64,000 nucleotides of DNA from Chara braunii (GCA_003427395.1 BFEA01000023.1:5676945-5740944); one strand, 5' to 3'. Shown: positions 1 to 64,000, counted from the first letter of the stretch. Made by a program: numbers and translations. Notes: generated from the letters alone by a model not told the origin.

Positions 1-288
1 ATTGCCTGATGTGCATTTTCAAACTGTTTTCGTGACTGCGCCGAAGTTACCCCAAATGGAACTTTCGCCTAGTTCACGAGGAAGGTGAAGTATAACATAC
101 AAAACCGCTGCCAGTGACGTCGTGGTTTATTGGGACATCTCCTCACATGGTCCCCTACAAAGATCAGTCTGACAAGAGGATTCCATAGCCCCACTGCTCT
201 TTATGCTGACACTGGAGGCCTTGGCAGCCTTGATCGGGGCCAATCTGACAATTGACAGAATCAATTTCCCGAAATCCCACCCCACCTA

Positions 289-388
289 CATTCTTCCCCC
301 GGATACAAAGTACGGTCATTCTAGCTGTATTTAGACTGAAAGATACCCCAAATTCAGCTATAATGACCATACATTGTATTCGGGGGAA
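289..388. mobile_element. ~100-bp palindromic Tc1/mariner-type MITE (family copy 1)
   Basis: Arms TTCCCCCGGATACAAAGTACGGTCATT..AATGACCATACATTGTATTCGGGGGAA are inverted repeats, preceded by TA. Same family as 59212-59316 and 39915-40016. Confidence 0.75.
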
Positions 389-771
389 CACATTTCTTTG
401 CTGATGGGGTAATAGTACACAGTCCGGGTCTCTCCGGAGGATATGACCGCACTCACGGTCAGCATACACCTTTTTATTTTTGTTTTGATAATATTGTGTG
501 GTCCTATTGGGGGAGAAGATAAATGGCTAGCGGATGGCCTTTTAGTACATAGTCCGGGCCTCTCTGGACAATCTTTTCACACTCACGGTCACCATACAAT
601 TTTTTTTATTTTTTTTAAAAATAATTTCATGTGGTCCAATTGGGGGAGAAGACCAAAGGCTGGTGGTTGCACCCACAAGACCAGGTCCCACTTCAGGCAC
701 CACAGTAAATTGGAAAGACAAAGAAGCAGCGGTTCAGATGCAAGGAGGCAGTCTAACTGCCTTTGGCCCAC

Positions 772-880
772 CGTGTGACGTTCAACCTCACGCCCTGTGC
801 TGGCTTCTGGTCGGAGTGATAAGCTGTGCGGAATAGGCCCTGAAGGACAGCAAAATGGGGTGTGCCAAGGATTTTTGGGA
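772..880 (+). repeat. Dispersed repeat shared with 63543-63640
   Basis: CAACCTCACGCCC...GGGGTGTGCCAAGGATTTTTGGG occurs at both loci. Confidence 0.6.
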
Positions 881-2618
881 AATTGAGTGTGGGGACACAG
901 ACGGAACTGAAGTCCCCCACGTAGTTCCAGTTTTAGTGCGGAAGGACCATGGTCGTGCGAGAAAGAAATGGCGCGCGCTACTTTCAAATGTTCACCTCAC
1001 CACGTATTCAATAGTGGAATCCCTTCTCCCGATACGCTAGGTGCGGCAACAATCGCTGCACAGTGGGGTGCTACTAACAATCAACCCGTTAAAAGGCAAT
1101 AACAATAAGCACGGAGGAAAGTGAATATCGATAATGAGTATTAATGACTTAGCAGGCCGCTACAAATCCAGAGCACCTCGTCTCAGGACGAGGAAAATAA
1201 TAGCGCCCGCCGATCTTAGGGACAGCTTCCCCTACGTCCCACTCACATACACGTATCCTTACCTCATTATACAGGAATAGCCGCGATGGAGATGCAGGGA
1301 GTGGGCACCCAGTCGGATCGGAACAATCACTCCACATGGCACAAGCAAATTCTGAGTACGCGACCCAATCGACTGTTCAATCACAAAAGTAATCAGTTGT
1401 GATACTATGGGCTTTATTGCATTTCATCCATCCCACGGATATTCACAGCGATCTTCACAGCGATCTTCACAGCGATCTGTCCTTCTTGCCTTTGCCATTC
1501 AGCCTTTTGCACGTGGTGGTGTGGGGTAGTGTGATGGGAAGTGGAAGGCTCTCCCTCACCCTCGATTGTATTGCTCTGGCTGACAGAAGGAAGAGCGGTG
1601 GAGGGGTGCTTGGAGAGGAAGCTTATCCACCTGCGGCCGATTGGTGCTTAGCTGTTTTAGTCTGATGGATTGTTTCCACCTTGGATACATGCGCCCTCCC
1701 TTTTGGTGTGTCCTGAGTTCAGTTTTCTAGCGGTGGGGTGCCATGGGTACTGTTATACCTTGGTCATCATCATTTAGGGTTTGACTTGGTTTGATGATCT
1801 ATACGTATAGATTAGAATTTTCTTCCAATTAGTGGGCGCCCCTTCGGTTTGCGTCTGTGTTAACTACTGTTGCTCAGGGGAAGCTCGACTAATTACGGAT
1901 GAATTACTAAACTCTTTTGCCCTGTTATCATTCTCGTTGCCCTATTGGTATCTCCCCCACTCCTCTTTTTTTTTTTTTTTTTTTTTTTTCCACTCCTCAC
2001 CGTGCAGAAGATTAAAGTAGGAGTAATTGAGGAGCGTAGGGCAGAGCTTGATTCTTCACACAACAGGGTTAATCCTTCCTCACTGGGGAAGCAATCAATT
2101 ACATGTGATCATCGTATATTCGTGTTAAACAGGGAAGCTGTCTCCAGGGGAGCAGTGGCTGAGGCTCTTCCAGCCCTAATGGGAAGAGCCGTGCGTATAA
2201 GTGTTGTAATCAATTTCATAATTGGAGCGTTGGCACTGGGCCTTTTTTCAAAAAAAAGAAAAAAAAAAAAAGGTGTGAGTTCAATTCAATCACAAGAGCA
2301 CTCATCATTCATCAAGGGAGTAACAAGCATGCATTCCCATAATCTTTGCGAGATTTTAGCTTAGTTAGCCCAATCAATGCACATGTGAACAGATCTTACA
2401 TACATGAATCCTCTGAGTCAGTTGTTCCAGAGACATCAACAACCAAAAAATAAAACCGATAAGATCTCTTGGAGCTTACTGGTCCCTTTGAGTTCAATGA
2501 TGCTCGAGATCTGATTGAATCCAACAGGGGCGAGCGAGATCAAGGCAGGGGCGAGCGAGATCAAGGACATCTCGAGTCATTTCGCCATTCATCCGACAGG
2601 TAAGAGCAAGGGAACAAC

Positions 2619-2652
<34 letters not shown>

Positions 2653-2679
2653 CGAGAGAGAGAGAGAGAGAGAGAGAGA

Positions 2680-2775
2680 TATTTTTTGTTTTTTAAATTG
2701 GGCCCAGTGCCCAAGGCTGATATTACCAATAAGAAGATTGAGGCCGGGGTCCTCACAGTCTACCCGGAGTGACTG
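2680..2775 (-). repeat. Dispersed repeat with A-rich 3' tail (3' end of a retroposon family); second copy at 49441-49620
   Basis: CCCAGTGCCCAAGGCT...TTGAGGCCGGGGTCCTCACAGTCTACCCGGA at both loci, each next to a T-run on + (poly-A on -). Confidence 0.6.
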
Positions 2776-2784
2776 AACGGAACA

Positions 2785-4122
2785 TGCTGAGAACCGGGCT
2801 CAGCGTCCCTCATATGATGATGATTATGATGATTATGATGATTATTATGATGATAATGATAATGTACCTCTAATGATTCTATGAAAAATGTGAGATAATG
2901 ATACTAAAGATGATGATGCTAATGCTGACGGTGTTGATTAGTATGTAAAAATTTCTAGGTACCAGGACATTACATCTCAGAGACAATGCCATCCTGGCCA
3001 ACCTCCACCATAGCTATCCTGTTCTCGCCACCTGGACTAAATCCCTAGGACTTGATCCCGTGACTTGTAGTGTGTTTGCAATGTTTGACTGTCTTGAGGC
3101 CTGTAGGGCTTGAACCTTCAACCTGTTGCTAGTAGTCCCTACTTCGCAATCTTATACCTTTCAGCCTCGTTGTTTTGTCCTTTCTGCCTTTCTAGAAACT
3201 GGTAGGCCGTAGGTCTTCCTTTTCGAGTCCCTTAGCTCACGTTTCCATCTAGATGCAGTTAGGCAGATCTGGATTACCAGGCCATAGATGTTTGCTGGTA
3301 GGACGGTCAGATAGGTCTGTAGGTAGCCGCTTGGTGGTAGGCCTAGGGGAGTCGGGTAGAAGTAGGCAGGGACAGAGAAATCTCGGTTCTGTTTTCGACA
3401 TGTTTTTTCCACGAAGTGCTGCTGGAGGTAGGCGCTGGAAGCTGCGCTAATTTTAGCGCTCGGTCTTCTCCTTCCTCACGGGAAGTGTGCGACCATAGCT
3501 GGGGTTACAGGACTCATCCAAGTCTGGCCCAGGCATTAGGCCCAGTTGTATGGGGCGCTCCCCCATCGCTGTTCTGTTGGGATTTTGACAGCTGCCATCG
3601 AAGCAGTTTCTCTACGCCTGCTTCGAAGTGGCAGGCCATCATCTTCATCGAGTTGCTGTTCTTCTTCACCATCCTGGGAGCTGCGATCCCCTGCTGAGTG
3701 GACACTTCATCTGCAGTGGGCTTCTTGAGTGGTGCAGAGAGGGGTGTTGGGCTCAGAAGGGTGTGTGGCGATTGGCAGGCTTGATAGGTTGGGTGCCCGC
3801 AGGCACCATAGCTAGCGCTTGAAGAAGAGGGAGGAAGAATAAGACTCCCCGATACTTCGATGAAACTCTGTAAATAATTTGTCTGTGGGTGTTGGTAACG
3901 TGGTTGTGATTCTTGGAATAAATACTCTTTATTGATTGGAGGACGAGGGATTGCAGAACTGAAATTCGTTTTTCAGTTCTCTGTGTAGTTTGAGCTTCCG
4001 CTGTGCATATCTCCCCTCCGGTTTTGTGTGGAATTGCCTCCTTCGAGTCTACTCTGCAATTGCATGCGTGTATGGGAACGTGTGGATTCGTTGTGGATTG
4101 AAGTTCAATCAGGTACATAAAA
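2785..4122 (+). mobile_element. 5' LTR of Ty3/gypsy retrotransposon (left edge approximate)
   Basis: 3143-4122 is a direct repeat of 16112-17228. It ends ACATAAAA (ACATAACA in the 3' LTR) and is followed by a PBS. The TG start at 2785 is a guess. Confidence 0.8.
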
Positions 4123-4124
4123 GT

Positions 4125-4137
4125 TGGTATCGGAGCC
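4125..4137 (+). promoter_or_regulatory. Primer binding site for tRNA-iMet
   Basis: TGGTATCGGAGCC, one mismatch from the canonical TGGTATCAGAGCC, 2 nt after the LTR end. Confidence 0.85.
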
Positions 4138-5559
4138 ACGACCGTGTGCATCCAGCGGACTAATTAGCGGCCGACATCTGTCGGGCCGGCGGTTGGTGGT
4201 TGGGGGAGGTGCCCCGTAGTCTTCAACAGCGTCGGCAGCGACAGCTGTCGCTTGATTAGTACGCAAGGGCAAGAAAGCGAGTTCAAAAAAAAAAAAAAAA
4301 AAAAAAAAGTGGTCTCCCGGCTTGAGTTGGGCCCGGCACTAATTAAGACGTCAATCCTAATTAGTGGTCCAGCGACCTGAGGGCACGGCGATCACAATCA
4401 AACTTGATCGGCAACAATCCCCAATCCAGACCTTGATTGAGTGAGTTAGTTCCGGTGACCTGTCCCTCCGACGTCAGTCCGTCAGTCTGTCAAAACTTGT
4501 CTTTCCGGTCTTTCAGTCTGTGCCCGTCGAGAGGTTAGTGTTTCTTAGTCTGTGTCGTCAGTGGGTTGTCAGCGGTTTGACTCCCCTCTGACCTTGCCTG
4601 CAGTTGACCGTGGGTCTTGAGCCTGCGCACATACTATGTTTGCGCGTCCTGCATCCTATCATGGTCTGCCGTGTCGGATCTAGTGTCAGTGCAGCCGATG
4701 TGGTCAGTCCAAAAGTGGTCTGTCAGTCGTGTCAGAACAGTCCGCGCAGTAATTATGCGCCGTCAGTGTAATCAAGTCCAGACAGTCTACCTGCCGGTTT
4801 GCAGCCTGCAGACTACAGATTTATTTTTATTTCTGCAAAACTGAACTACGTCCCGCAGCAGTTATTTTTTTTCCCTGCGTATGGACTCGGGTTTCTTGCC
4901 TTGCTAATCGTGCTGGTGTTCATGGGAAGATCCGGAATGGATCTGGTATGAAATTATTGTTTTTTTTTCTGATTGGTTGTGCGTGCGTTAAAAGTGAACA
5001 CGTGCTGTTTTGCTGTTGATCGCTGCCTGCAACCTCCCTGAGTGCCTACAGACACGAAGTACTAATCTGTTATCTGTCATAACCCTTCCCTCTAACTAAG
5101 TAAACAGTACAGTCTGATTCTGATTAGATTGTGGTTCTGTGCCGGCCATTGGTCGGGCCTCCGGGAATTATCCCAGCGTGGGCGGCGGAGCGCTGCGCCC
5201 CGCCCTAGGTTGTGACATCGCACAGGTGGGCCATGGTGAAGGCACGCGGCAGCGATGGTGGCCATCTCTTCTCTCAACCAGGCGCTTTGCGCACGCGCAG
5301 GTGACCGGAGGCGCTTGTCCATGCCACGTCATGCCCCTTGTTTTTTTTTCTTCTGGGAATTCCACGTTTCACTCCATTGCTGCTGCATTTTCGCACGTGG
5401 CATATGGCCTGAGAGGCGTTGGCTACTACGTCCATGCCTGTGGAGTACAGTGGAGTCAGCCCTTGGTAAACTGAAGTGCGAGTGCAGTGGCGACTGAAAT
5501 CATGAGGAAGTGGGTGTGTCAGCATAATCAAGGCGCTGCTCGGCATCAGCAACGGGGTG

Positions 5560-6098
5560 CTGGTCATCACCAGCACCATCATCAACAGGGCGCAGTTCGA
5601 CACCATCATCACAGTAAGGGTTCGTCATCACCATCAAGGTGCTGCTCGTTATCATCATCATCATCACCACCATCATCATCAACAAGGTGTGGTTTGACAT
5701 CATCATCACGGTAATGTTCCGTCATCAGCATCAGTTGTCATCACCATCATCATCATCAGGGTGCCGCTCGTCATCAACATCAAGGCGTGGGTCGCATCAT
5801 TATCAACGTTGCTCATCATGATGATCATCATCGTCAGTTCGTCTTCATAGGGCGCCGCTAGGGCTGCTCGTTATCATCATCATCATTATCATTATGTCAG
5901 TATCATTTACCATCATCAATAGTTCACCATCATAGGGCGCTGTTGGCGAAGCTCGTTGTCATAGGGCGCTGCTCACCCTGATCATCATCATCATTAGACT
6001 ATCATCAAAGGTGTTCGTCATTAGCACCGTCATCATCCTTTTGTCATCACAGGGCATCGTGCGTCATCATCATCATCATCAACTTCATCATCATCATT

Positions 6099-6131
<33 letters not shown>

Positions 6132-6175
6132 GACATCATCATCATCATCATCATCATTCATCATCATCATCATTA
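5560..6175. repeat. (CAT)n-rich degenerate microsatellite/minisatellite
   Basis: Long CATCATCAT runs interleaved with GGCGCTGCTCG-like units. Confidence 0.9.
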
Positions 6176-7414
6176 AATTGTAATTACAGGGCGTTGTTCG
6201 TGTTGCTGGCCCTCGTGGCTCAGTAGTAGAGGATCGGCGGAGCGCTACCGGGAGCGCTACGCCGCTCGACGTTTTGACGCGACGACAGTCTCCTTGGTGA
6301 GGGTGGGAAACGAAGAACGGCCGGGGCGCCATGATGACAGTTTCGACGCGAGGACGAGAGTGCGGGGCGAGAGGACAGCAGGTGGATGATGAGGCGGGAG
6401 AGGGATCGTGGGGTATGGAGGAGAAGGCTAGTGGTGTCCGGGCGTTGTTGAAGGCTCTCTTGTTTGCTGTTTCTGTCACGTGCTTGCGTGCTTGAGAAGA
6501 AAAACACGGGGGCAGCGTGTCTCATATCATGGTCTCGTTGGAGAGGAGGAATGTTGTGGGGGGAAGTAAGGGGAGGCAGGCAAGGTTTCATGGGCTAGAG
6601 GGAGAGTATTACAAGAAGGAATGGAAGGAGGAATGCGGGAGTAAGGATGTTGAAGACATGTCTTCTATAGGCGGGCGACGTCTGCAACAATGACACCCCT
6701 TCATCTCTTTGGGCTACCTGCGAGGGGCGGTTGGCAGGCTCAGCGTTTTTGTCTCGTGACGTGGTTTGGATTACTGTGATGGTAATCCTAGCTGCGGTCC
6801 TGCTATCTTCATCGATCGGTCCTTTGGGATGGTTGAATTGTTGTCAACCANAGGCGGCCGAGTTGCTTGAGATCCGATGAAGGAGGAGGTGAGGTTTGGA
6901 AAGAGGGGGGGTGCGTTTAGGGATTGTCGAGGGTAAGTTGTGTTCTTTCTCTTCGCGTTTTGTAATGATGATTATGTGATGACCCTGATGAGATTCTTAA
7001 TGATGTGATTCCTCGATAGTTTTGTCTGGTTCAATACCTATTAGTCTTTCTAACCTTGAATTCTAAATATGTAACCAAAATATAACTAATAATTCTGATT
7101 CTGAGGTTTGAAAATCAAGATTAATTCTGACCTAGTTTGTTTGTCTATTTCTTTCGAATTTCACATCCTTTCACATCATTAGCCATGTCGATTGTCGTAT
7201 GTTTATTGCTGCATTATTTCCTGGGCAATACTCTTAGCTTGAGATTCGTAAATCAGAGGTTGGACACCTCTGATTTTTTAAAAGTAATTTTCAAATCTTA
7301 ACTCAATCTCGTTTGAACTTATGATTTGAACTTTTTTCATACTAGTTTTCAGATTGTTCTTAGCTGAAGCAAGGTAATGGCCTTGGTATTTCAAATCATT
7401 TTGATATTCTATAT

Positions 7415-7529
7415 GGGACGCTGGGCCCTGTTCCCAGCACGTGTTGCTCCCCACGAATAGATTGGAGCATTTGTCCCAAAAGGAAAAGAAAAGAAAAAGA
7501 AAAAAGGCGTTGTTGGTGCTCCTCTTCAG
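7415..7529 (-). ncRNA. Structured dispersed repeat (atypical hammerhead-like / pseudoknot), copy a
   Basis: Plus strand GGGACGCTGGGCCCTGTTCCCAGCACGTGTTGCTCCCCACGAATAGATTGGAGCA...GGTGCTCCTCTTCAG. Carries compensatory changes relative to the other copies. Confidence 0.5.
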
Positions 7530-7889
7530 TATGATCATCATCGTTATTTTGTCTTACTATCATCATCATCATTTTGTCATCATTAGATGCTACTCTTCAA
7601 GGCATTGTTTGCCTTTCTCATCAGCAGGTGAGTTGGTCGCCGTCATCACCATCCTCATCCTCATCATCTTCAGGGTGTTGTTCATTGTTATCAGCAAATC
7701 CAAAAAAAAGAAAAACATCATCTACCTTTCTCCATTACAATTTTCACAAATTTTCAATTCTTCCACTCATGTCTTAGGAATTTTATTTCCTAAAACTCTT
7801 GAGGCTTGTTTTTTCTTTTCTCCACTGTTAATTTATGATTCCCCTTTGGGCGCACTAATGAATTTTTTTTGTGCGTGTGGGGGGTCGGG

Positions 7890-8630
7890 GTTTTAAGGAG
7901 GAGAGCTCTACTCCGTAGGGGCTCCACAAGGTGGGGGATGAAATGCCCTGGAGGGAGGGGGGGCAGATTTTTGGGGGATGCCCTATTCTGGGGTTATGAG
8001 AGATGTATGGGCTAGCATCATATTCCAACGGAGGCAGATAGGGGTGAAAGGTTGGTTGAGGTATACTTTGGGTGGAATTGGATCCCTTAATGGAAGTAGG
8101 GGGAGGAAGCAGGTATGTCCAAGTTGGGGCCAATAAGGAAAACTTGTGATCAGGGCAGTCCTTTTCGGTCGAGGCAACAGAGGGACAGGGGGAGATGGAG
8201 GGAAGGGGGAGGAAATAATCCACAGCAACATCCGGAATTATGATTCTCCTCTCAAGCATAAACAGATTACTACTGGTGGGGTGGTGGGTTGGTTCTGAGG
8301 GGGAGAGCTCTACTCTGCAAGGACTTCATAAGGAGGGAGGTGATTGCCATGAAGAGAGACGGGGCAGATTTTGGGGGATACTCTATTCTGGGGTCGGGGG
8401 AGATGTATGAGTCGACATCATATCCCAGCGGTGGCAGATAAGGGCAAGGGGTNGGCAGAGGCATACTTTGGGTGGGAACTGGATGCTTTTGTGGAAGTAG
8501 GGGGGGGGGGGGAACGGGTCTGTCCCAAGTTGGGGCTGATGAGGAGTGTTCGTGATCAGGGGCAGTCCTTGTCGGTGGAGGCAGCAGTGGGGCAGGGGGA
8601 CGAGGCGAAAGGGGGGAATTTCTATATCCT
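7890..8630. repeat. Tandem duplication of a ~400-bp G-rich unit inside the gypsy element
   Basis: GGAGAGCTCTACTC...GGGGCAGATTTTGGGGGAT...GTGATCAGGG(G)CAGTCCTT occurs twice (from ~7900 and ~8302). Confidence 0.75.
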
Positions 8631-9271
8631 TTGCTTGTATTTGGTTGGGACTTCTTAAGATTCTTTCTGGAATTTTCAAAACAATCCCCGTTGTTATTGC
8701 TGGTAATTTGAAGAATCTCTCAGGACTCTTAAGCGACTGCTGGTGGTTTGTACGAAGTTGCACTGGAATTAGACTGTTATATTCAGGATCCATGGTTGTT
8801 CCATGCCAGAACGACGATGGTCGGAGCCGGGGTGATGCCCTGTAACTTGCCAAAGGTGAGGGCATGAGGCCTTGTAGAGAGATATGGGGATGCTATGCAG
8901 AGGCATCCTAAGGGACAGTTGGAGGTCGCTGACACAGGACAACACTGGTCCAAGGTGGAGTGAGTATCATTGCTCTGTAACCTAGCGGATAGGGGGCGTG
9001 AGGCATGGATGAGTTTGTCAAAGAATTAAGTCAGTTTTGGTGAGGTTTGTAAGGATCTGTTGGAAATCCTTTAGATACTTTAATGTTCAGAGAATTGCGG
9101 TGGATTTCAGGAGGTGTTTAGCGATTGTAAAAAATGATTCGTAGTTTTCTCATCATCCATCCCCATTTTTAGTAGCTTGTTCATGATCTTGGAGGATACT
9201 CTCAAGTCAAAAACGGGTAATGGCCCCGGTACCTCAATTTGTTCATAAATTGTTTTTACATGTCTTGATAT

Positions 9272-9326
9272 GGGACGCTGGGCCCGATTTCCGGCACTTG
9301 CTGCTCCCCACGAATATATTGGAGCA
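9272..9326 (-). ncRNA. Structured dispersed repeat, copy b (partial)
   Basis: GGGACGCTGGGCCCGATTTCCGGCACTTGCTGCTCCCCACGAATATATTGGAGCA followed by an A-run. Confidence 0.5.
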
Positions 9327-9449
9327 TGTCTTCAAAAAAAAAAAATTGTGTGTGAACTCTAATCCGATTTTTTTTTTTTTTTTTAAACAAATTATTAATT
9401 GGGTATGGCTGGCGCAGCAGCCTCTAGCTTTTCTGGGAATAAAAAAGGC

Positions 9450-10560
9450 AAGAATCCTTGGTTCCCAACACCGTCATTGAGCTGGAAATTGAGGAGGAGG
9501 CGGCTGCAGAAGAAAGTCGCAAGAGGATAGAGAAGTTGTGGAGAGAGATGGAGGAAGGCGAATGAAAGGCACTGAAGGAAGTCAGGCAGGCAGTGCTGGC
9601 AGAACATTTCCTGGCCGCTGAATCTAATGAAAGATTCAGCGACACTAACAGAAAAATGGTTGAGTGGATCCGGTTGGAGTTCACTTCAATCAAAGATGCC
9701 CTCACTGCGTGGATGGACCGGGTTGCTGGAATAGAAGACCATTTGACTACAGCAGAAGCCAAACAGTCTTTTATTGTAGAGAACCTGGATCGAATCGAGC
9801 AACTTCTCAGTACCTCTCCCCACTCAGCCACCTCTACCCCTCGTCAATCAGTCAAACCCTACCCCTCATCAATCAGTCAAACCCGAATTCAAACTGGTCC
9901 TTACTCCCCCTTCAACACCACACTTTTCTCCTAAAGGAAGGTTTGCTTCGCCTAATGAGCAACAAACTGTCCCTGGGGATGTGAGACTGCGTACTGGCAA
10001 CTCAGGTCAGCAGACAACGTTTCCCCAAGATGATGCAACCTGAAAAATGTCAAAGTGGATGTGCCAGATTGGATAGCTTCAATCAAGTCCTATCTGAGGG
10101 GATTCGTCTGCCCAGAGGCTAACAAAGTGCAGTCCAATGTGGCCCTATTTAGTGGGTCAGCATTGAAGTGGGCAACCTTTGAGGCCATCAAGTCTCAGCA
10201 GAAGTTATCAGATTGGGATGATGCAACAGGATTAATGACCATCTTCCAGTGCCTGGCGGCAAGGTTTGCAGACAAAGAGAAGGCTAGCAAAGTTGCAGAC
10301 GAGCTGGTTAGTCTCGGCCAGACAAAGTACAGGAGTTCGTTGACCAACCTGTATGCAAAATTTGAGCGCCTCACCTCTACTCCCGGTTTGCAGGACACAA
10401 GGATTGGCAGTCTTTTAACTGAGCAGCCTTGGACATGGAGGCAACACTCCATGTTCAGCACTCCCTAAAAGGAAGGCAACCCCTCTTCCCAGAGCAAGAG
10501 GAAGGGAGAGGGGAACTTGTATACTATGGAGTCTGATAATGACTCTGCAGACACTGACTA
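9450..10560 (+). pseudogene. gag: Ty3/gypsy gag remnant
   Basis: Coiled-coil N-terminus, then DVPDWIASIKSYLRGF..SALKWAT..LAARFADKEKASKVADELVSLGQTKY..LYAKFERL (retrotransposon gag pattern). Interrupted by stops. Confidence 0.75.
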
Positions 10561-11473
10561 GGAACTGCCATTTCATCAAAATGGACATTTTTTATTTTTC
10601 AAATGAAATTACAACTGAGTTTTTTTATTTTTTTTGGTCGAAAACTCGTTTAAAATTGCTGCTCTTGAGGGTCCGACATTTGTAAAACGTTGGACCCCCT
10701 ATATGTATTTGAACCTAGCTTGAGACCAAATACATACAGGTGGTCCCCCTACATGTTTCTCGTTTAGTCCTGATACATCCAAGAGGCCCAGCGTCTAAAA
10801 AACATCGGAGCAAACAATCAGTGGCATATCGACAAATCTCATTATTGTTACGTCGACCACCAGGTCGAGAAGCTTTCCCACCTTAACCACTGCCAGTATT
10901 TACTCTTAGGTGCCCACGTAGTGGTGGGTGCCACAAGATCTCTTCGATATCAACGTCTTCAGATAAGGACAGGAGCGCAGAGGTTAGGCAGCGAAGTAGT
11001 ATCATTCCCCCGTGGACTTCCAGGCAACCTCAGGACACGAAGTGGGCGAAGCCNAAGGCCTGACTTTAGTGAGTCCACGCAAGAAGAGACATTGGATCTC
11101 GTACTCGACTAATTATGTACTAGAAAAAANAGTTTCTGTTTTTCGTCTTGGGACATGGGAGCCTCTATTCTAGCAAGTTTGACCAGCACTTTTTCATGAC
11201 CCGGGGACCAATTCCTCGAGTAAGTGCTTCGAATTCTTCTAGGCAAGTCTTTGGGGTTACTATATAGAATTCCAACCTGACGGTTGCCTNGGAGTGCCTT
11301 TTCCACTCACTGATTTTTCCCAATCTTCTACAGTTTGGTCAGTGATTCCAAGCGGAATTTTGTCTGGTTTCGCACTTAAACGTTTACCCAGATCCCTTCC
11401 CGCGATCTTGAATACTTGAGCTCCACCAATCTCTATTGGATGGAGAGAAGTTCTAACTAATTGTTCTGATAGA

Positions 11474-11875
11474 TTAGATATAGATAAGATAAGGCGACCG
11501 ACATGACGGGCGTGCCGCCTTAGGCTCTATCAGTCTATGATATGATATAAAACAAAAGTGAGAAGTAGCGAAGGGCCCTACTATATCCAAAATAATGCAT
11601 TGGGTGGATGCCTTGGCATTGAGAAAGAAAGGACACAATGAAAGGCGAAACGCCATGGGGAGAAGCTCTCTTTGATCCATGGATTTCCTATCGGGAAACC
11701 GCAACGAAGTTGACTTAGCGAACTGAAAAATAGGTATTATAGTACCATTAAAGAAAGGAGCACCAGTGAAAACTTCTCTTTGAGCTAATAGATGAAAAAG
11801 CACAGGTGCCGCGGTACCACAGAGAACAACCAAACAAATTATACAAAGGAGCGTTAGCTGTAGTTTGAGTAGCAA
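11474..11875 (-). pseudogene. ccmFC: Mitochondrial ccmFC 5' fragment (NUMT)
   Basis: LVVLCGTAAPVLFHLLAQREVFTGAPFFNGTIIPIF..SMD matches the plant ccmFC N-terminus (VVPCGTAAPVL..RDVPTGAPFSNGTIIPI..SMD). AT-rich, organelle-like context. Confidence 0.85.
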
Positions 11876-12549
11876 AATTTAGACGAGTTTTCCATCAAAA
11901 GAATTGAAAAAACTCTGTTTCAATTTCGTTCAAAAAATAAAAAATATTCATTTTAACGAAATGGTAGTTAGGGGAGATCTACTCCTCCAGCTGGCCAGAG
12001 TGCAGGGGCATCAGCAGACTTGCTCAATTGTTGGCCCTGGCACTGCTAGCCCTCACACGAGGCAAGCAGTTTCAGGGACAAAAGCCCTCCTCTCCTGAGG
12101 GGCAAGACAAACGCTCCAGTGGTCCCCAACAGCAAAACCTCCCAATGTTTGTCAAGTGCCCAACCAGTCCCATGGACGCATCCTCTTTCATTGGAGGGAC
12201 CTGAAGATCCCAAAGGGTAAATGGTAAAAGAGAAAGGACAGAGGGGTTTGTCTGAGGTGTGAGGGCACTCACTATGTCAAGGATTGCCCTAGGCTGAATT
12301 ACAACAATTGCAGCCACTAAAAAAGGAGAGCAGGCCAGCAGAGGCTACAATCAGGCTTGCGGAACTGAATCCATCTCCTTCAGAAGATGAATCATTTGTT
12401 GAGCCTAATCTTCTTGAGGCTGCAAAAGACTCAATATATTATTATATTGAGCCCTGTCTGGATGAACCCTCATCTAAGGAGGAGGTTAATCAGCTTTATT
12501 CTCTTCATCTCCAGTTAAACGAGAAGAAGAGGAAGATATCAGAATTGAT

Positions 12550-15500
12550 CATGCTAAAACCTCAAATTAACAGCACCAGGATCAAAGTTTTGCTTGACTG
12601 TAGGGTCACAAGGAACTTAATTTTTCAAGATTACTGACCTTGAGCACCATACAGGTAGGGAATTCCCAATCTGTCTTAGCCAAGCAAGTCATCAAAGGTG
12701 TGTCAGTCACCTTTGATGACAAAGGGAAAATCTGACATTCCTTGAATTTCTATGTTTTTCCCCATCTTCCCTTTAATCTGGTCCTAAGTCTGCAGTGGTT
12801 AAGGGCTGCTAACCCTTAAATTGACTGGGCTCTGCCCAGTGTTCAATTGAAGAATTTTGAAGGCGAGTTAAGACAATGTGTCTTAGCTATTGACCATCAA
12901 AATAAGACAAGCTGTTACTATCTGAAAGTCAGGAAGTTTTACAACTTGTTTAAGGAAACTGACCATCAGAAACTGTTTATGGCTTATGTCACTCAAACAG
13001 ATTCAGATTCCTCCCCTTCTCAGATTGATCTGTCCATTCAACAGGCGGTTGATGGGTTTTCTGTTTCGGTTCGGGAGCTTACTGGATTGGTCCATAGGCA
13101 AACCAAGCACCATATTCAGATTTCACCTGACTCTACCCCTCCCAAGGGAAGTGTTTATAGGATGTCACCTGCTGAACTGGATGAGCTAAGGAAACAAAAG
13201 GACTCCTTGACAGAGACGGGTTGGATCAGGTCCAACTCATCTGAGTTTAAAGCACCAGATTTCTTTGTTCCAAAGAAAAATTGTGAGCTCAGGATGTGCA
13301 TTGACTATAGTGGCCGGAACAAGATCACTAGGAAGAGCTTTGAGCCGTTGCCTATGATCGATAATCTGTTGGACATAGTGCACAGCAATACCCGGTATGA
13401 CACCTATGAGTTCATAGCCATGCCTTTTGGTCTGTGCAATGCACCAGAAACATTCCAGACTGAGATGAATCGCATTTTCATACCTTTCCTTGTCCGTTTT
13501 GATGTGTTGCACCTGGATGATATTCTGGTACAACAAAGATGCCAAGGAGCATGTAGACCACCTCATGAAGGTTCTGCAGGTCGCGAGGGAACATAAGTAC
13601 AAACTGAATAAAGAGAAATCATTATTTGTTGCTTCCTCTGTATTGTATTCAGGTCATGTGATTTATGCAGATGATCTATCCCTCAAGCTTCTAAAGTAGC
13701 TGTTGTCAGGGAATTAATTACCATAACCAAATATTGTGAGGGACATCAAATCTTTCATGGGTTTAGCCTCTTAGTACAGGAAGTTCATCAGAAATTTCTC
13801 CTCTATCACTACACCCCTGACAAATCTGCAAGCCAAAGACGTTCCGTTCAGGAGGACTGTTACTTGTCAATTAGCTTTTTCAACATTGAAGACAGCACTT
13901 ACCCCGACACCTATGTTGAAACTACCTGACCCTACCTTGCCATTTGTATTGACCACAAATGCAAGTCAATATGATGTCGATATAGTACTTCAGCAAGATA
14001 ATGGGACCGACGTGAAACCGGTGGCATTCATGAGTAAGAAGATAAAAATGCAAAGAATTTACGCATCTCCATATGAGAAGGAACTGTATACTCTCGTTTG
14101 TGTCATTAAACAGTGGAAGCGTTCTTACTTGAGAGACACTAAACCTTCCACCTTCAATGGAGGAAGACCCAAGTTGAGTTAAATAATAAGTTATCGAGGT
14201 ATATGCAGTTCATTGATGGGTTTGACTTTGAACTGAAGCACAAGAAGGGATGCTCTAACAGAGTTGCCGATGCATTGTCTCGTAGACTTGATTCTTTCGC
14301 AGTTATTGCTAATATTTAATATTTTGTTCAATCCACCAGACAAGTCATTGTTGATGCGTTGCCTCAGGATCCAGTCTTTGGCCCCATTCTTAGGAATCTA
14401 CAGGCTGACCTCAATTCTTACTCAGGCTATGCTCTGACTTCTAGCTTGTTGTACATAATCAACGCGGAGGAAGAACATTTGTGCATCCCTAATGATTTTG
14501 CAAGATTATTACTCATCCGATTTCAGAGAGTCATCATGCTCGCAGACACTTTGGGTTCTTAAAAACGTATGTTGCCCTTACCCAATGTTTCTATAGGTCT
14601 AAAATGAAGGACCACATCCTGCATTACTTAGAGACATGTGAATTGTGCCAATGAAATAAGGTCAACAGAAGACCTACTCACACGCTTACCTATCTCTGAC
14701 GGTCCACGTGAGTCAGTATGTATAGACTTCACAAACCTAGGCAAAACCACATCTCGTGGAATGAGATAGGTAATGGTTTGTGTTGATCGATTCTCTTAGC
14801 ATGTTGAGATTATCCCCTTACCTGCTGAGGTCAAACTACCTCTGGTCAGAGAGCTCTTTTGTGAGGGGTAGGTAAATGTCCATGGGTACCCAACCTTCAT
14901 TATCAGCAACAGAGATCCCAGATTTTGCAGCGATAATTGACAGTCTTTCTATAAGGATTACCTACATTCTAGATTGGACATGACCTCTAAAGAACATTTG
15001 GAAGCCAATGGACATGCTGAGGTAATGAATCAAATCTTGTTTCAATTGTTGCGTCCTCTGATCACACCTGGTCAACAAAATTGGGGCATATATCTGTCAC
15101 AAGCACAACTGATGTACAATACATATGTTCATAGCATTACAAGCTTTACACCCTACAGGCTGCACTTTGCAAAAGACCCCAGACAACCTCTTGATGATCT
15201 GAAGGACACCCCAAACAACCTCTAGATGATCTGATTGACAAGTCTTAGCCTAGACTAACTCCTGGCACTGCATAGTTCACCAAGATTTATGAGAAAGACC
15301 TAGAGACTACAGGCTTTACACCCTGCAGACTGCACTTTGCAAGAGACCCCAAACAACCTCAGGATGATCTGGATGATCTACAGGAGACCCCAGACAACCT
15401 CTGAATGATCTGATTGACAAGTCTTGGCCTAATCTAACTCCTGGCACTGCAGAGTTCACCAAGAGTTATGAGAACGACAGAGACTACAGGCTTACACCCT

Positions 15501-16105
15501 ACAGGCTGCACTTTGTAAGAGACCCCAGACAACCTCTGGATGATCTAATTGACAAGTCTAAGCCTAAACAATCCTCACACTACAGAGTTCACCAAGAGTT
15601 ATGAGAAAGACCTATAGAGTACATGCTTTATACCCTATAGGCTGCACTTTGCAAGAGACCACAAACAACCTCTGGATTATCTAATTGACAAGCCTAAGCC
15701 TAAACTAACTCCTGACACTGCAGAGGTCACCAAGAGTTATGAGAAAGACCTAGAGAAAGCTAGAACTACCATGTTCAAGGCCCAGAAGAGGATGATCGAA
15801 CAGGCTAATAAGCATCACTCTCCCTCTACTATTCTGCCAGGTCACGGGGTCTGGGTGAAAATAGGATATTTCAAGAAACTTGTTACCTGTTTACTACGAC
15901 CCATGGCACGTACTTGATACAGTGGGGGCAGATCCATTTGAACCTTCCTATGTGCTTGCTATACCCCCTCATATCAAGAGCTATCCCATCTTCCATGCCT
16001 CAAAACTGCTGCCTTTCACCTCTGCTGTTGCATTCCCTGATAGGCCTCCGTAGTTTGGACCTCCAATCCCTAGAAAGGGATACGAGGTTGAGAGCATCGA
16101 AAATC
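12550..16105 (+). pseudogene. pol: Ty3/gypsy pol remnant (protease, RT, RNase H, integrase, truncated chromodomain)
   Basis: IKVLLDC (PR); VYRMSPAELDELRKQ, FVPKK..LRMCIDY, TRYDTYEFIAMPFGLCNAPETFQ, HLDDILV (RT); LPDPTLPFVLTTNAS, YEKELY (RH); HLEANGHAEVMNQ (IN); GYEVESI (chromodomain). Confidence 0.92.
15140..15760 (+). repeat. Four tandem copies (~135-175 bp) of an integrase C-terminal segment
   Basis: ACCCTACAGGCTGCACTTTGCAAGAGACCCCAGACAACCTC...AGAGTTCACCAAGAGTTATGAGAAAGACC repeated. Confidence 0.85.
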
Positions 16106-16111
16106 AGAGGG

Positions 16112-17228
16112 GTTTCACAATCTTTTGTCTTTCTTCCTCGTTGTTTTGTCCTTTCTGCCTTTATAAAAACTGGTACATCGTAGATCTTCCTTTTTGGGTC
16201 CCTTAGCTCACGTTTTCATCTAGATGCACTTAAGCAGATCTAGATTAGTAGGTCATAGATGTTTGCTGGTGGGACGGTCAGATATGTCTGTAGGTAGCTG
16301 CTGGGTGGTAGGCCTAGGGAAGTCGGGTAGAAGTAGGTAGAGACCGAGAAATCTCCGTTATGTTTTCGACATTTTTTTCCACGAAGTGCTGCTGGAGGTT
16401 GGCACTCAAAGCTGCACTAATTTTAACGCTCGGTCTTCTCCTTCCTCACGAGAAGTGTGCGACCATAGTTGGGGTTACGGGACTCATGCAAGTCTTTGCC
16501 AAGCATTAGGCCCAGTTTTATGGGGCGCTTCTCCATTGTTGTTCTGTCTGTTGGGGTTTCGACAGCTAGCATCGAAGCAACTTCTCTATGCTTGCTTCGA
16601 AGTGGCAAGCCATCATCTTCATCGAGTTGTTGTTCTTCATCATCATCTTGGGAGTTGCGCTCCCCTGCTGAGTGAACACTTCATCTGTTGAGTGGTGCAG
16701 AGAGAGGTGTCGAGCTCAGAAGGGTGTGTGGCGATTGGTAGGCTTCATAGGTTGGGTGGCCATCATCTTCATCGAGTTGTTGTTCTTCATCATCATCCTG
16801 GGAGTTGCGCTCCCCTGCTGAGTGAACACTTCCTCTGTAGTGGGCTTCTTGAGTGGTGCAGAGAGAGGTGTTGATCTCAGAAGGGTGTGTGGCGATTGGT
16901 AGGCCTAATAGGTTGGGTGCCCACAAACACCATAGCTAGAGCTTGAAGAAGAGGGAGGAAAAAAAAGGGTCCCGGATACCGTGGGTGTTAGTAACGTGGT
17001 TGGGATCCTCAGAATCGAAATAAATACTCTTAGATTGATTGGAGGAGGACGAGAGATTGCAGAACTGAAATTCATTTTCCAGTTCTCTGTGTATTTTGAG
17101 ATCCTGCTGTGCATATCTCCTGTCCAATTTTGTGTGCAATTGCCTCCTTCGAGTCTACTCTACAATTGCATGCGTGTATGGGAACGCGTGGATTCGTTGT
17201 GGATTGAAGTTCAATCGGGTACATAACA
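16112..17228 (+). mobile_element. 3' LTR (5'-deleted, with an internal ~150-bp duplication)
   Basis: Direct repeat of 3143-4122. Ends ...ACATAACA before (GA)n. 16610-16760 is duplicated at 16760-16910. Confidence 0.85.
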
Positions 17229-17679
17229 GAGAGAGAGAGAGAGGTGGAGGCTTAGGTTGACCGAAGAAGAGTTTTGAGAAGAGAGGAAGAGAATTCTGGT
17301 CATACAGACAACCTTCAAGGGGAATATCTAACTATTTGTAGTGGACTAAGCTTCTGAGAACCAAAGGAAAAAGAATTTGAAAATCAAGACGCGCCGACCT
17401 TCTACTCTCTGATATTGGCCCCTGGCCATACAACCACTCATATACACACACTCTTCTTTGTCGAGAACTAACGATCCCAACCGCCACATAACACCTCCAA
17501 ACCACAACGATCGTCACCCCACCTTCCCCAAACCCCGCAGTTCTTCGCGGTCAACGATCGTCACCCCACCTTCCCCAGATCCCGCAGTTCTTCGCGGTCA
17601 CCCACAAACAGTCATACAATCACTACAGGCAGCTCGTCATGACTTTACGACTCGATGCTTGCACATCAACTAGCCACGA

Positions 17680-18900
17680 CTTCGCTGAAGCTGGCAGGTA
17701 TATTGAGAGAGAGTTTTTCGGGCTCGCTTGCGGGTTTTATATTTGCGAGGAGGAATAGAATATGAGGAAGAGTGGAGTGGAGATTGGAGGGGGTGAAAAT
17801 TGGGTTAATCGCCCCGGGAAAGCCATACCGATCCCTGCAAGTTTCTTTGCAGCCAATCAGATCACAGTGTGCAGGAAGTATCCTCATTACACGATATCGT
17901 CTGTCAACTCAAAATTTTGAAAGGAGATTGAAGGGGAGTTCCTATATGGGGATGAAGGCAGGAAGGAGGAGCGCGCAAAAAACAGCACGGAGCAGGTCCA
18001 AGATTCAAACGAGTAACGGTGCAACGTGAAGGGGATGGAAAACAGTTACGGGTGTGAGAGAAAAGGCGAGAAGAGGAGGGTAAAAATGGCATGGGTCCTT
18101 GCAGGAAGCGAAAAAAGATTGCATGCATGGTGTCGATGTAGAAAAGAAAACGACACCGAAATAATTAAGCTTCATCCATTCTGGTTCTAAAGCTACTTCA
18201 AGATTCAAAAATTCAAGAGCAGTATCATAACGCAAAAAGGAAGACCGCTTCTGGTCCATACCACGACGCTCCCGTACTGACCAAACCTCTATGGGAGCGG
18301 TTCGTTGCGACCTGGCCAAGGATGATTTTTGGATCCGCTGCTTGAGATTTTGGCGCCAGCTCCCGCTACCAGACAAACCCGGGCCAACCAGGTGGGAGGA
18401 GGTGGCTAGATAACCCTTGTATGGGATCGTAAATATTACGGAACGGAACGGAAGGATATACTGCAGTTTGGACTTCCCCCAGAGCAGTTGGGTCAAGAAA
18501 GCCATACTTAAAGTTTAGGACATCTAGGATTCGAAAAACAAGGAATGGAAAACGGCGCCACATATGAGGACGTTAATGAAGCACTATCACAACATAGAAA
18601 CGAATCTGGAATAACTGATCTTTGCAATCCCCCTGCGTTGGGTGCACATTTTGCGCAAGGGACCGAGGCTGGTGGAAGGGGATTTGGTTGCCGCTCCAGG
18701 AACCCGAAGAGGATAAGGAGCGTTGTAGAGGTAGGCTCGGATGAAACGTTGGTTAATCTTTTCTACAAAGGAACAGGTAGTGTGCGAACTTGATACACCC
18801 CGAACGTGATGAGATGATGGTGGAATGCCGACTTGCATAGGATCCGGGTGTTACAAAATAAGAAAGATTGGATAGCATACTGGTCGGAAACCTGTCTTGC
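17680..18900 (-). mobile_element. Possible highly decayed Penelope-like element (RT C-terminus, Cys linker, GIY-YIG-like)
   Basis: Frameshifted FVTPGSYASRHSTIISS..FVEKINQRFIRAYLYNAPYPLRV resembles the PLE RT thumb region. Further downstream are HCDLIGCKETC, LPHILFLL and SQYTCQLQRS. Weak, by eye only. Confidence 0.3.
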
Positions 18901-19079
18901 AGACCTCCCCTTTGACCCTGAGGAATGGCAGTGGCCCCCTGCAAATCTGGGGTGACTAAGAATGTAATGATTTCTTGCTTGTCTGTGAAGGCCACGTACT
19001 ATTTACTATGCCCCATATTTAACTTGAAAGACATCGTGAACACTCAGTCTCATCTGAATGCGAGGGTCGACGTCATCCG

Positions 19080-19660
19080 CCCGATTCGGTGGTTCACCCT
19101 CACGCGAGCCAGGCCTACAAAGCTGGCCTCGCTGCAGTGGCTGATAGAACACCGCTGCCTCCCCACCAACTGGCTAATAGATCACACATATCTCGCACAT
19201 ATCTGGAACAGAAAGGCACGGTGCTCGCTCCCGTGCTGTAAGTCGTGTGGTGCCACACGACGGTCGGTCCCCTCCCGTGAGATCCCGGAAACAATTGAAC
19301 ACGTATTTTGCAGTGTTCGGGGTTGTCCCTACTTGGCGATGGTGGGACAGAATCTGGAACATGTTGGACACCGGCTCTACCTGGCCATGGGACTTGAGGT
19401 CGATTCTATGCGAGACATCCCCTTCACGCAGTACCTTCGAAAACAACATGTTCAAGATAGGGAGGAGAGCCGTCATGTGGACCATCTGGAGGCAACGCTG
19501 TATACATGCCATGGAGGGGGTCCGCATAGCCGGGGAGGAAATGACGTACATGGTCAAACAATATGTGCACCGATAGCTCACGGCACAATGGCAGAAAGTT
19601 CAAAATCAGCTGGACCTGTTTCAGCTATAAAACAGAATATTCAACAATTTTCAGGAGACA
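19080..19660 (+). mobile_element. L1-clade LINE ORF2 C-terminal (zf-RVT) remnant
   Basis: KLASLQWLIEHRCLPT..CCKSCG..ETIEHVFC..WRWW..MWTIWRQRC. Confidence 0.75.
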
Positions 19661-19861
19661 GGGCATAGAGAACGGAGGTTAGATTGCCTTCGTCAAGTGG
19701 GATGGTGGTTGCGCCCAGGAAGGTAACGAAGGTATCGAGGAATGCATCCAGGGACGATCAAGCGAGGCTATCATATCTGCTTCACAGATTGGACAATGGT
19801 GGACCAAAGGATCCCGTTGCGAACACCCTCAGACTTTCCTGACCCTTTCCCTCCCCATCAG

Positions 19862-20400
19862 CTGTCCATGATGGACACGCCATGTGAAGCGGAGTGAGTA
19901 GGCCAGAAGCATCAACAGATGTAGTGTATCCCAAAAGGTAGGGGGAGGGAGGAACCAGTGTTTAGCAGCAGGTATCTGGCACCAGGTTCAGGGTGAAGAG
20001 GTTTCCCCCCCCAAGATCCTGCTCAGTCAATCCCCTGGACCCCAGGGTAATCAATGCTGGCAGGAGTATCCCGCATCTCTGTTTTTCTGATATGTTCTGA
20101 ATTCTGTCCATGGATGGGACTCTGGACCCATTATCCAGCAGGTGTTGCTCCCTGCCCCAATAGATGGAGAGTGAGTAGGCCAGAAACATCAATATAGGTA
20201 CTGTATCCCAAAAGGTAGGGGGAGGGGAGGAACCAGTGTGTAGCAGCAGGTATCTGGCGCCAGATTCAAGGTGAAGAGGTTTCCCCCCACAAGATCCTGC
20301 TCAGTCAATCCCCTGGACCCCAGGGTAATTAATGCTCGCAGGAATTGTCCATGAATAGGATTATGGACCCGTTATCCAGCAGGTGTTGCTCCCCAGAGTC
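19862..20400. repeat. Tandem repeat, ~2.2 units of ~240-280 bp, carrying structured-repeat copies c and d
   Basis: GAGTGAGTAGGCCAGAA...GTATCCCAAAAGGTAGGGGGAGG...CAAGATCCTGCTCAGTCAATCCCCTGGACCCCAGGGTAAT occurs twice. Confidence 0.8.
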
Positions 20401-20460
20401 CCTCCAATAGATGGAGCCTCCCCGCAGGTTGCTAGCAGCGTCTGCTCTTATCAGCACCAC
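20357..20460 (-). ncRNA. Structured dispersed repeat, copy d (partial copy c at 20116-20169)
   Basis: GGACCCGTTATCCAGCAGGTGTTGCTCCCC...CCAATAGATGGAGC...GTCTGCTCTTATCAGCAC. Confidence 0.5.
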
Positions 20461-20639
20461 TAGCACTAGCGCAAAATTGAGCTCACAAAAATTCTGTCTA
20501 TCTAGCTTCCTACAGAAAATAGGAACAACAAGAACTCAAGCTTTAGAAGAGCTGTTCGGGTTCGAAAGCTGGTACATCACAACCGGAGGACCATCTGGAA
20601 GTTTTGGTTGTAGTAGCTATTCCTGACATGACAAAGTGC

Positions 20640-20950
20640 AAAGGGCAGTAGATAGAAACAATGTTGCCCAGGCTACCTACAATCTGGCATAAAACAGACT
20701 TCTGCCAGCCTCAAATTGACCAATTAATTAAACCAGAGAGGTTGTGAACGCTGTACTGATTTTCATGTGGAAGAACAACCATGAAGACAACGCGTACTCC
20801 CAGGGTACATTGTACAGCCAAAAAGCATGGGAGGCCTCACAATCACTCACCCAAAGGCCAATATCAAAGCAAAACCCTTCCAAATCATTTTCAGATTTCT
20901 GATGGGCAACAATATTCCCTCGGCAGAGTTGGCACCTATGGCACACATTC
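20640..20950 (+). mobile_element. L1-clade LINE ORF2 remnant (post-RT region)
   Basis: Frameshifted NAVLIFMWK...QPKSMGGLTITHPKANIKA parallels KYIWK..LPRKQGGLGVLDPRQQNEA of the LINE at 62.4-63.5 kb. Confidence 0.55.
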
Positions 20951-23187
20951 AACTATTAGATCTGGTCCCAGCTGAGTCTGGTCTCAACCTCGCTCCAGGC
21001 GGGCTGGTTCACCCACTAGCCTGCCTAGTCAGCATCGGTTGTGAATTCCATTATTCCAAGAGACTGCACTGACTGTCCCCTAATCTTGTAAAACGGGATC
21101 TTCTCTACGCTCCGTGGGCCGAATTAACACCCCTTTGAAGGACGATGGCCCCCTCTGAAATGCAAACCAACAACAAGGTGCCATGAGCTTGGGAGGCAGC
21201 CCCTCTATGGCAACCTGCATGGCTACCTTGAAAGAGGATGCCAATCCCTTCTCCCGCCAAAAGAACTCCACCTGGCTATATCATAAATTATGAGATGTTA
21301 TCACTCACACTCACACACTGACTCACTCTGAGTGTAACTCCGCAAACTCTTCCAGACTTCCGTCCGAATGGCATCAACCCATCAGGAGGCTTGTATATGC
21401 ATTTGTGTCTGTGAAAGGGAGAGAGCACAACATGCACGACCATGCATTGAGACAACAAGGTGTTTGTGTATATGCCCATTTAAACTCAGTACAATGTGAC
21501 AATATGAGCAATATTGACATGAAACTGCTTGAGGAAAATGCTCCACAAGCAAACAGAGCGCCAAGGCTCTTCCCAGCACTGGGTCTCAATACCCGCGCAC
21601 TACTTTTTTTCGTTCTGGAGGACCCATCTCCCCATTTCCTGTGACACATCGACCTCGCCCCGCCAGCTCCCCACCCCCTTCTAAAGCCCTTCCCAGAATC
21701 CACATGCCCTACCCACCACCACCCTTTCCCCAATCACAATTAGTGCCACCAAAGACAAAACACTAGCCTTGTGGTCTAGACCCTCTCCGCCTATAAACCA
21801 ACGGAAAGGGTATTTTCAACCACCACTACGTTTCCCGTATATCAGCCGCAGGAAAAAATAGAGTAGAAGCATTCGAGCCGGATGAAAAAAAAGATTAGAA
21901 GCATTCCTAGCTGGATGAATTTGGGCACTCCTGTCGTGGCCCGTTCATTCATCATTGCCGCAGCTTGTTAACCGCACCAACTTTTGCCAAGTACTGGTGG
22001 TTCATGAGAATCCAAAGGAATGACAGAGGGAGAAGACAACAAAGAAACACCTCAACCCATGGAAAAAGGTCTGTTGAAAGACCACTACCTTTGCCATACG
22101 CCGGTCGCGGGCGTCGCAGGCGACACCCCACGAGTTTCGGCCTGGTAAGGCAACAAAGGCCGCCAGCCAGCATTGGACCCGGCCCCCAAAGTACGAGGTA
22201 TAGGTTATATTCCCACTTGGAACTATACCGTGAAAGGCAGTGGCGGTTCAAGAGAATCACACTAGTCCCAAGTGAGAATATAACCCTCAGGCACTTGGGA
22301 CTGCACAATGTAATCAACAACGGAGAAGATAGCAAAGAAACACGACCACTACCCTCAGGCATGCTGGGATATGTCTGAGGGCATACTCACACTTGCCCTT
22401 TACTAAGTGTACTTGACTGCAATTAGGCCACACATCGACAAATCGGACCGCAATCGCAACCAGGGTGGCAGCAGAAAAAGTCATAGTGTATGGTTGAGAT
22501 ATCTTACAGGCCATGGCGAGTGTAGAACTAAATAGTGCAATACAATCCATAACAGTGGCAATTGAGGTGCATTCAGAACCAACCCTCATGCTACCGGCTG
22601 TTCCCTAGCCTGTATCACCCAACTGCAGGTCAGGAGCAGCCCCCTCATGTCCTCTCGTGAACACGGTTCTGGCTGCTACGCAGTTCCCCGTATGCCTACA
22701 ATTAGCAGTAGTGGTAGATAGGTAGTGTAAAGTGAAATTGAGAGAAAATAGTTCCAAAAAAAAAACAAAAAAAAAAAAGCACCACAAAATTGCAGACGAG
22801 AGAGACCAAAGCCAAATCACTGACAGATGTTAGAATTGTCAAAATGTCAGAGTCAGATCGTCACTTGATGAAACAATATTGTCTTCTGATCTCGCGGACA
22901 TTCGCTTTCTTTGGGGGCCGGGGGGGAGGATACGAAATAATCTCTCAGCTTTTGCAAGCAGGTGCACCCAATCCGATGACAGACTAGAGAGAATCAGAGT
23001 CCCTTTCCCTTACCAAGGCTTCAAACGCAGTTCTAGTTGTCAGGCGCAACATCTCGCAGTTCTACAGCAATCATGCCCCCCTGCTATAGTTTTACACTCA
23101 GGGGGCCTATGACTGTGTGACCCATTTCAGGGCCATTTTAAATTTTAATGCATTTTCACTATTTTCTCTACGGAGTCTACTTCACAT

Positions 23188-23276
23188 TCACCCTTCTCAG
23201 CCCTTTGGCTAAGATCGAGTGTAGTATCCATTCCGATCAGTTCAATATATCTGCTCCCATGGTCCATTGAACCATC
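23188..23276 (+). pseudogene. U2: Degenerate U2 snRNA retrocopy (3'-truncated after stem IIb)
   Basis: CCCTTCTCAGCCCTTTGGCTAAGATCGAGTGTAGTATC... matches the U2 5' end, including the branch-recognition GTAGTA. Confidence 0.8.
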
Positions 23277-23488
23277 ATCATAAATGAAAATGAAAGGACA
23301 AATATTTTATGCCTCAGCAATCATGCACAGCTTATGTCAGGGTTTCTGTCAGGGTTCTCTGCGCTGACAGTCATTTCAACCACCACTGCTCCACAGCCTA
23401 TTGGTTTTCCCAACTTCGGAGCACCAGGCCTCAAAGTTCTGGGCCCGCCGATAGCCTGGCCCCACCTACAGAGTGATTGTGTAGTTGC

Positions 23489-23861
23489 GGAAACAGTTCA
23501 TCACAGCCCCATGTTTGTTGTCCTCTTCTCCCTCTACCGGGAAGTTTTATATATATATATATCGTCAAATAGAATATATATATATATATATCGTCACAAA
23601 TATATATATATATATATATCATCACAAACATATATATATATATATCGTCACAAATAGAACTGCCCGGTAAACCGTAGGCAGAGAGAGAGAAGAGGACAAC
23701 AAACGAGGGGCTGTGTATATACATATGTATATGTATGCATATATATCGTCACATATATGTAGACATGTATATATCGTCACAAACAGAACTGCCCGGTAAA
23801 ACCGTAGGCAGAGAGAGAGAAGAGGACAACAAACGAGGGGCTGTGACAAACTGTTTCGTCG
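23489..23861. repeat. Cluster of hammerhead mini-element family A fragments in (TA)n (one + copy at 23489-23548; - copies at 23645-23715 and 23775-23861)
   Basis: GAACTGCCCGGTAAACCGTAGGCAGAGAG..AGAGGACAACAAACGAGGGGCTGTGACAAACTGTTTCGTCG and its inverse. Confidence 0.75.
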
Positions 23862-23868
23862 TAGTGTA

Positions 23869-24323
23869 GGGAAAATTTTCGAAATGCCCCTGAAGTTTGC
23901 ATTAATTTGCGATTTCCCCCTCCGACGGCCGACTGACCCTGATTTGCCCCTGGGCCTCTGAACTTTCGAACAGGCCCCTGTCAGTGAGGGGCACAACTTT
24001 TTGGAATGCCCCTACCGGACAGGTAGTCCTATTTCCCCTGCTGCCTGTCCGATTTGCCCTTCTGTGGGGGATGCATCTTCCTGAGATGCCCTCCACGGGG
24101 AAGGCGCTAAGAATTTGAATTCCAACCCCATACTTTTCCAAGTCCCCGCGCAAAAAAAAAAGGCTGCACACCATGTTGTGTCCGCTGCTGCAATNNNNNN
24201 NNNNNNNNNNNNNNNNNNNNNNNNNNNNNNNNNNNNNNNNNNNNNNNNNNNNNNNNNNNNNNNNNNNNNNNNNNNNNNNNNNNNNNNNNNNNNNNNNNNN
24301 NNNNNNNNNNNNNNNNNNNTCCA

Positions 24324-24391
<68 letters not shown>

Positions 24392-24783
24392 CCTACAGTC
24401 TGGCACAGTCATGACTTTTTTGAGTGTATAGGGAATATGACAACACACAAGCCCGGGTAGCACATCTCCCAGCCTCCCAGGGCCAGGGGAACACCCGCTA
24501 CTGCCAGCAACGACCAGAAGGGCATACCTAAGAGATGTACGGTACCGGTAGGGGCATATGGAAAATTCTTGTGCCTGTACTGAACGGCTATCCGGTAGGG
24601 GCAAACTGGAAATTTGGCACAGGTACCGGTAGTGGCATATTGAAAATGTCTCAGGCCCAAACGACGCCAGGGGTCTTTTGGAAACTTGAACGACTGTCAG
24701 AGGGGCAAATCAGGGTAAGTCAGCCGTCAGAGGGGTAAATCACAAATAAAAGCAAACTTCAGGGGCATTTCGAAAATTTTCCC
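23869..24783. mobile_element. Non-autonomous Mutator-like (MULE) element
   Basis: ~85-bp TIRs starting GGGAAAATTTTCGAAATGCCCCTGAAGTTTGC. The flanks CGTAGTGTA / TATAATGTA form a 9-bp TSD differing only by transitions. Confidence 0.75.
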
Positions 24784-24800
24784 TATAATGTATAATATAT

Positions 24801-24912
24801 CGTCACAAACAGAACTGCCCGGTAAACCGTAGGCAGAGAGAGAGAAGAGGACAACAAACGAGGGGCTGTGACAAACTGTTTCGTCGGAGTTTCACCGACT
24901 CATCAGGAGGCT
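24801..24912 (-). ncRNA. Hammerhead mini-element family A (intact core and stem II; 5' part absent)
   Basis: Minus: AGCCTC-CTGATGA-GTCGG-TGAAACT-CCGAC-GAAACAGTTTG, flanked by TA-rich sequence. Confidence 0.75.
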
Positions 24913-26019
24913 TATAATATATATATATATATAATATATATACATAGTGAGACAGAGCTGCCCTATATATCACATAGAAATTTTTTGACAAAAGGCTTTC
25001 TCTAATTCTCATTGGTCGGCTCTTCGATGCTTACATTTTTGGACAGTATCAAATATCAAAGTTAGTCAAACAGAGCTGCCCTATATGTCCCTTTGAAAGT
25101 TTTTGGACAAAAGGCTTTCTCTGCCCTATATGTCCCATAGAACTTTTTTTGACCAAAGGCTTTCTCTAATTCTCATTGGTCGTCTCTTCTATGCTTACAT
25201 TTTTGGACAGTATCAAATATCAAAGTTAATCAATCCACCAGTACTTGACCCAGCTATCCGCTGTGGAAAAAAATAGAGTAGAAACGTTTCACGGTGGATG
25301 AATTTGGGCGCTCCTGTAGTGGCCTGTACATTTCCTAAAATTGTGGCTTGTTAACGGGCACAACTTAAAGGAGTTCGTGTGGTTTAACAATTGCAGGAAT
25401 GGGCAACTCACAGACACCATCAGATTGCCCGCTCGCTGCAGTCACAGGGTACACAAACCGTCAGGACATTCTCAGTGCTCTCTCTGGGCATTGTTTTTTT
25501 TTTTACCACCTCGGACTGATACACGTAGAGATGTAACAGAGTGGGTGTGGCATGCCCTCCCTTCCAAGAACACCTACCACTCGCATTATCACCTCTCCAC
25601 ATTCTACCAATAACCACTTTCACCCCCCCATTGTTTTTACCCCTGCTCGCATCATTCTCTCTTCGGAATCTGCCCTTGACCTTGTGTCTGCATGTCCTGG
25701 CAAATGACATTCTCATCTCTGAGTGATGGGTAAAAACCATGAGCAGGGTGAGGGTTGGTTGCTGTCTAGACCAATCCAGTACCTCTCTATGGGTATGGGT
25801 ATCCAACTTAGAAAGCATCAGCGGCAAGCGATCTGGCTGTCACCCGGTGCTGCTGCAAACAGAAACTACGTAAATCCTACAGTCCACGGGACCAGACACC
25901 CGTCCACAGAGGGGAGAAAGTACACATTCTCTTGCCACTGGGGTCTATTTTGGGCACTTCTTTCCAGAACTCCTTAATTTTTTTTCCGACCAAGACATTT
26001 CCCTAACAGATTGTTCTTC

Positions 26020-26060
<41 letters not shown>

Positions 26061-26103
26061 CTTTCTTTCTTTCTTTCTTTCTTTCTGTCTAGTTTTCTTT
26101 GTT

Positions 26104-26138
<35 letters not shown>

Positions 26139-28120
26139 GAAAANNNNNNNNNNNNNNNNNNNNNNNNNNNNNNNNNNNNNNNNNNNNNNNNNNNNNNNNN
26201 NNNNNNNNNNNNNNNNNNNNNNNNNNNNNNNNNNNNNNNNNNNNNNNNNNNNNNNNNNNNNNNNNNNNNNNNNNNNNNNNNNNNNNNNNNNNNNNNNNNN
26301 NNNNNNNNNNNNNNNNNNNNNNNNNNNNNNNNNNNNNNNNNNNNNNNNNNTTTTTTTTTTTTTGAAGGCCCTTTGTGCAATCCTCTGTCCACGTCTCCCA
26401 ACTTTTGACTTAATTTTTCTGAGACGTTTCCCTAACACATCAATACCAGAGTTCTTCGTTGAACCGCCAGTTCACACAACCCTCCGTTGACAATGTGACC
26501 TTCCACGGCTTGTGCCTCGTGCCTCCAGCTTTCATCTCCATAGCGACCGTCCCTGTTCGCTACCAGCCCACGCATGCAGCATGTCATAGCCCCGGCTCTG
26601 CTTCGGACGAAATTAAGCTTCAAAGCTTGTGCGCCACAGACTTACTGTGCAGAGGCTCATCTTCGCGGGAACCGAGGCTTCAAGGCTCGCGGCCCACGGA
26701 CGCACTGTGCATATCTTCCCTGGAGGAGTGTCTATGGCTCCACAGCAAAAAGCTTTGTTTTTTCATGTTATATAATGATCCTCTGCCTTAGCTGGACAGG
26801 TTGGCTGTATGTGGCCGAAGCCACACGTTTATCAGACCAAAGTCACAAGCGCTCTGGAGCACAAGAAGACTGAACCACCAGACTGGACTGGACAACCACC
26901 CCTTCTCCCTTCTCGACGAAAACGTCTGAACTTCTGCCTGCATACAAGGAGAAGACGAGACATGGATAGGGCCAGCAGCAAGGGCCCAGGGGAGGCTGAA
27001 CCAGGTGCCATTATCAGGGCCCCGCTGAACTATGTTCATCCGCATTGTCTTGCGGTCTATATTGCAATAGACACGGAACCACCATTGTTTTAGCAGCCGA
27101 GACTGCCCCGTCCAAGCATAAACCCAAAAGCTCTTCGTATAGACGCCGATAAACAAAAGCCGAGACTGGCCCGTCCAAGCATAAACCCAAAAGTACTTCA
27201 TATAGACGCCGATAAACAAACTGAAAAGCTCCTACGGAGCCCGACCCAGTTGTTTGCCCAAAAGGTCAGAGAGCCGTCAGACATAAATAACTAGTCCACC
27301 TCATAGAAATGCGGCCTACGTTTCTCATAGCCGATAGGTAGGAAGGACGCTGGGGCAGGGACAGAAAAAAAATGGGGGGCAAAAGGATGCCCCTCACATC
27401 TCGCCAAATGTCGCAATTGGATGTGACGAAGGGTGTCACCATCCCCACATCAGACGGACAGATGCAGAGTGTCGGGCAAAATTTTATCTGACAGTTTAAG
27501 GTCTGCCGTGCTTCACCCGAGTACCAACTTATGGTCATTAGTGCTCCATCACATTTAGTACATAGACTAAAGATACCCCAAGCACAGCTATAATGAGCGT
27601 ACATTGAACTAAGGCAAAAGAGGACCAATAGCACATGCGGCGATTAAGCGTGAAAGATACCAGACCAATGCAATACATACATTTGGCCCGAAAGATACCC
27701 CAAAGTTACGCAAACACAGCTATAAGGATTGTGCAGCACACGTCGTATTCAGGTGAAGAAGTCAGCGGTCTGATAACAAAATGGTGGCCTTGTCGGTCTG
27801 CGCACCATTTTGAAACCTCCATTTGACTGACTCCCATCGGGAAAAAGTCCCAATACATTCATAATTTCATATATACAACGCGTGGCCCAAATTCTCCCTC
27901 GGATTCTCTAATTGTCATCCAATGCAGTTAGAAAACTAGTGGTTGAAATTTGAAATTCGAAACCACATGTTCACTGAACGAGCAGATCCCGTTCAAAATC
28001 TGAATGGAGTAGAGCTCCGTTCGAAAAACGGAGTTCAATCAATTGAACTCCCCCACGGATAATCAGAACCAGTCGCCGCAATCAGACGGCTGTATAAATA
28101 ACCAAACATGATGTATCAAT

Positions 28121-28217
28121 GGGACACTGGACCCAGTTTCTAGCAGGTGCTGCTCCCCACCAATAGACAGAGCCTTCCCGAGAGTGATAGTGTTGTCTGC
28201 TCCTATCAGCGCATCCC
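28121..28217 (-). ncRNA. Structured dispersed repeat, copy e (full length)
   Basis: Minus: GGGATGCG-CTGATAGGA-GCAG...CTGC-TA-GAAACTGGGTC-CAGTGTCCC. Confidence 0.55.
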
Positions 28218-28460
28218 TATCACCATCTCGGCTGTTCTTCTTATAAAGAAAGTATTAAAAAAAAAATCAGGTCCCAGAAGGCTGCAAAAAAAAAGAAGAA
28301 AAAAAGAGGGGGTGCATAGGATGTTGAATGGCACATCCCCATATTTGTTGTTTTATTTCTGGTGACTTGTTTTATATTTCAAAAAATCAAATACAGAAAA
28401 AGGCGCCGTCAGTGGGTTATGCTTGGTTTGGGGTTGTTTAGAGGCAGGAGGTTGGGCTAT

Positions 28461-28523
<63 letters not shown>

Positions 28524-28524
28524 N

Positions 28525-28617
<93 letters not shown>

Positions 28618-30399
28618 GGGCCATGCTAAGACCCCTGGACCCCCTTAAAGCCCTGACATCCGGAAGACCCTCTATGCCCAAGTGTTATAAGGGGGAGTGG
28701 GGTTTGAGGGGCTTACCACTTTAGTATTTTTCGGGGGCTCTGGGACACTGGGGGGTCAAGTTGCATCAGGGGTGTCACAGCCCACCCCCACACCCCCACA
28801 CCCCCAAAAGCATCATCTCCCTCGCCCCCCCCACCTTTGGAACTCTTTGCACCCCCTCGTAGCCCCCATGGTGCGCACCTTTGTGGGCCGCATGAGTTCT
28901 TTTTTTCTGCCTGTGCACACACCTGGCGCGTTTCAACATGATTGACGCGCGCACGAGGGGATTAAACACCCGCGTTTGAACGCGAACACACGTTCATGGC
29001 ATTCAGACCGCAACATAGGTCGAACTTACTGAGCCTTACACACCTGGCCCGTATTCCGTCGTATTCTCTAATTCTCTTCCAATGCAGCTCTCAAACAAGT
29101 GGTTAAACTGACCAAGACCGACTTACACGCGCATTCCATCATATTCTTTAATTGTCATCTATGCAATTCGAAAACAAGCGGTTGAACTGACTTGTACTTC
29201 AGCCACCTTAAGCTTGTGACCCTCCCTCAGGCAAATTAGCGAAGGAGTTTTTCGAGAAGTTCGAAGCAGGGGAGTTGCCGTTGCATGATAACAAGTGCCC
29301 TAAAGATATGTCGGGGAGGCAGGAGGGAGGAGGGGAAGCTTCCGGGACAATAGACAGAAGAAATCAAAGGGAAGAATTCCTGCTAGGTCCTTGATAGGAA
29401 TCATACTAACACTGCACATAGATAGCACGTAAGTTGATGAATTCCTGCTTCACCGGATAGACATGTCCATGTGGGAAGTCGTCCTCTTCATTGTCTAGGT
29501 CAATAACGAGGCCACTAAGTTCATACAAGACCCAGACCCAAGACGTCACAGCATGGGACAGTCGCTCACCAAAATCTCTATGGTCCCTCTGTAACTGCCA
29601 ACCGGTGGCAGAACCTATGTCTGCGATAACACAGCAGGAGAGAACATTTCAAAAAATGTCATCTAGTGGGCCTCTCTACACTACTCGCCACATGCACACA
29701 GAGAATCTAGTGAGTAACACACCCATTGATGAAACCAGATTGAGCAAACAACTAAAATTCCACACAATCTATCAGTTCGATAATTATGCCACCAGGCCAA
29801 CCGAAAACTATCGCCTCCAGACCTTCCACATTCCAAGGACAAAAAATAAATCAAACAACTCTATTGCAATCATCATTTCTCATTTTCAAGCTCACAGTTA
29901 TACCTTCACACCAAGAAAAACAAGAAAAAGCCACTCTGCTACAATCATCGTAGTATAATGAGAAATTTCATAAGATAACGCTACGTTCAGTGATAACACA
30001 GCACTTGACGAAAATATTGCAACGTTCCTCTAATTAGTGCCGGCCTTGACGAGCACAGTATCAAAATCAAAACCGCACCCTTACATAAAATCACAACGCA
30101 ACTAGCATACCGGAGCAGCGGACGTGCGGGACGCACCGCCCCTGGTTGCCCGAGTTTTAGTCGGACGACCTCAGTGTTTGCACTTTCAGGCGATCCCGAA
30201 TTCCAACCAATTGCAAACTTGGGGATCGTGTCCCCACATCTCGGATCAGCTGCCTGCATGAGACAATTGTCCGTCCCCAGAGAAACGTTTTGTTTCATGG
30301 CCTGGACGTCTGCTGGAGGTCACGGTCACGGTCACAGGCCGCCCAATCTGGACTGTTCTATCTTGGAGGTCATGTGACCTTAGATCGGACGGATCTGCT

Positions 30400-30925
30400 C
30401 CTGCAGTCGTGCTGCAGTTATGGGTGCATCTCCTGCTGCAGTCGTTGGCAACTGCTGCGGCAGTTGCAACTACCGGCAGCGGCATGGCCTGCAGCACCAC
30501 ATGCAGCAGCAGAGCAGCTGTCCTTGGGTGCCTCCGGCTGCAGTTGTGGCAGCCCGAAGCGGTGCAGATGTCACAGATGCCACGTCTGCTGCTGAAGCTG
30601 CAGCACTTGCCCAGCTGCTGCATCCCCAGCACCTGGTGCAGCAGATGCAACAGCAATGCGCAGCTGCTGCCACTGCACCTGCTGCATTTGCTGCAGCAGA
30701 TATTGCAGATGCAGCAGATGCCGCACCTGCAGCACCTTTTGCAGCAGCTGCTGCATCTACAGGAGCGGACCTGGGGAAATAACTCCACGGTGATACTGCA
30801 TACTGCAGCAGCAATGCTGCACCTGCTGCCACTGCGCCTGCTGCATCTGCTGCAGCAGATGCAGCAGGTGTCGCACCTGCAGCACCTTCCACAGCAGCTG
30901 CTGCATCTACAGGAGCGGACCCTCC
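30400..30925. repeat. CAG/CTG-rich minisatellite (two ~150-bp higher-order units)
   Basis: GCAGCAGCTGCTGCATCTACAGGAGCGGACC repeated. Produces low-complexity ORFs in several frames. Confidence 0.8.
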
Positions 30926-31970
30926 ACCCAACCCAACCTGTTAACACTTCTTTCTCGTCTTTCCTTCCAAATGAGCTGAATTTCTTTTTCACAGGCAAGA
31001 AACAGGAAGTGGGTAATGCGTCGCAGAAACGGTGGTGGATCTGGGCCGCCAATCTCTCAAGAATGGTCGCCCAGATCGGCTGGCTGCCCTTTTCAACCAA
31101 AGAAACGGGGCCTGCCGGACATCGTTTTCAGATTTCCAAGGTCGGTACCCTCCACAAGGTTGCAGGAGGCCTCCGGTGGCATTTTCACCCTGGTAAGCCT
31201 GCCCAGCTGGGATGCGCTGGTTCCAGCCGGGGGGGGGCAGCCAGGCCGGTCTGACCGGAACTGTTCCGGATTCGGGAGGGGCCGCCATGTGGACCGGCAA
31301 CCAGGACTCATACATAATATAATATTATATAATCATCAAATCAATACCTACAGCACACCACTCATGCTCCAGTTACTCTTTGTGCTGAATTCCCGCATTG
31401 GACTCCCGCATAAGAGCATGAAATTTATGAAAACAACTTTGCTGGAGCGGAACTATCTACTTTCTTCGAGTAACTCTGCTCAAGTTTTATTTTAAAATTT
31501 TGAAGCTTGAAGTTTAAAGTTTAAACAGCATTTCAGGATCTTCAAGCCAGAGTGAAAAAAAGAACACTTACTTCCGACGCAATGGGAGCAGCACAGTGAC
31601 CAGACACAGCCTTTGTCTGTAAGCAAAGGACAGGAGCACTGCAACTGTGTACCCAACTGGATGTTTCACTTGTGGCCAAATGATAAGAAGCAGATGAAGA
31701 GCTGGATCCTGAGGCTTGCAAATCTTCGGCGGATCTAGTTTATACACTTTCATCAGGCATCATGCAACCTCAAGCTGAGAGGAAAAGTACAGAGATTCGG
31801 TTTCCAGCCTGTATCTTAGCACAAACAAGTACAGAAAAGAAGATCAGAGCTTTGTTTCAATACTATGGGCATATCTGACAGCCAATCCTTCCCAATGGAA
31901 GAAGTCAGTGCAAACTATCACTACAATTCTGAAAAGAAGATTTGCAGGTGAAATAGGAAAAACCCGTTTC

Positions 31971-32060
31971 ATACCTTTCTCGGCCTTTTGGCTAAGTAAG
32001 ATCAAGTGTAGTATCTGTTCTGATCGGTTTAATATCTGATCCGTGGTCCATCGGACCACA
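31971..32060 (+). pseudogene. U2: U2 snRNA retropseudogene (5' ~86 nt plus a 4-nt duplication, then an A-tail)
   Basis: ATACCTTTCTCGGCCTTTTGGCTAAG[TAAG]ATCAAGTGTAGTATCTGTTC..GTGGTCCATCGGACCAC followed by an A-run. No Sm site. Similar AGGAAAA..CCC..TC flanks may be a TSD. Confidence 0.92.
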
Positions 32061-32551
32061 ATAAAAAAAAAAGAGGAAAAGTCCCTAGTCATGACCCGCC
32101 AGGCAATTTACCGGGGGTCTGTCTCAGGGCATGCCCCTAGTCATGTACTAGAAGAGAAAAAAAACGGAACTTAGCAAAGAAAGTATAATTGAAGGAATGA
32201 GCATATACAAATTAGATCCATGTACTTTCTTTATAGGTTTAAGATTGTTCTTATTCACAAATATTATACCACGAAAATCCCGTATGTGTGTGTGTGTGCT
32301 TGGGCGTGTGTTTTGTCATATTCGCTATACACTCGAAAAAAACATGACTGCACCAGACTGTTTCATCGGACTTTCACACAGAGAGAGAGAGAGAGATGAG
32401 AAAACGTGCACGCATGCATCTGTGTATGTTTGTGAGAGAGAGTGAGAAAGAGAGAGAGAGGGAGAGAGAGAGAGAGAGAATGTGCATAAGTGCCCCTGTG
32501 TGTGTGCGTGTGTCATCATATTCACTATACACTTAAGAAGCATAAGAGTGC

Positions 32552-32608
32552 CAGATCGTTTCGTCGGACTTTCACCGGCTCATCAGGAGGTTGAACCCCG
32601 ACAGTCTA
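32552..32608 (-). ncRNA. Type III hammerhead ribozyme (family B)
   Basis: Minus: TAGACT-GTC^-GGGGT-TCA-ACCTC-CTGATGA-GCCGG-TGAAAGT-CCGAC-GAA-ACGATCTG. The conserved core is complete, with one mismatch each in stems II and III. Confidence 0.8.
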
Positions 32609-32783
32609 CCCAGGATTCATTTGACTGATGGACAAGGACTCACCACATCGCCCAGAGTTTCTGACACCCCTGAGAAAAGTGGTCGACTTTACTCACACCA
32701 ACCTCGCAATCCTGTGTGTGTGTGCGCGCGAGTGTGTCTGTGTGTGTGTGTGTGAACGTGTTCGCACGCCTGTGTGTGCGTGC

Positions 32784-32849
<66 letters not shown>

Positions 32850-32850
32850 N

Positions 32851-32953
<103 letters not shown>

Positions 32954-33593
32954 CACACACGTACAATGGTCCGCCTAGGGTGCCAGACCATGGAGATCGA
33001 AAAGGTTCAGAGTAGAACAGGCCAGAGGGATAGGATAGTTAAATAGAGGTCTGCTGAGAAGCGGAAAGCCCAGCTGCAGTTGCTGAGAAGGTACTGCCCT
33101 GGGAGACCCCCGACTGGAAGGAATGCAGTATTTACACTCAATAAACACACAGGGAAACAAACATGCCTTTTGACACCATGAATGAGAAGGTTCAACAATC
33201 GAGGATTGCGAAGTCGACAATATTGTTACAAACTTGAAAACAATACATGAAACATGAAGTAGTTTGTTGCCTTTTCACCCACTTAATCCCCATGCAAAGC
33301 GTCCTCCGCGATGGGGGGGTATCCCGTCACCGGAAGGCTTCAACATCACACTAAAATCCACAAACGCGTCCATCTCCAGATGCCACGCCCCTCCTCGCCA
33401 GAGTCTCCGCAGTTCAATATCACCAAAGCTAACAGGGAAGCACAGGTCTTGAGAAAACGGAGTGGGTAGGCTTTCCGATACAACAGCAGGCATTCGAAAC
33501 GATGCCATACAGAAGTTCTTCAAGAATGACAGACAGATCAGAGCTCCCACATCTTATAGCAATTCCGGTGTCGGTAACCCCAAAGACTGTTGA

Positions 33594-33772
33594 TACCTCG
33601 TTACGACTGCAACATGGCTGCAGTTCACAGACACACAGAGGCAACAACAACGAGCAAAAAAAGAACCAGAGAGTCAAAGGCTTGTACCTCATTACGACTG
33701 CAACATGGCTGCAGTTCACAGACACACAGAGGCAACAACAACAAGGAGCAAAAAGAACCAGAGAGTCAAAGT
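33594..33772. repeat. Tandem duplication (~91 bp)
   Basis: TACCTC(G/A)TTACGACTGCAACATGGCTGCAGTTCACAGACACACAGAGGCAACAACAA..AGAGTCAAAG occurs twice. Confidence 0.85.
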
Positions 33773-34669
33773 CAGGAAGCCTTCAGGAAGGGAACTGGCA
33801 GCTCAACTCAATCATTGACAAAGCCTCAAGGCATACTAAGCTGAGGCCCAGAGGTGTTGTGGCATAGCTTTCCTGATCATTTAGTGCCCTAAAACCTCTG
33901 CATTCAAATTCAGATTACTCAGAGCAGTCTCACATATGGCGACGCATTTCAAAGCAGGGTTGTCACGGTCCACATGACAGCTCTTAACTAATGTCTCTGA
34001 CTCACAGTTTCGCGACTTCTCAACGGCTCCGGTTTCAGTCAACCACCTGCATCACCATTCCTCTTCTAAAGGGAGCAGTCCTGCTCCCACGCGAGACTCC
34101 ACCGCCCTGCTTTGGGAAAGGAGTGGGCCCAGAATGGGCATGGCAACCAAAAGAAAATAAAATGAATTGCCTGCACCTTTTGCAGGGGGCTGTATCACCT
34201 TGCTTTTTTGCAGGTCGGCAGCGCCGTTTTCTTTGCACCCGACCAAAGGAAGAAAAAACAAAAAAGTGAGTCGCACGCGCCTTTTTAGCAGGCTGTGTTT
34301 TTTGTTTTTTTTTTCGCGGGTAGGCCGTGTTGTTTTCTTTGTGCACAACAGGTCTTCGGCCCGGGGGAAGCACTCTTTGGAAAGCGAGTGCGATTGTTGA
34401 GTCAGGGAGCGCTGCGCTCGCGCCGCACTCGGGCTGAGTCGTCTTTTTTGGGTAGAGCAACTGCTGCTGCAGGTTGCTGACAAAAACACAACCGCCACGC
34501 TCGGGCTGACGTCTTTTATGGGGAGGGCAATTGTGAAGATCCTGCGGCAATCGGAGAGCAGCCTTCAAGGCGTGCCTTTGGCTCTCGCGTTCATCTGCTT
34601 GCCAGACCTGAAGTAGACATTCAATTGAACGAGGAGCCAAATTCGACACGGAAACTCCCCATCGTGGGG

Positions 34670-35640
34670 GGAAGAGGGATACAAGGAGGAAGAGACAGAG
34701 AATATCTGAGGAGGAGACGGCGGAGATAAGGTAGAGCAGAAGGGAGGACAGGAAGAAGGGAGACGACAGGAAAAGGAGAGGCGGATGTAGAGGAGAAGAG
34801 ACGGAGACAATCAAAAGGAGAAGTGCGGCTGAGTAGGCGTCAGGGAGGAGGAGGCCGAAGAGGAAGACGAGCAGGAAGGAAAACAAGGGACAAGGAATAA
34901 AAGACGGACAGGAGGAAGAAGACAAGGAGGAGGAAGAAAGGCACGGAACAGAAGACGATAAACGAGATGAGGACGACGAATTGCGACGCACAGGAGGAGG
35001 AAGACAAGCAGCAGGAAGGAAGACGAGGAGGGGAAAGGAAGGACCACACAAGACAAGGGACAAGGGATACGAGACTGACAGGAACAGGAAGGAAGACGAG
35101 GAAGGGAACGGAAGGACAACAAACATTATCCAAGACAGACTACAAGACGAGGAGAAAGGAAGACAATGATGACGAAGGAAAGGAGCACAGAGGAAAGTAA
35201 GAGGACGGCGAGGATGAGGAGGAGAAGCGAGACTGAGTACACAGGCAAGGAGGAGGGAGAAGACTGTGACAACTACGAAGTTAAAGAATTGTAGTGGAGG
35301 AGGGGCCACGAGGACAGCAAGGAGGATGAGAGAGTGCAGAAGATGACAACGCTCTACGGCGATGAAACAGTCTGGCACAATCATGCTTTGATTGTGGAGT
35401 TACGAATAGCAAACATGACACAAACACGAGACTGCACATTGAAGAGGACGACTGTGGACGAGGAAGAGCAGCTGGAGGGGGGGGAGGAGAACGAGGGGAG
35501 GATGGAGGGAGGGAAGGAGGGGGAGGCTGCAACCAGCGGGCATTCACGTCAATGGACGAGGATAACAACGATGGATAGAGGAGAAAAGGATGGAGGGAGG
35601 ACAACAAGTGAGGAAGGGCGCGAACGGGCGGCAATGAGGT
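34670..35640. repeat. Purine-rich (GGA/GAC/AGA) low-complexity tract
   Basis: Strong purine bias. The long ORF 34035-35384 is compositionally spurious. Confidence 0.8.
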
Positions 35641-35659
35641 CGACGGCGACATTAAGAAA

Positions 35660-36190
35660 TAGCTAGGAGGGACACGGAACGGGGCGGAAGAGGGAAGCAG
35701 AGAGAATGATGGACCAAGGAGGATCGTCTTTCTTTTTTTCTTTTTCTTATGGCCTTTCTTTTTTTCATTTTTTTTGATGGCCTGATGAGTCCGTTAAAAT
35801 CCAACGTAATAACAGTTCGGCACAAATAGCAAAGTAGGAGGGTCACGGAACGGGGCGGAAGAGGGAGGACGGCGATAACAATGGAGGGAGGAGGGAAGCA
35901 GAGAGAATGATGCACCAGAGAGGATCGTCTTTCTTTTCTTCTTTTTCTTATGGCCTTTCTTTTTCTCATTTTTTTGATGGCCTGATGAGTCCGTTAAAAT
36001 CCAACGTAATAACAGTCCGGCACATGCCCGCTTTTGGGCAGTTGGGTATGACGAACATGACAACACACACACGCAACTCACACACAAACAGTCCGGCACA
36101 GTCATGCTTTTTTTGTGGGATTGCGTATAGCAAACATAACACACAGCCCGCCTCATGAGTCGATGAAAGTCCAATGAAACAGTCTGACAC
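35660..36190 (+). repeat. ~200-bp tandem repeat plus degenerate family B hammerhead copies
   Basis: GGCCTGATGAGTCCGTTAAAATCCAACGTAATAACAGT(T/C)CGGCACA at ~35779 and ~35979; CCTCATGAGTCGATGAAAGTCCAATGAAACAGTCTGACAC at ~36150. Confidence 0.65.
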
Positions 36191-36241
36191 ATGTGGAGTA
36201 TTCTATGGCGGATGGCCCCCAACGCACACATACACACAGAG

Positions 36242-36308
<67 letters not shown>

Positions 36309-36859
36309 ACGTCACCCAGAGTTCGGGATACCCCCCACATCAGTTAGTCTGAGAAACTGATTTATCACAGCTATAGAACCCACTCTAAACACATGTATGC
36401 GTGTATGCATGCCTACATAGCAGAAGCTCGACATGAGCCACAGGCAAAGCTGCAGCGGGTCAATTGTGCAACTAGTGCATGTTTCACTGCCCATATCGCA
36501 CCTCTTGCATTAAGGACAGGCATTCGACGTTCTTCACAGCCAAATCTCTCCACGGCCGCGTTGGAGAAATTTGGCTGTTCGCAGCCCTTAGGCTGCGGTA
36601 TAGTGTGCTTCCACGTCTGTGTCAAGGTGTCGCACTTTCAGTGGCGGGCGACCAGGACGCAAAGTGGGTTCTTAGGGGACAAATGTTTTTTGGGGACCGG
36701 TCCTTGGCAAAATTGCGGACTACCTACAGCTAGCTCTTCTAGAACCGGGACTTTTGGAAAAACGAAGGACCGGCCCTCGGGTGGAAGTGGACCCAAAAAA
36801 GAAGTGGGGGGGATTGGACCTGTCCTCGGGTAGAAGAGGACCCCAAAAAGAAGTGAGGA

Positions 36860-36917
36860 CACGTGGGCGCGGGGAACGCAGCCCTAAGGTAGCCAAATCA
36901 ATGAGACTAAGAGCTGA

Positions 36918-36961
<44 letters not shown>

Positions 36962-38506
36962 TCCATTTATTGTTATGAGTGTGAGAGAGAGAAAGAAATA
37001 GAGAGAGAGGGANNNNNNNNNNNNNNNNNNNNNNNNNNNNNNNNNNNNNNNNNNNNNNNNNNNNNNNNNNNNNNNNNNNNNNNNNNNNNNNNNNNNNNNN
37101 NNNNNNNNNNNNNNNNNNNNNNNNNNNNNNNNNNNNNNNNNNNNNNNNNNNNNNNNNNNNNNNNNNNNNNNNNNNNNNNNNNNNNNNNNNNNNNNNNNNN
37201 NNNNNNNNNNNNNNNNNNNNNNNNNNNNNNNNNNNNNNNNNNNNNNNNNNNNNNNNNNNNNNNNNNNNNNNNNNNNNNNNNNNNNNNNNNNNNNNNNNNN
37301 NNCGAGTACTCCAATTTTCAGGTTTTTTCACGCATTCTTCTGAGCGTGAAAACTCACTGAATTTGGAGTACTTTTTTAGTTGGCCCAGGCATGGCTGAGT
37401 GGCAAAAATAGAAAATGTGCTGAATCGGCGCGACCATTATTTCGCAGTCTAAAAGATTTTTTGTAAATGTTCTACTATTATTTCTGGAAAGAACACGACC
37501 TCATCTATGGATTCTCAAAATTTCAGATTTTTGTGCATGTTCGTCTTGACCTTCCTTTTAGGGGTCGGCCTCAACCCGAGGACCGGTCCTTGCTTTTTCC
37601 AAAAGTCCCTGTCATTCGAGTTCTAGAGCTGCCTGTTCCCAGCCCTAAGGCTGCAGTATAGTGTGCTTCCGCATCTGTGTCAAGGTGTCGCATTTTTGGC
37701 GGGGGGCGACCAGGACGCAAAGTGGGTTCTTAGGGGGCAAAAAAATTTGGGGGACCGGTCCTCGCCAAAATTGCGGACTACCTACAGCTAGTTCTTCTAG
37801 AACCGGGACTTTTGGAAAAACGAAGGACCGGTCCTCGGGTGGAAGTGGAACCCCAAAAAGAAGTGGGGGGCATTTGACCAGTCCTCGAGTAGGCGGACCA
37901 AGAAGTGAGGGCATGTGAACTGCAAAAGGGCCCTCAGGCCCAGGCGTTGAGCCCCGTCTTCTCAAAACAGGGAGGTCAGGCACAACGAAACAGGCATTTT
38001 GCAAGAGGCAACTTTGGCGATTTTCTGTGCTCAGAAGAACATGCACAAAAATCTGAAATTTTGAGAATCCATAGATGACGTCGTGTTCTTTCCAGACTTT
38101 GGCGATTTTCTGTGCTCAGACGAACATGCACAAAAATCTGAAATTTTGAGAATCCATAGATGACGTCGTGTTCTTTCCAGAAATAATAATAGAACATTTA
38201 CAAAAAATCATTTAGACTGCGAAATAATCGTCCCGCCAATTCAGCACATTTTCCATTTTTGTCACTCAGCCATGCCTGGGCCAACTAAAAAAGTACTCCA
38301 GATTCAGTGAGTTTTCGCGCTCAGAAGAATGTGTGAAAAAACCTGAAAATTGGAGTACTCGTAGACTTTGTTGTGATCTTTCCAGGAAAAACGCTACATA
38401 AATTTTAAAAAATCATTCCAACTGCGAAATAGATTGCGGCCGCAATTTGACCCATAAATTTTGCCATTCAGCCTCTCTCTCTCTCTCTCTCTTATCAGCA
38501 AATGGA

Positions 38507-38546
<40 letters not shown>

Positions 38547-38645
38547 GTCCCCGCCCCCCCTCTATCTCTTTCTCTCTCTGGTAGGCCCCCCTCCTCCCTC
38601 TCTCTCTATTTCTTTCTCTCTCTCACNNNNNNNACAATAAATGGA

Positions 38646-38727
<82 letters not shown>

Positions 38728-38785
38728 TTAGTTATTAGTCTCATTGATTTGGCTACCTTAGGGCTGCATTTCCCGCGCCCACGCG
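36860..38785. mobile_element. Foldback element with ~680-bp terminal inverted repeats
   Basis: 36860-37011 inverts to ~38596-38785 and 37303-37546 inverts to 38117-38361 (an N gap lies in the left arm). The core holds a direct copy of 36581-36860. Confidence 0.75.
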
Positions 38786-39635
38786 GTAGACAATGAAGAA
38801 CGTCCAGGCTGTCATGGCTGGCACCTCATCTTTTGTGGCTCAGCAGTCCAGGATGCCATGGCTGGCTTTGCCGATCCAAAACAAAGCGCTGAAGCCCCAG
38901 TTCTATCTGTTTTTGGGCGCACGGCTCAAATTCACTAGTGGTTGAGTTCAAATAGCAAGCATTTCCGAGAATGGGCCATATTTGAGTCCAGAAGTATATT
39001 CCAATGCTCACATGTCCTGCCTCTGGATGCATTGCCACGCCACAGGGATGGAGAAAAATTGTGACCTAGACCCCCTCTCCACCCTCGCATCATGATCACA
39101 GACACATGCAAGAAGGGCACCCTATGGCCTTGAACCAGCAGTGCAACAGCCCCCGCACCCTAACCCCCCCCCCCCTCCAATCTCGCATCATAATCACAGA
39201 CACATGCAGGAAGGGCACTCTATCGCCTTAAAACACCAGTGCAACAGCCACCGCACGGCGCACTGAAGAGTTCAGTCATTTACGAGTACCCGGCAGTGTG
39301 AAAGTGCTACCACCGCCATTTTTGTGAAGGCCTGCACTTTAAGTTCTTCAAAATGCATTTTTTGGTTCATTGATATAGCTTTGGATGGACTGGTGGTTCA
39401 ACTACCGCTTTCCAGTCTGTGGAAGACCTCAGTCTTTTCGCATCATGATCTGATTCCCCCCCCAACTCGCCCACTTTCTCACAAATGGTTGCCCCATCAC
39501 TTCCACAATATACCTTCACATGACATTACCACATACGAACTCATCTCACATTTTGGGCTGAGCATCACAACCTTGATAGGTGCTTAAACATAGTAGGGTT
39601 TTTTTTTTTTTTTTCACAACTGGTTGGCCCTGATA

Positions 39636-39717
39636 GTGCTGGTGATACGAGCCTCTTCACGACTACCAAGCCATCCGTTGGCTCCGATCTATTGGTGGGG
39701 AGCAACACCTGCCAAAT
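39636..39717 (+). ncRNA. Structured dispersed repeat, copy f (opposite orientation)
   Basis: GTGCTG-GTGATACGA-GC...GGCTCCGATCTATTGGTGGGGAGCAACACCTGC. Confidence 0.45.
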
Positions 39718-39914
39718 CACATACAAAGAGTGCTGTGAACTTGGCTGTAGCCAGCCTCCCCTCCTGCCCCATTTCCTCGGTGCTATGCTGGCTGACTAGG
39801 TAGCCCAGCCCCCTGATGGTAGTTTTAACATCCCAACAAGAACACAGACACTGTGGTTTACACACAACACATGTCAGTCAGTCTCAGTCTCACAGAGCCT
39901 TCTAGCTTGAACCT

Positions 39915-40016
39915 TCTTCTCCCGAATACAACGTACAGTCATTATAGCTGTGTTTGTGGAATCTCTGAGTCTAAATACAGCTATAATGGCCATACCTTGT
40001 ATTCGGGGGAAGAAAG
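39915..40016. mobile_element. Palindromic Tc1/mariner-type MITE copy
   Basis: TTCTCCCGAATACAACGTACAGTCATTATAGCTG...CAGCTATAATGGCCATACCTTGTATTCGGGGGAAGAA. Confidence 0.75.
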
Positions 40017-40334
40017 TACTAGTAAGAAAGTACTGGTACTGGTTGATATAACAGTGGGACTGGACTCCTTCAGTTGCAGTTACTTCTGAAATATAAATCT
40101 CTGAGAATTCCCTTGAACATGACAGAGGCACTGGTCTCCTACAGGTTCAGTTAGATGAGCAGGCAAACATCACTCTACACACATCGACGACTCTTTGAGC
40201 TTATTTTTCACAGCCCACAAGAATTTCTCATTCATTCATTACTTGCCATTCATTCACTTCACAGAGACAGTGCTCACACATGAAAAGAAGACATTCAAAA
40301 TCACAAAAATCAGTCGAACCTCCACGCCAATCAA

Positions 40335-40457
40335 TCAATCTGAGTTGGTCCCCAATTTGCTCGGCATTCTTGACTTACTCCCATTGCGTCTGCAGGAAGT
40401 GAGCATATCAATATAGAACTGGCATTTCCCAATGTCAGAATCATTATGCTCCAGACA
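40335..40457 (-). CDS. CHCHD2: CHCH (twin CX9C) protein, last recognisable coding exon
   Basis: ttgcag|CLEHNDSDIGKCQFYIDMLTSCRRNG, completing C-X9-C / C-X9-C. A GTAAGT donor at 40378 may end the exon earlier. Confidence 0.85.
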   Translation of the reverse strand, partial: CLEHNDSDIGKCQFYIDMLTSCRRNGSKSRMPSKLGTNSD

Positions 40458-41173
40458 CTGCAACAAACCAAAAGCCACATCCAGCCACAGCAAAATCAAG
40501 TCATCACTCATGCAATATATCAAGGAAATGGAACAACTATGATTTGCTGCTCTGTGCAAACAACCGAACGAACACATAAGTACAAACACTTCACACCCCA
40601 CAGACCGACGAGCACACGAAAATCAAGTGTTGAAAAATGAGGCAAGAACAACATCAGGCAACACATACGAGGGGGTTGCAGGAGCGAGGAGCAGAGGATG
40701 GGCAGCAGGGGGGCAGTTGGGTTGGAGGCGGCTCTCGGCGGGGGGTAACCCGAAGAACGGTAGTCCAAGTCTAGACCCTTAAAGAGTCCAGCCCAGGACA
40801 AACAGGACATGATTGAAGGGTTCTATGCATGATGCCCCTCTGCCGGCACACTGCCCCTGTGCCGATGCTTTCTCGAGATGACCACCATACACAGCAAACA
40901 GCCACACAGGAGGCGGTGACCAAAGCACGAGTCAAGAAGAAAGCCCGGTCATTATGTTACAATGATCAACCCTGCACAGCCAGACGCTCATCATGTGTCA
41001 GATCACAGGAGACACAGAGACAGCAGGAAAAGGGGACCCAGCTGGTCAGAATTTTCAAGACAAGCTCATCGCTGGACGCCAAAGGTCACCCGGGTGGCCT
41101 CTCGGGCATTGGGTAGGAAACCGCCTTCCCGGGCCTCCCGCATGTAAAGGGAGAGCGAGAGCCACAGATACTT

Positions 41174-41400
41174 TATGAGGACTGATGAAGTGCAGCAACG
41201 AATGGTGGGGGCGTGCGGCTTGGAGTGTCGAACCTGAGAAGAGGCGGTTGGGGGGAAATTGTGGCTGTGATTTCCAGGTCCTGTAACCGACAGGACCTGG
41301 AAATCACAGCCACAATTTCCCCCCAACCGCCTCTTCTCAGGTTCGCCACTCCAAGCCGCACGCACCCACCATTCGTTGCTGCACTTCATCAATCCTCATA
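41174..41400. repeat. Near-perfect 227-bp palindrome (111-bp arms, 5-nt loop)
   Basis: TATGAGGACTGATGAAG...CAGGTCCTGT-AACCG-ACAGGACCTG...CTTCATCAATCCTCATA, with 3 mismatches counted by eye. Confidence 0.95.
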
Positions 41401-43446
41401 CCTGGGCCCTCCACTTTGCCATCACCCACCCACTTTGTTGTCGTCATAATTGCATCCTGGTCACCCATTGTTGTCAGTAAGTGAGAGAGAGAGAGCGGAA
41501 GGCTGGTCCTCCTCGTCTCTCCTCCTCCACATTCGTCATCCTTCCTCATTTCCCTTATCCACTTCCTCCTCCTCTCCTCCTTCCTCCTCCCTCCTTTTTG
41601 CACACCACACCAGCAATTTTTTCTTGTCAATCACTCCTTCGCCGCCACCCTCCCGTCCTCCTCCTGCCGCCTCCTCCCTCCTCCATCTTCCTTCCTGTTC
41701 CTTCCTCCTCGCTCCTCCTGGTCTCCAACTTGGTCTCCAATCCTCCCTCCTCCTCCTTATCCGCTGTGCTCCATAGTGGGAGGAGAAAAAAGGAGAGAGG
41801 AAGGACGAGAGGAGACAAGGATGGACTACGGAGAGGAGAGGGAGGGAGGAGGACACAAGGATAGAGGAGAGGGAGGGAGGAGGACACAAGGATAGAGGAG
41901 AGGGAAGGACAAAGGAGGCCACACAAATTCACCTTGCCCGACTTTTCGATCTCTCCTCCTCCCTCATTGCTCTTCTTCACCTCCTCCCTCCTCCTTCCTC
42001 CTCTGCCTGCAGTCCTTCCACCCTCCTTCCGCCATGTGGCACAGCGCCAGCTGCACCATGCATTTTTTTCCATTTTGTCGATTTCTCCTCCTCCCTCCTC
42101 CTCCCTCTCCCCTCCTCCCTCCTTCCCTCCCTCCCTCCTTCCTCCCCCTTCCTCCTCATCTTCCGTCATCTTTCCTCAAAATGACAACTCCCACACCCCC
42201 AGAAAAGTCTCCAGAAAATCGGGGGGAAAAAAGAACTCTCCAGCACACACCCCGGTGACCCAGGTGGATGCCAGGCGCTCTGCCCTCCCAGGCACACCCG
42301 ACCGGGTGACTTCATAGCACAAGTCAAGTCACCACAGTGTCCACAATACATGAACTCTTCTCCACACAGTCCTGACTCCAAAATAAGACATTTCAAATCA
42401 CCACCGCCCCCAGCACCGGCCACAGCCTGTGGATATACACACCGATCGCAGGATGGGCAAATCTACCGACTGTTGAGGGGCAACGCTTCAGGACACAACT
42501 TCAGAGTGCCTGTGGATGCACACCACTGCCCCCAGCTTCCAGCGATTTTCATGATTGTTCTTTTTGACAATGCATTCCTAACAAGATCATGAAATGCTGA
42601 CTAAATGCCAATGGGTTAGCGAAGACTTAAGGTCAAAAATAACAATAAAAAATGTAGCAAGTGGGAAAAAAAAGGCTATCGGGCAGGAAGACATATCGTA
42701 ATCCCCATGCTGTCACCTACTGTCTAGACCCAAATAGAACACCCAGTCATTTTTGACGCATCTGGACTGCAGCTTACACCAAATACAGCTGCAATGATCG
42801 GGCATTCTATTCGGGTGAAGACGGTCGGGAGAGGTTTGTGTGGCTGAGATTCTCCTTGGACAAGAACTCCGAGCAGAGAGATGGACGTTCAGAAAAGTAA
42901 TTATACCCATAGAGGCTTCTCATCCTGGAAGCCATTGGGCGGAAAAAAATAAAGAGGACCGGGGATTTGCCACTACAGATGTCGAATTATCCAAGTGAGA
43001 AGTTCCAGTCATTCTGCTTTTCTGTGTTGTGCAGTCTCCTGCCAGACAATAGCCAATAGGGCGACTGTTTCTGCATCAGGCAAGAAAGACAAAATTCCGC
43101 AGCTTTGTCCGCCAGGTGCAATACCGCCTCAGACACAGGAGGGCCAAGAGGCACAGATGAAGAGAAGCTGCATCTCTGCTGTCCATGTCCAGACATCCAC
43201 GAGTGGAATCTTGGTCGTTGTTTTTAGCCTGCATGACTTACATGCCACAGGACCAAATGGGGGAGGAAGGGATAAACAGGGGAGAGAAGAGGGGAATAAT
43301 CAGAGTGAACAGAGAGGAAGGACTGTCCCACCACATACAGCACACATGCATCCCTGCTTTGAATTCTCTTCTACCCTCTTCGGCCTCCCTGCACTCCCCA
43401 AAAAAGGAAATGAAAAAAAAAGACATGAGACAAATTATGATGCATT

Positions 43447-43549
43447 GGGACGCTGGACCCGGTTTCCAGCAGGTGCAGCTCCCCACCTATAGAATGGAGT
43501 CATCCAAAACACGGGCCAGTAGAAGGGGTGTCTGCTCTTACCAGCATCC
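43447..43549 (-). ncRNA. Structured dispersed repeat, copy g (full length)
   Basis: Minus: GGATG-CTGGTAAGA-GCAG...CTGC-TG-GAAACCGGGTC-CAGCGTCCC. Poly-A follows on +. Confidence 0.55.
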
Positions 43550-43737
43550 AAAAAAAAAAAAAAAAAAGAGAAATGGGCCTGTTCAGACTGCCCATACTCC
43601 AACCGCCGACTATGCCTGCTCTGCCAGACTAGCACTATAAATAGACACTGGGCAATTGCGACAAGTTTAACCACAGGCTGATCGGCAAATGGTGGCATTT
43701 AAAGCTGCCAAAGATGGCACAAAGCAGTTCTACTCAC

Positions 43738-43913
43738 ATCTTGAAATGCCTTCGCCTGATTAGCACACGCATCAACTGTCTGACCCCCGAAAGGCGATGA
43801 AGCTGCAAGAGGCTCCGGAGCAGCAGCCGCAGGTGCTGCACCACCACCTCTTGGACCCATCACAGCATCAACTGCTCTGTGCGCCACAGCACTCCCAGTT
43901 CCAAACGCCATTC
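43738..43913 (-). CDS. CHCHD2: CHCH protein exon 3
   Basis: cag|(G)MAFGTGSAVAHRAVDAVMGPR...CANQAKAFQD|gtgagt, the hallmark motif of the CHCHD2/Mix17/At12Cys family. Confidence 0.95.
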
Positions 43914-45083
43914 CTGCATGTGGTCACAATCAAAGCGTGCGTCAGAACTTGTGACATACCAATAACCATTACATTACATAACAGTAGTGTTCAAAGCTGA
44001 ATTACAACGATGGGCCAGTTGATAGAGGGATGTTGGATAGGTCCGAATAATAAGGACGTTGAGGACCGGAGAAGGAGTCCATCAATCATCACTAACATAC
44101 AGACNNNNNNNNNNNNNNNNNNNNNNNNNNNNNNNNNNNNNNNNNNNNNNNNNNNNNNNNNNNNNNNNNNNNNNNNNNNNNNNNNNNNNNNNNNNNNNNN
44201 NNNNNNNNNNNNNNNNNNNNNNNNNNNNNNNNNNNNNNNNNNNNNNNNNNNNNNNNNNNNNNNNNNNNNNNNNNNNNNNNNNNNNNNNNNNNNNNNNNNN
44301 NNNNNNNNNNNNNNNNNNNNNNNNNNNNNNNNNNNNNNNNNNNNNNNNNNNNNNNNNNNNNNNNNNNNNNNNNNNNNTCAAAAAAGAACAGGTTCTTCTG
44401 CTTAGAGTGTGTACTGCCATCTTCACCCAAACAGAACAACATGTGGTTATTATAGCTCTATCCAGACCGGAAGTTGCCCTCATACAACTTTAACGACCGG
44501 GTGTTCTATTCCAGTGAAGACAGTTGAGCAACAGCTCGTCCTGGACATCAATATTATGCACACTTGCACACAACAACACCCTGAAGATTCAGCAATGCCA
44601 ACTAAAATGGGTGACAGCAAGTGAATGGAGGAAGAGAGGCAGGCATCAGACACGTGATGCGCATCACACAAGTGAAACACAACAGATACCCAATTGCATG
44701 ACCAGGTTGCATTACACCCTAAACTGGACGAAGACAAGCCTAGAACCTGGATCCACAGGACACAGGGCCAAGTAACCCAAGTAGCCGCAAACGCAGTCCT
44801 AAAGATTACTGCCCCACTTGGATGACGACAACCAGATGCATACTTTCCAAGTTTCTATACAAAGTATTCACGATAAGCAAACTTAGCAGTGTCCACTCAA
44901 AGCATATGATACAGATAGTCGAGCAATATGAGAAAATTCCCGGTAGCAGAACCTCAGTCTAAAGAACTGACCTTCACAAAGCAAAGAATCAACACTGTAT
45001 AAACAGAACCTGAAGTAAGGCAAGTAATCATGCACCACGAGAAAGGGTCTAGAGATTAAAGAACCTCTGTTCAAAGAACTGAC

Positions 45084-45167
45084 CTTGGGCAATTGTCGAG
45101 CCAATGCCGCCAAGAAGCGAGCCTCCTCCATCCCTTTGGGGAACAGCAGGCGGGGGAGCCTGTGCCA
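45084..45167 (-). CDS. CHCHD2: CHCH protein exon 2
   Basis: cag|(V)AQAPPPAVPQRDGGGSLLGGIGSTIAQ(G)|gtcag. 84 bp, phase 1/1, joins in frame to GMAFG. Confidence 0.9.
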
Positions 45168-45467
45168 CTGCATGCACAGCGACCACAAACACAAATACCA
45201 GATATGAGAGAACTTAAGGAGCAGATTCATCCCAACCTCACGCTCCACGATTCAAACAGTTTTTCCGAAACAAGAGGTAGCAGCATGGGAAATGACACAA
45301 AGATAACACAATCAGCGGCAGACACAACCCAGCTCATGAGGCCCAATGGCTCACCGATGTTGACGAACAGAAACACTGAGACTGAATCCTGACCAACTCG
45401 AATACAATGCTGACAGAGACTATCCCCTTTAAAAAGGAAGTAGGGCCACAGGCAGGGTAGTTTTGCA

Positions 45468-45892
45468 GCCTATGGCCGACCGTTCTGCAGCTTACCAGTA
45501 GGGCCGACTGGTAGGCCATCTGCCAGCTGGTCACAAGAGGGTCATCCACTGAATCTTTTTTTTTTTTTACTCAGGGCTGTACTGCACTTACTATACAGCC
45601 CAAATCCGCCGATAAACTTCTAGGAAGGGAGAGTTACGGGGAACGTAGGGGGGGAGGGGGGGTATGGGGGTGTTGGGGGGCCGTTATGGCGTGTTGGGGT
45701 TCTGGGAGGGACACGGGGAGTGGCGGTGGGGAATATTCAGGGGGCATGAAGGTCTGGTTTTTTGTCGTTTCTTTTTCTTGTGGAATGCCTACCAACAACT
45801 GACCAGTATGCGCTACGGCCGCAACGGTCAGCTGGTAGGCCGCTGACCAATCAAAAGCACCTACCATTGGCAGGACCACTCTGGCCATAGGC
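45468..45892. mobile_element. Possible MITE with short TIRs
   Basis: GCCTATGGCC ... GGCCATAGGC termini, with internal CTGGTAGGCC sub-repeats. Confidence 0.35.
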
Positions 45893-47847
45893 AATAAACA
45901 CAAACAAAGTCATGTTGCGCTTCAGTGTACCTGGATTTCCCAGTATGCCTTACAATTATTCCGGTCGTATATAGAATCACAGTACGACTTAGAATTGTGT
46001 GTATGTGCAGGGGCTCCACACTCTTACCCCTACCAACTACACAGACTCAACCTTGACCCTATCAGCTATTGTCCTAACCTTACGTTCTACTTCATCAGAC
46101 TCGTTGAAGACTTTGCATGCTGCTTTCAGGCACGACCTACCACTAGCCATAGCACGAACACGTAGCTGAGACCGATGGCCTGGGCCAGCTTGAGAGCAGT
46201 GCAGAGATGGAAAGAGCCTCCCTTTAACTGAGATCTGCGATGTCACAACTACACCATCAACCTCTTCCTCAGCATTCAGATGAGAGCAGTGCAGAGATTG
46301 AGAGAGCCATCCTCCGACTGAGATCTGCGATGTGGCTACTACACCATCAACCTCTTCCTCAGCATTCAGAGTTTGCCCATCCTCCCTAACGCTCTCAAAG
46401 TCTCTAGCCACACGGGTCAGGGTCCAGCCCCTTTATGAGCAAGCTCCCCCACTCTACCAACTACACGCAGAGCTGTCATCAGTCGATCGTTTCGCAGCAC
46501 CACTATGGAACCAGCCCTCCATGTGGCCATGACCGGCGGCACTTAAAGTGGCATAATTATCGCAACTATTGCCTAAATACCAGTAAGGAATGACCACAGA
46601 GTTGTCCACAGAGGACTCTTCCGCAGCACCACTATGGAATAATAATTATCGCAATTATTGACTAAATAGCAGTAATCAACGAACCATCACAAGGTCTGCA
46701 GGTCATCGTTGAGCAGGAACCATGCTCACCCTCTTTTAGCAATTGCAGTTAGAAAATCATGATCGACCCTTGTCCTTTTTGTCATGGATGGCCCCGCAGG
46801 CTGATGCCCTAGCTGCTACCGACCTCACCCTCATAGAACGCCCAGCCATTATCGCTGGATCCAGACTGAAAAGTGCTGCATCTCAGACTGAAAGTTGCCC
46901 CAAAGACAGCAATAATGAGGTGGCAATCTATTCAGGTGAAGACAGTAGTTTCAGATCAGAGGCACACAGCTCATGGCTCCAAGTTGGTCCAGCCTGTGCC
47001 TGCTACCATCTTCCCCGAATAGATCACACGATCAGTGTCGCTGTAGATAGACTATAAGTCGGCCAAAGTCTGCTATAATAACTATATGTTCAATTCAGGC
47101 GAAGCCAGTAGTCTGAAACCCTGCTGAATACCACGCATTTACGGGTACTGCTAAAGTTCACTTAAGGATTCATATCTTATCTGGCTCAATATAATTCTGA
47201 GACAACATAGCGCTCCAGCCTCACTGATTGAATATCGCTTTTATCCCAACTACAGGGAAGAAAGCCACAACAAAAAATGCCACAACGAGTGCTGACAAAC
47301 CTAAGGTATCCATATCATCATGCAGCTCCTGGCCCGGCTTCAGGACTTGTCAGGACGAGAGATACAGACTATGTGCTGCAGAACACAGTCACACATCCAG
47401 TGGGTCAAAGGGACACCACACAGTGGACAAGAAAGAGACATTGGATAAGTGACTGGACCCTCATCTGCTGGAAAAATAGTGGCTAATCAGTCGTAAAAGG
47501 CCTGCTGTTTTTAAGCAGTCAAAATCACTAAGCAAAGAGCTAACACTCCATGAATGCGACAATCACAAAGCAGGGGACACGCCCTGGCAAAGTCAACTCC
47601 CTTCGCTCACACTTATCGACTCGACTCAAATTGCCATCTATAAAGCACACTCTGCCACCAGGGATCCACACTATAGATGCTGGCGAGTACACGTCACACA
47701 GCAGGCAACTTCATGGTTTGAGCCCTACTTCTGTCCGCCATGAAATAGCATCACCACGGACGTGGCCCCCACTATAGAGGTGGAGAATGCCCTAAAAACG
47801 CACAGATCACTGCGAGTCCAGGCCTTGGCATATATTGACAGGCACAA

Positions 47848-48220
47848 GGGCACAACGGCAAATACATAACCCAAGGCCCTCGGTGTTTTGCTATTGCATT
47901 CATGTTACAGGCTTACAGGTCATTTTGCAGCGTACGAAGACCCACAACAGCAGCAGTTAGACGACCTGAATGAACAGACAGAAATGCCGATGTATACGAA
48001 GGGCACAACGGCAAATACATAACCCACGGCCCTCAGTATTTTGCTATTGCATTCACGTTACAGGCTTACAGGTCATTTCCACAACAGCAGCAGTTAGACG
48101 ACCTGAATGAACAGAGGAATGCCAATGTATACGAAGGGCACACAGCATATACATAACCCAAGCCACAACAGCAGCAGTTAGGCGACCTGAATGAACAGAC
48201 AGAAATGCCAATATATACGA
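47848..48220. repeat. Tandem repeat, three partly deleted ~150-bp units
   Basis: GGGCACAACGGCAAATACATAACCCA...CCACAACAGCAGCAGTTAGACGACCTGAATGAACAGA repeated. Confidence 0.85.
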
Positions 48221-48670
48221 CTTGCACAATCAATACCCCACCCAGGATTTGGGTACATCACCCAAATTGCGCTTAGGCAGAGAAGGAAACCGAAAAGCAA
48301 ACCACTACCACGAACTGAGCTCCCTGTCAAACCCTCCCCTGCTCCACACTACTGGTCGCCCAGCAAAATCAGTGACAACCAGCTGCCTTAGAAACCACAA
48401 TAGACCTGTTATTAAGGCAACTTGGGAAAATGTTAGTGCAAACTTGTGGCGGTTTAATTGCCTTAGGCAGCTGGTTCTCACTGATTTTGCTGGTTTCTAA
48501 AAAATCAGTGACAGGCAGTTCGGGACAACCAGCTGACTTAGAAACGACAAAAAAATCAGTGACAGGTAGTTTGGGAAAATGTTAGTTCGAACTTGCCGGG
48601 GTTTAATTGCCTTACAATAAACCCTACGTCAATTTTCACATCGTGCATCTATCATAACCTGAAAATCAGG

Positions 48671-48841
48671 ACGAGGGGCTGTGACAAACTGTTTCGTCGG
48701 AGTTTCGCCGACACATAGTAGGCTGAACCCTCAACAGTCTGCAGAAGACGCAGAGAAGAGGACAACAAACAAGGGGCTGTGACAAACTGTTTCGTCGGAG
48801 TTCCACCGACACATAGTAGGCTGAACCCTCAACAGTCTGCT
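48671..48841 (-). ncRNA. 98-bp tandem dimer of type III hammerhead family A (core mutated)
   Basis: Minus: GCAGACT-GTT-GAGGGTTCAGCCTA-CTATGT-GTCGG-N7-CCGAC-GAA-ACAGTTTGT twice, 98 nt apart. Stems II and III are intact; CTGATGA has decayed. Confidence 0.7.
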
Positions 48842-49816
48842 GAATCCCCAACCTGATTAAACTGTAAGTGATAATCCACCTTAACCTCGGTTGTGGTTAA
48901 GCATCAACAACTGCCCGACAATTGATAGCTTGAGGTGTGCACCAACCACTGCCCTCACGGTAGCTGTGACGAAAATCGAAGCAGACTATCACTCACCCAC
49001 TCCAGAAAAAATCTACAGACTGTGGACTGTCATTTCACACCCCATCACAAGCCAGCAAAACACCCACGAAACAAAGAAAGTTCTATCTCAGCCAACAAAT
49101 ACACTACACACTGGCACTAGAGAAACAGCATGGCCACGTAGTGACGTATATACTGTCATAGACAACACAATACATTCTCCCGTCTACTCCAACATTCAAC
49201 GCACATCAGTTTGTTTTATGTATGCGTGTTTTAAGTATTTCCCAGTGAACAATGGTTTTCAAGAACTGCGAGGGAAAGGCAAAAAGAACCTAAGAAAGGG
49301 TGTGACACATAGTTGATGCACGTGGGAAAGGCAAAAAAACACTAAGAAAGGGTGTGACACATAGTCCTTTGACCCAGCAAGTTGATGCACGTCAGAACTT
49401 CAGAACCTGAATTACACATCGATTTGGGGAAAGCAAATCGTTTTTTTTTTGTTTTTTTTTTTTTGTTTTTTAACAACACACGGACCCAGTGCCCAAGGCT
49501 TACGTTCTCATCAAACAGTTGAGGCCGGGATCCTCACAGTCTACCCGGATGGCTGGAAAGGCTTATATTCTCATCAAACAGTTGAGGCCGGGGTCCTCAC
49601 AGACTATTCGGATGGCTGGGAGCATTACCCAGTTTCGCTTACGGGGTTTGACCACACCCCAAGGGGACAAACCCCCTGGAAATACAGACTGACAGAGACG
49701 AGAATAGTCCAGATCGAAACCGAGCCGCCCCTAACTCAAGGCAGTGGAGCCTTGGCTCCTCTAGGAACTGTGGAACTCCCTCCTATCCCCGTTTCCTTCC
49801 ATCTAACAAGAGTTAA

Positions 49817-51130
49817 TTTTATTTTTTTATTTTATTTTCCAAAACTTTCATTTACAGGAGGCCGGGGACCTCGCAATTCAACCCGGAGTTGTCCCGGCAG
49901 CATCAGCCGGTTTCGCTTATAGGCATTGTTCCTGATCCTGATCATCCAACAACTCATTCATTCTGTCTTAAAACTTGGCTTGGTACGTTCCCGACCTACC
50001 CTAGTTCTATGACTGTACCTATTGTAACCTAGACTACCTAACTACTACTGCACAGGCCTACAAAACGGCCCGAACCCCGCCCAATACGGCCGGGAGGAAC
50101 ATTTTTGTTCCCTTTAAAGAAATGACTCTCTTACCCTCCCAACCCTCTACTGTGGCCGCCGACCGGAACCGAGTGTGCCTGGTTCTTGCACTGGACCAAC
50201 AGAACCTACTCACTTCAGCCACCCGTAATCTCTAGTCTTCCTTGTGGAGAAATCTTAGACAATCGACCCTCCATCGCCCGGGTTTGCCTGAACCATTTCA
50301 AGCCTGACTGCCTATCTTCGCGCTGAACCCTTCGAATCCAGTCAGCGCTGATCTGGGTCCCCACCAGGCGTCTGAAGATTTTCTCAGCCTGTGTTTCCTG
50401 AAGAGGTTCTCCTTAGGAAACGCCTTCCACTCCTATCCAGCCAGATAGTCCACAACATTGCTAGTCTGACCACCTGTGCTATGTACTCCCACCCTTCGCT
50501 GCTGCTTGCAACGTCGGGGGGCAACACTCCTTGCAGAACCCATCTCTTGCCAGTCAAGTTTTCTTTGCCGAGTTTTCTTTGCCGGAGAAGGCCACCCAGT
50601 GTCTCTCCCACCATTTCCACCACTTTTCCGAAACCTCACATTCCCACCACAAGTGTTGCATCGATTCTGTGGCATCTGATCATCTGTCACATTGAATTCT
50701 TACCTCTATCTGACGGTCTTGAAGCCATTTGGCAGTAGGGACTGCCAGATGAGATTGTAGCCAGGCCCGAGAGGCCAGCTTCTGGGAGGGAACTACCTTC
50801 AATTGTGACCAAAGCGTGGTCAGTTCCTTTTCTGAGGGTGGTTCTATTTCCGGGCATTGGCTCTGCCATCTGTCTGCAATAATTTCACTGGCGTGAGGCA
50901 GCTTCCTGCGTATCGCGAGCACCAATGTGGAGGATAGATTTCTCAGCCCCCAGGATGGTTCGTTGTATACCTGCCAGCCCCATACTTCCGGGTCTATTTT
51001 CATATCGCGTAGCGGAACTGCATTGGTGCGGGCTCGGGCTGAAGGTGGACTGCTGTCTTTCAATCACAGCTTGATTTTTGGATGTTTACATCAGGATTTG
51101 AAATTCAGGTCTGTTAAAAACGATTTGCTT
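49817..51130 (-). mobile_element. 5'-truncated L1-clade LINE (zf-RVT C-terminus, 3' UTR, A-rich tail)
   Basis: IDPEVWGW..LWSQLKVVPSQKLASRAWLQSHLAVPTAKWL..QCDR..QHLWWEC..LWTIWLDR, with an A-rich tail at 49817-49838 on -. Confidence 0.85.
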
Positions 51131-51251
51131 GCTTACTTGCTTAGTGGCCAAGCAAATCGTTTTTAAGTTTTAACAGACCTGAATTTCAAGTTCTGATGTA
51201 AACATCCGAAAATCAAACTGTGATTGAAAGACAGTCCACCTTCAGCACGAG
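51033..51251. repeat. Inverted duplication at the LINE 5' junction
   Basis: GCTGAAGGTGGAC..TTCAATCACAG..TCAGGTCTGTTAAAAACGATTTGCTTG inverts to CAAGCAAATCG..TTAACAGACCTGA..GTCCACCTTCAGC. Confidence 0.85.
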
Positions 51252-52904
51252 GCCGGACAAGCAGACTCCATTGGTTTCTGGCCGTAGCTTAAACACTCCT
51301 ATCAATCCGCTGACAAGTGATTACCAATATCATTAAAGCCCTCTATATCGTTTCCTTCCTCCCCACCCAGCCCTTGCCCCCCTTGCCCACTCACAACCTG
51401 CACACATCATCCTCAACAGGCACACTCCGCTGCGCAAGCTGACCCTATCACGGGTTGCTGGCCGTACCCTGGAGAGTCTGCCTTGTTGTCCCTACACCTC
51501 CTCCCTCTCCCAACTGATAAACATCACTCTCGCATCAACAGCCCAGGATCCGCCTCATCGTCCCCCCTCCTCCTCCCTCCCCCCGCTGATATAGAAACTC
51601 TCGCATCAACACCCCACACAACATGCTCCACCTGCACAAGCTCATCCTAATAGGAGCTGCTGGGCGTACCCTGCAAATAGTCCTGCCAGCGATGAACGTC
51701 TCCCTCTCGCATCAACACCCCACACGACATGCTCCACCTGCACAAGCTCACCCTATTAAGGAGCTGCTGGGCGTACTCTGCAAAAAGTCCTGCCAGCGAT
51801 GTTCTCCCTCTCCTCGAATCCTATATCGGGCTCCTGGCAGGACGCTGCAGAGCCATGCCATTGATAAGCTCATCCTATAAGGAGCTGCTGGGCGTACTGT
51901 GCAAATAGCCCGGCAGCGATGTTCTCCCTCTCCTCAAGCTGATCCTATATCGGGCTCCTGGCAGGACGCTGCAGAGCCCTGCCATTGATGATCCTCCCCC
52001 TCCACTTCCCATGCGAACCACAACCCTCGCACTCGACTCATTCACACCCAATCGCAGTAGCAGCAGGCCGTACCCCACAGAGCCCTCATTCTGCACTTCA
52101 CTGACTTTTTTTTCCCCTAACCAAAAGACTGCTCCTTTCTGTTCGAAGGGAGCGGCATGTGCTGGAAACACAAGTGGTTAACAGGTCCGAAAATCCTGAA
52201 AAACTAAGAGTTTTGCATGAAAACACAATTTTAACCCCCTTGGTCCAATTTTTTAACCTTTTTTTTTGCTGTCCGTTTTCTTGGTGTCCAGTCTATGGAC
52301 TGGTGACAAGTCTGGCTTCAAGGCATTGGATATTTGTTATAATGAGCCTGGAAACACCCTGAAATTTAGGGCTCTGTTAACCATCTCTCGCTGGAAAACG
52401 AGGCCCACGTCCCTGAAAACAAGAGCAATACACCCATCCACGCTTCCCCGCATTACGGTTCAGGGAACCCTCACAGCATTGATTGCTTACTTCAGGAAAG
52501 ACTACTGCCAGCACACCCATACCACCGAACCAGGCCCCTCCCAAGCTCACAAAAACCCTTCAAAGCACCAGTACAGTACATGGCCCCAGTGAGAATCCAA
52601 TTGAGCCTCTCCTATAATTTCGGAGGCTCCAACAGGGCGTCCAAAGTGCCGGTGCAAAAACAAAAAAGAGGGTCTTTGGGAATGGGAGAGCGCGGCTAAC
52701 ATCAGCATCAGCTGAGATCAGCTGTACGCGACACATAGACACTGCAAAACAACCTACCAGAGTATGTGAAAACTCGGAAATGTTTAAACTCTTAAGAAAA
52801 TATGAATGATAAGAAAGAGTAGCTCTTCGAGAGAATGACATTAAGCTCCAAGAGAGGCCATAGCCAAGCTATGGTGTGAACCATCAGTCATCGCAATGGC
52901 GGTC

Positions 52905-52982
52905 TGGCTTCCCTCCACCAGTTTCAGCTAGCGCCAGATCTAGCCTCATCAGGAGGGGATAACTCTGAGGTAATAGAAAGGT
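52905..52982 (-). ncRNA. Degenerate type III hammerhead in the 3' region of a Penelope-like element
   Basis: Minus: CTTTCTATTA..GAG-TTATCCC-CTC-CTGATGA-GGCTAG-N8-CTAGCT-GAAAC-TGGTGGAGGG. The cleavage triplet is degenerate. Confidence 0.55.
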
Positions 52983-53334
52983 AAAAACCTCTCTTAAATA
53001 GTGAGTCTCTCAGTCACTTCCCTTAGGTTCTACAGCCTTAGGCAGGAACTCTTCTCGTAGACCCGAAAATTGAAAAAGCACGGTAACTCTGTGGCCTGAA
53101 GGTCAGTTCTCGGACAAAACGTTTTGAGTAACACCGAGATGACGTAAGTCCGCCAAAAAAATAATAAATCCTAAAGTTCTGAAAAAAGCTAACTCAGTAT
53201 CTGTAGGGTCAGTCTATGACCTACAGGTTTGTCATCTTCTGAAAACGTTTACGAAAGAGAGTCCTACGGAAAAGAGATTTTTAAGCTTATCCCACGGAAA
53301 AGATTTTACTCAGTGCGCATTCTACTGGGGTAAT

Positions 53335-53540
53335 TATTTCTACGTTATAAAACCGCTAGTGTCAGGACTTTTGTACTATCTGAAACGTAAAATATCCTGT
53401 AGATTTTCAAGATCTGGGTAAATATTCCTACGTTACAAAAACGTTAGTGTTACAAAAACGTTAGTGTTACAAAAACGTTAGTGTCAGGACTTTTGTACTA
53501 TCTGAAACGTAAAATATCCAGTAGGTATTCAAGATCCGGG
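53335..53540. repeat. Tandem duplication with internal 17-bp repeats in the PLE 3' region
   Basis: TAGTGTCAGGACTTTTGTACTATCTGAAACGTAAAATATCC twice; GTTACAAAAACGTTAGT three times. Confidence 0.85.
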
Positions 53541-53547
53541 TAACTTG

Positions 53548-53980
53548 CTATCTATAATATTTTACCAGCCACAGAACTTCTTTCCCCAAGCGTCCCACGA
53601 TGGCGCTCGTCTTCGGATAAATTTCCCCAGGCACTCGTCGAAGTACTTGCCTGGGTTTCCTTACAGTCGTAGCAGTCTCTTCAGGGTTAGTAGTCCCAAT
53701 CCAATTAGTTCCACCTCCGAAGTCATTTGGTAGAGTCTGTGTAGACAACTCGTAATCACCGCCTTCTTCTGCGTGATTGCTGAGTAGGACGAGAAATCCT
53801 GTATTGTTCTGAAGGCAAGTACGCCGTCTTTCCAAATGTCATTGAAGTTCTTCAGAACTAACTGGGTCGTCACTTTTCTCCCTGTTTCAATTTTAGCTAC
53901 CACTCTAGACCTCTCCGCAACGAGCCGGATATTGTTCCCGGCAAGTCGATTCTATTGTTGTTATCTGCCTTCCTACTGCT
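53548..53980 (-). mobile_element. Penelope-like element RT C-terminal remnant
   Basis: IDLPGTI (degenerate DFLG)..KNFNDIWKDGVLAFRTIQDFSSYSAITQKKAVITSCLHRL..LKRLLRL*GNPGKYF matches the PLE RT thumb pattern (SY...KRAVI.S.L.R...GYP). Confidence 0.65.
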
Positions 53981-53988
53981 GATTATAA

Positions 53989-54033
53989 GGGACGCTGGAC
54001 CCATTTTCCAGCAGGTGAAGCTCCCCACCAATA
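53989..54033 (-). ncRNA. Structured dispersed repeat, copy h (partial), abutting the PLE remnant
   Basis: GGGACGCTGGACCCATTTTCCAGCAGGTGAAGCTCCCCACCAATA. Confidence 0.5.
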
Positions 54034-54164
54034 AACTTAAGTCATCCACCAAAGGAAAAAAAAAGAAAAGTCCCAGGCCGTGGAGTGGCACTAGGCCCAG
54101 CCCTGAACAACAAAAACAAAAAAAACGTGTACCCCGACTCATCGGTACATCGACCGCCAGTTAG

Positions 54165-54740
54165 AGAGCCATATAGTAGGCGCTATGGATTTCATACTCG
54201 TTACGAGTAGTGAGTAGAGGGACATATAGTAGGCGCTATGGATTTCATACTCGTTACCAGTAGAGAGTAGAGGGACACATAGTAGGGGCTATGGACTTCA
54301 TACTTAATGGCCAGAGAGAGTAAAGCGACATATAGTAGGGGCTGTGGACTTCAAACATGATGGCCAGCAGAGAGTAGAGGGACATATAGTAGGGGCTATG
54401 GGCTTCATACTTCATGGCCATAGTAGGGGCTGTGGACTTCAAACACGATGGCCAGCAGAGAGTAGAGGGACATATAGTAAGAGATATGGGCTTCATACTT
54501 CATGGCCAGAAGAGAATATCCAAACTCAGGGGAGGAACTATAGACTCGCACTACCCCGTGGGGCTTCCTTTCACCTCCATAATCAGCACACCCGCTCGCG
54601 ACGGTAGCCAGCAGCGAGTAGAGGGACATATAGTAGGGGCTATGGGCTTCATACTTGATGGCCAGTAGAGAGTATCCGAACTCAGGGGAACTATAGACTC
54701 GCACTACCCCTTGGGGCTTGCTTTCAACTCCATACTCAGC
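54165..54740. repeat. Minisatellite, ~53-bp units
   Basis: CATATAGTAGGGGCTATGGACTTCATAC..ATGGCCAGCAGAGAGTAGAGGGA repeated about 8 times. Confidence 0.9.
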
Positions 54741-55453
54741 ACACCAAATAGGAAATGCGTCGACCGAAGTGCACATACTAACTTTTTCTTTACACAATAT
54801 TATTCTGTTCGTATTGAATGCAACCGTTGCTTCGCACGCATGGTTGTGAGACATGGGTATAGAAATGCGTCGACCGAAGTGCAAATACTAACTTTTCTTT
54901 ACACAATATTATTCTGTTCGTATTGAATGCAACCGTTGCTTCGCACGCATGGTTGTGAGACATGGGCATAAGCTGACACCAGTATGCGCCGCTACGTATT
55001 GACCGACTTTTTAAGAAGCGTGTGCGAAAGGCACTGACCGACTTTTTAAGAAGCGTGCGCGAAAGGCACTTGTCACCTGTTTATAGAATTCCTCAACATT
55101 ATCTTCGTTTTCTTCTCCTTCTGGCTATTAAGTAATTGCCGGACATCATCTCACGCTTCTCTACTCTGAAAGTGAAGAACGACCTGGACAACACGTGCAT
55201 AGGGGAATGTGCACGCAACTTATAGACTCGCGCATGCAGAGATTCCTTCGGACAAAGCCTGACAACCGACCGTGATTCTGAACCAGGCCCCTCCCAATTC
55301 TGAGCCGCACTTTTGAAAAAGGCATTGATCTATAAAGCTGGATTTGAAAACGGAATCGATCGTGAACCAGGATTTGAAAACGGAATCGAATTTGAACTTC
55401 TGAAAAAGGAATCGATCTATGAATTGCATTCTCACTCCAGACAACAATCTATC

Positions 55454-55528
55454 CGTCCGATCCAAGGATCGAACACGCGACCTCCACGTTAAGAGGTAAA
55501 CACTCAACCAAACGGCTAGTAAGTGGAC
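55454..55528 (-). mobile_element. tRNA-Lys(CTT)-like SINE head (copy 1)
   Basis: Minus: GTCCACT..TAGCCGTTTGGTTGAG..CTCTTAA..GGAGGTCGCGTGTTCGATCC. Has A-box-like, anticodon-loop and B-box motifs, but poor stems. Confidence 0.6.
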
Positions 55529-55966
55529 TGGGGTGAAAGTTAAGCCCCAAGATGAGTACTTAACCCCACCCCAGCACGGGTACTCGTTTTTCCCCGCGAC
55601 CCGGGTACTCGTTTTTCCCCGCGACCCGGTGTACCCAGTCACACACGCGCACCCAACCAGGGTGTGTAGACGTAGCCACCATACAATGTACGACCTCACT
55701 GNTGGTTGCCACGCAGGTAAGAATTGCACTCTCACTCCAGACAACAAGCTGTCCGTCCGCACCGGGTCAAAGTTAAGCCCCAAGATGAGTACTTAACCCC
55801 ACCCCAGCACGGGTACTCGTTTTTCCCCACGACCCGGTGTACCCAGTCACATACGCGCACCCAACCAGGGTGTGTAGACGTAGCCACCATACAACGTACG
55901 ACCTCACTGCTGGTTGCCACGCAGGTAAGAATTGCACTCACTCCAGACAACAAGCTGTCCGTCCGC

Positions 55967-56036
55967 ACCGATCCAAGGATCGAACACGCGACCTCCACGT
56001 TAAGAGGTAAACACTCAACCAAACGGCTAAGTGGAC
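55967..56036 (-). mobile_element. tRNA-Lys(CTT)-like SINE head (copy 2)
   Basis: Same sequence as 55454-55528, inside a complex tandem array (55310-56190). Confidence 0.6.
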
Positions 56037-56875
56037 TGGGGAGCTGGAATTGAAAACGGAATCGACCGTGAACCAGGATTTGAAAACGGAATCGAATTTG
56101 CAAAAGGAATTGATCGTGAACCTGAATGTGAAAGAGGAATTGATCGGGAAGCTGGATTTGAAAAAGGAAATGATCGTGATTCTGAACCACTGCTGAACCA
56201 CCGAGTTGACTGTAAGAACGTCTCTTTTTTTGTTGTTACCTAAATTGGATGTATATAGTCTCCCTCTCCTCCCCCTGCACACCGTGCGTAGGGGAATGTG
56301 CGCATAACTGAGACTCATGCATGCGGATTTCTTCGGAGAAAGCTTGACAAAACAGTGTGCGGAAAGCAGTATTGGCCGCTGCTTCTCGCACATGCTTCAA
56401 CAGATAAACAAGACATCTCCACATGCACTGTTCTCAGTGGAAACGTGCATTTACGCTGCACTCCTAGTACTCCTCAAGGGGCGCGGATTTCTTCGGAGAA
56501 AGCTGGACAAAAAAGTGTGCGGAAAGCAGTGTTGGCCGCTGCTTCAAGCACATGCTTCAACAGATAAACATGACATCTCCACATGCACTGTTCTCAGTGG
56601 AAACGTGCATTTAGGCTGCGCTCCTGGTACTCCTCAAGGGGCTTATTCCCAAGATCGCCTTGCCCGCACCACCAACATGCGAAGATGTAATGTTTATCTG
56701 TTGAAGATTGTGCGAGAAGCAGTCAATAACCGTTGTTTTCACTCCTCTTCTTGTTCGTCTCCCGTATCAATTGCCGCGCATGAACTCGTCAATTGCCCAC
56801 CATGGTCTCACGCTCCTCTACACAGTTGTTAAGAGAACAAAGAGACTAACCGACGCTCGCGAAGATGCGTTGAAA

Positions 56876-57100
56876 ACGAGGAAGTAACGACCTTCACGCC
56901 TGACAAGAAAAACGGTCCTCATCGAGTTCGATAACGGTGTATTGCAGAAAAACGGTCCTTATCGAGTTGTTAAGGAAGTAACGACCTTCACGCCTGACAA
57001 GGAAGTAACGACCTTCACGCCTGACAAGGAAGTAACGACCTTCACGCCTGACAAGGAAGTAACGACCTTCACGCCTGACAAGGAAGCAACGACCGTCACA
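56876..57100. repeat. 27-bp tandem repeat
   Basis: AGGAAGTAACGACCTTCACGCCTGACA five times plus a partial unit. Confidence 0.9.
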
Positions 57101-57171
57101 CCGTGAATCAGAGCGCAAAGGCGGAAAAAGATAACAAAAAAAGGAAAGAAGGAAAGCTCCGCCCGTTCATC

Positions 57172-57280
57172 ACCTCTTACGTACAAGGCCAGCCACGTGG
57201 ATGACAGGTTGAGCGCTGTTTGCCCCCATCCCCGTGTGTCACAAGGACCCACTTATACGCAGCCAAAAGGCAAAGAGGTA
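57172..57280 (-). repeat. ~110-bp dispersed repeat with a U2-like 5' end; second copy at 59830-59936
   Basis: Minus: TACCTCTTTGCCTTTTGGCT..AAGTGGG..GACACACGGG..GCTCAACCT..ATCCACGTGG..GGCCTTGTACG.AAGAGG at both loci. Confidence 0.65.
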
Positions 57281-58598
57281 AAGAAAAGGAGGAAACCAAA
57301 CTTCACAGAGGCAAGAGAAAGAGAAAGTGATCCAATCAAAGAAAGGACATTTATTCTTCTTTTTTCGTTTCTTTTGTTTTCGTTCTTCTTTCCTTCAGCA
57401 ATTTGTTCTTTTTCTCTTTCCTCTTTTTCTCTTTTTTTTTTCTCTTTTCTTTCCTCTTTTTCCCATTTTTTTTGTTCATTTTTTCTTTTTTTTTTCCCTT
57501 CTTTCTTCAATTCCGTATCCGTTGGTAGTGTCGAAAACTTCATCTGTCCCGCAATTAGTGTTGCTCCTGCCCTGCTTGATTCTATTGACAAGTCAGGAGA
57601 AGAAGCCCCCACCCCGGTAGATAGGACAGGCACGCTGAGGATGCCGTGGATGTTCACAAGCATACCCAAGGAGAGCTGCGCGCCAGCACAGCATTCAGCA
57701 GCAGGACTGCTAGCACGGACCATCCCATCAAAACAGTCACAGAAGGGACAACGAATATCTGCGTGATAGGAAATGTTGGACACCCTCCAGCACAGACGGC
57801 GGCGGCCACAACAGGTTGATAATGGTGATGGCATAGATAATGAATTCCACACCCAACACTACTTAATTCTGAATTTCTTCGCTCCGTGACAGGAAGTTAG
57901 CTCGGGGAATTGCCCCCAATTGACCCGAAGTGCTCTGAATTGCCCCTCCGCCCACCACAAACGTCCGGGCATTATTATTCTATGCTCCTCAACGCTATTT
58001 GCAGAAACAACGGCCAATTGTGTACGTAATTTCCAAATAAATAAATGTATAAGCGCATATCATCACATATCATCACATATTATCAGGTTTAAGAGAAGGA
58101 TAGGGTGAGGGGAAGACTCCATTTCTCCACACTACCTCCAACGACCGATCCTATCCCCAATTTCCAATACACTCCATCTAAGAGGCAAAGAGTTGGGCGG
58201 GGGGAAACGTCATATTTCTTTCCTTTCTTCGTTTTTTCACCCCTGAGGGCAACGACCATTGTGATAATCTGGCTGCACCCCGATTCGAACTAGGGTCTGT
58301 ATTTCAACAGTTCACGGGTATGTACCAACTGAGCTAGGCAGTCGAACAAAAAAAAAAAAAAAAAAAAAAAAGGAGCTAGGCCAGTCGGTGGAAAGTCCAT
58401 TTCTGTACACATCCTTCGCCAGCGCAACCCGTCCCCAAAAAACAGAAAAAGAAAAAACACGGAGTAGGTCCACCGTAACGACTTTTCCAACAAGCCGAAC
58501 GAAATTCGCAAAACTGACGAGCAATACTGCTCTGCCATTCCGAACAACTCGCAAAAAAAGCAATCACTGGACTGAAACATCCGCGCACACAAACGTAC

Positions 58599-58643
58599 CT
58601 GGACGAGGAGCTGGGGGAGGTGCAGGCCGCCTCATCATTCCAC
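58599..58643 (-). CDS. CHCHD2: CHCH protein first recognisable coding exon
   Basis: ttttcag|(G)GMMRRPAPPPAPRP(V)|gtacgt. 45 bp, phase 1/1, Arg/Pro-rich like family N-termini, and in frame with exon 45167. The start codon may lie here or in an exon not found. Confidence 0.65.
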
Positions 58644-58832
58644 CTGAAAAAAATCACACCATCACAATAGCGTGAACAACAAACAAGACGGAGGTTTATT
58701 ACCATATGCAAAATATTTCCGCGCACACAAGCGTACTTTGTTATGCTTTATGCCTGTCATACGTAATGGGAGTGTTTTCTGCGTTGTGTTGTTCGTTTCT
58801 TTTTTTTCTTTTTTTTTTTGTGTGTGTGTGTC

Positions 58833-58868
<36 letters not shown>

Positions 58869-59211
58869 GTGTTCATTTCTGTTCCTGTGGGGAATTGTAT
58901 TTCCTTTCCCTCCTTGCGCGTCTTCCTCTCTCCTGGCTTCCCGCCTGCTAGACTCTCTCCCTGCTATCCCGTCTTTCTTCCTTGGTCGTTGTTGCTATAC
59001 CATAATCCCACCCAAAGAGCTTCCTCGTACGGTGTTACGCAAGCTATGCTTCCGGTCCCGTACAACCGTACGGGAGGGTGCGTTGTGCTCGGGTGAAGAC
59101 GGTAATTAGTCTTGATGCACGGGAGAGCTGTAGCAGCCAGTGCTGCGGTCTTCACCTCTGGCTTTCTTAGTTTTCTAGGCTCGTTGATATACAAGTCGAG
59201 TCCGTTGGCTA

Positions 59212-59316
59212 CAATCTTCCCCCGAATACAACGTACGGTCATTATAGCTGAATTTGGGGTATCTTTCAGTCTGAATTCAGCTATAATGACCGTACGTTGT
59301 ATTCGGGGGAAGACTG
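59212..59316. mobile_element. Intact palindromic Tc1/mariner-type MITE with TA TSD
   Basis: TA|CAATCTTCCCCCGAATACAACGTACGGTCATTATAGCTGAATT...AATTCAGCTATAATGACCGTACGTTGTATTCGGGGGAAGACTG|TA. Confidence 0.85.
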
Positions 59317-60069
59317 TAGGGCTTCGTTCCACTACAAGCCAAATATGTAAACGCCGAGTGGCATGTCTCTTGTCGGCAAACGTGGCATGATACATTCGCC
59401 GTTTTCAGAATTAGCGAGGGGTGGAAAAAGGACCTTAGGAAAGGCCGTCGTATGTGTCTTGCCGCCAATCGGCGTCAGAATACCTTCGTCGTTCCCACTC
59501 TTCGCGAGTAGCGGAACAAGGAATTCAAGAAACCCCGTCGACAAAGGAGACAGTCTGTGATAGACTAGACTGCTTCAATTAGTATATACACATCGCATGT
59601 ATAAGGGTATGCTACATGACGATACATACCCCTCTACATATCATCACAACACACGATAATATATACACGCACAAATACATCGCGATACATACACACATAT
59701 ATACACACATACACACACGCACATATATATCATCACATGAATATGAGAGCGCAAAAGCGAATAAAAGAAAAAAATTAATCGTTTTTTTTTTCGTATCTTC
59801 TTCGTTACAACTCCACCTGTTCAGAACCTCCTCTTGCGTACAAGGCCGCCCACGTGGATGTAGGTTGAGCGGCGGCTGCCCCCACCCCCGTGTGTCATAT
59901 CGACCCACTTGCACACAGCCAAAAGGCGAAGAGGCAAAGAAAGGAGGAAGGGAACAGCCAAATAAAACAGAACAGGGGGCACATATATATATAGAATATA
60001 TATAATATTTTTACACACATAGATATGCACATACACATTTAGTATAGATGGGTACATATATCGTCCTTG

Positions 60070-60173
60070 AGAACTGCCCGGTGAAACGTATGCAGAGAGG
60101 GAGACGAGAACAAGAAACGGGGGGCTGCGACAGACTTGTCTCCTCGGAGTTTCCCTAATGATCAGGAGGCTGA
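60070..60173 (-). repeat. Degenerate hammerhead family A copy
   Basis: GAACTGCCCGGTGAAACGTATGCAGAGAG..GGGGCTGCGACAGACTTGTCTCCTCGGAGTTTCCC..ATCAGGAGGCTGAA in TA-rich flanks. Confidence 0.6.
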
Positions 60174-60347
60174 ATATATTACTTGCGACGCTATCTGGTC
60201 ATATTCCAACAAGAAAGAAGCATCTAAAAGGGATGCGAAGCTGTCTGGTAGATTTTCTGGAAGGAGCAACGAACAGGGAAGCGAATTTCATGTCAGCAGA
60301 CGAACGAGGAAAGCAAGGCAGAAAGGATTTCGAGGCAGTCTACCCTT

Positions 60348-60548
60348 TTTCCCCCGAATAGAACGTACGGTCATCTATTCGGTGATTTTGAAAGTATCTA
60401 GACTGAAGGTTATCATACAGCTATATTGCCCGTACGTCGTTATATTCGAGGGAAGAAGGGAGAAGCGAAGCGACGAAACCTTCCAACAAGCAACAAAACG
60501 AAGGCCGCATACAGAAATGATGACCGCACGTTCTATTCGGGGGAAGAC
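60348..60548. mobile_element. Degenerate copies of the palindromic MITE
   Basis: TTCCCCCGAATAGAACGTACGGTCAT and ATGACCGCACGTTCTATTCGGGGGAAGA. Confidence 0.6.
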
Positions 60549-62384
60549 GGGTAGCAAGCACTTTCCACAACAACAGACAGAAGACCAATGTGCGCACACC
60601 AACTTCGCCTCGATTTTCAAAAAAAAGGAAAAAAAACACGACAAAGGTGAACGTGCATATTTCTCTCTGGGTACAACGGTGGTAAAGCACAACACGGAGA
60701 CGTACAACGAGGCAGAGATAACAAGGGGCATTTCTCTCTCATACCTGATCTTCCCTTCGAAGAACGAGGCATCTTCGCGATAAGAAGTTTGGCCCCCTGG
60801 CTCCCTCGCACTGCCAGCAAGCAGAAACCTTCCCTCGCACGCACCCTTCAAAAAAAAACAGATCTCGCGGAAATGGCTGCAAAAAGCCTGCAATGATCGG
60901 CACGCGCCAGGCTCGCCCGACGACGACCGCTTACTGTCAGCGTGACTGTACGGCTGTGCGCAGGAATGGGCGTAGCTCCGTCCCCTGAACTCGAGATGGC
61001 GCTGGAGATGATGCCGCAAGTGGCGCGGTAGAGATAGCGCGGGAGAGATGGCGCGAGAGAGATGGCGCAGAAGAGATGGCGCTGGAGACGGCGCTGAAGT
61101 TGGCGCTAGACGTGTGCGACCGCTCAATCAGCAGACCTAAACTTATCTCAGCATGTAGTTAAATATGCGGGGAGCGTGCGATTCGACGCCCACGTTTGCA
61201 AGATTGCCACGCTGCAATAGAGACTGCCGAGAAAAATCGTCGCGTGTGGATCGTCACCGGGCCGCGGTAGATCGCCGCACAATCCAGCTTTAGGTCATAC
61301 TCCGACTACCGGCGGTAGACCTTTTTCGACGTAATTGCCGCCAGGAGCATCCAGACTATAGCTTTTTCAAATTCTCTGGGGGACGTAATTGAAGCCAGGA
61401 GCATCCAGTCTGGGTTCGAAAAGCGGTCATATACATCCAGGAAAGTCCTTATGTGAGCCTGCACTTAGACCGTCCGATGGTGTCACGATCGCGGACTTAG
61501 ACCGTCAGATGGTGTCCCTATCGTGGAGAATCATCCGTAAGGCGCGCGCACCAGCTTTTTTTTTCCTGTTTTTTTTTTCCTTTTCTTTTCGCGCGCGCGA
61601 ACCAGCTCGTGCAGTAGAAGTGCGCGATGGTTTTCGCAATTTTCAACAAGTGCAGTCAACCGCCACGCCAAATGGCATGTGTTTCAAAAAAACTGGAAAA
61701 CGCAGAAAAACGCTGCATGCGTTAGACCGTCGATTCGTCGTGTGATCTAGGGCAGCTGTGACGCATCGTGCGCTGTGGTTCTGATTATTCTGGATCGAAT
61801 CTACAGAAACAAACGAGAGTCACAAGGCGGAGCAACCCCAAGGCGGAGGCGGGGAGCGGGTGGGAATTCTGCTCCTGCCATCAGGCCAGGTCTCACTTCC
61901 ATAGATTCTTCATTTCTAACCATTCACGGTGAAGATCAACGGTCACAAGCGAAGAATACCTAGAAGTTGGACCAGGGCCCCAAGCACGAGAACCTTCGGA
62001 GACACTCACGCTTGTGGCTCACAAAACCTTCCGACTTCGATTTTTTTATCAGTTACTGCCACGCTGCGGCCTTCGGCAACGCAGAGAAAAAAAAAAAAAA
62101 GATGCCACGTGGGCATCAGGGTGGTCCATCCATGGGCAAGGAAACGAAAACCTACGCTCTAGGAAGTTACTGCGCGCCCGCGACAATCGCGAAGTTTCGG
62201 TTTTGGGCAATTGTCCTGGAGGAGCGCCCGTGGTTGGAGCGGGTTCGGACGGTTTGATCTGTTTTTTCTTTTCTTTTCTTTTTTTGTGGTTGCCATCGGT
62301 TGGGAGCGGGTGGACCTCACCCGGGGCAAGGTCCCACTTGCGGGAATTAAGAGATGGACCGTCGATAGCAAAGATCGATGACCG

Positions 62385-63540
62385 ATGTACCTGGGTGAAG
62401 GCAATGTACTCCAAGGCAACCTCGGCAGTGATGGTAAATGGGAAATTGTCTGAGGAATTCCAGCTGACCCGTTCTCTTCGCCAGGGGTGTCCACTAGCCC
62501 CGCTTCTTTTTGTGCTACAATTAGAAACTCTGTTGGATAACATTAGATTTAATCCTAAGATAACAGGCCTATCTCTAACCCCCACGTTGGAATGGAAAGG
62601 GGGGGCATTGGCAGATGACCTGACTGTGGCTTGTGAGAATAGGAAATCAGCATTACCTGAACTAAAGAATGTAATAGATAGCTATTGTGTATTATCTGAG
62701 GCATCTATAAATTGGCAAAAATCTGTGTACTTCCTGCCTGATATTTTTGTATTGAAAGTGGATTGGGGTCTGCGGCAGATCCCGACAGAAAATTCAGAAC
62801 GCTTTCTGGGAGTCCAAGTGTCTTTGACAGATTGCTCGCGAGCACAAGACAACCTACTGGCAGACAAGGTTACATCAAGGATTCACAATTGGCAACGCAA
62901 TCATAAGCTCTCCCTAATGGGGAGAGCTTTGGTGGTGTCGGCAGTGGGACTTTCTCAGTTATGGTTCCCCCTCTCGATCAGAAAATTGGGGGATACAGCA
63001 TATGCGCAGATTAAAAGATGTGCGGCCAAGTACATATGGAAACCGGATGCAGACGAAGGGGCAGGGTTTCTTACGAAGGTGGCCTGGGACACGATAACCC
63101 TCCCACGAAAACAAGGGGGACTGGGGGTCCTGGACCCCCGACAGCAAAATGAGGCCTTGCTGGCCAAATGGCCAGTAAAGGCAATGTTTGATAACCCTTC
63201 AAAACTCTAGATTAGGCTAGCTGAGTACATACTGGGGAAAGAGTGGGGTCTGACAGATGGAAGGGATGTTTGACTCTGCCTTCTTCCTCCTTCCTTTGCA
63301 AACAGAAGACCTCAATCACGCGTCTGGAGGGATATACTACAGGCTTGGCATAAGCTGCTACCACGCAGCTTCAACCTTCCAACCTCAAAGGAGGAGACAC
63401 TTAATCAACTGCCATTTGAGAACAATCTAATAGTCCAGGAGAACGGAGAGCCTTTTGGGACAAGGGATGGATCAGGATGTTTTGGAAGGTCCTGGATCCA
63501 GAAGGGTGCTACAAGTGAAGCACATATGGGATGGGGAGAG
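62385..63540 (+). mobile_element. L1-clade LINE ORF2 reverse transcriptase fragment
   Basis: WVKAMY..VNG..SLRQGCPLAPLLF..ALADDL..INWQKS..RFLGV..LSLMGRAL..PRKQGGLG. Stops at 63208 and 63271; truncated by another repeat at ~63543. Confidence 0.92.
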
Positions 63541-64000
63541 AGAGTGTGAAGCCCAACCTCACGCCCAGCGCGACTTCCTGATCGGAGTGGGATATGGGCC
63601 TGGAAGTGCGAAAAGGGGTGTGCCAAGGATTTTTGGGGAAGTGGGGGAGTCTTAAGGGTATGAATGCAATTGGGCGAATGAGGGGTGCGCGCGCAAGGGT
63701 CTCACAGTCCAAAGGGGCCGGGACACTGTGGGCGACGGGTTACGGGAAAATCCCTCTGTGGTGGAGATGGTCCCGAAAAGTTGGGCCGTCGGGGGCCGCC
63801 ACGTACCTGGGTTGGGCCTTCGAAATTCCGGAGTTCTNTGTTCGCCGCTACGTCGGCAGTTCACGCAAAACGTATTGGGCCGATAGGGGGCTATGGCCGG
63901 CCACGGAACAACACTGAGTTGATGATACGAGAGAAGAAGGCGGAAAGGAGGGAAACTGGTGGTGATGACAACAAATCCCGGGTGGGTGAAGTAGTAGGTG

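Follow-up and report, generated by a model that had tools for sequence, protein, structure and literature searches.

A repeat dispersed through a 64,000-nt stretch of the Chara braunii genome (the window) is very probably the structured 3′ UTR tail of one poly(A)-ending, L1-like lineage of non-LTR retrotransposons (LINEs). Its location, strand, conservation and compensatory changes are directly supported by the data, and the strand that functions is the plus strand, which corresponds to the sense RNA of the element. A sequence-only reading, which did not commit itself to one strand, had as its headline a non-canonical, hammerhead-like ribozyme variant on the minus strand, a proposal that strand, sequence boxes, covariation and Rfam searches fail to support.

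All eight copies in that reading (a to h) lie where it had put them, and profile and covariance-model searches identified two more, at 2809..2758(-) and 52185..52131(-). Extended to other Chara loci, taken from GCA_003427395.1 and given L numbers here, the covariance model returned 26 matches in 284 kb including the window. The nhmmer E-values of the copies range from 1e-8 to 1e-16 and the 23-nt pseudoknot core had no match in shuffled sequence, so a chance origin of the repeat is excluded. A metagenome scan found three more copies on two small contigs (BFBZ...), and a collection of prokaryotic genomes contained no copies of the module. Assembly gaps at 24195-24319, 26144-26350, 37013-37302 and 44105-44377 touch none of the copies, the nearest being 535 nt from copy g, and thus no result hangs on continuity across a gap.

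The copies have in common a module of some 54 nt. Read 5′ to 3′ on the poly(A)-bearing strand, it consists of GGGAC, a 6-bp hairpin (GCUGGA/UCCAGC) with the loop CCCNNUU, a single A, and a probable H-type pseudoknot in which stem 1 is GGUG/CACC, loop 1 has 2 nt, stem 2 is GCUCC/GGAGY and the A-rich loop 3 is AAUAGAU. Longer tail types continue from the module into a second, long hairpin (H2), whose conserved loop is YUGCUCUUAYCAG, and then into poly(A). The plus-strand alternative offered in the sequence-only reading is supported: a hairpin, then an H-type pseudoknot whose loop 3 is rich in A, and downstream A-runs. The hairpin variants (GGA/UCC versus GGG/CCC) and pseudoknot variants (GGUG/CACC versus CGUG/CACG) that it listed are real.

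Individual copies differ mainly in what follows the module. Copy a (7415..7468, +) is a complete 54-nt module of subfamily II, with the hairpin GCUGGG/CCCAGC and the pseudoknot stem CGUG/CACG, and scores 75.9 bits in the covariance model; GUCCC and an A-rich tail (7478-7505) come after it. Copy b (9272..9345, +) joins a subfamily II module (9272-9325) to A12 (9334-9345) through an 8-nt spacer. Copy c (20116..20170, +) terminates a decayed LINE and forms, with copy d, part of a local duplication of about 241 bp. Copy d (20357..20469, +) has a 9-nt insert in pseudoknot loop 2 of its module (20357-20417) and an H2 at about 20427-20469, with the loop at 20441-20455. Copy e (28121..28266, +) comprises a module (28121-28173), a long H2 (28178-28231, loop 28196-28210) and A10 (28257-28266), and copy g (43447..43567, +) a module (43447-43500), a short H2 (43525-43549, loop 43531-43545) and A18 (43550-43567). 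In copy f (39599..39734, -), the pseudoknot is intact (39712..39681) and precedes a variant H2 (about 39673..39626) and A16 (39614..39599). Its similarity to the other copies starts only about 20 nt into the module and its first hairpin lacks the 5′ arm, as expected for a 5′-truncated copy. Copy h (53989..54069, +) has a decayed 3′ arm of stem 2 in its module (53989-54042), directly followed by an A-rich tail. As for the two additional copies, copy i (2682..2809, -; 25.7 bits) begins with GGGAC and a third covarying hairpin variant, GCUGAG/CUCAGC, after which a different tail module, shared with L005:19165(-), replaces the pseudoknot and leads into an A-rich tail; copy j (52106..52185, -) is a decayed module that has lost its 5′ part and ends in A8.

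This layout does not bear out the description of the repeat as conserved ends around a variable middle, since only the 5′ ~54 nt are common. Just three of the ten window copies have CTGCTCTTATCAGC, the 3′ end that was taken to be conserved, and this sequence is the loop of H2, a covarying hairpin. The 3′ block TCTGCTCTTATCAGC occurs in three window copies (at 20441, 28196 and 43531), with a diverged version in copy f. Mean pairwise identity is 0.79 in the module, compared to 0.49-0.55 in 55-nt flanks. Conservation starts sharply at G1, upstream of which runs the loosely conserved sequence TGATGYATYCAA. Homology upstream of the module has variable, subfamily-specific lengths: detectable similarity fades 10-35 nt upstream of GGGAC in most copies, and it is longer between copy b and L004 and between copy c and L008. 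Conservation so far above that of the flanks points to a selected fold.

The pairing pattern is consistent with such selection. Paired cells make up 90.4%, compared to 85.2% in shuffles, none of which reached the score (0/500), and 20-47% when the pairing was slid. Across the hairpin and stem 1, the two helices counted with the tool, three pairs changed on both sides, over 13 cells: hairpin pairs 10-35 and 11-34 (14 AU, 7 GC, 3 GU) and one pair of stem 1 (12 GC, 5 CG). Stem 1 is Watson-Crick in 58 of 64 cells. Because loop 3 is either 7 or 8 nt long, MAFFT and the first covariance model misregistered the 3′ arm of stem 2, and we therefore counted this stem with a hand-anchored parse, which gave 63 Watson-Crick and 5 G-U pairs in 75 cells with no both-sided change. 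Support for the H-type pseudoknot is thin, with one covarying pair in stem 1 and none in stem 2, and the GC/CG flip, which one subfamily has together with the hairpin variant, probably arose only once. Loop lengths of 2, 1 and 7-8 nt would plausibly be compatible with a pseudoknot on steric grounds. The stems of H2 have wholly different sequences between copies, yet they are always paired around the same loop.

Two features of the surrounding sequence give the strand. A run of 6-27 A follows the module on the same strand in 16 of the 18 copies examined, and three copies that are independent and diverged have, in the same orientation, a remnant of a non-LTR reverse transcriptase (RT) 1.3-1.9 kb upstream. 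(Mismatches in decayed copies are nearly equally G-U (11) and A-C (9), so wobble pairs are uninformative on strand.) The three remnants are at 18318..18704(+) in the window, 1.4 kb upstream of copy c; at 889-2893 in L001, with its module at 4837; and at 21654-20460(-) in L005, with its module at 19165. The window remnant is colinear at the protein level with L001 2483-4039, where a module also follows, and tblastx traces this colinearity over about 1.5 kb, down to the module. From the end of the RT to the poly(A), the distance is about 1.5 kb in L005 and about 2 kb in L001, which bears a 74-nt duplication. The complete LINE 3′ end in L013, which has no module, spans 1.27 kb. Given an RT upstream on the same strand in three diverged copies, we assign the motif to the 3′ UTR tail of a LINE lineage, which upholds the suggested link to RT-encoding elements. 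The sequence-only reading had also described copy h as abutting a Penelope RT remnant, and here Pfam gave no match among ORFs of at least 45 aa between 53.5 and 56.4 kb. When ORFs preceding the copies and those near copy h were compared with Pfam, the only matches were to RVT_1, at 62014-63207 and 12847-13593, and the ORF that ends at a TGA just upstream of the module is not a conserved reading frame.

The best matches of the window RT ORF are Chara braunii proteins, some with Exo_endo_phos and RVT_1 or with zf-RVT domains. The RT of the element is 25-48% identical to Chara non-LTR RTs bearing Exo_endo_phos or zf-RVT, and its own zf-RVT match (E=0.0033) falls below threshold. Because an intact full-length element with this tail was not recovered, the L1-clade assignment rests on this distant RT similarity and the one sub-threshold zf-RVT match. 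A PDB sequence search with the L005 ORF and a word search with the L001 ORF gave no match. A word search with the L005 ORF retrieved a single Chara protein; its LINE (L013) has another kind of tail and lacks the module. The module is absent both from the L013 lineage and from the 62014-type LINEs in L001-L006, and it is therefore linked to one LINE lineage only.

Most genomic copies are probably dead, 5′-truncated insertions. They would have arisen by target-primed reverse transcription starting at the poly(A) end, and such truncation would account for the tail turning up much more frequently than the coding region. A search for target-site duplications at the copies found none. We also considered a MITE, and rejected it: each copy has a polarity, its poly(A) being confined to one end, and no flanking direct repeats were found. 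By analogy with known LINE tails, the fold likely serves in “stringent” 3′-end recognition, in which the element's own ORF2 reverse transcriptase would recognize it and thereby pick its own RNA as template. Tentatively, the recognition domain may even be closed, with a terminal helix GGGAC/(G)UYCC enclosing the hairpin, pseudoknot and H2 and the whole read by an L1-type RT; (G)UYCC directly precedes the poly(A). We consider this closed form possible but doubtful.

Precedents for such tails are known. Conserved, covarying 3′-end hairpins occur in L1-clade LINEs of plants and green algae, as well as in stringent LINEs (PMC3472496, PMC4176376); the examples of Ohshima 2012 include monocot lineage 1a with ZmSINE2/3 and Chlamydomonas L1-1_CR with SINEX-3_CR (PMC3472496). 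Like these green-lineage elements, the Chara element ends in poly(A) and is apparently L1-type, its most conserved part is a short 3′ block, and it shows compensatory stem changes and conserved loop letters, features read there as stringent template recognition (PMC3472496). In contrast to them, it has a different tail sequence, a streptophyte alga as host, and a richer architecture, in which two hairpins flank a probable H-type pseudoknot where the others have one hairpin; the L1-clade systems have SINE partners (PMC3472496), while the Chara tail is linked here to a LINE alone. Eel UnaL2 and zebrafish ZfL2 likewise place a structured RNA just upstream of a 3′ repeat and vary the stems while conserving the loops, and their tails direct template choice by their own RT, with ORF2p binding experimentally shown (PMC4176376). 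These, however, are L2-clade elements with short tandem repeat ends and a single stem-loop (PMC4176376), while the Chara tail is known from sequence alone. The R2 3′ UTR RNA, also a multi-helix domain with pseudoknotting, directs binding and target-primed reverse transcription, which is how this non-LTR RT selects its template (PMC11194090). R2 differs in being site-specific, in its restriction-like endonuclease and in its larger 3′ UTR fold (PMC11194090), and it has no sequence similarity to the Chara tail. The literature searched does not describe this tail. Our results add a streptophyte alga with a poly(A)-ending LINE lineage whose 3′ tail is selected and combines several helices (hairpin, pseudoknot, hairpin). 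They are relevant to the question of whether L1 elements of the green lineage used stringent template recognition ancestrally, and they provide a clean annotation handle for a very abundant Chara repeat. If true, the closed-domain arrangement would be direct structural evidence for Ohshima's proposal of stringent recognition in the ancestral green-plant L1, with a pseudoknot like that of R2.

Other origins for the module can be weighed against a LINE tail. Among the short copies (65-140 nt, a module with poly(A)), some if not all might represent a non-autonomous retroposon in its own right, SINE-like or a tail-only parasite borrowing the LINE tail. SINE/LINE pairs with a common 3′ tail are the rule for stringent LINEs (PMC3472496), and both the sharp start at G1 and the loss of similarity within 10-35 nt upstream fit a short unit. 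We nevertheless find this unlikely: ARAGORN detects no tRNA in the window and there is no tRNA-like head, Rfam gives no 5S, 7SL or tRNA match at the copies, and copy f lacks the 5′ arm of the first hairpin. Furthermore, b with L004 and c with L008 continue upstream, c, L001 and L005 reach the RT, and LINE subfamilies are themselves expected to diverge upstream. Rather improbable, too, is another cis role for the plus-strand module in the LINE RNA, such as stabilization or 3′-end processing, nuclear export, or a novel ribozyme. These data indicate that the fold is selected without indicating what reads it, and long tails have the module 60-100 nt away from the poly(A) rather than at the very end. 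Against such a role, there is no similarity to any Rfam family and no sign of cleavage, and the module is kept across tails of very different length and content, which is the pattern of RT-recognition tails (PMC3472496, PMC4176376). HDV-like, twister and pistol folds, inspected by eye on the plus strand, were discarded for their unfit helix order and for the lack of an Rfam match. Retropseudogenes or template-switch chimeras of a ~55-nt structured cellular RNA would give a constant 5′ block fused to varied poly(A) 3′ parts, as observed, but they are extremely unlikely: no Rfam family matches, the block has a fixed position downstream of the LINE RT in three copies, and TGATGYATYCAA runs on upstream of G1. 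The Rfam searches covered the window, L007 with L008, and 201 nt around copy g, and found no family at any copy at either gathering thresholds or E<=10.

The minus-strand proposal was a self-cleaving, type I hammerhead-like ribozyme with 3-4 nt in place of N7 and two extra nucleotides before G12, which we now regard as very unlikely. In its favor, Penelope-like elements of the Chara genome carry real hammerheads, Chlamys-2 among them (PMC8557442), and the window itself holds a separate canonical candidate at 32553-32607(-), with 38.4 bits. Helix I (8 bp), helix II (4 bp) and GAAAC-CGG-GUC can all form on the minus strand of copy g, where this fold is the MFE. However, copy g reads CUGG rather than CUGA, and the 9-bp P1 that had been claimed is good, and nearly intact, only there; pairing ranges from 5 to 8 of the 9, P1 is in the MFE only in g, and of the five long copies, four pay 3.6-9 kcal/mol when it is forced. 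None of these five has CUGANGA and an adjacent GAAA both in register. Their boxes read CUGAUAAGA (d, L008), CUGAUAGGA (e) and CUGGUAAGA (g), none of them CUGANGA in register, and copy a has a chance CUGAAGA with the other half absent. The GAAA-box equivalent comes after two extra nucleotides; its sequence is GAUAAC in copy d and, in subfamily II, GGGAAC. The supposed 5′ half of the ribozyme is present in only three of the ten window copies, helices I and II in at most three or four, and stem III pairs 11-17 and 12-16 show no covariation, with only 14/23 and 11/24 cells paired on the hammerhead strand. The equivalents of G12/A13 and U16.1/C17 co-change as Watson-Crick pairs of the plain hairpin (pairs 10-35 and 11-34; GGA/UCC, GGG/CCC, GAG/CUC), which is the behavior of a helix and argues against a catalytic core. 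In addition, this strand is antisense to both the poly(A) tail and the LINE ORF, and at E<=10 the Rfam hammerhead models match none of the copies, whether the search covers the entire window, L007 and L008, or the 201 nt at 43400-43600. A decayed canonical hammerhead was rejected as well, its pseudo-core CUGAUAAGAGCAG being the complement of the conserved H2 loop. The antisense pseudo-elements do mimic the type I order and short helix III of Penelope-like hammerheads (PMC8557442), and both lie in non-coding ends of retroelements in one genome, but unlike those hammerheads they have no CUGANGA...GAAA in register, a core that covaries as a helix, the wrong strand and no Rfam match. The hammerhead-like pattern is a by-product of reading the helices and the H2 loop in reverse complement. 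This removes a false ribozyme candidate and shows that hammerhead-like box order can arise from LINE tail helices and a conserved loop when they are read in this way.

BLAST with the longest copies, a profile HMM and a covariance model recovered all eight copies of the repeat that the sequence-only reading had placed in the window: a to e, g and h beginning at 7415, 9272, 20116, 20357, 28121, 43447 and 53989 on the plus strand, and f at 39599..39734 on the minus strand. The same searches added two minus-strand copies, 2809..2758 and 52185..52131. Across the window and 13 collected loci (11 from the Chara assembly GCA_003427395.1 and two small contigs from a metagenome scan), the covariance model gave 26 matches in 284 kb, and the 23-nt pseudoknot core had no occurrence in shuffled sequence. 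Assembly gaps at 24195-24319, 26144-26350, 37013-37302 and 44105-44377 touch no copy, so continuity across them is irrelevant here. Only the first ~54 nt, the module, are common to the copies; it starts with GGGACGCUGG and ends in GGAGY, and a loosely conserved TGATGYATYCAA lies just upstream of its first nucleotide. The conserved 3' end previously ascribed to all copies did not hold up, as TCTGCTCTTATCAGC, with up to three mismatches, occurs in the window at 20441, 28196 and 43531 only, with a diverged version in copy f.

The repeat is a real, selected RNA structure, and its fold lies on the sense strand. From 5' to 3', the module consists of GGGAC; a hairpin, GCUGGA-CCCNNUU-UCCAGC; one A; GGUG; two nucleotides; GCUCC; C; CACC; AAUAGAU(U); and GGAGY. 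Across the hairpin and pseudoknot stem 1, pairing in the model alignment reaches 90.4%, compared to 85.2% in shuffles, none of 500 of which reached the observed value; slid registers are 20-47% paired. Three pairs show changes on both sides: 11-34 (AU 14, GC 7, GU 3) and 10-35 (GC 22, AU 1) in the hairpin and 41-64 (GC 12, CG 5) in stem 1. The GC and CG variants co-occur in one subfamily (copies a and b, and loci L004, L005 at 5954, L010 and L009 at 15752), and this linkage implies a small number of evolutionary events. Stem 2 hardly varies, with 63 Watson-Crick and 5 G-U pairs in 75 cells. The H-type pseudoknot is plausible, if thinly proven. Beyond the module, the longer tails have another hairpin, H2; its stem sequences are wholly different among copies with pairing always kept, and its conserved loop is YUGCUCUUAYCAG or UUCUCUUACCA. 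A covarying 3'-end hairpin with the loop CUCNUAUCA has been described elsewhere in the Chara braunii genome. Identity is 0.79 in the module versus 0.49-0.55 in the flanks, the same signature of conservation above the flanks that defined stringent plant L1 tails (PMC3472496). A tail variant at 2809-2690(-) in the window and 19165-19030(-) in L005 keeps GGGAC and the first hairpin but, in place of the pseudoknot, has a different conserved block, CCGGGU.GA.UGUGAGG.CCCCGGCCUC. These tails are built as mosaics whose modules can be exchanged.

Immediately ahead of the poly(A), the final 4-5 nt frequently read (G)UYCC, complementary to the module's opening GGGAC. At least four contiguous pairs can form in 6 of 16 scored copies (7 counting copy a), compared to 8% of all A-runs. 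Such ends occur at 9272 and 7415 in the window and, among the collected loci, at L008:124(-), L007:272, L001:4837 and L005:19165(-). This pairing suggests that a helix may close the entire tail, a lead drawn from related copies; if true, such a helix would account for the abrupt 5' onset of conservation.

Of the 18 copies examined, 16 have a run of 6-27 A downstream on the module strand, lying at +62 to +150. Upstream homology varies in length by subfamily, reaching about -10 in many copies; copy c matches L008 as far as -176, and copy b matches L004 over several hundred nucleotides. In copy f, BLAST similarity to the other copies starts ~20 nt into the module. The window holds no tRNA-like head. 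Together these features fit LINE copies that end in poly(A) and are mostly truncated at the 5' end, and fit neither a MITE nor a Pol III-headed SINE. Target-site duplications were looked for at the copies and none were found, so the shortest copies could possibly be a tail-only non-autonomous parasite. In L007 (272-545), two modules lie tail to tail around a single common A22/T22 run, indicating that one tail inserted into or beside the poly(A) of another.

The sequence-only reading had also proposed, on the minus strand of the eight copies, a candidate non-canonical hammerhead ribozyme. We rejected this on several grounds. That strand is antisense to both the poly(A) tail and the ORF. The supposed first half of the ribozyme (helix I 5' arm, pseudo-CUGA box and helix II 5' arm) corresponds to the H2 loop and 3' stem read as their reverse complement, and most copies lack these H2 parts. 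No long copy has an in-register CUGANGA, the sequences there being CUGAUAAGA, CUGAUAGGA or CUGGUAAGA. Helix I, which partly captured the GGGAC/(G)UYCC pairing, forms 5-8 of 9 pairs, and forcing it costs 3.6-9 kcal/mol in the tested copies except g. The would-be G12, A13 and U16.1, C17 letters pair with each other in the sense-strand hairpin and covary (GGA/UCC, GGG/CCC, GAG/CUC), which is the behavior of a helix and not of an invariant catalytic core. The two-pair stem III shows no covariation, its pairs forming on the hammerhead strand in only 14 of 23 and 11 of 24 copies, and Rfam hammerhead models gave no match at the copies at E<=10, including in a 201-nt search. The hammerhead variant is thus not supported, nor is the consensus a decayed canonical hammerhead, an outcome named beforehand.

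At three independent sites, a module is preceded on its own strand by a diverged non-LTR reverse transcriptase (RT) remnant: at 18318-18704 in the window (module at 20116), at 889-2893 in L001 (module at 4837) and, on the minus strand, at 21654-20460 in L005 (module at 19165). By tblastx, the window and L001 copies are colinear in five consecutive blocks that run as far as the module. In L013, where a related lineage has a complete LINE 3' end but no module, the poly(A) lies 1.27 kb past the end of RT similarity; the equivalent distance in L005 is close to this (~1.5 kb), and it is longer in the L001 and window copies because of local duplications. Copies c and d (20116-20470) are a local duplication of ~241 bp comprising the last ~190 nt of the LINE 3' UTR and the module, and L001 has a similar partial duplication of 74 nt (4763 and 4837). 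Tandem tail duplication may recur within this LINE family. The RVT_1 remnants at 62014-63207(+) and 12847-13593(+) represent a second Chara non-LTR lineage, without a terminal module at examined loci. The best matches of the RT-bearing ORF at 62014-63207 are Chara braunii proteins, some with RVT_1 plus an APE-type endonuclease domain or zf-RVT. No module was found downstream of this lineage at the loci examined (L001-L006), so the tail belongs to one lineage and not to every Chara LINE.

In a LINE lineage that ends in poly(A), the module forms a folded RNA domain under selection, on the sense strand and at the very 3' end. By analogy, the ORF2 protein may use this tail as a handle to choose the element's own RNA for target-primed reverse transcription. 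Template selection through the 3' tail by the element's own RT is established by experiment for stringent LINEs (PMC4176376), as is the same role of the 3' RNA for R2 (PMC11194090), and for the L1 elements of plants and green algae 3'-tail recognition has been put forward as a proposal (PMC3472496). The literature searched held no description of this particular tail.

The window contains other structured RNA features. At 32553-32607(-) lies a canonical-looking hammerhead (CUGAUGA ... GAAAC) that has no relation to the eight copies; it scores 38.4 bits against Rfam Hammerhead_3, whose gathering score is 48.5 (E ~1e-4). Two U2 snRNA matches exceed the Rfam gathering score, at 23189-23384(+) with 49.9 bits and at 31971-32086(+) with 90.5 bits; the latter fits the whole 192-nt model into 116 nt, which implies that it has lost an internal segment, and probably represents a pseudogene. 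At 41191-41383 (both strands) and 30550-30916 there are long, nearly perfect palindromes or inverted repeats with sub-threshold matches on either strand to precursor models of many plant miRNAs; MIR1858, for example, scores 120 bits where the gathering score is 137. In appearance they are foldback repeats and not miRNA genes.
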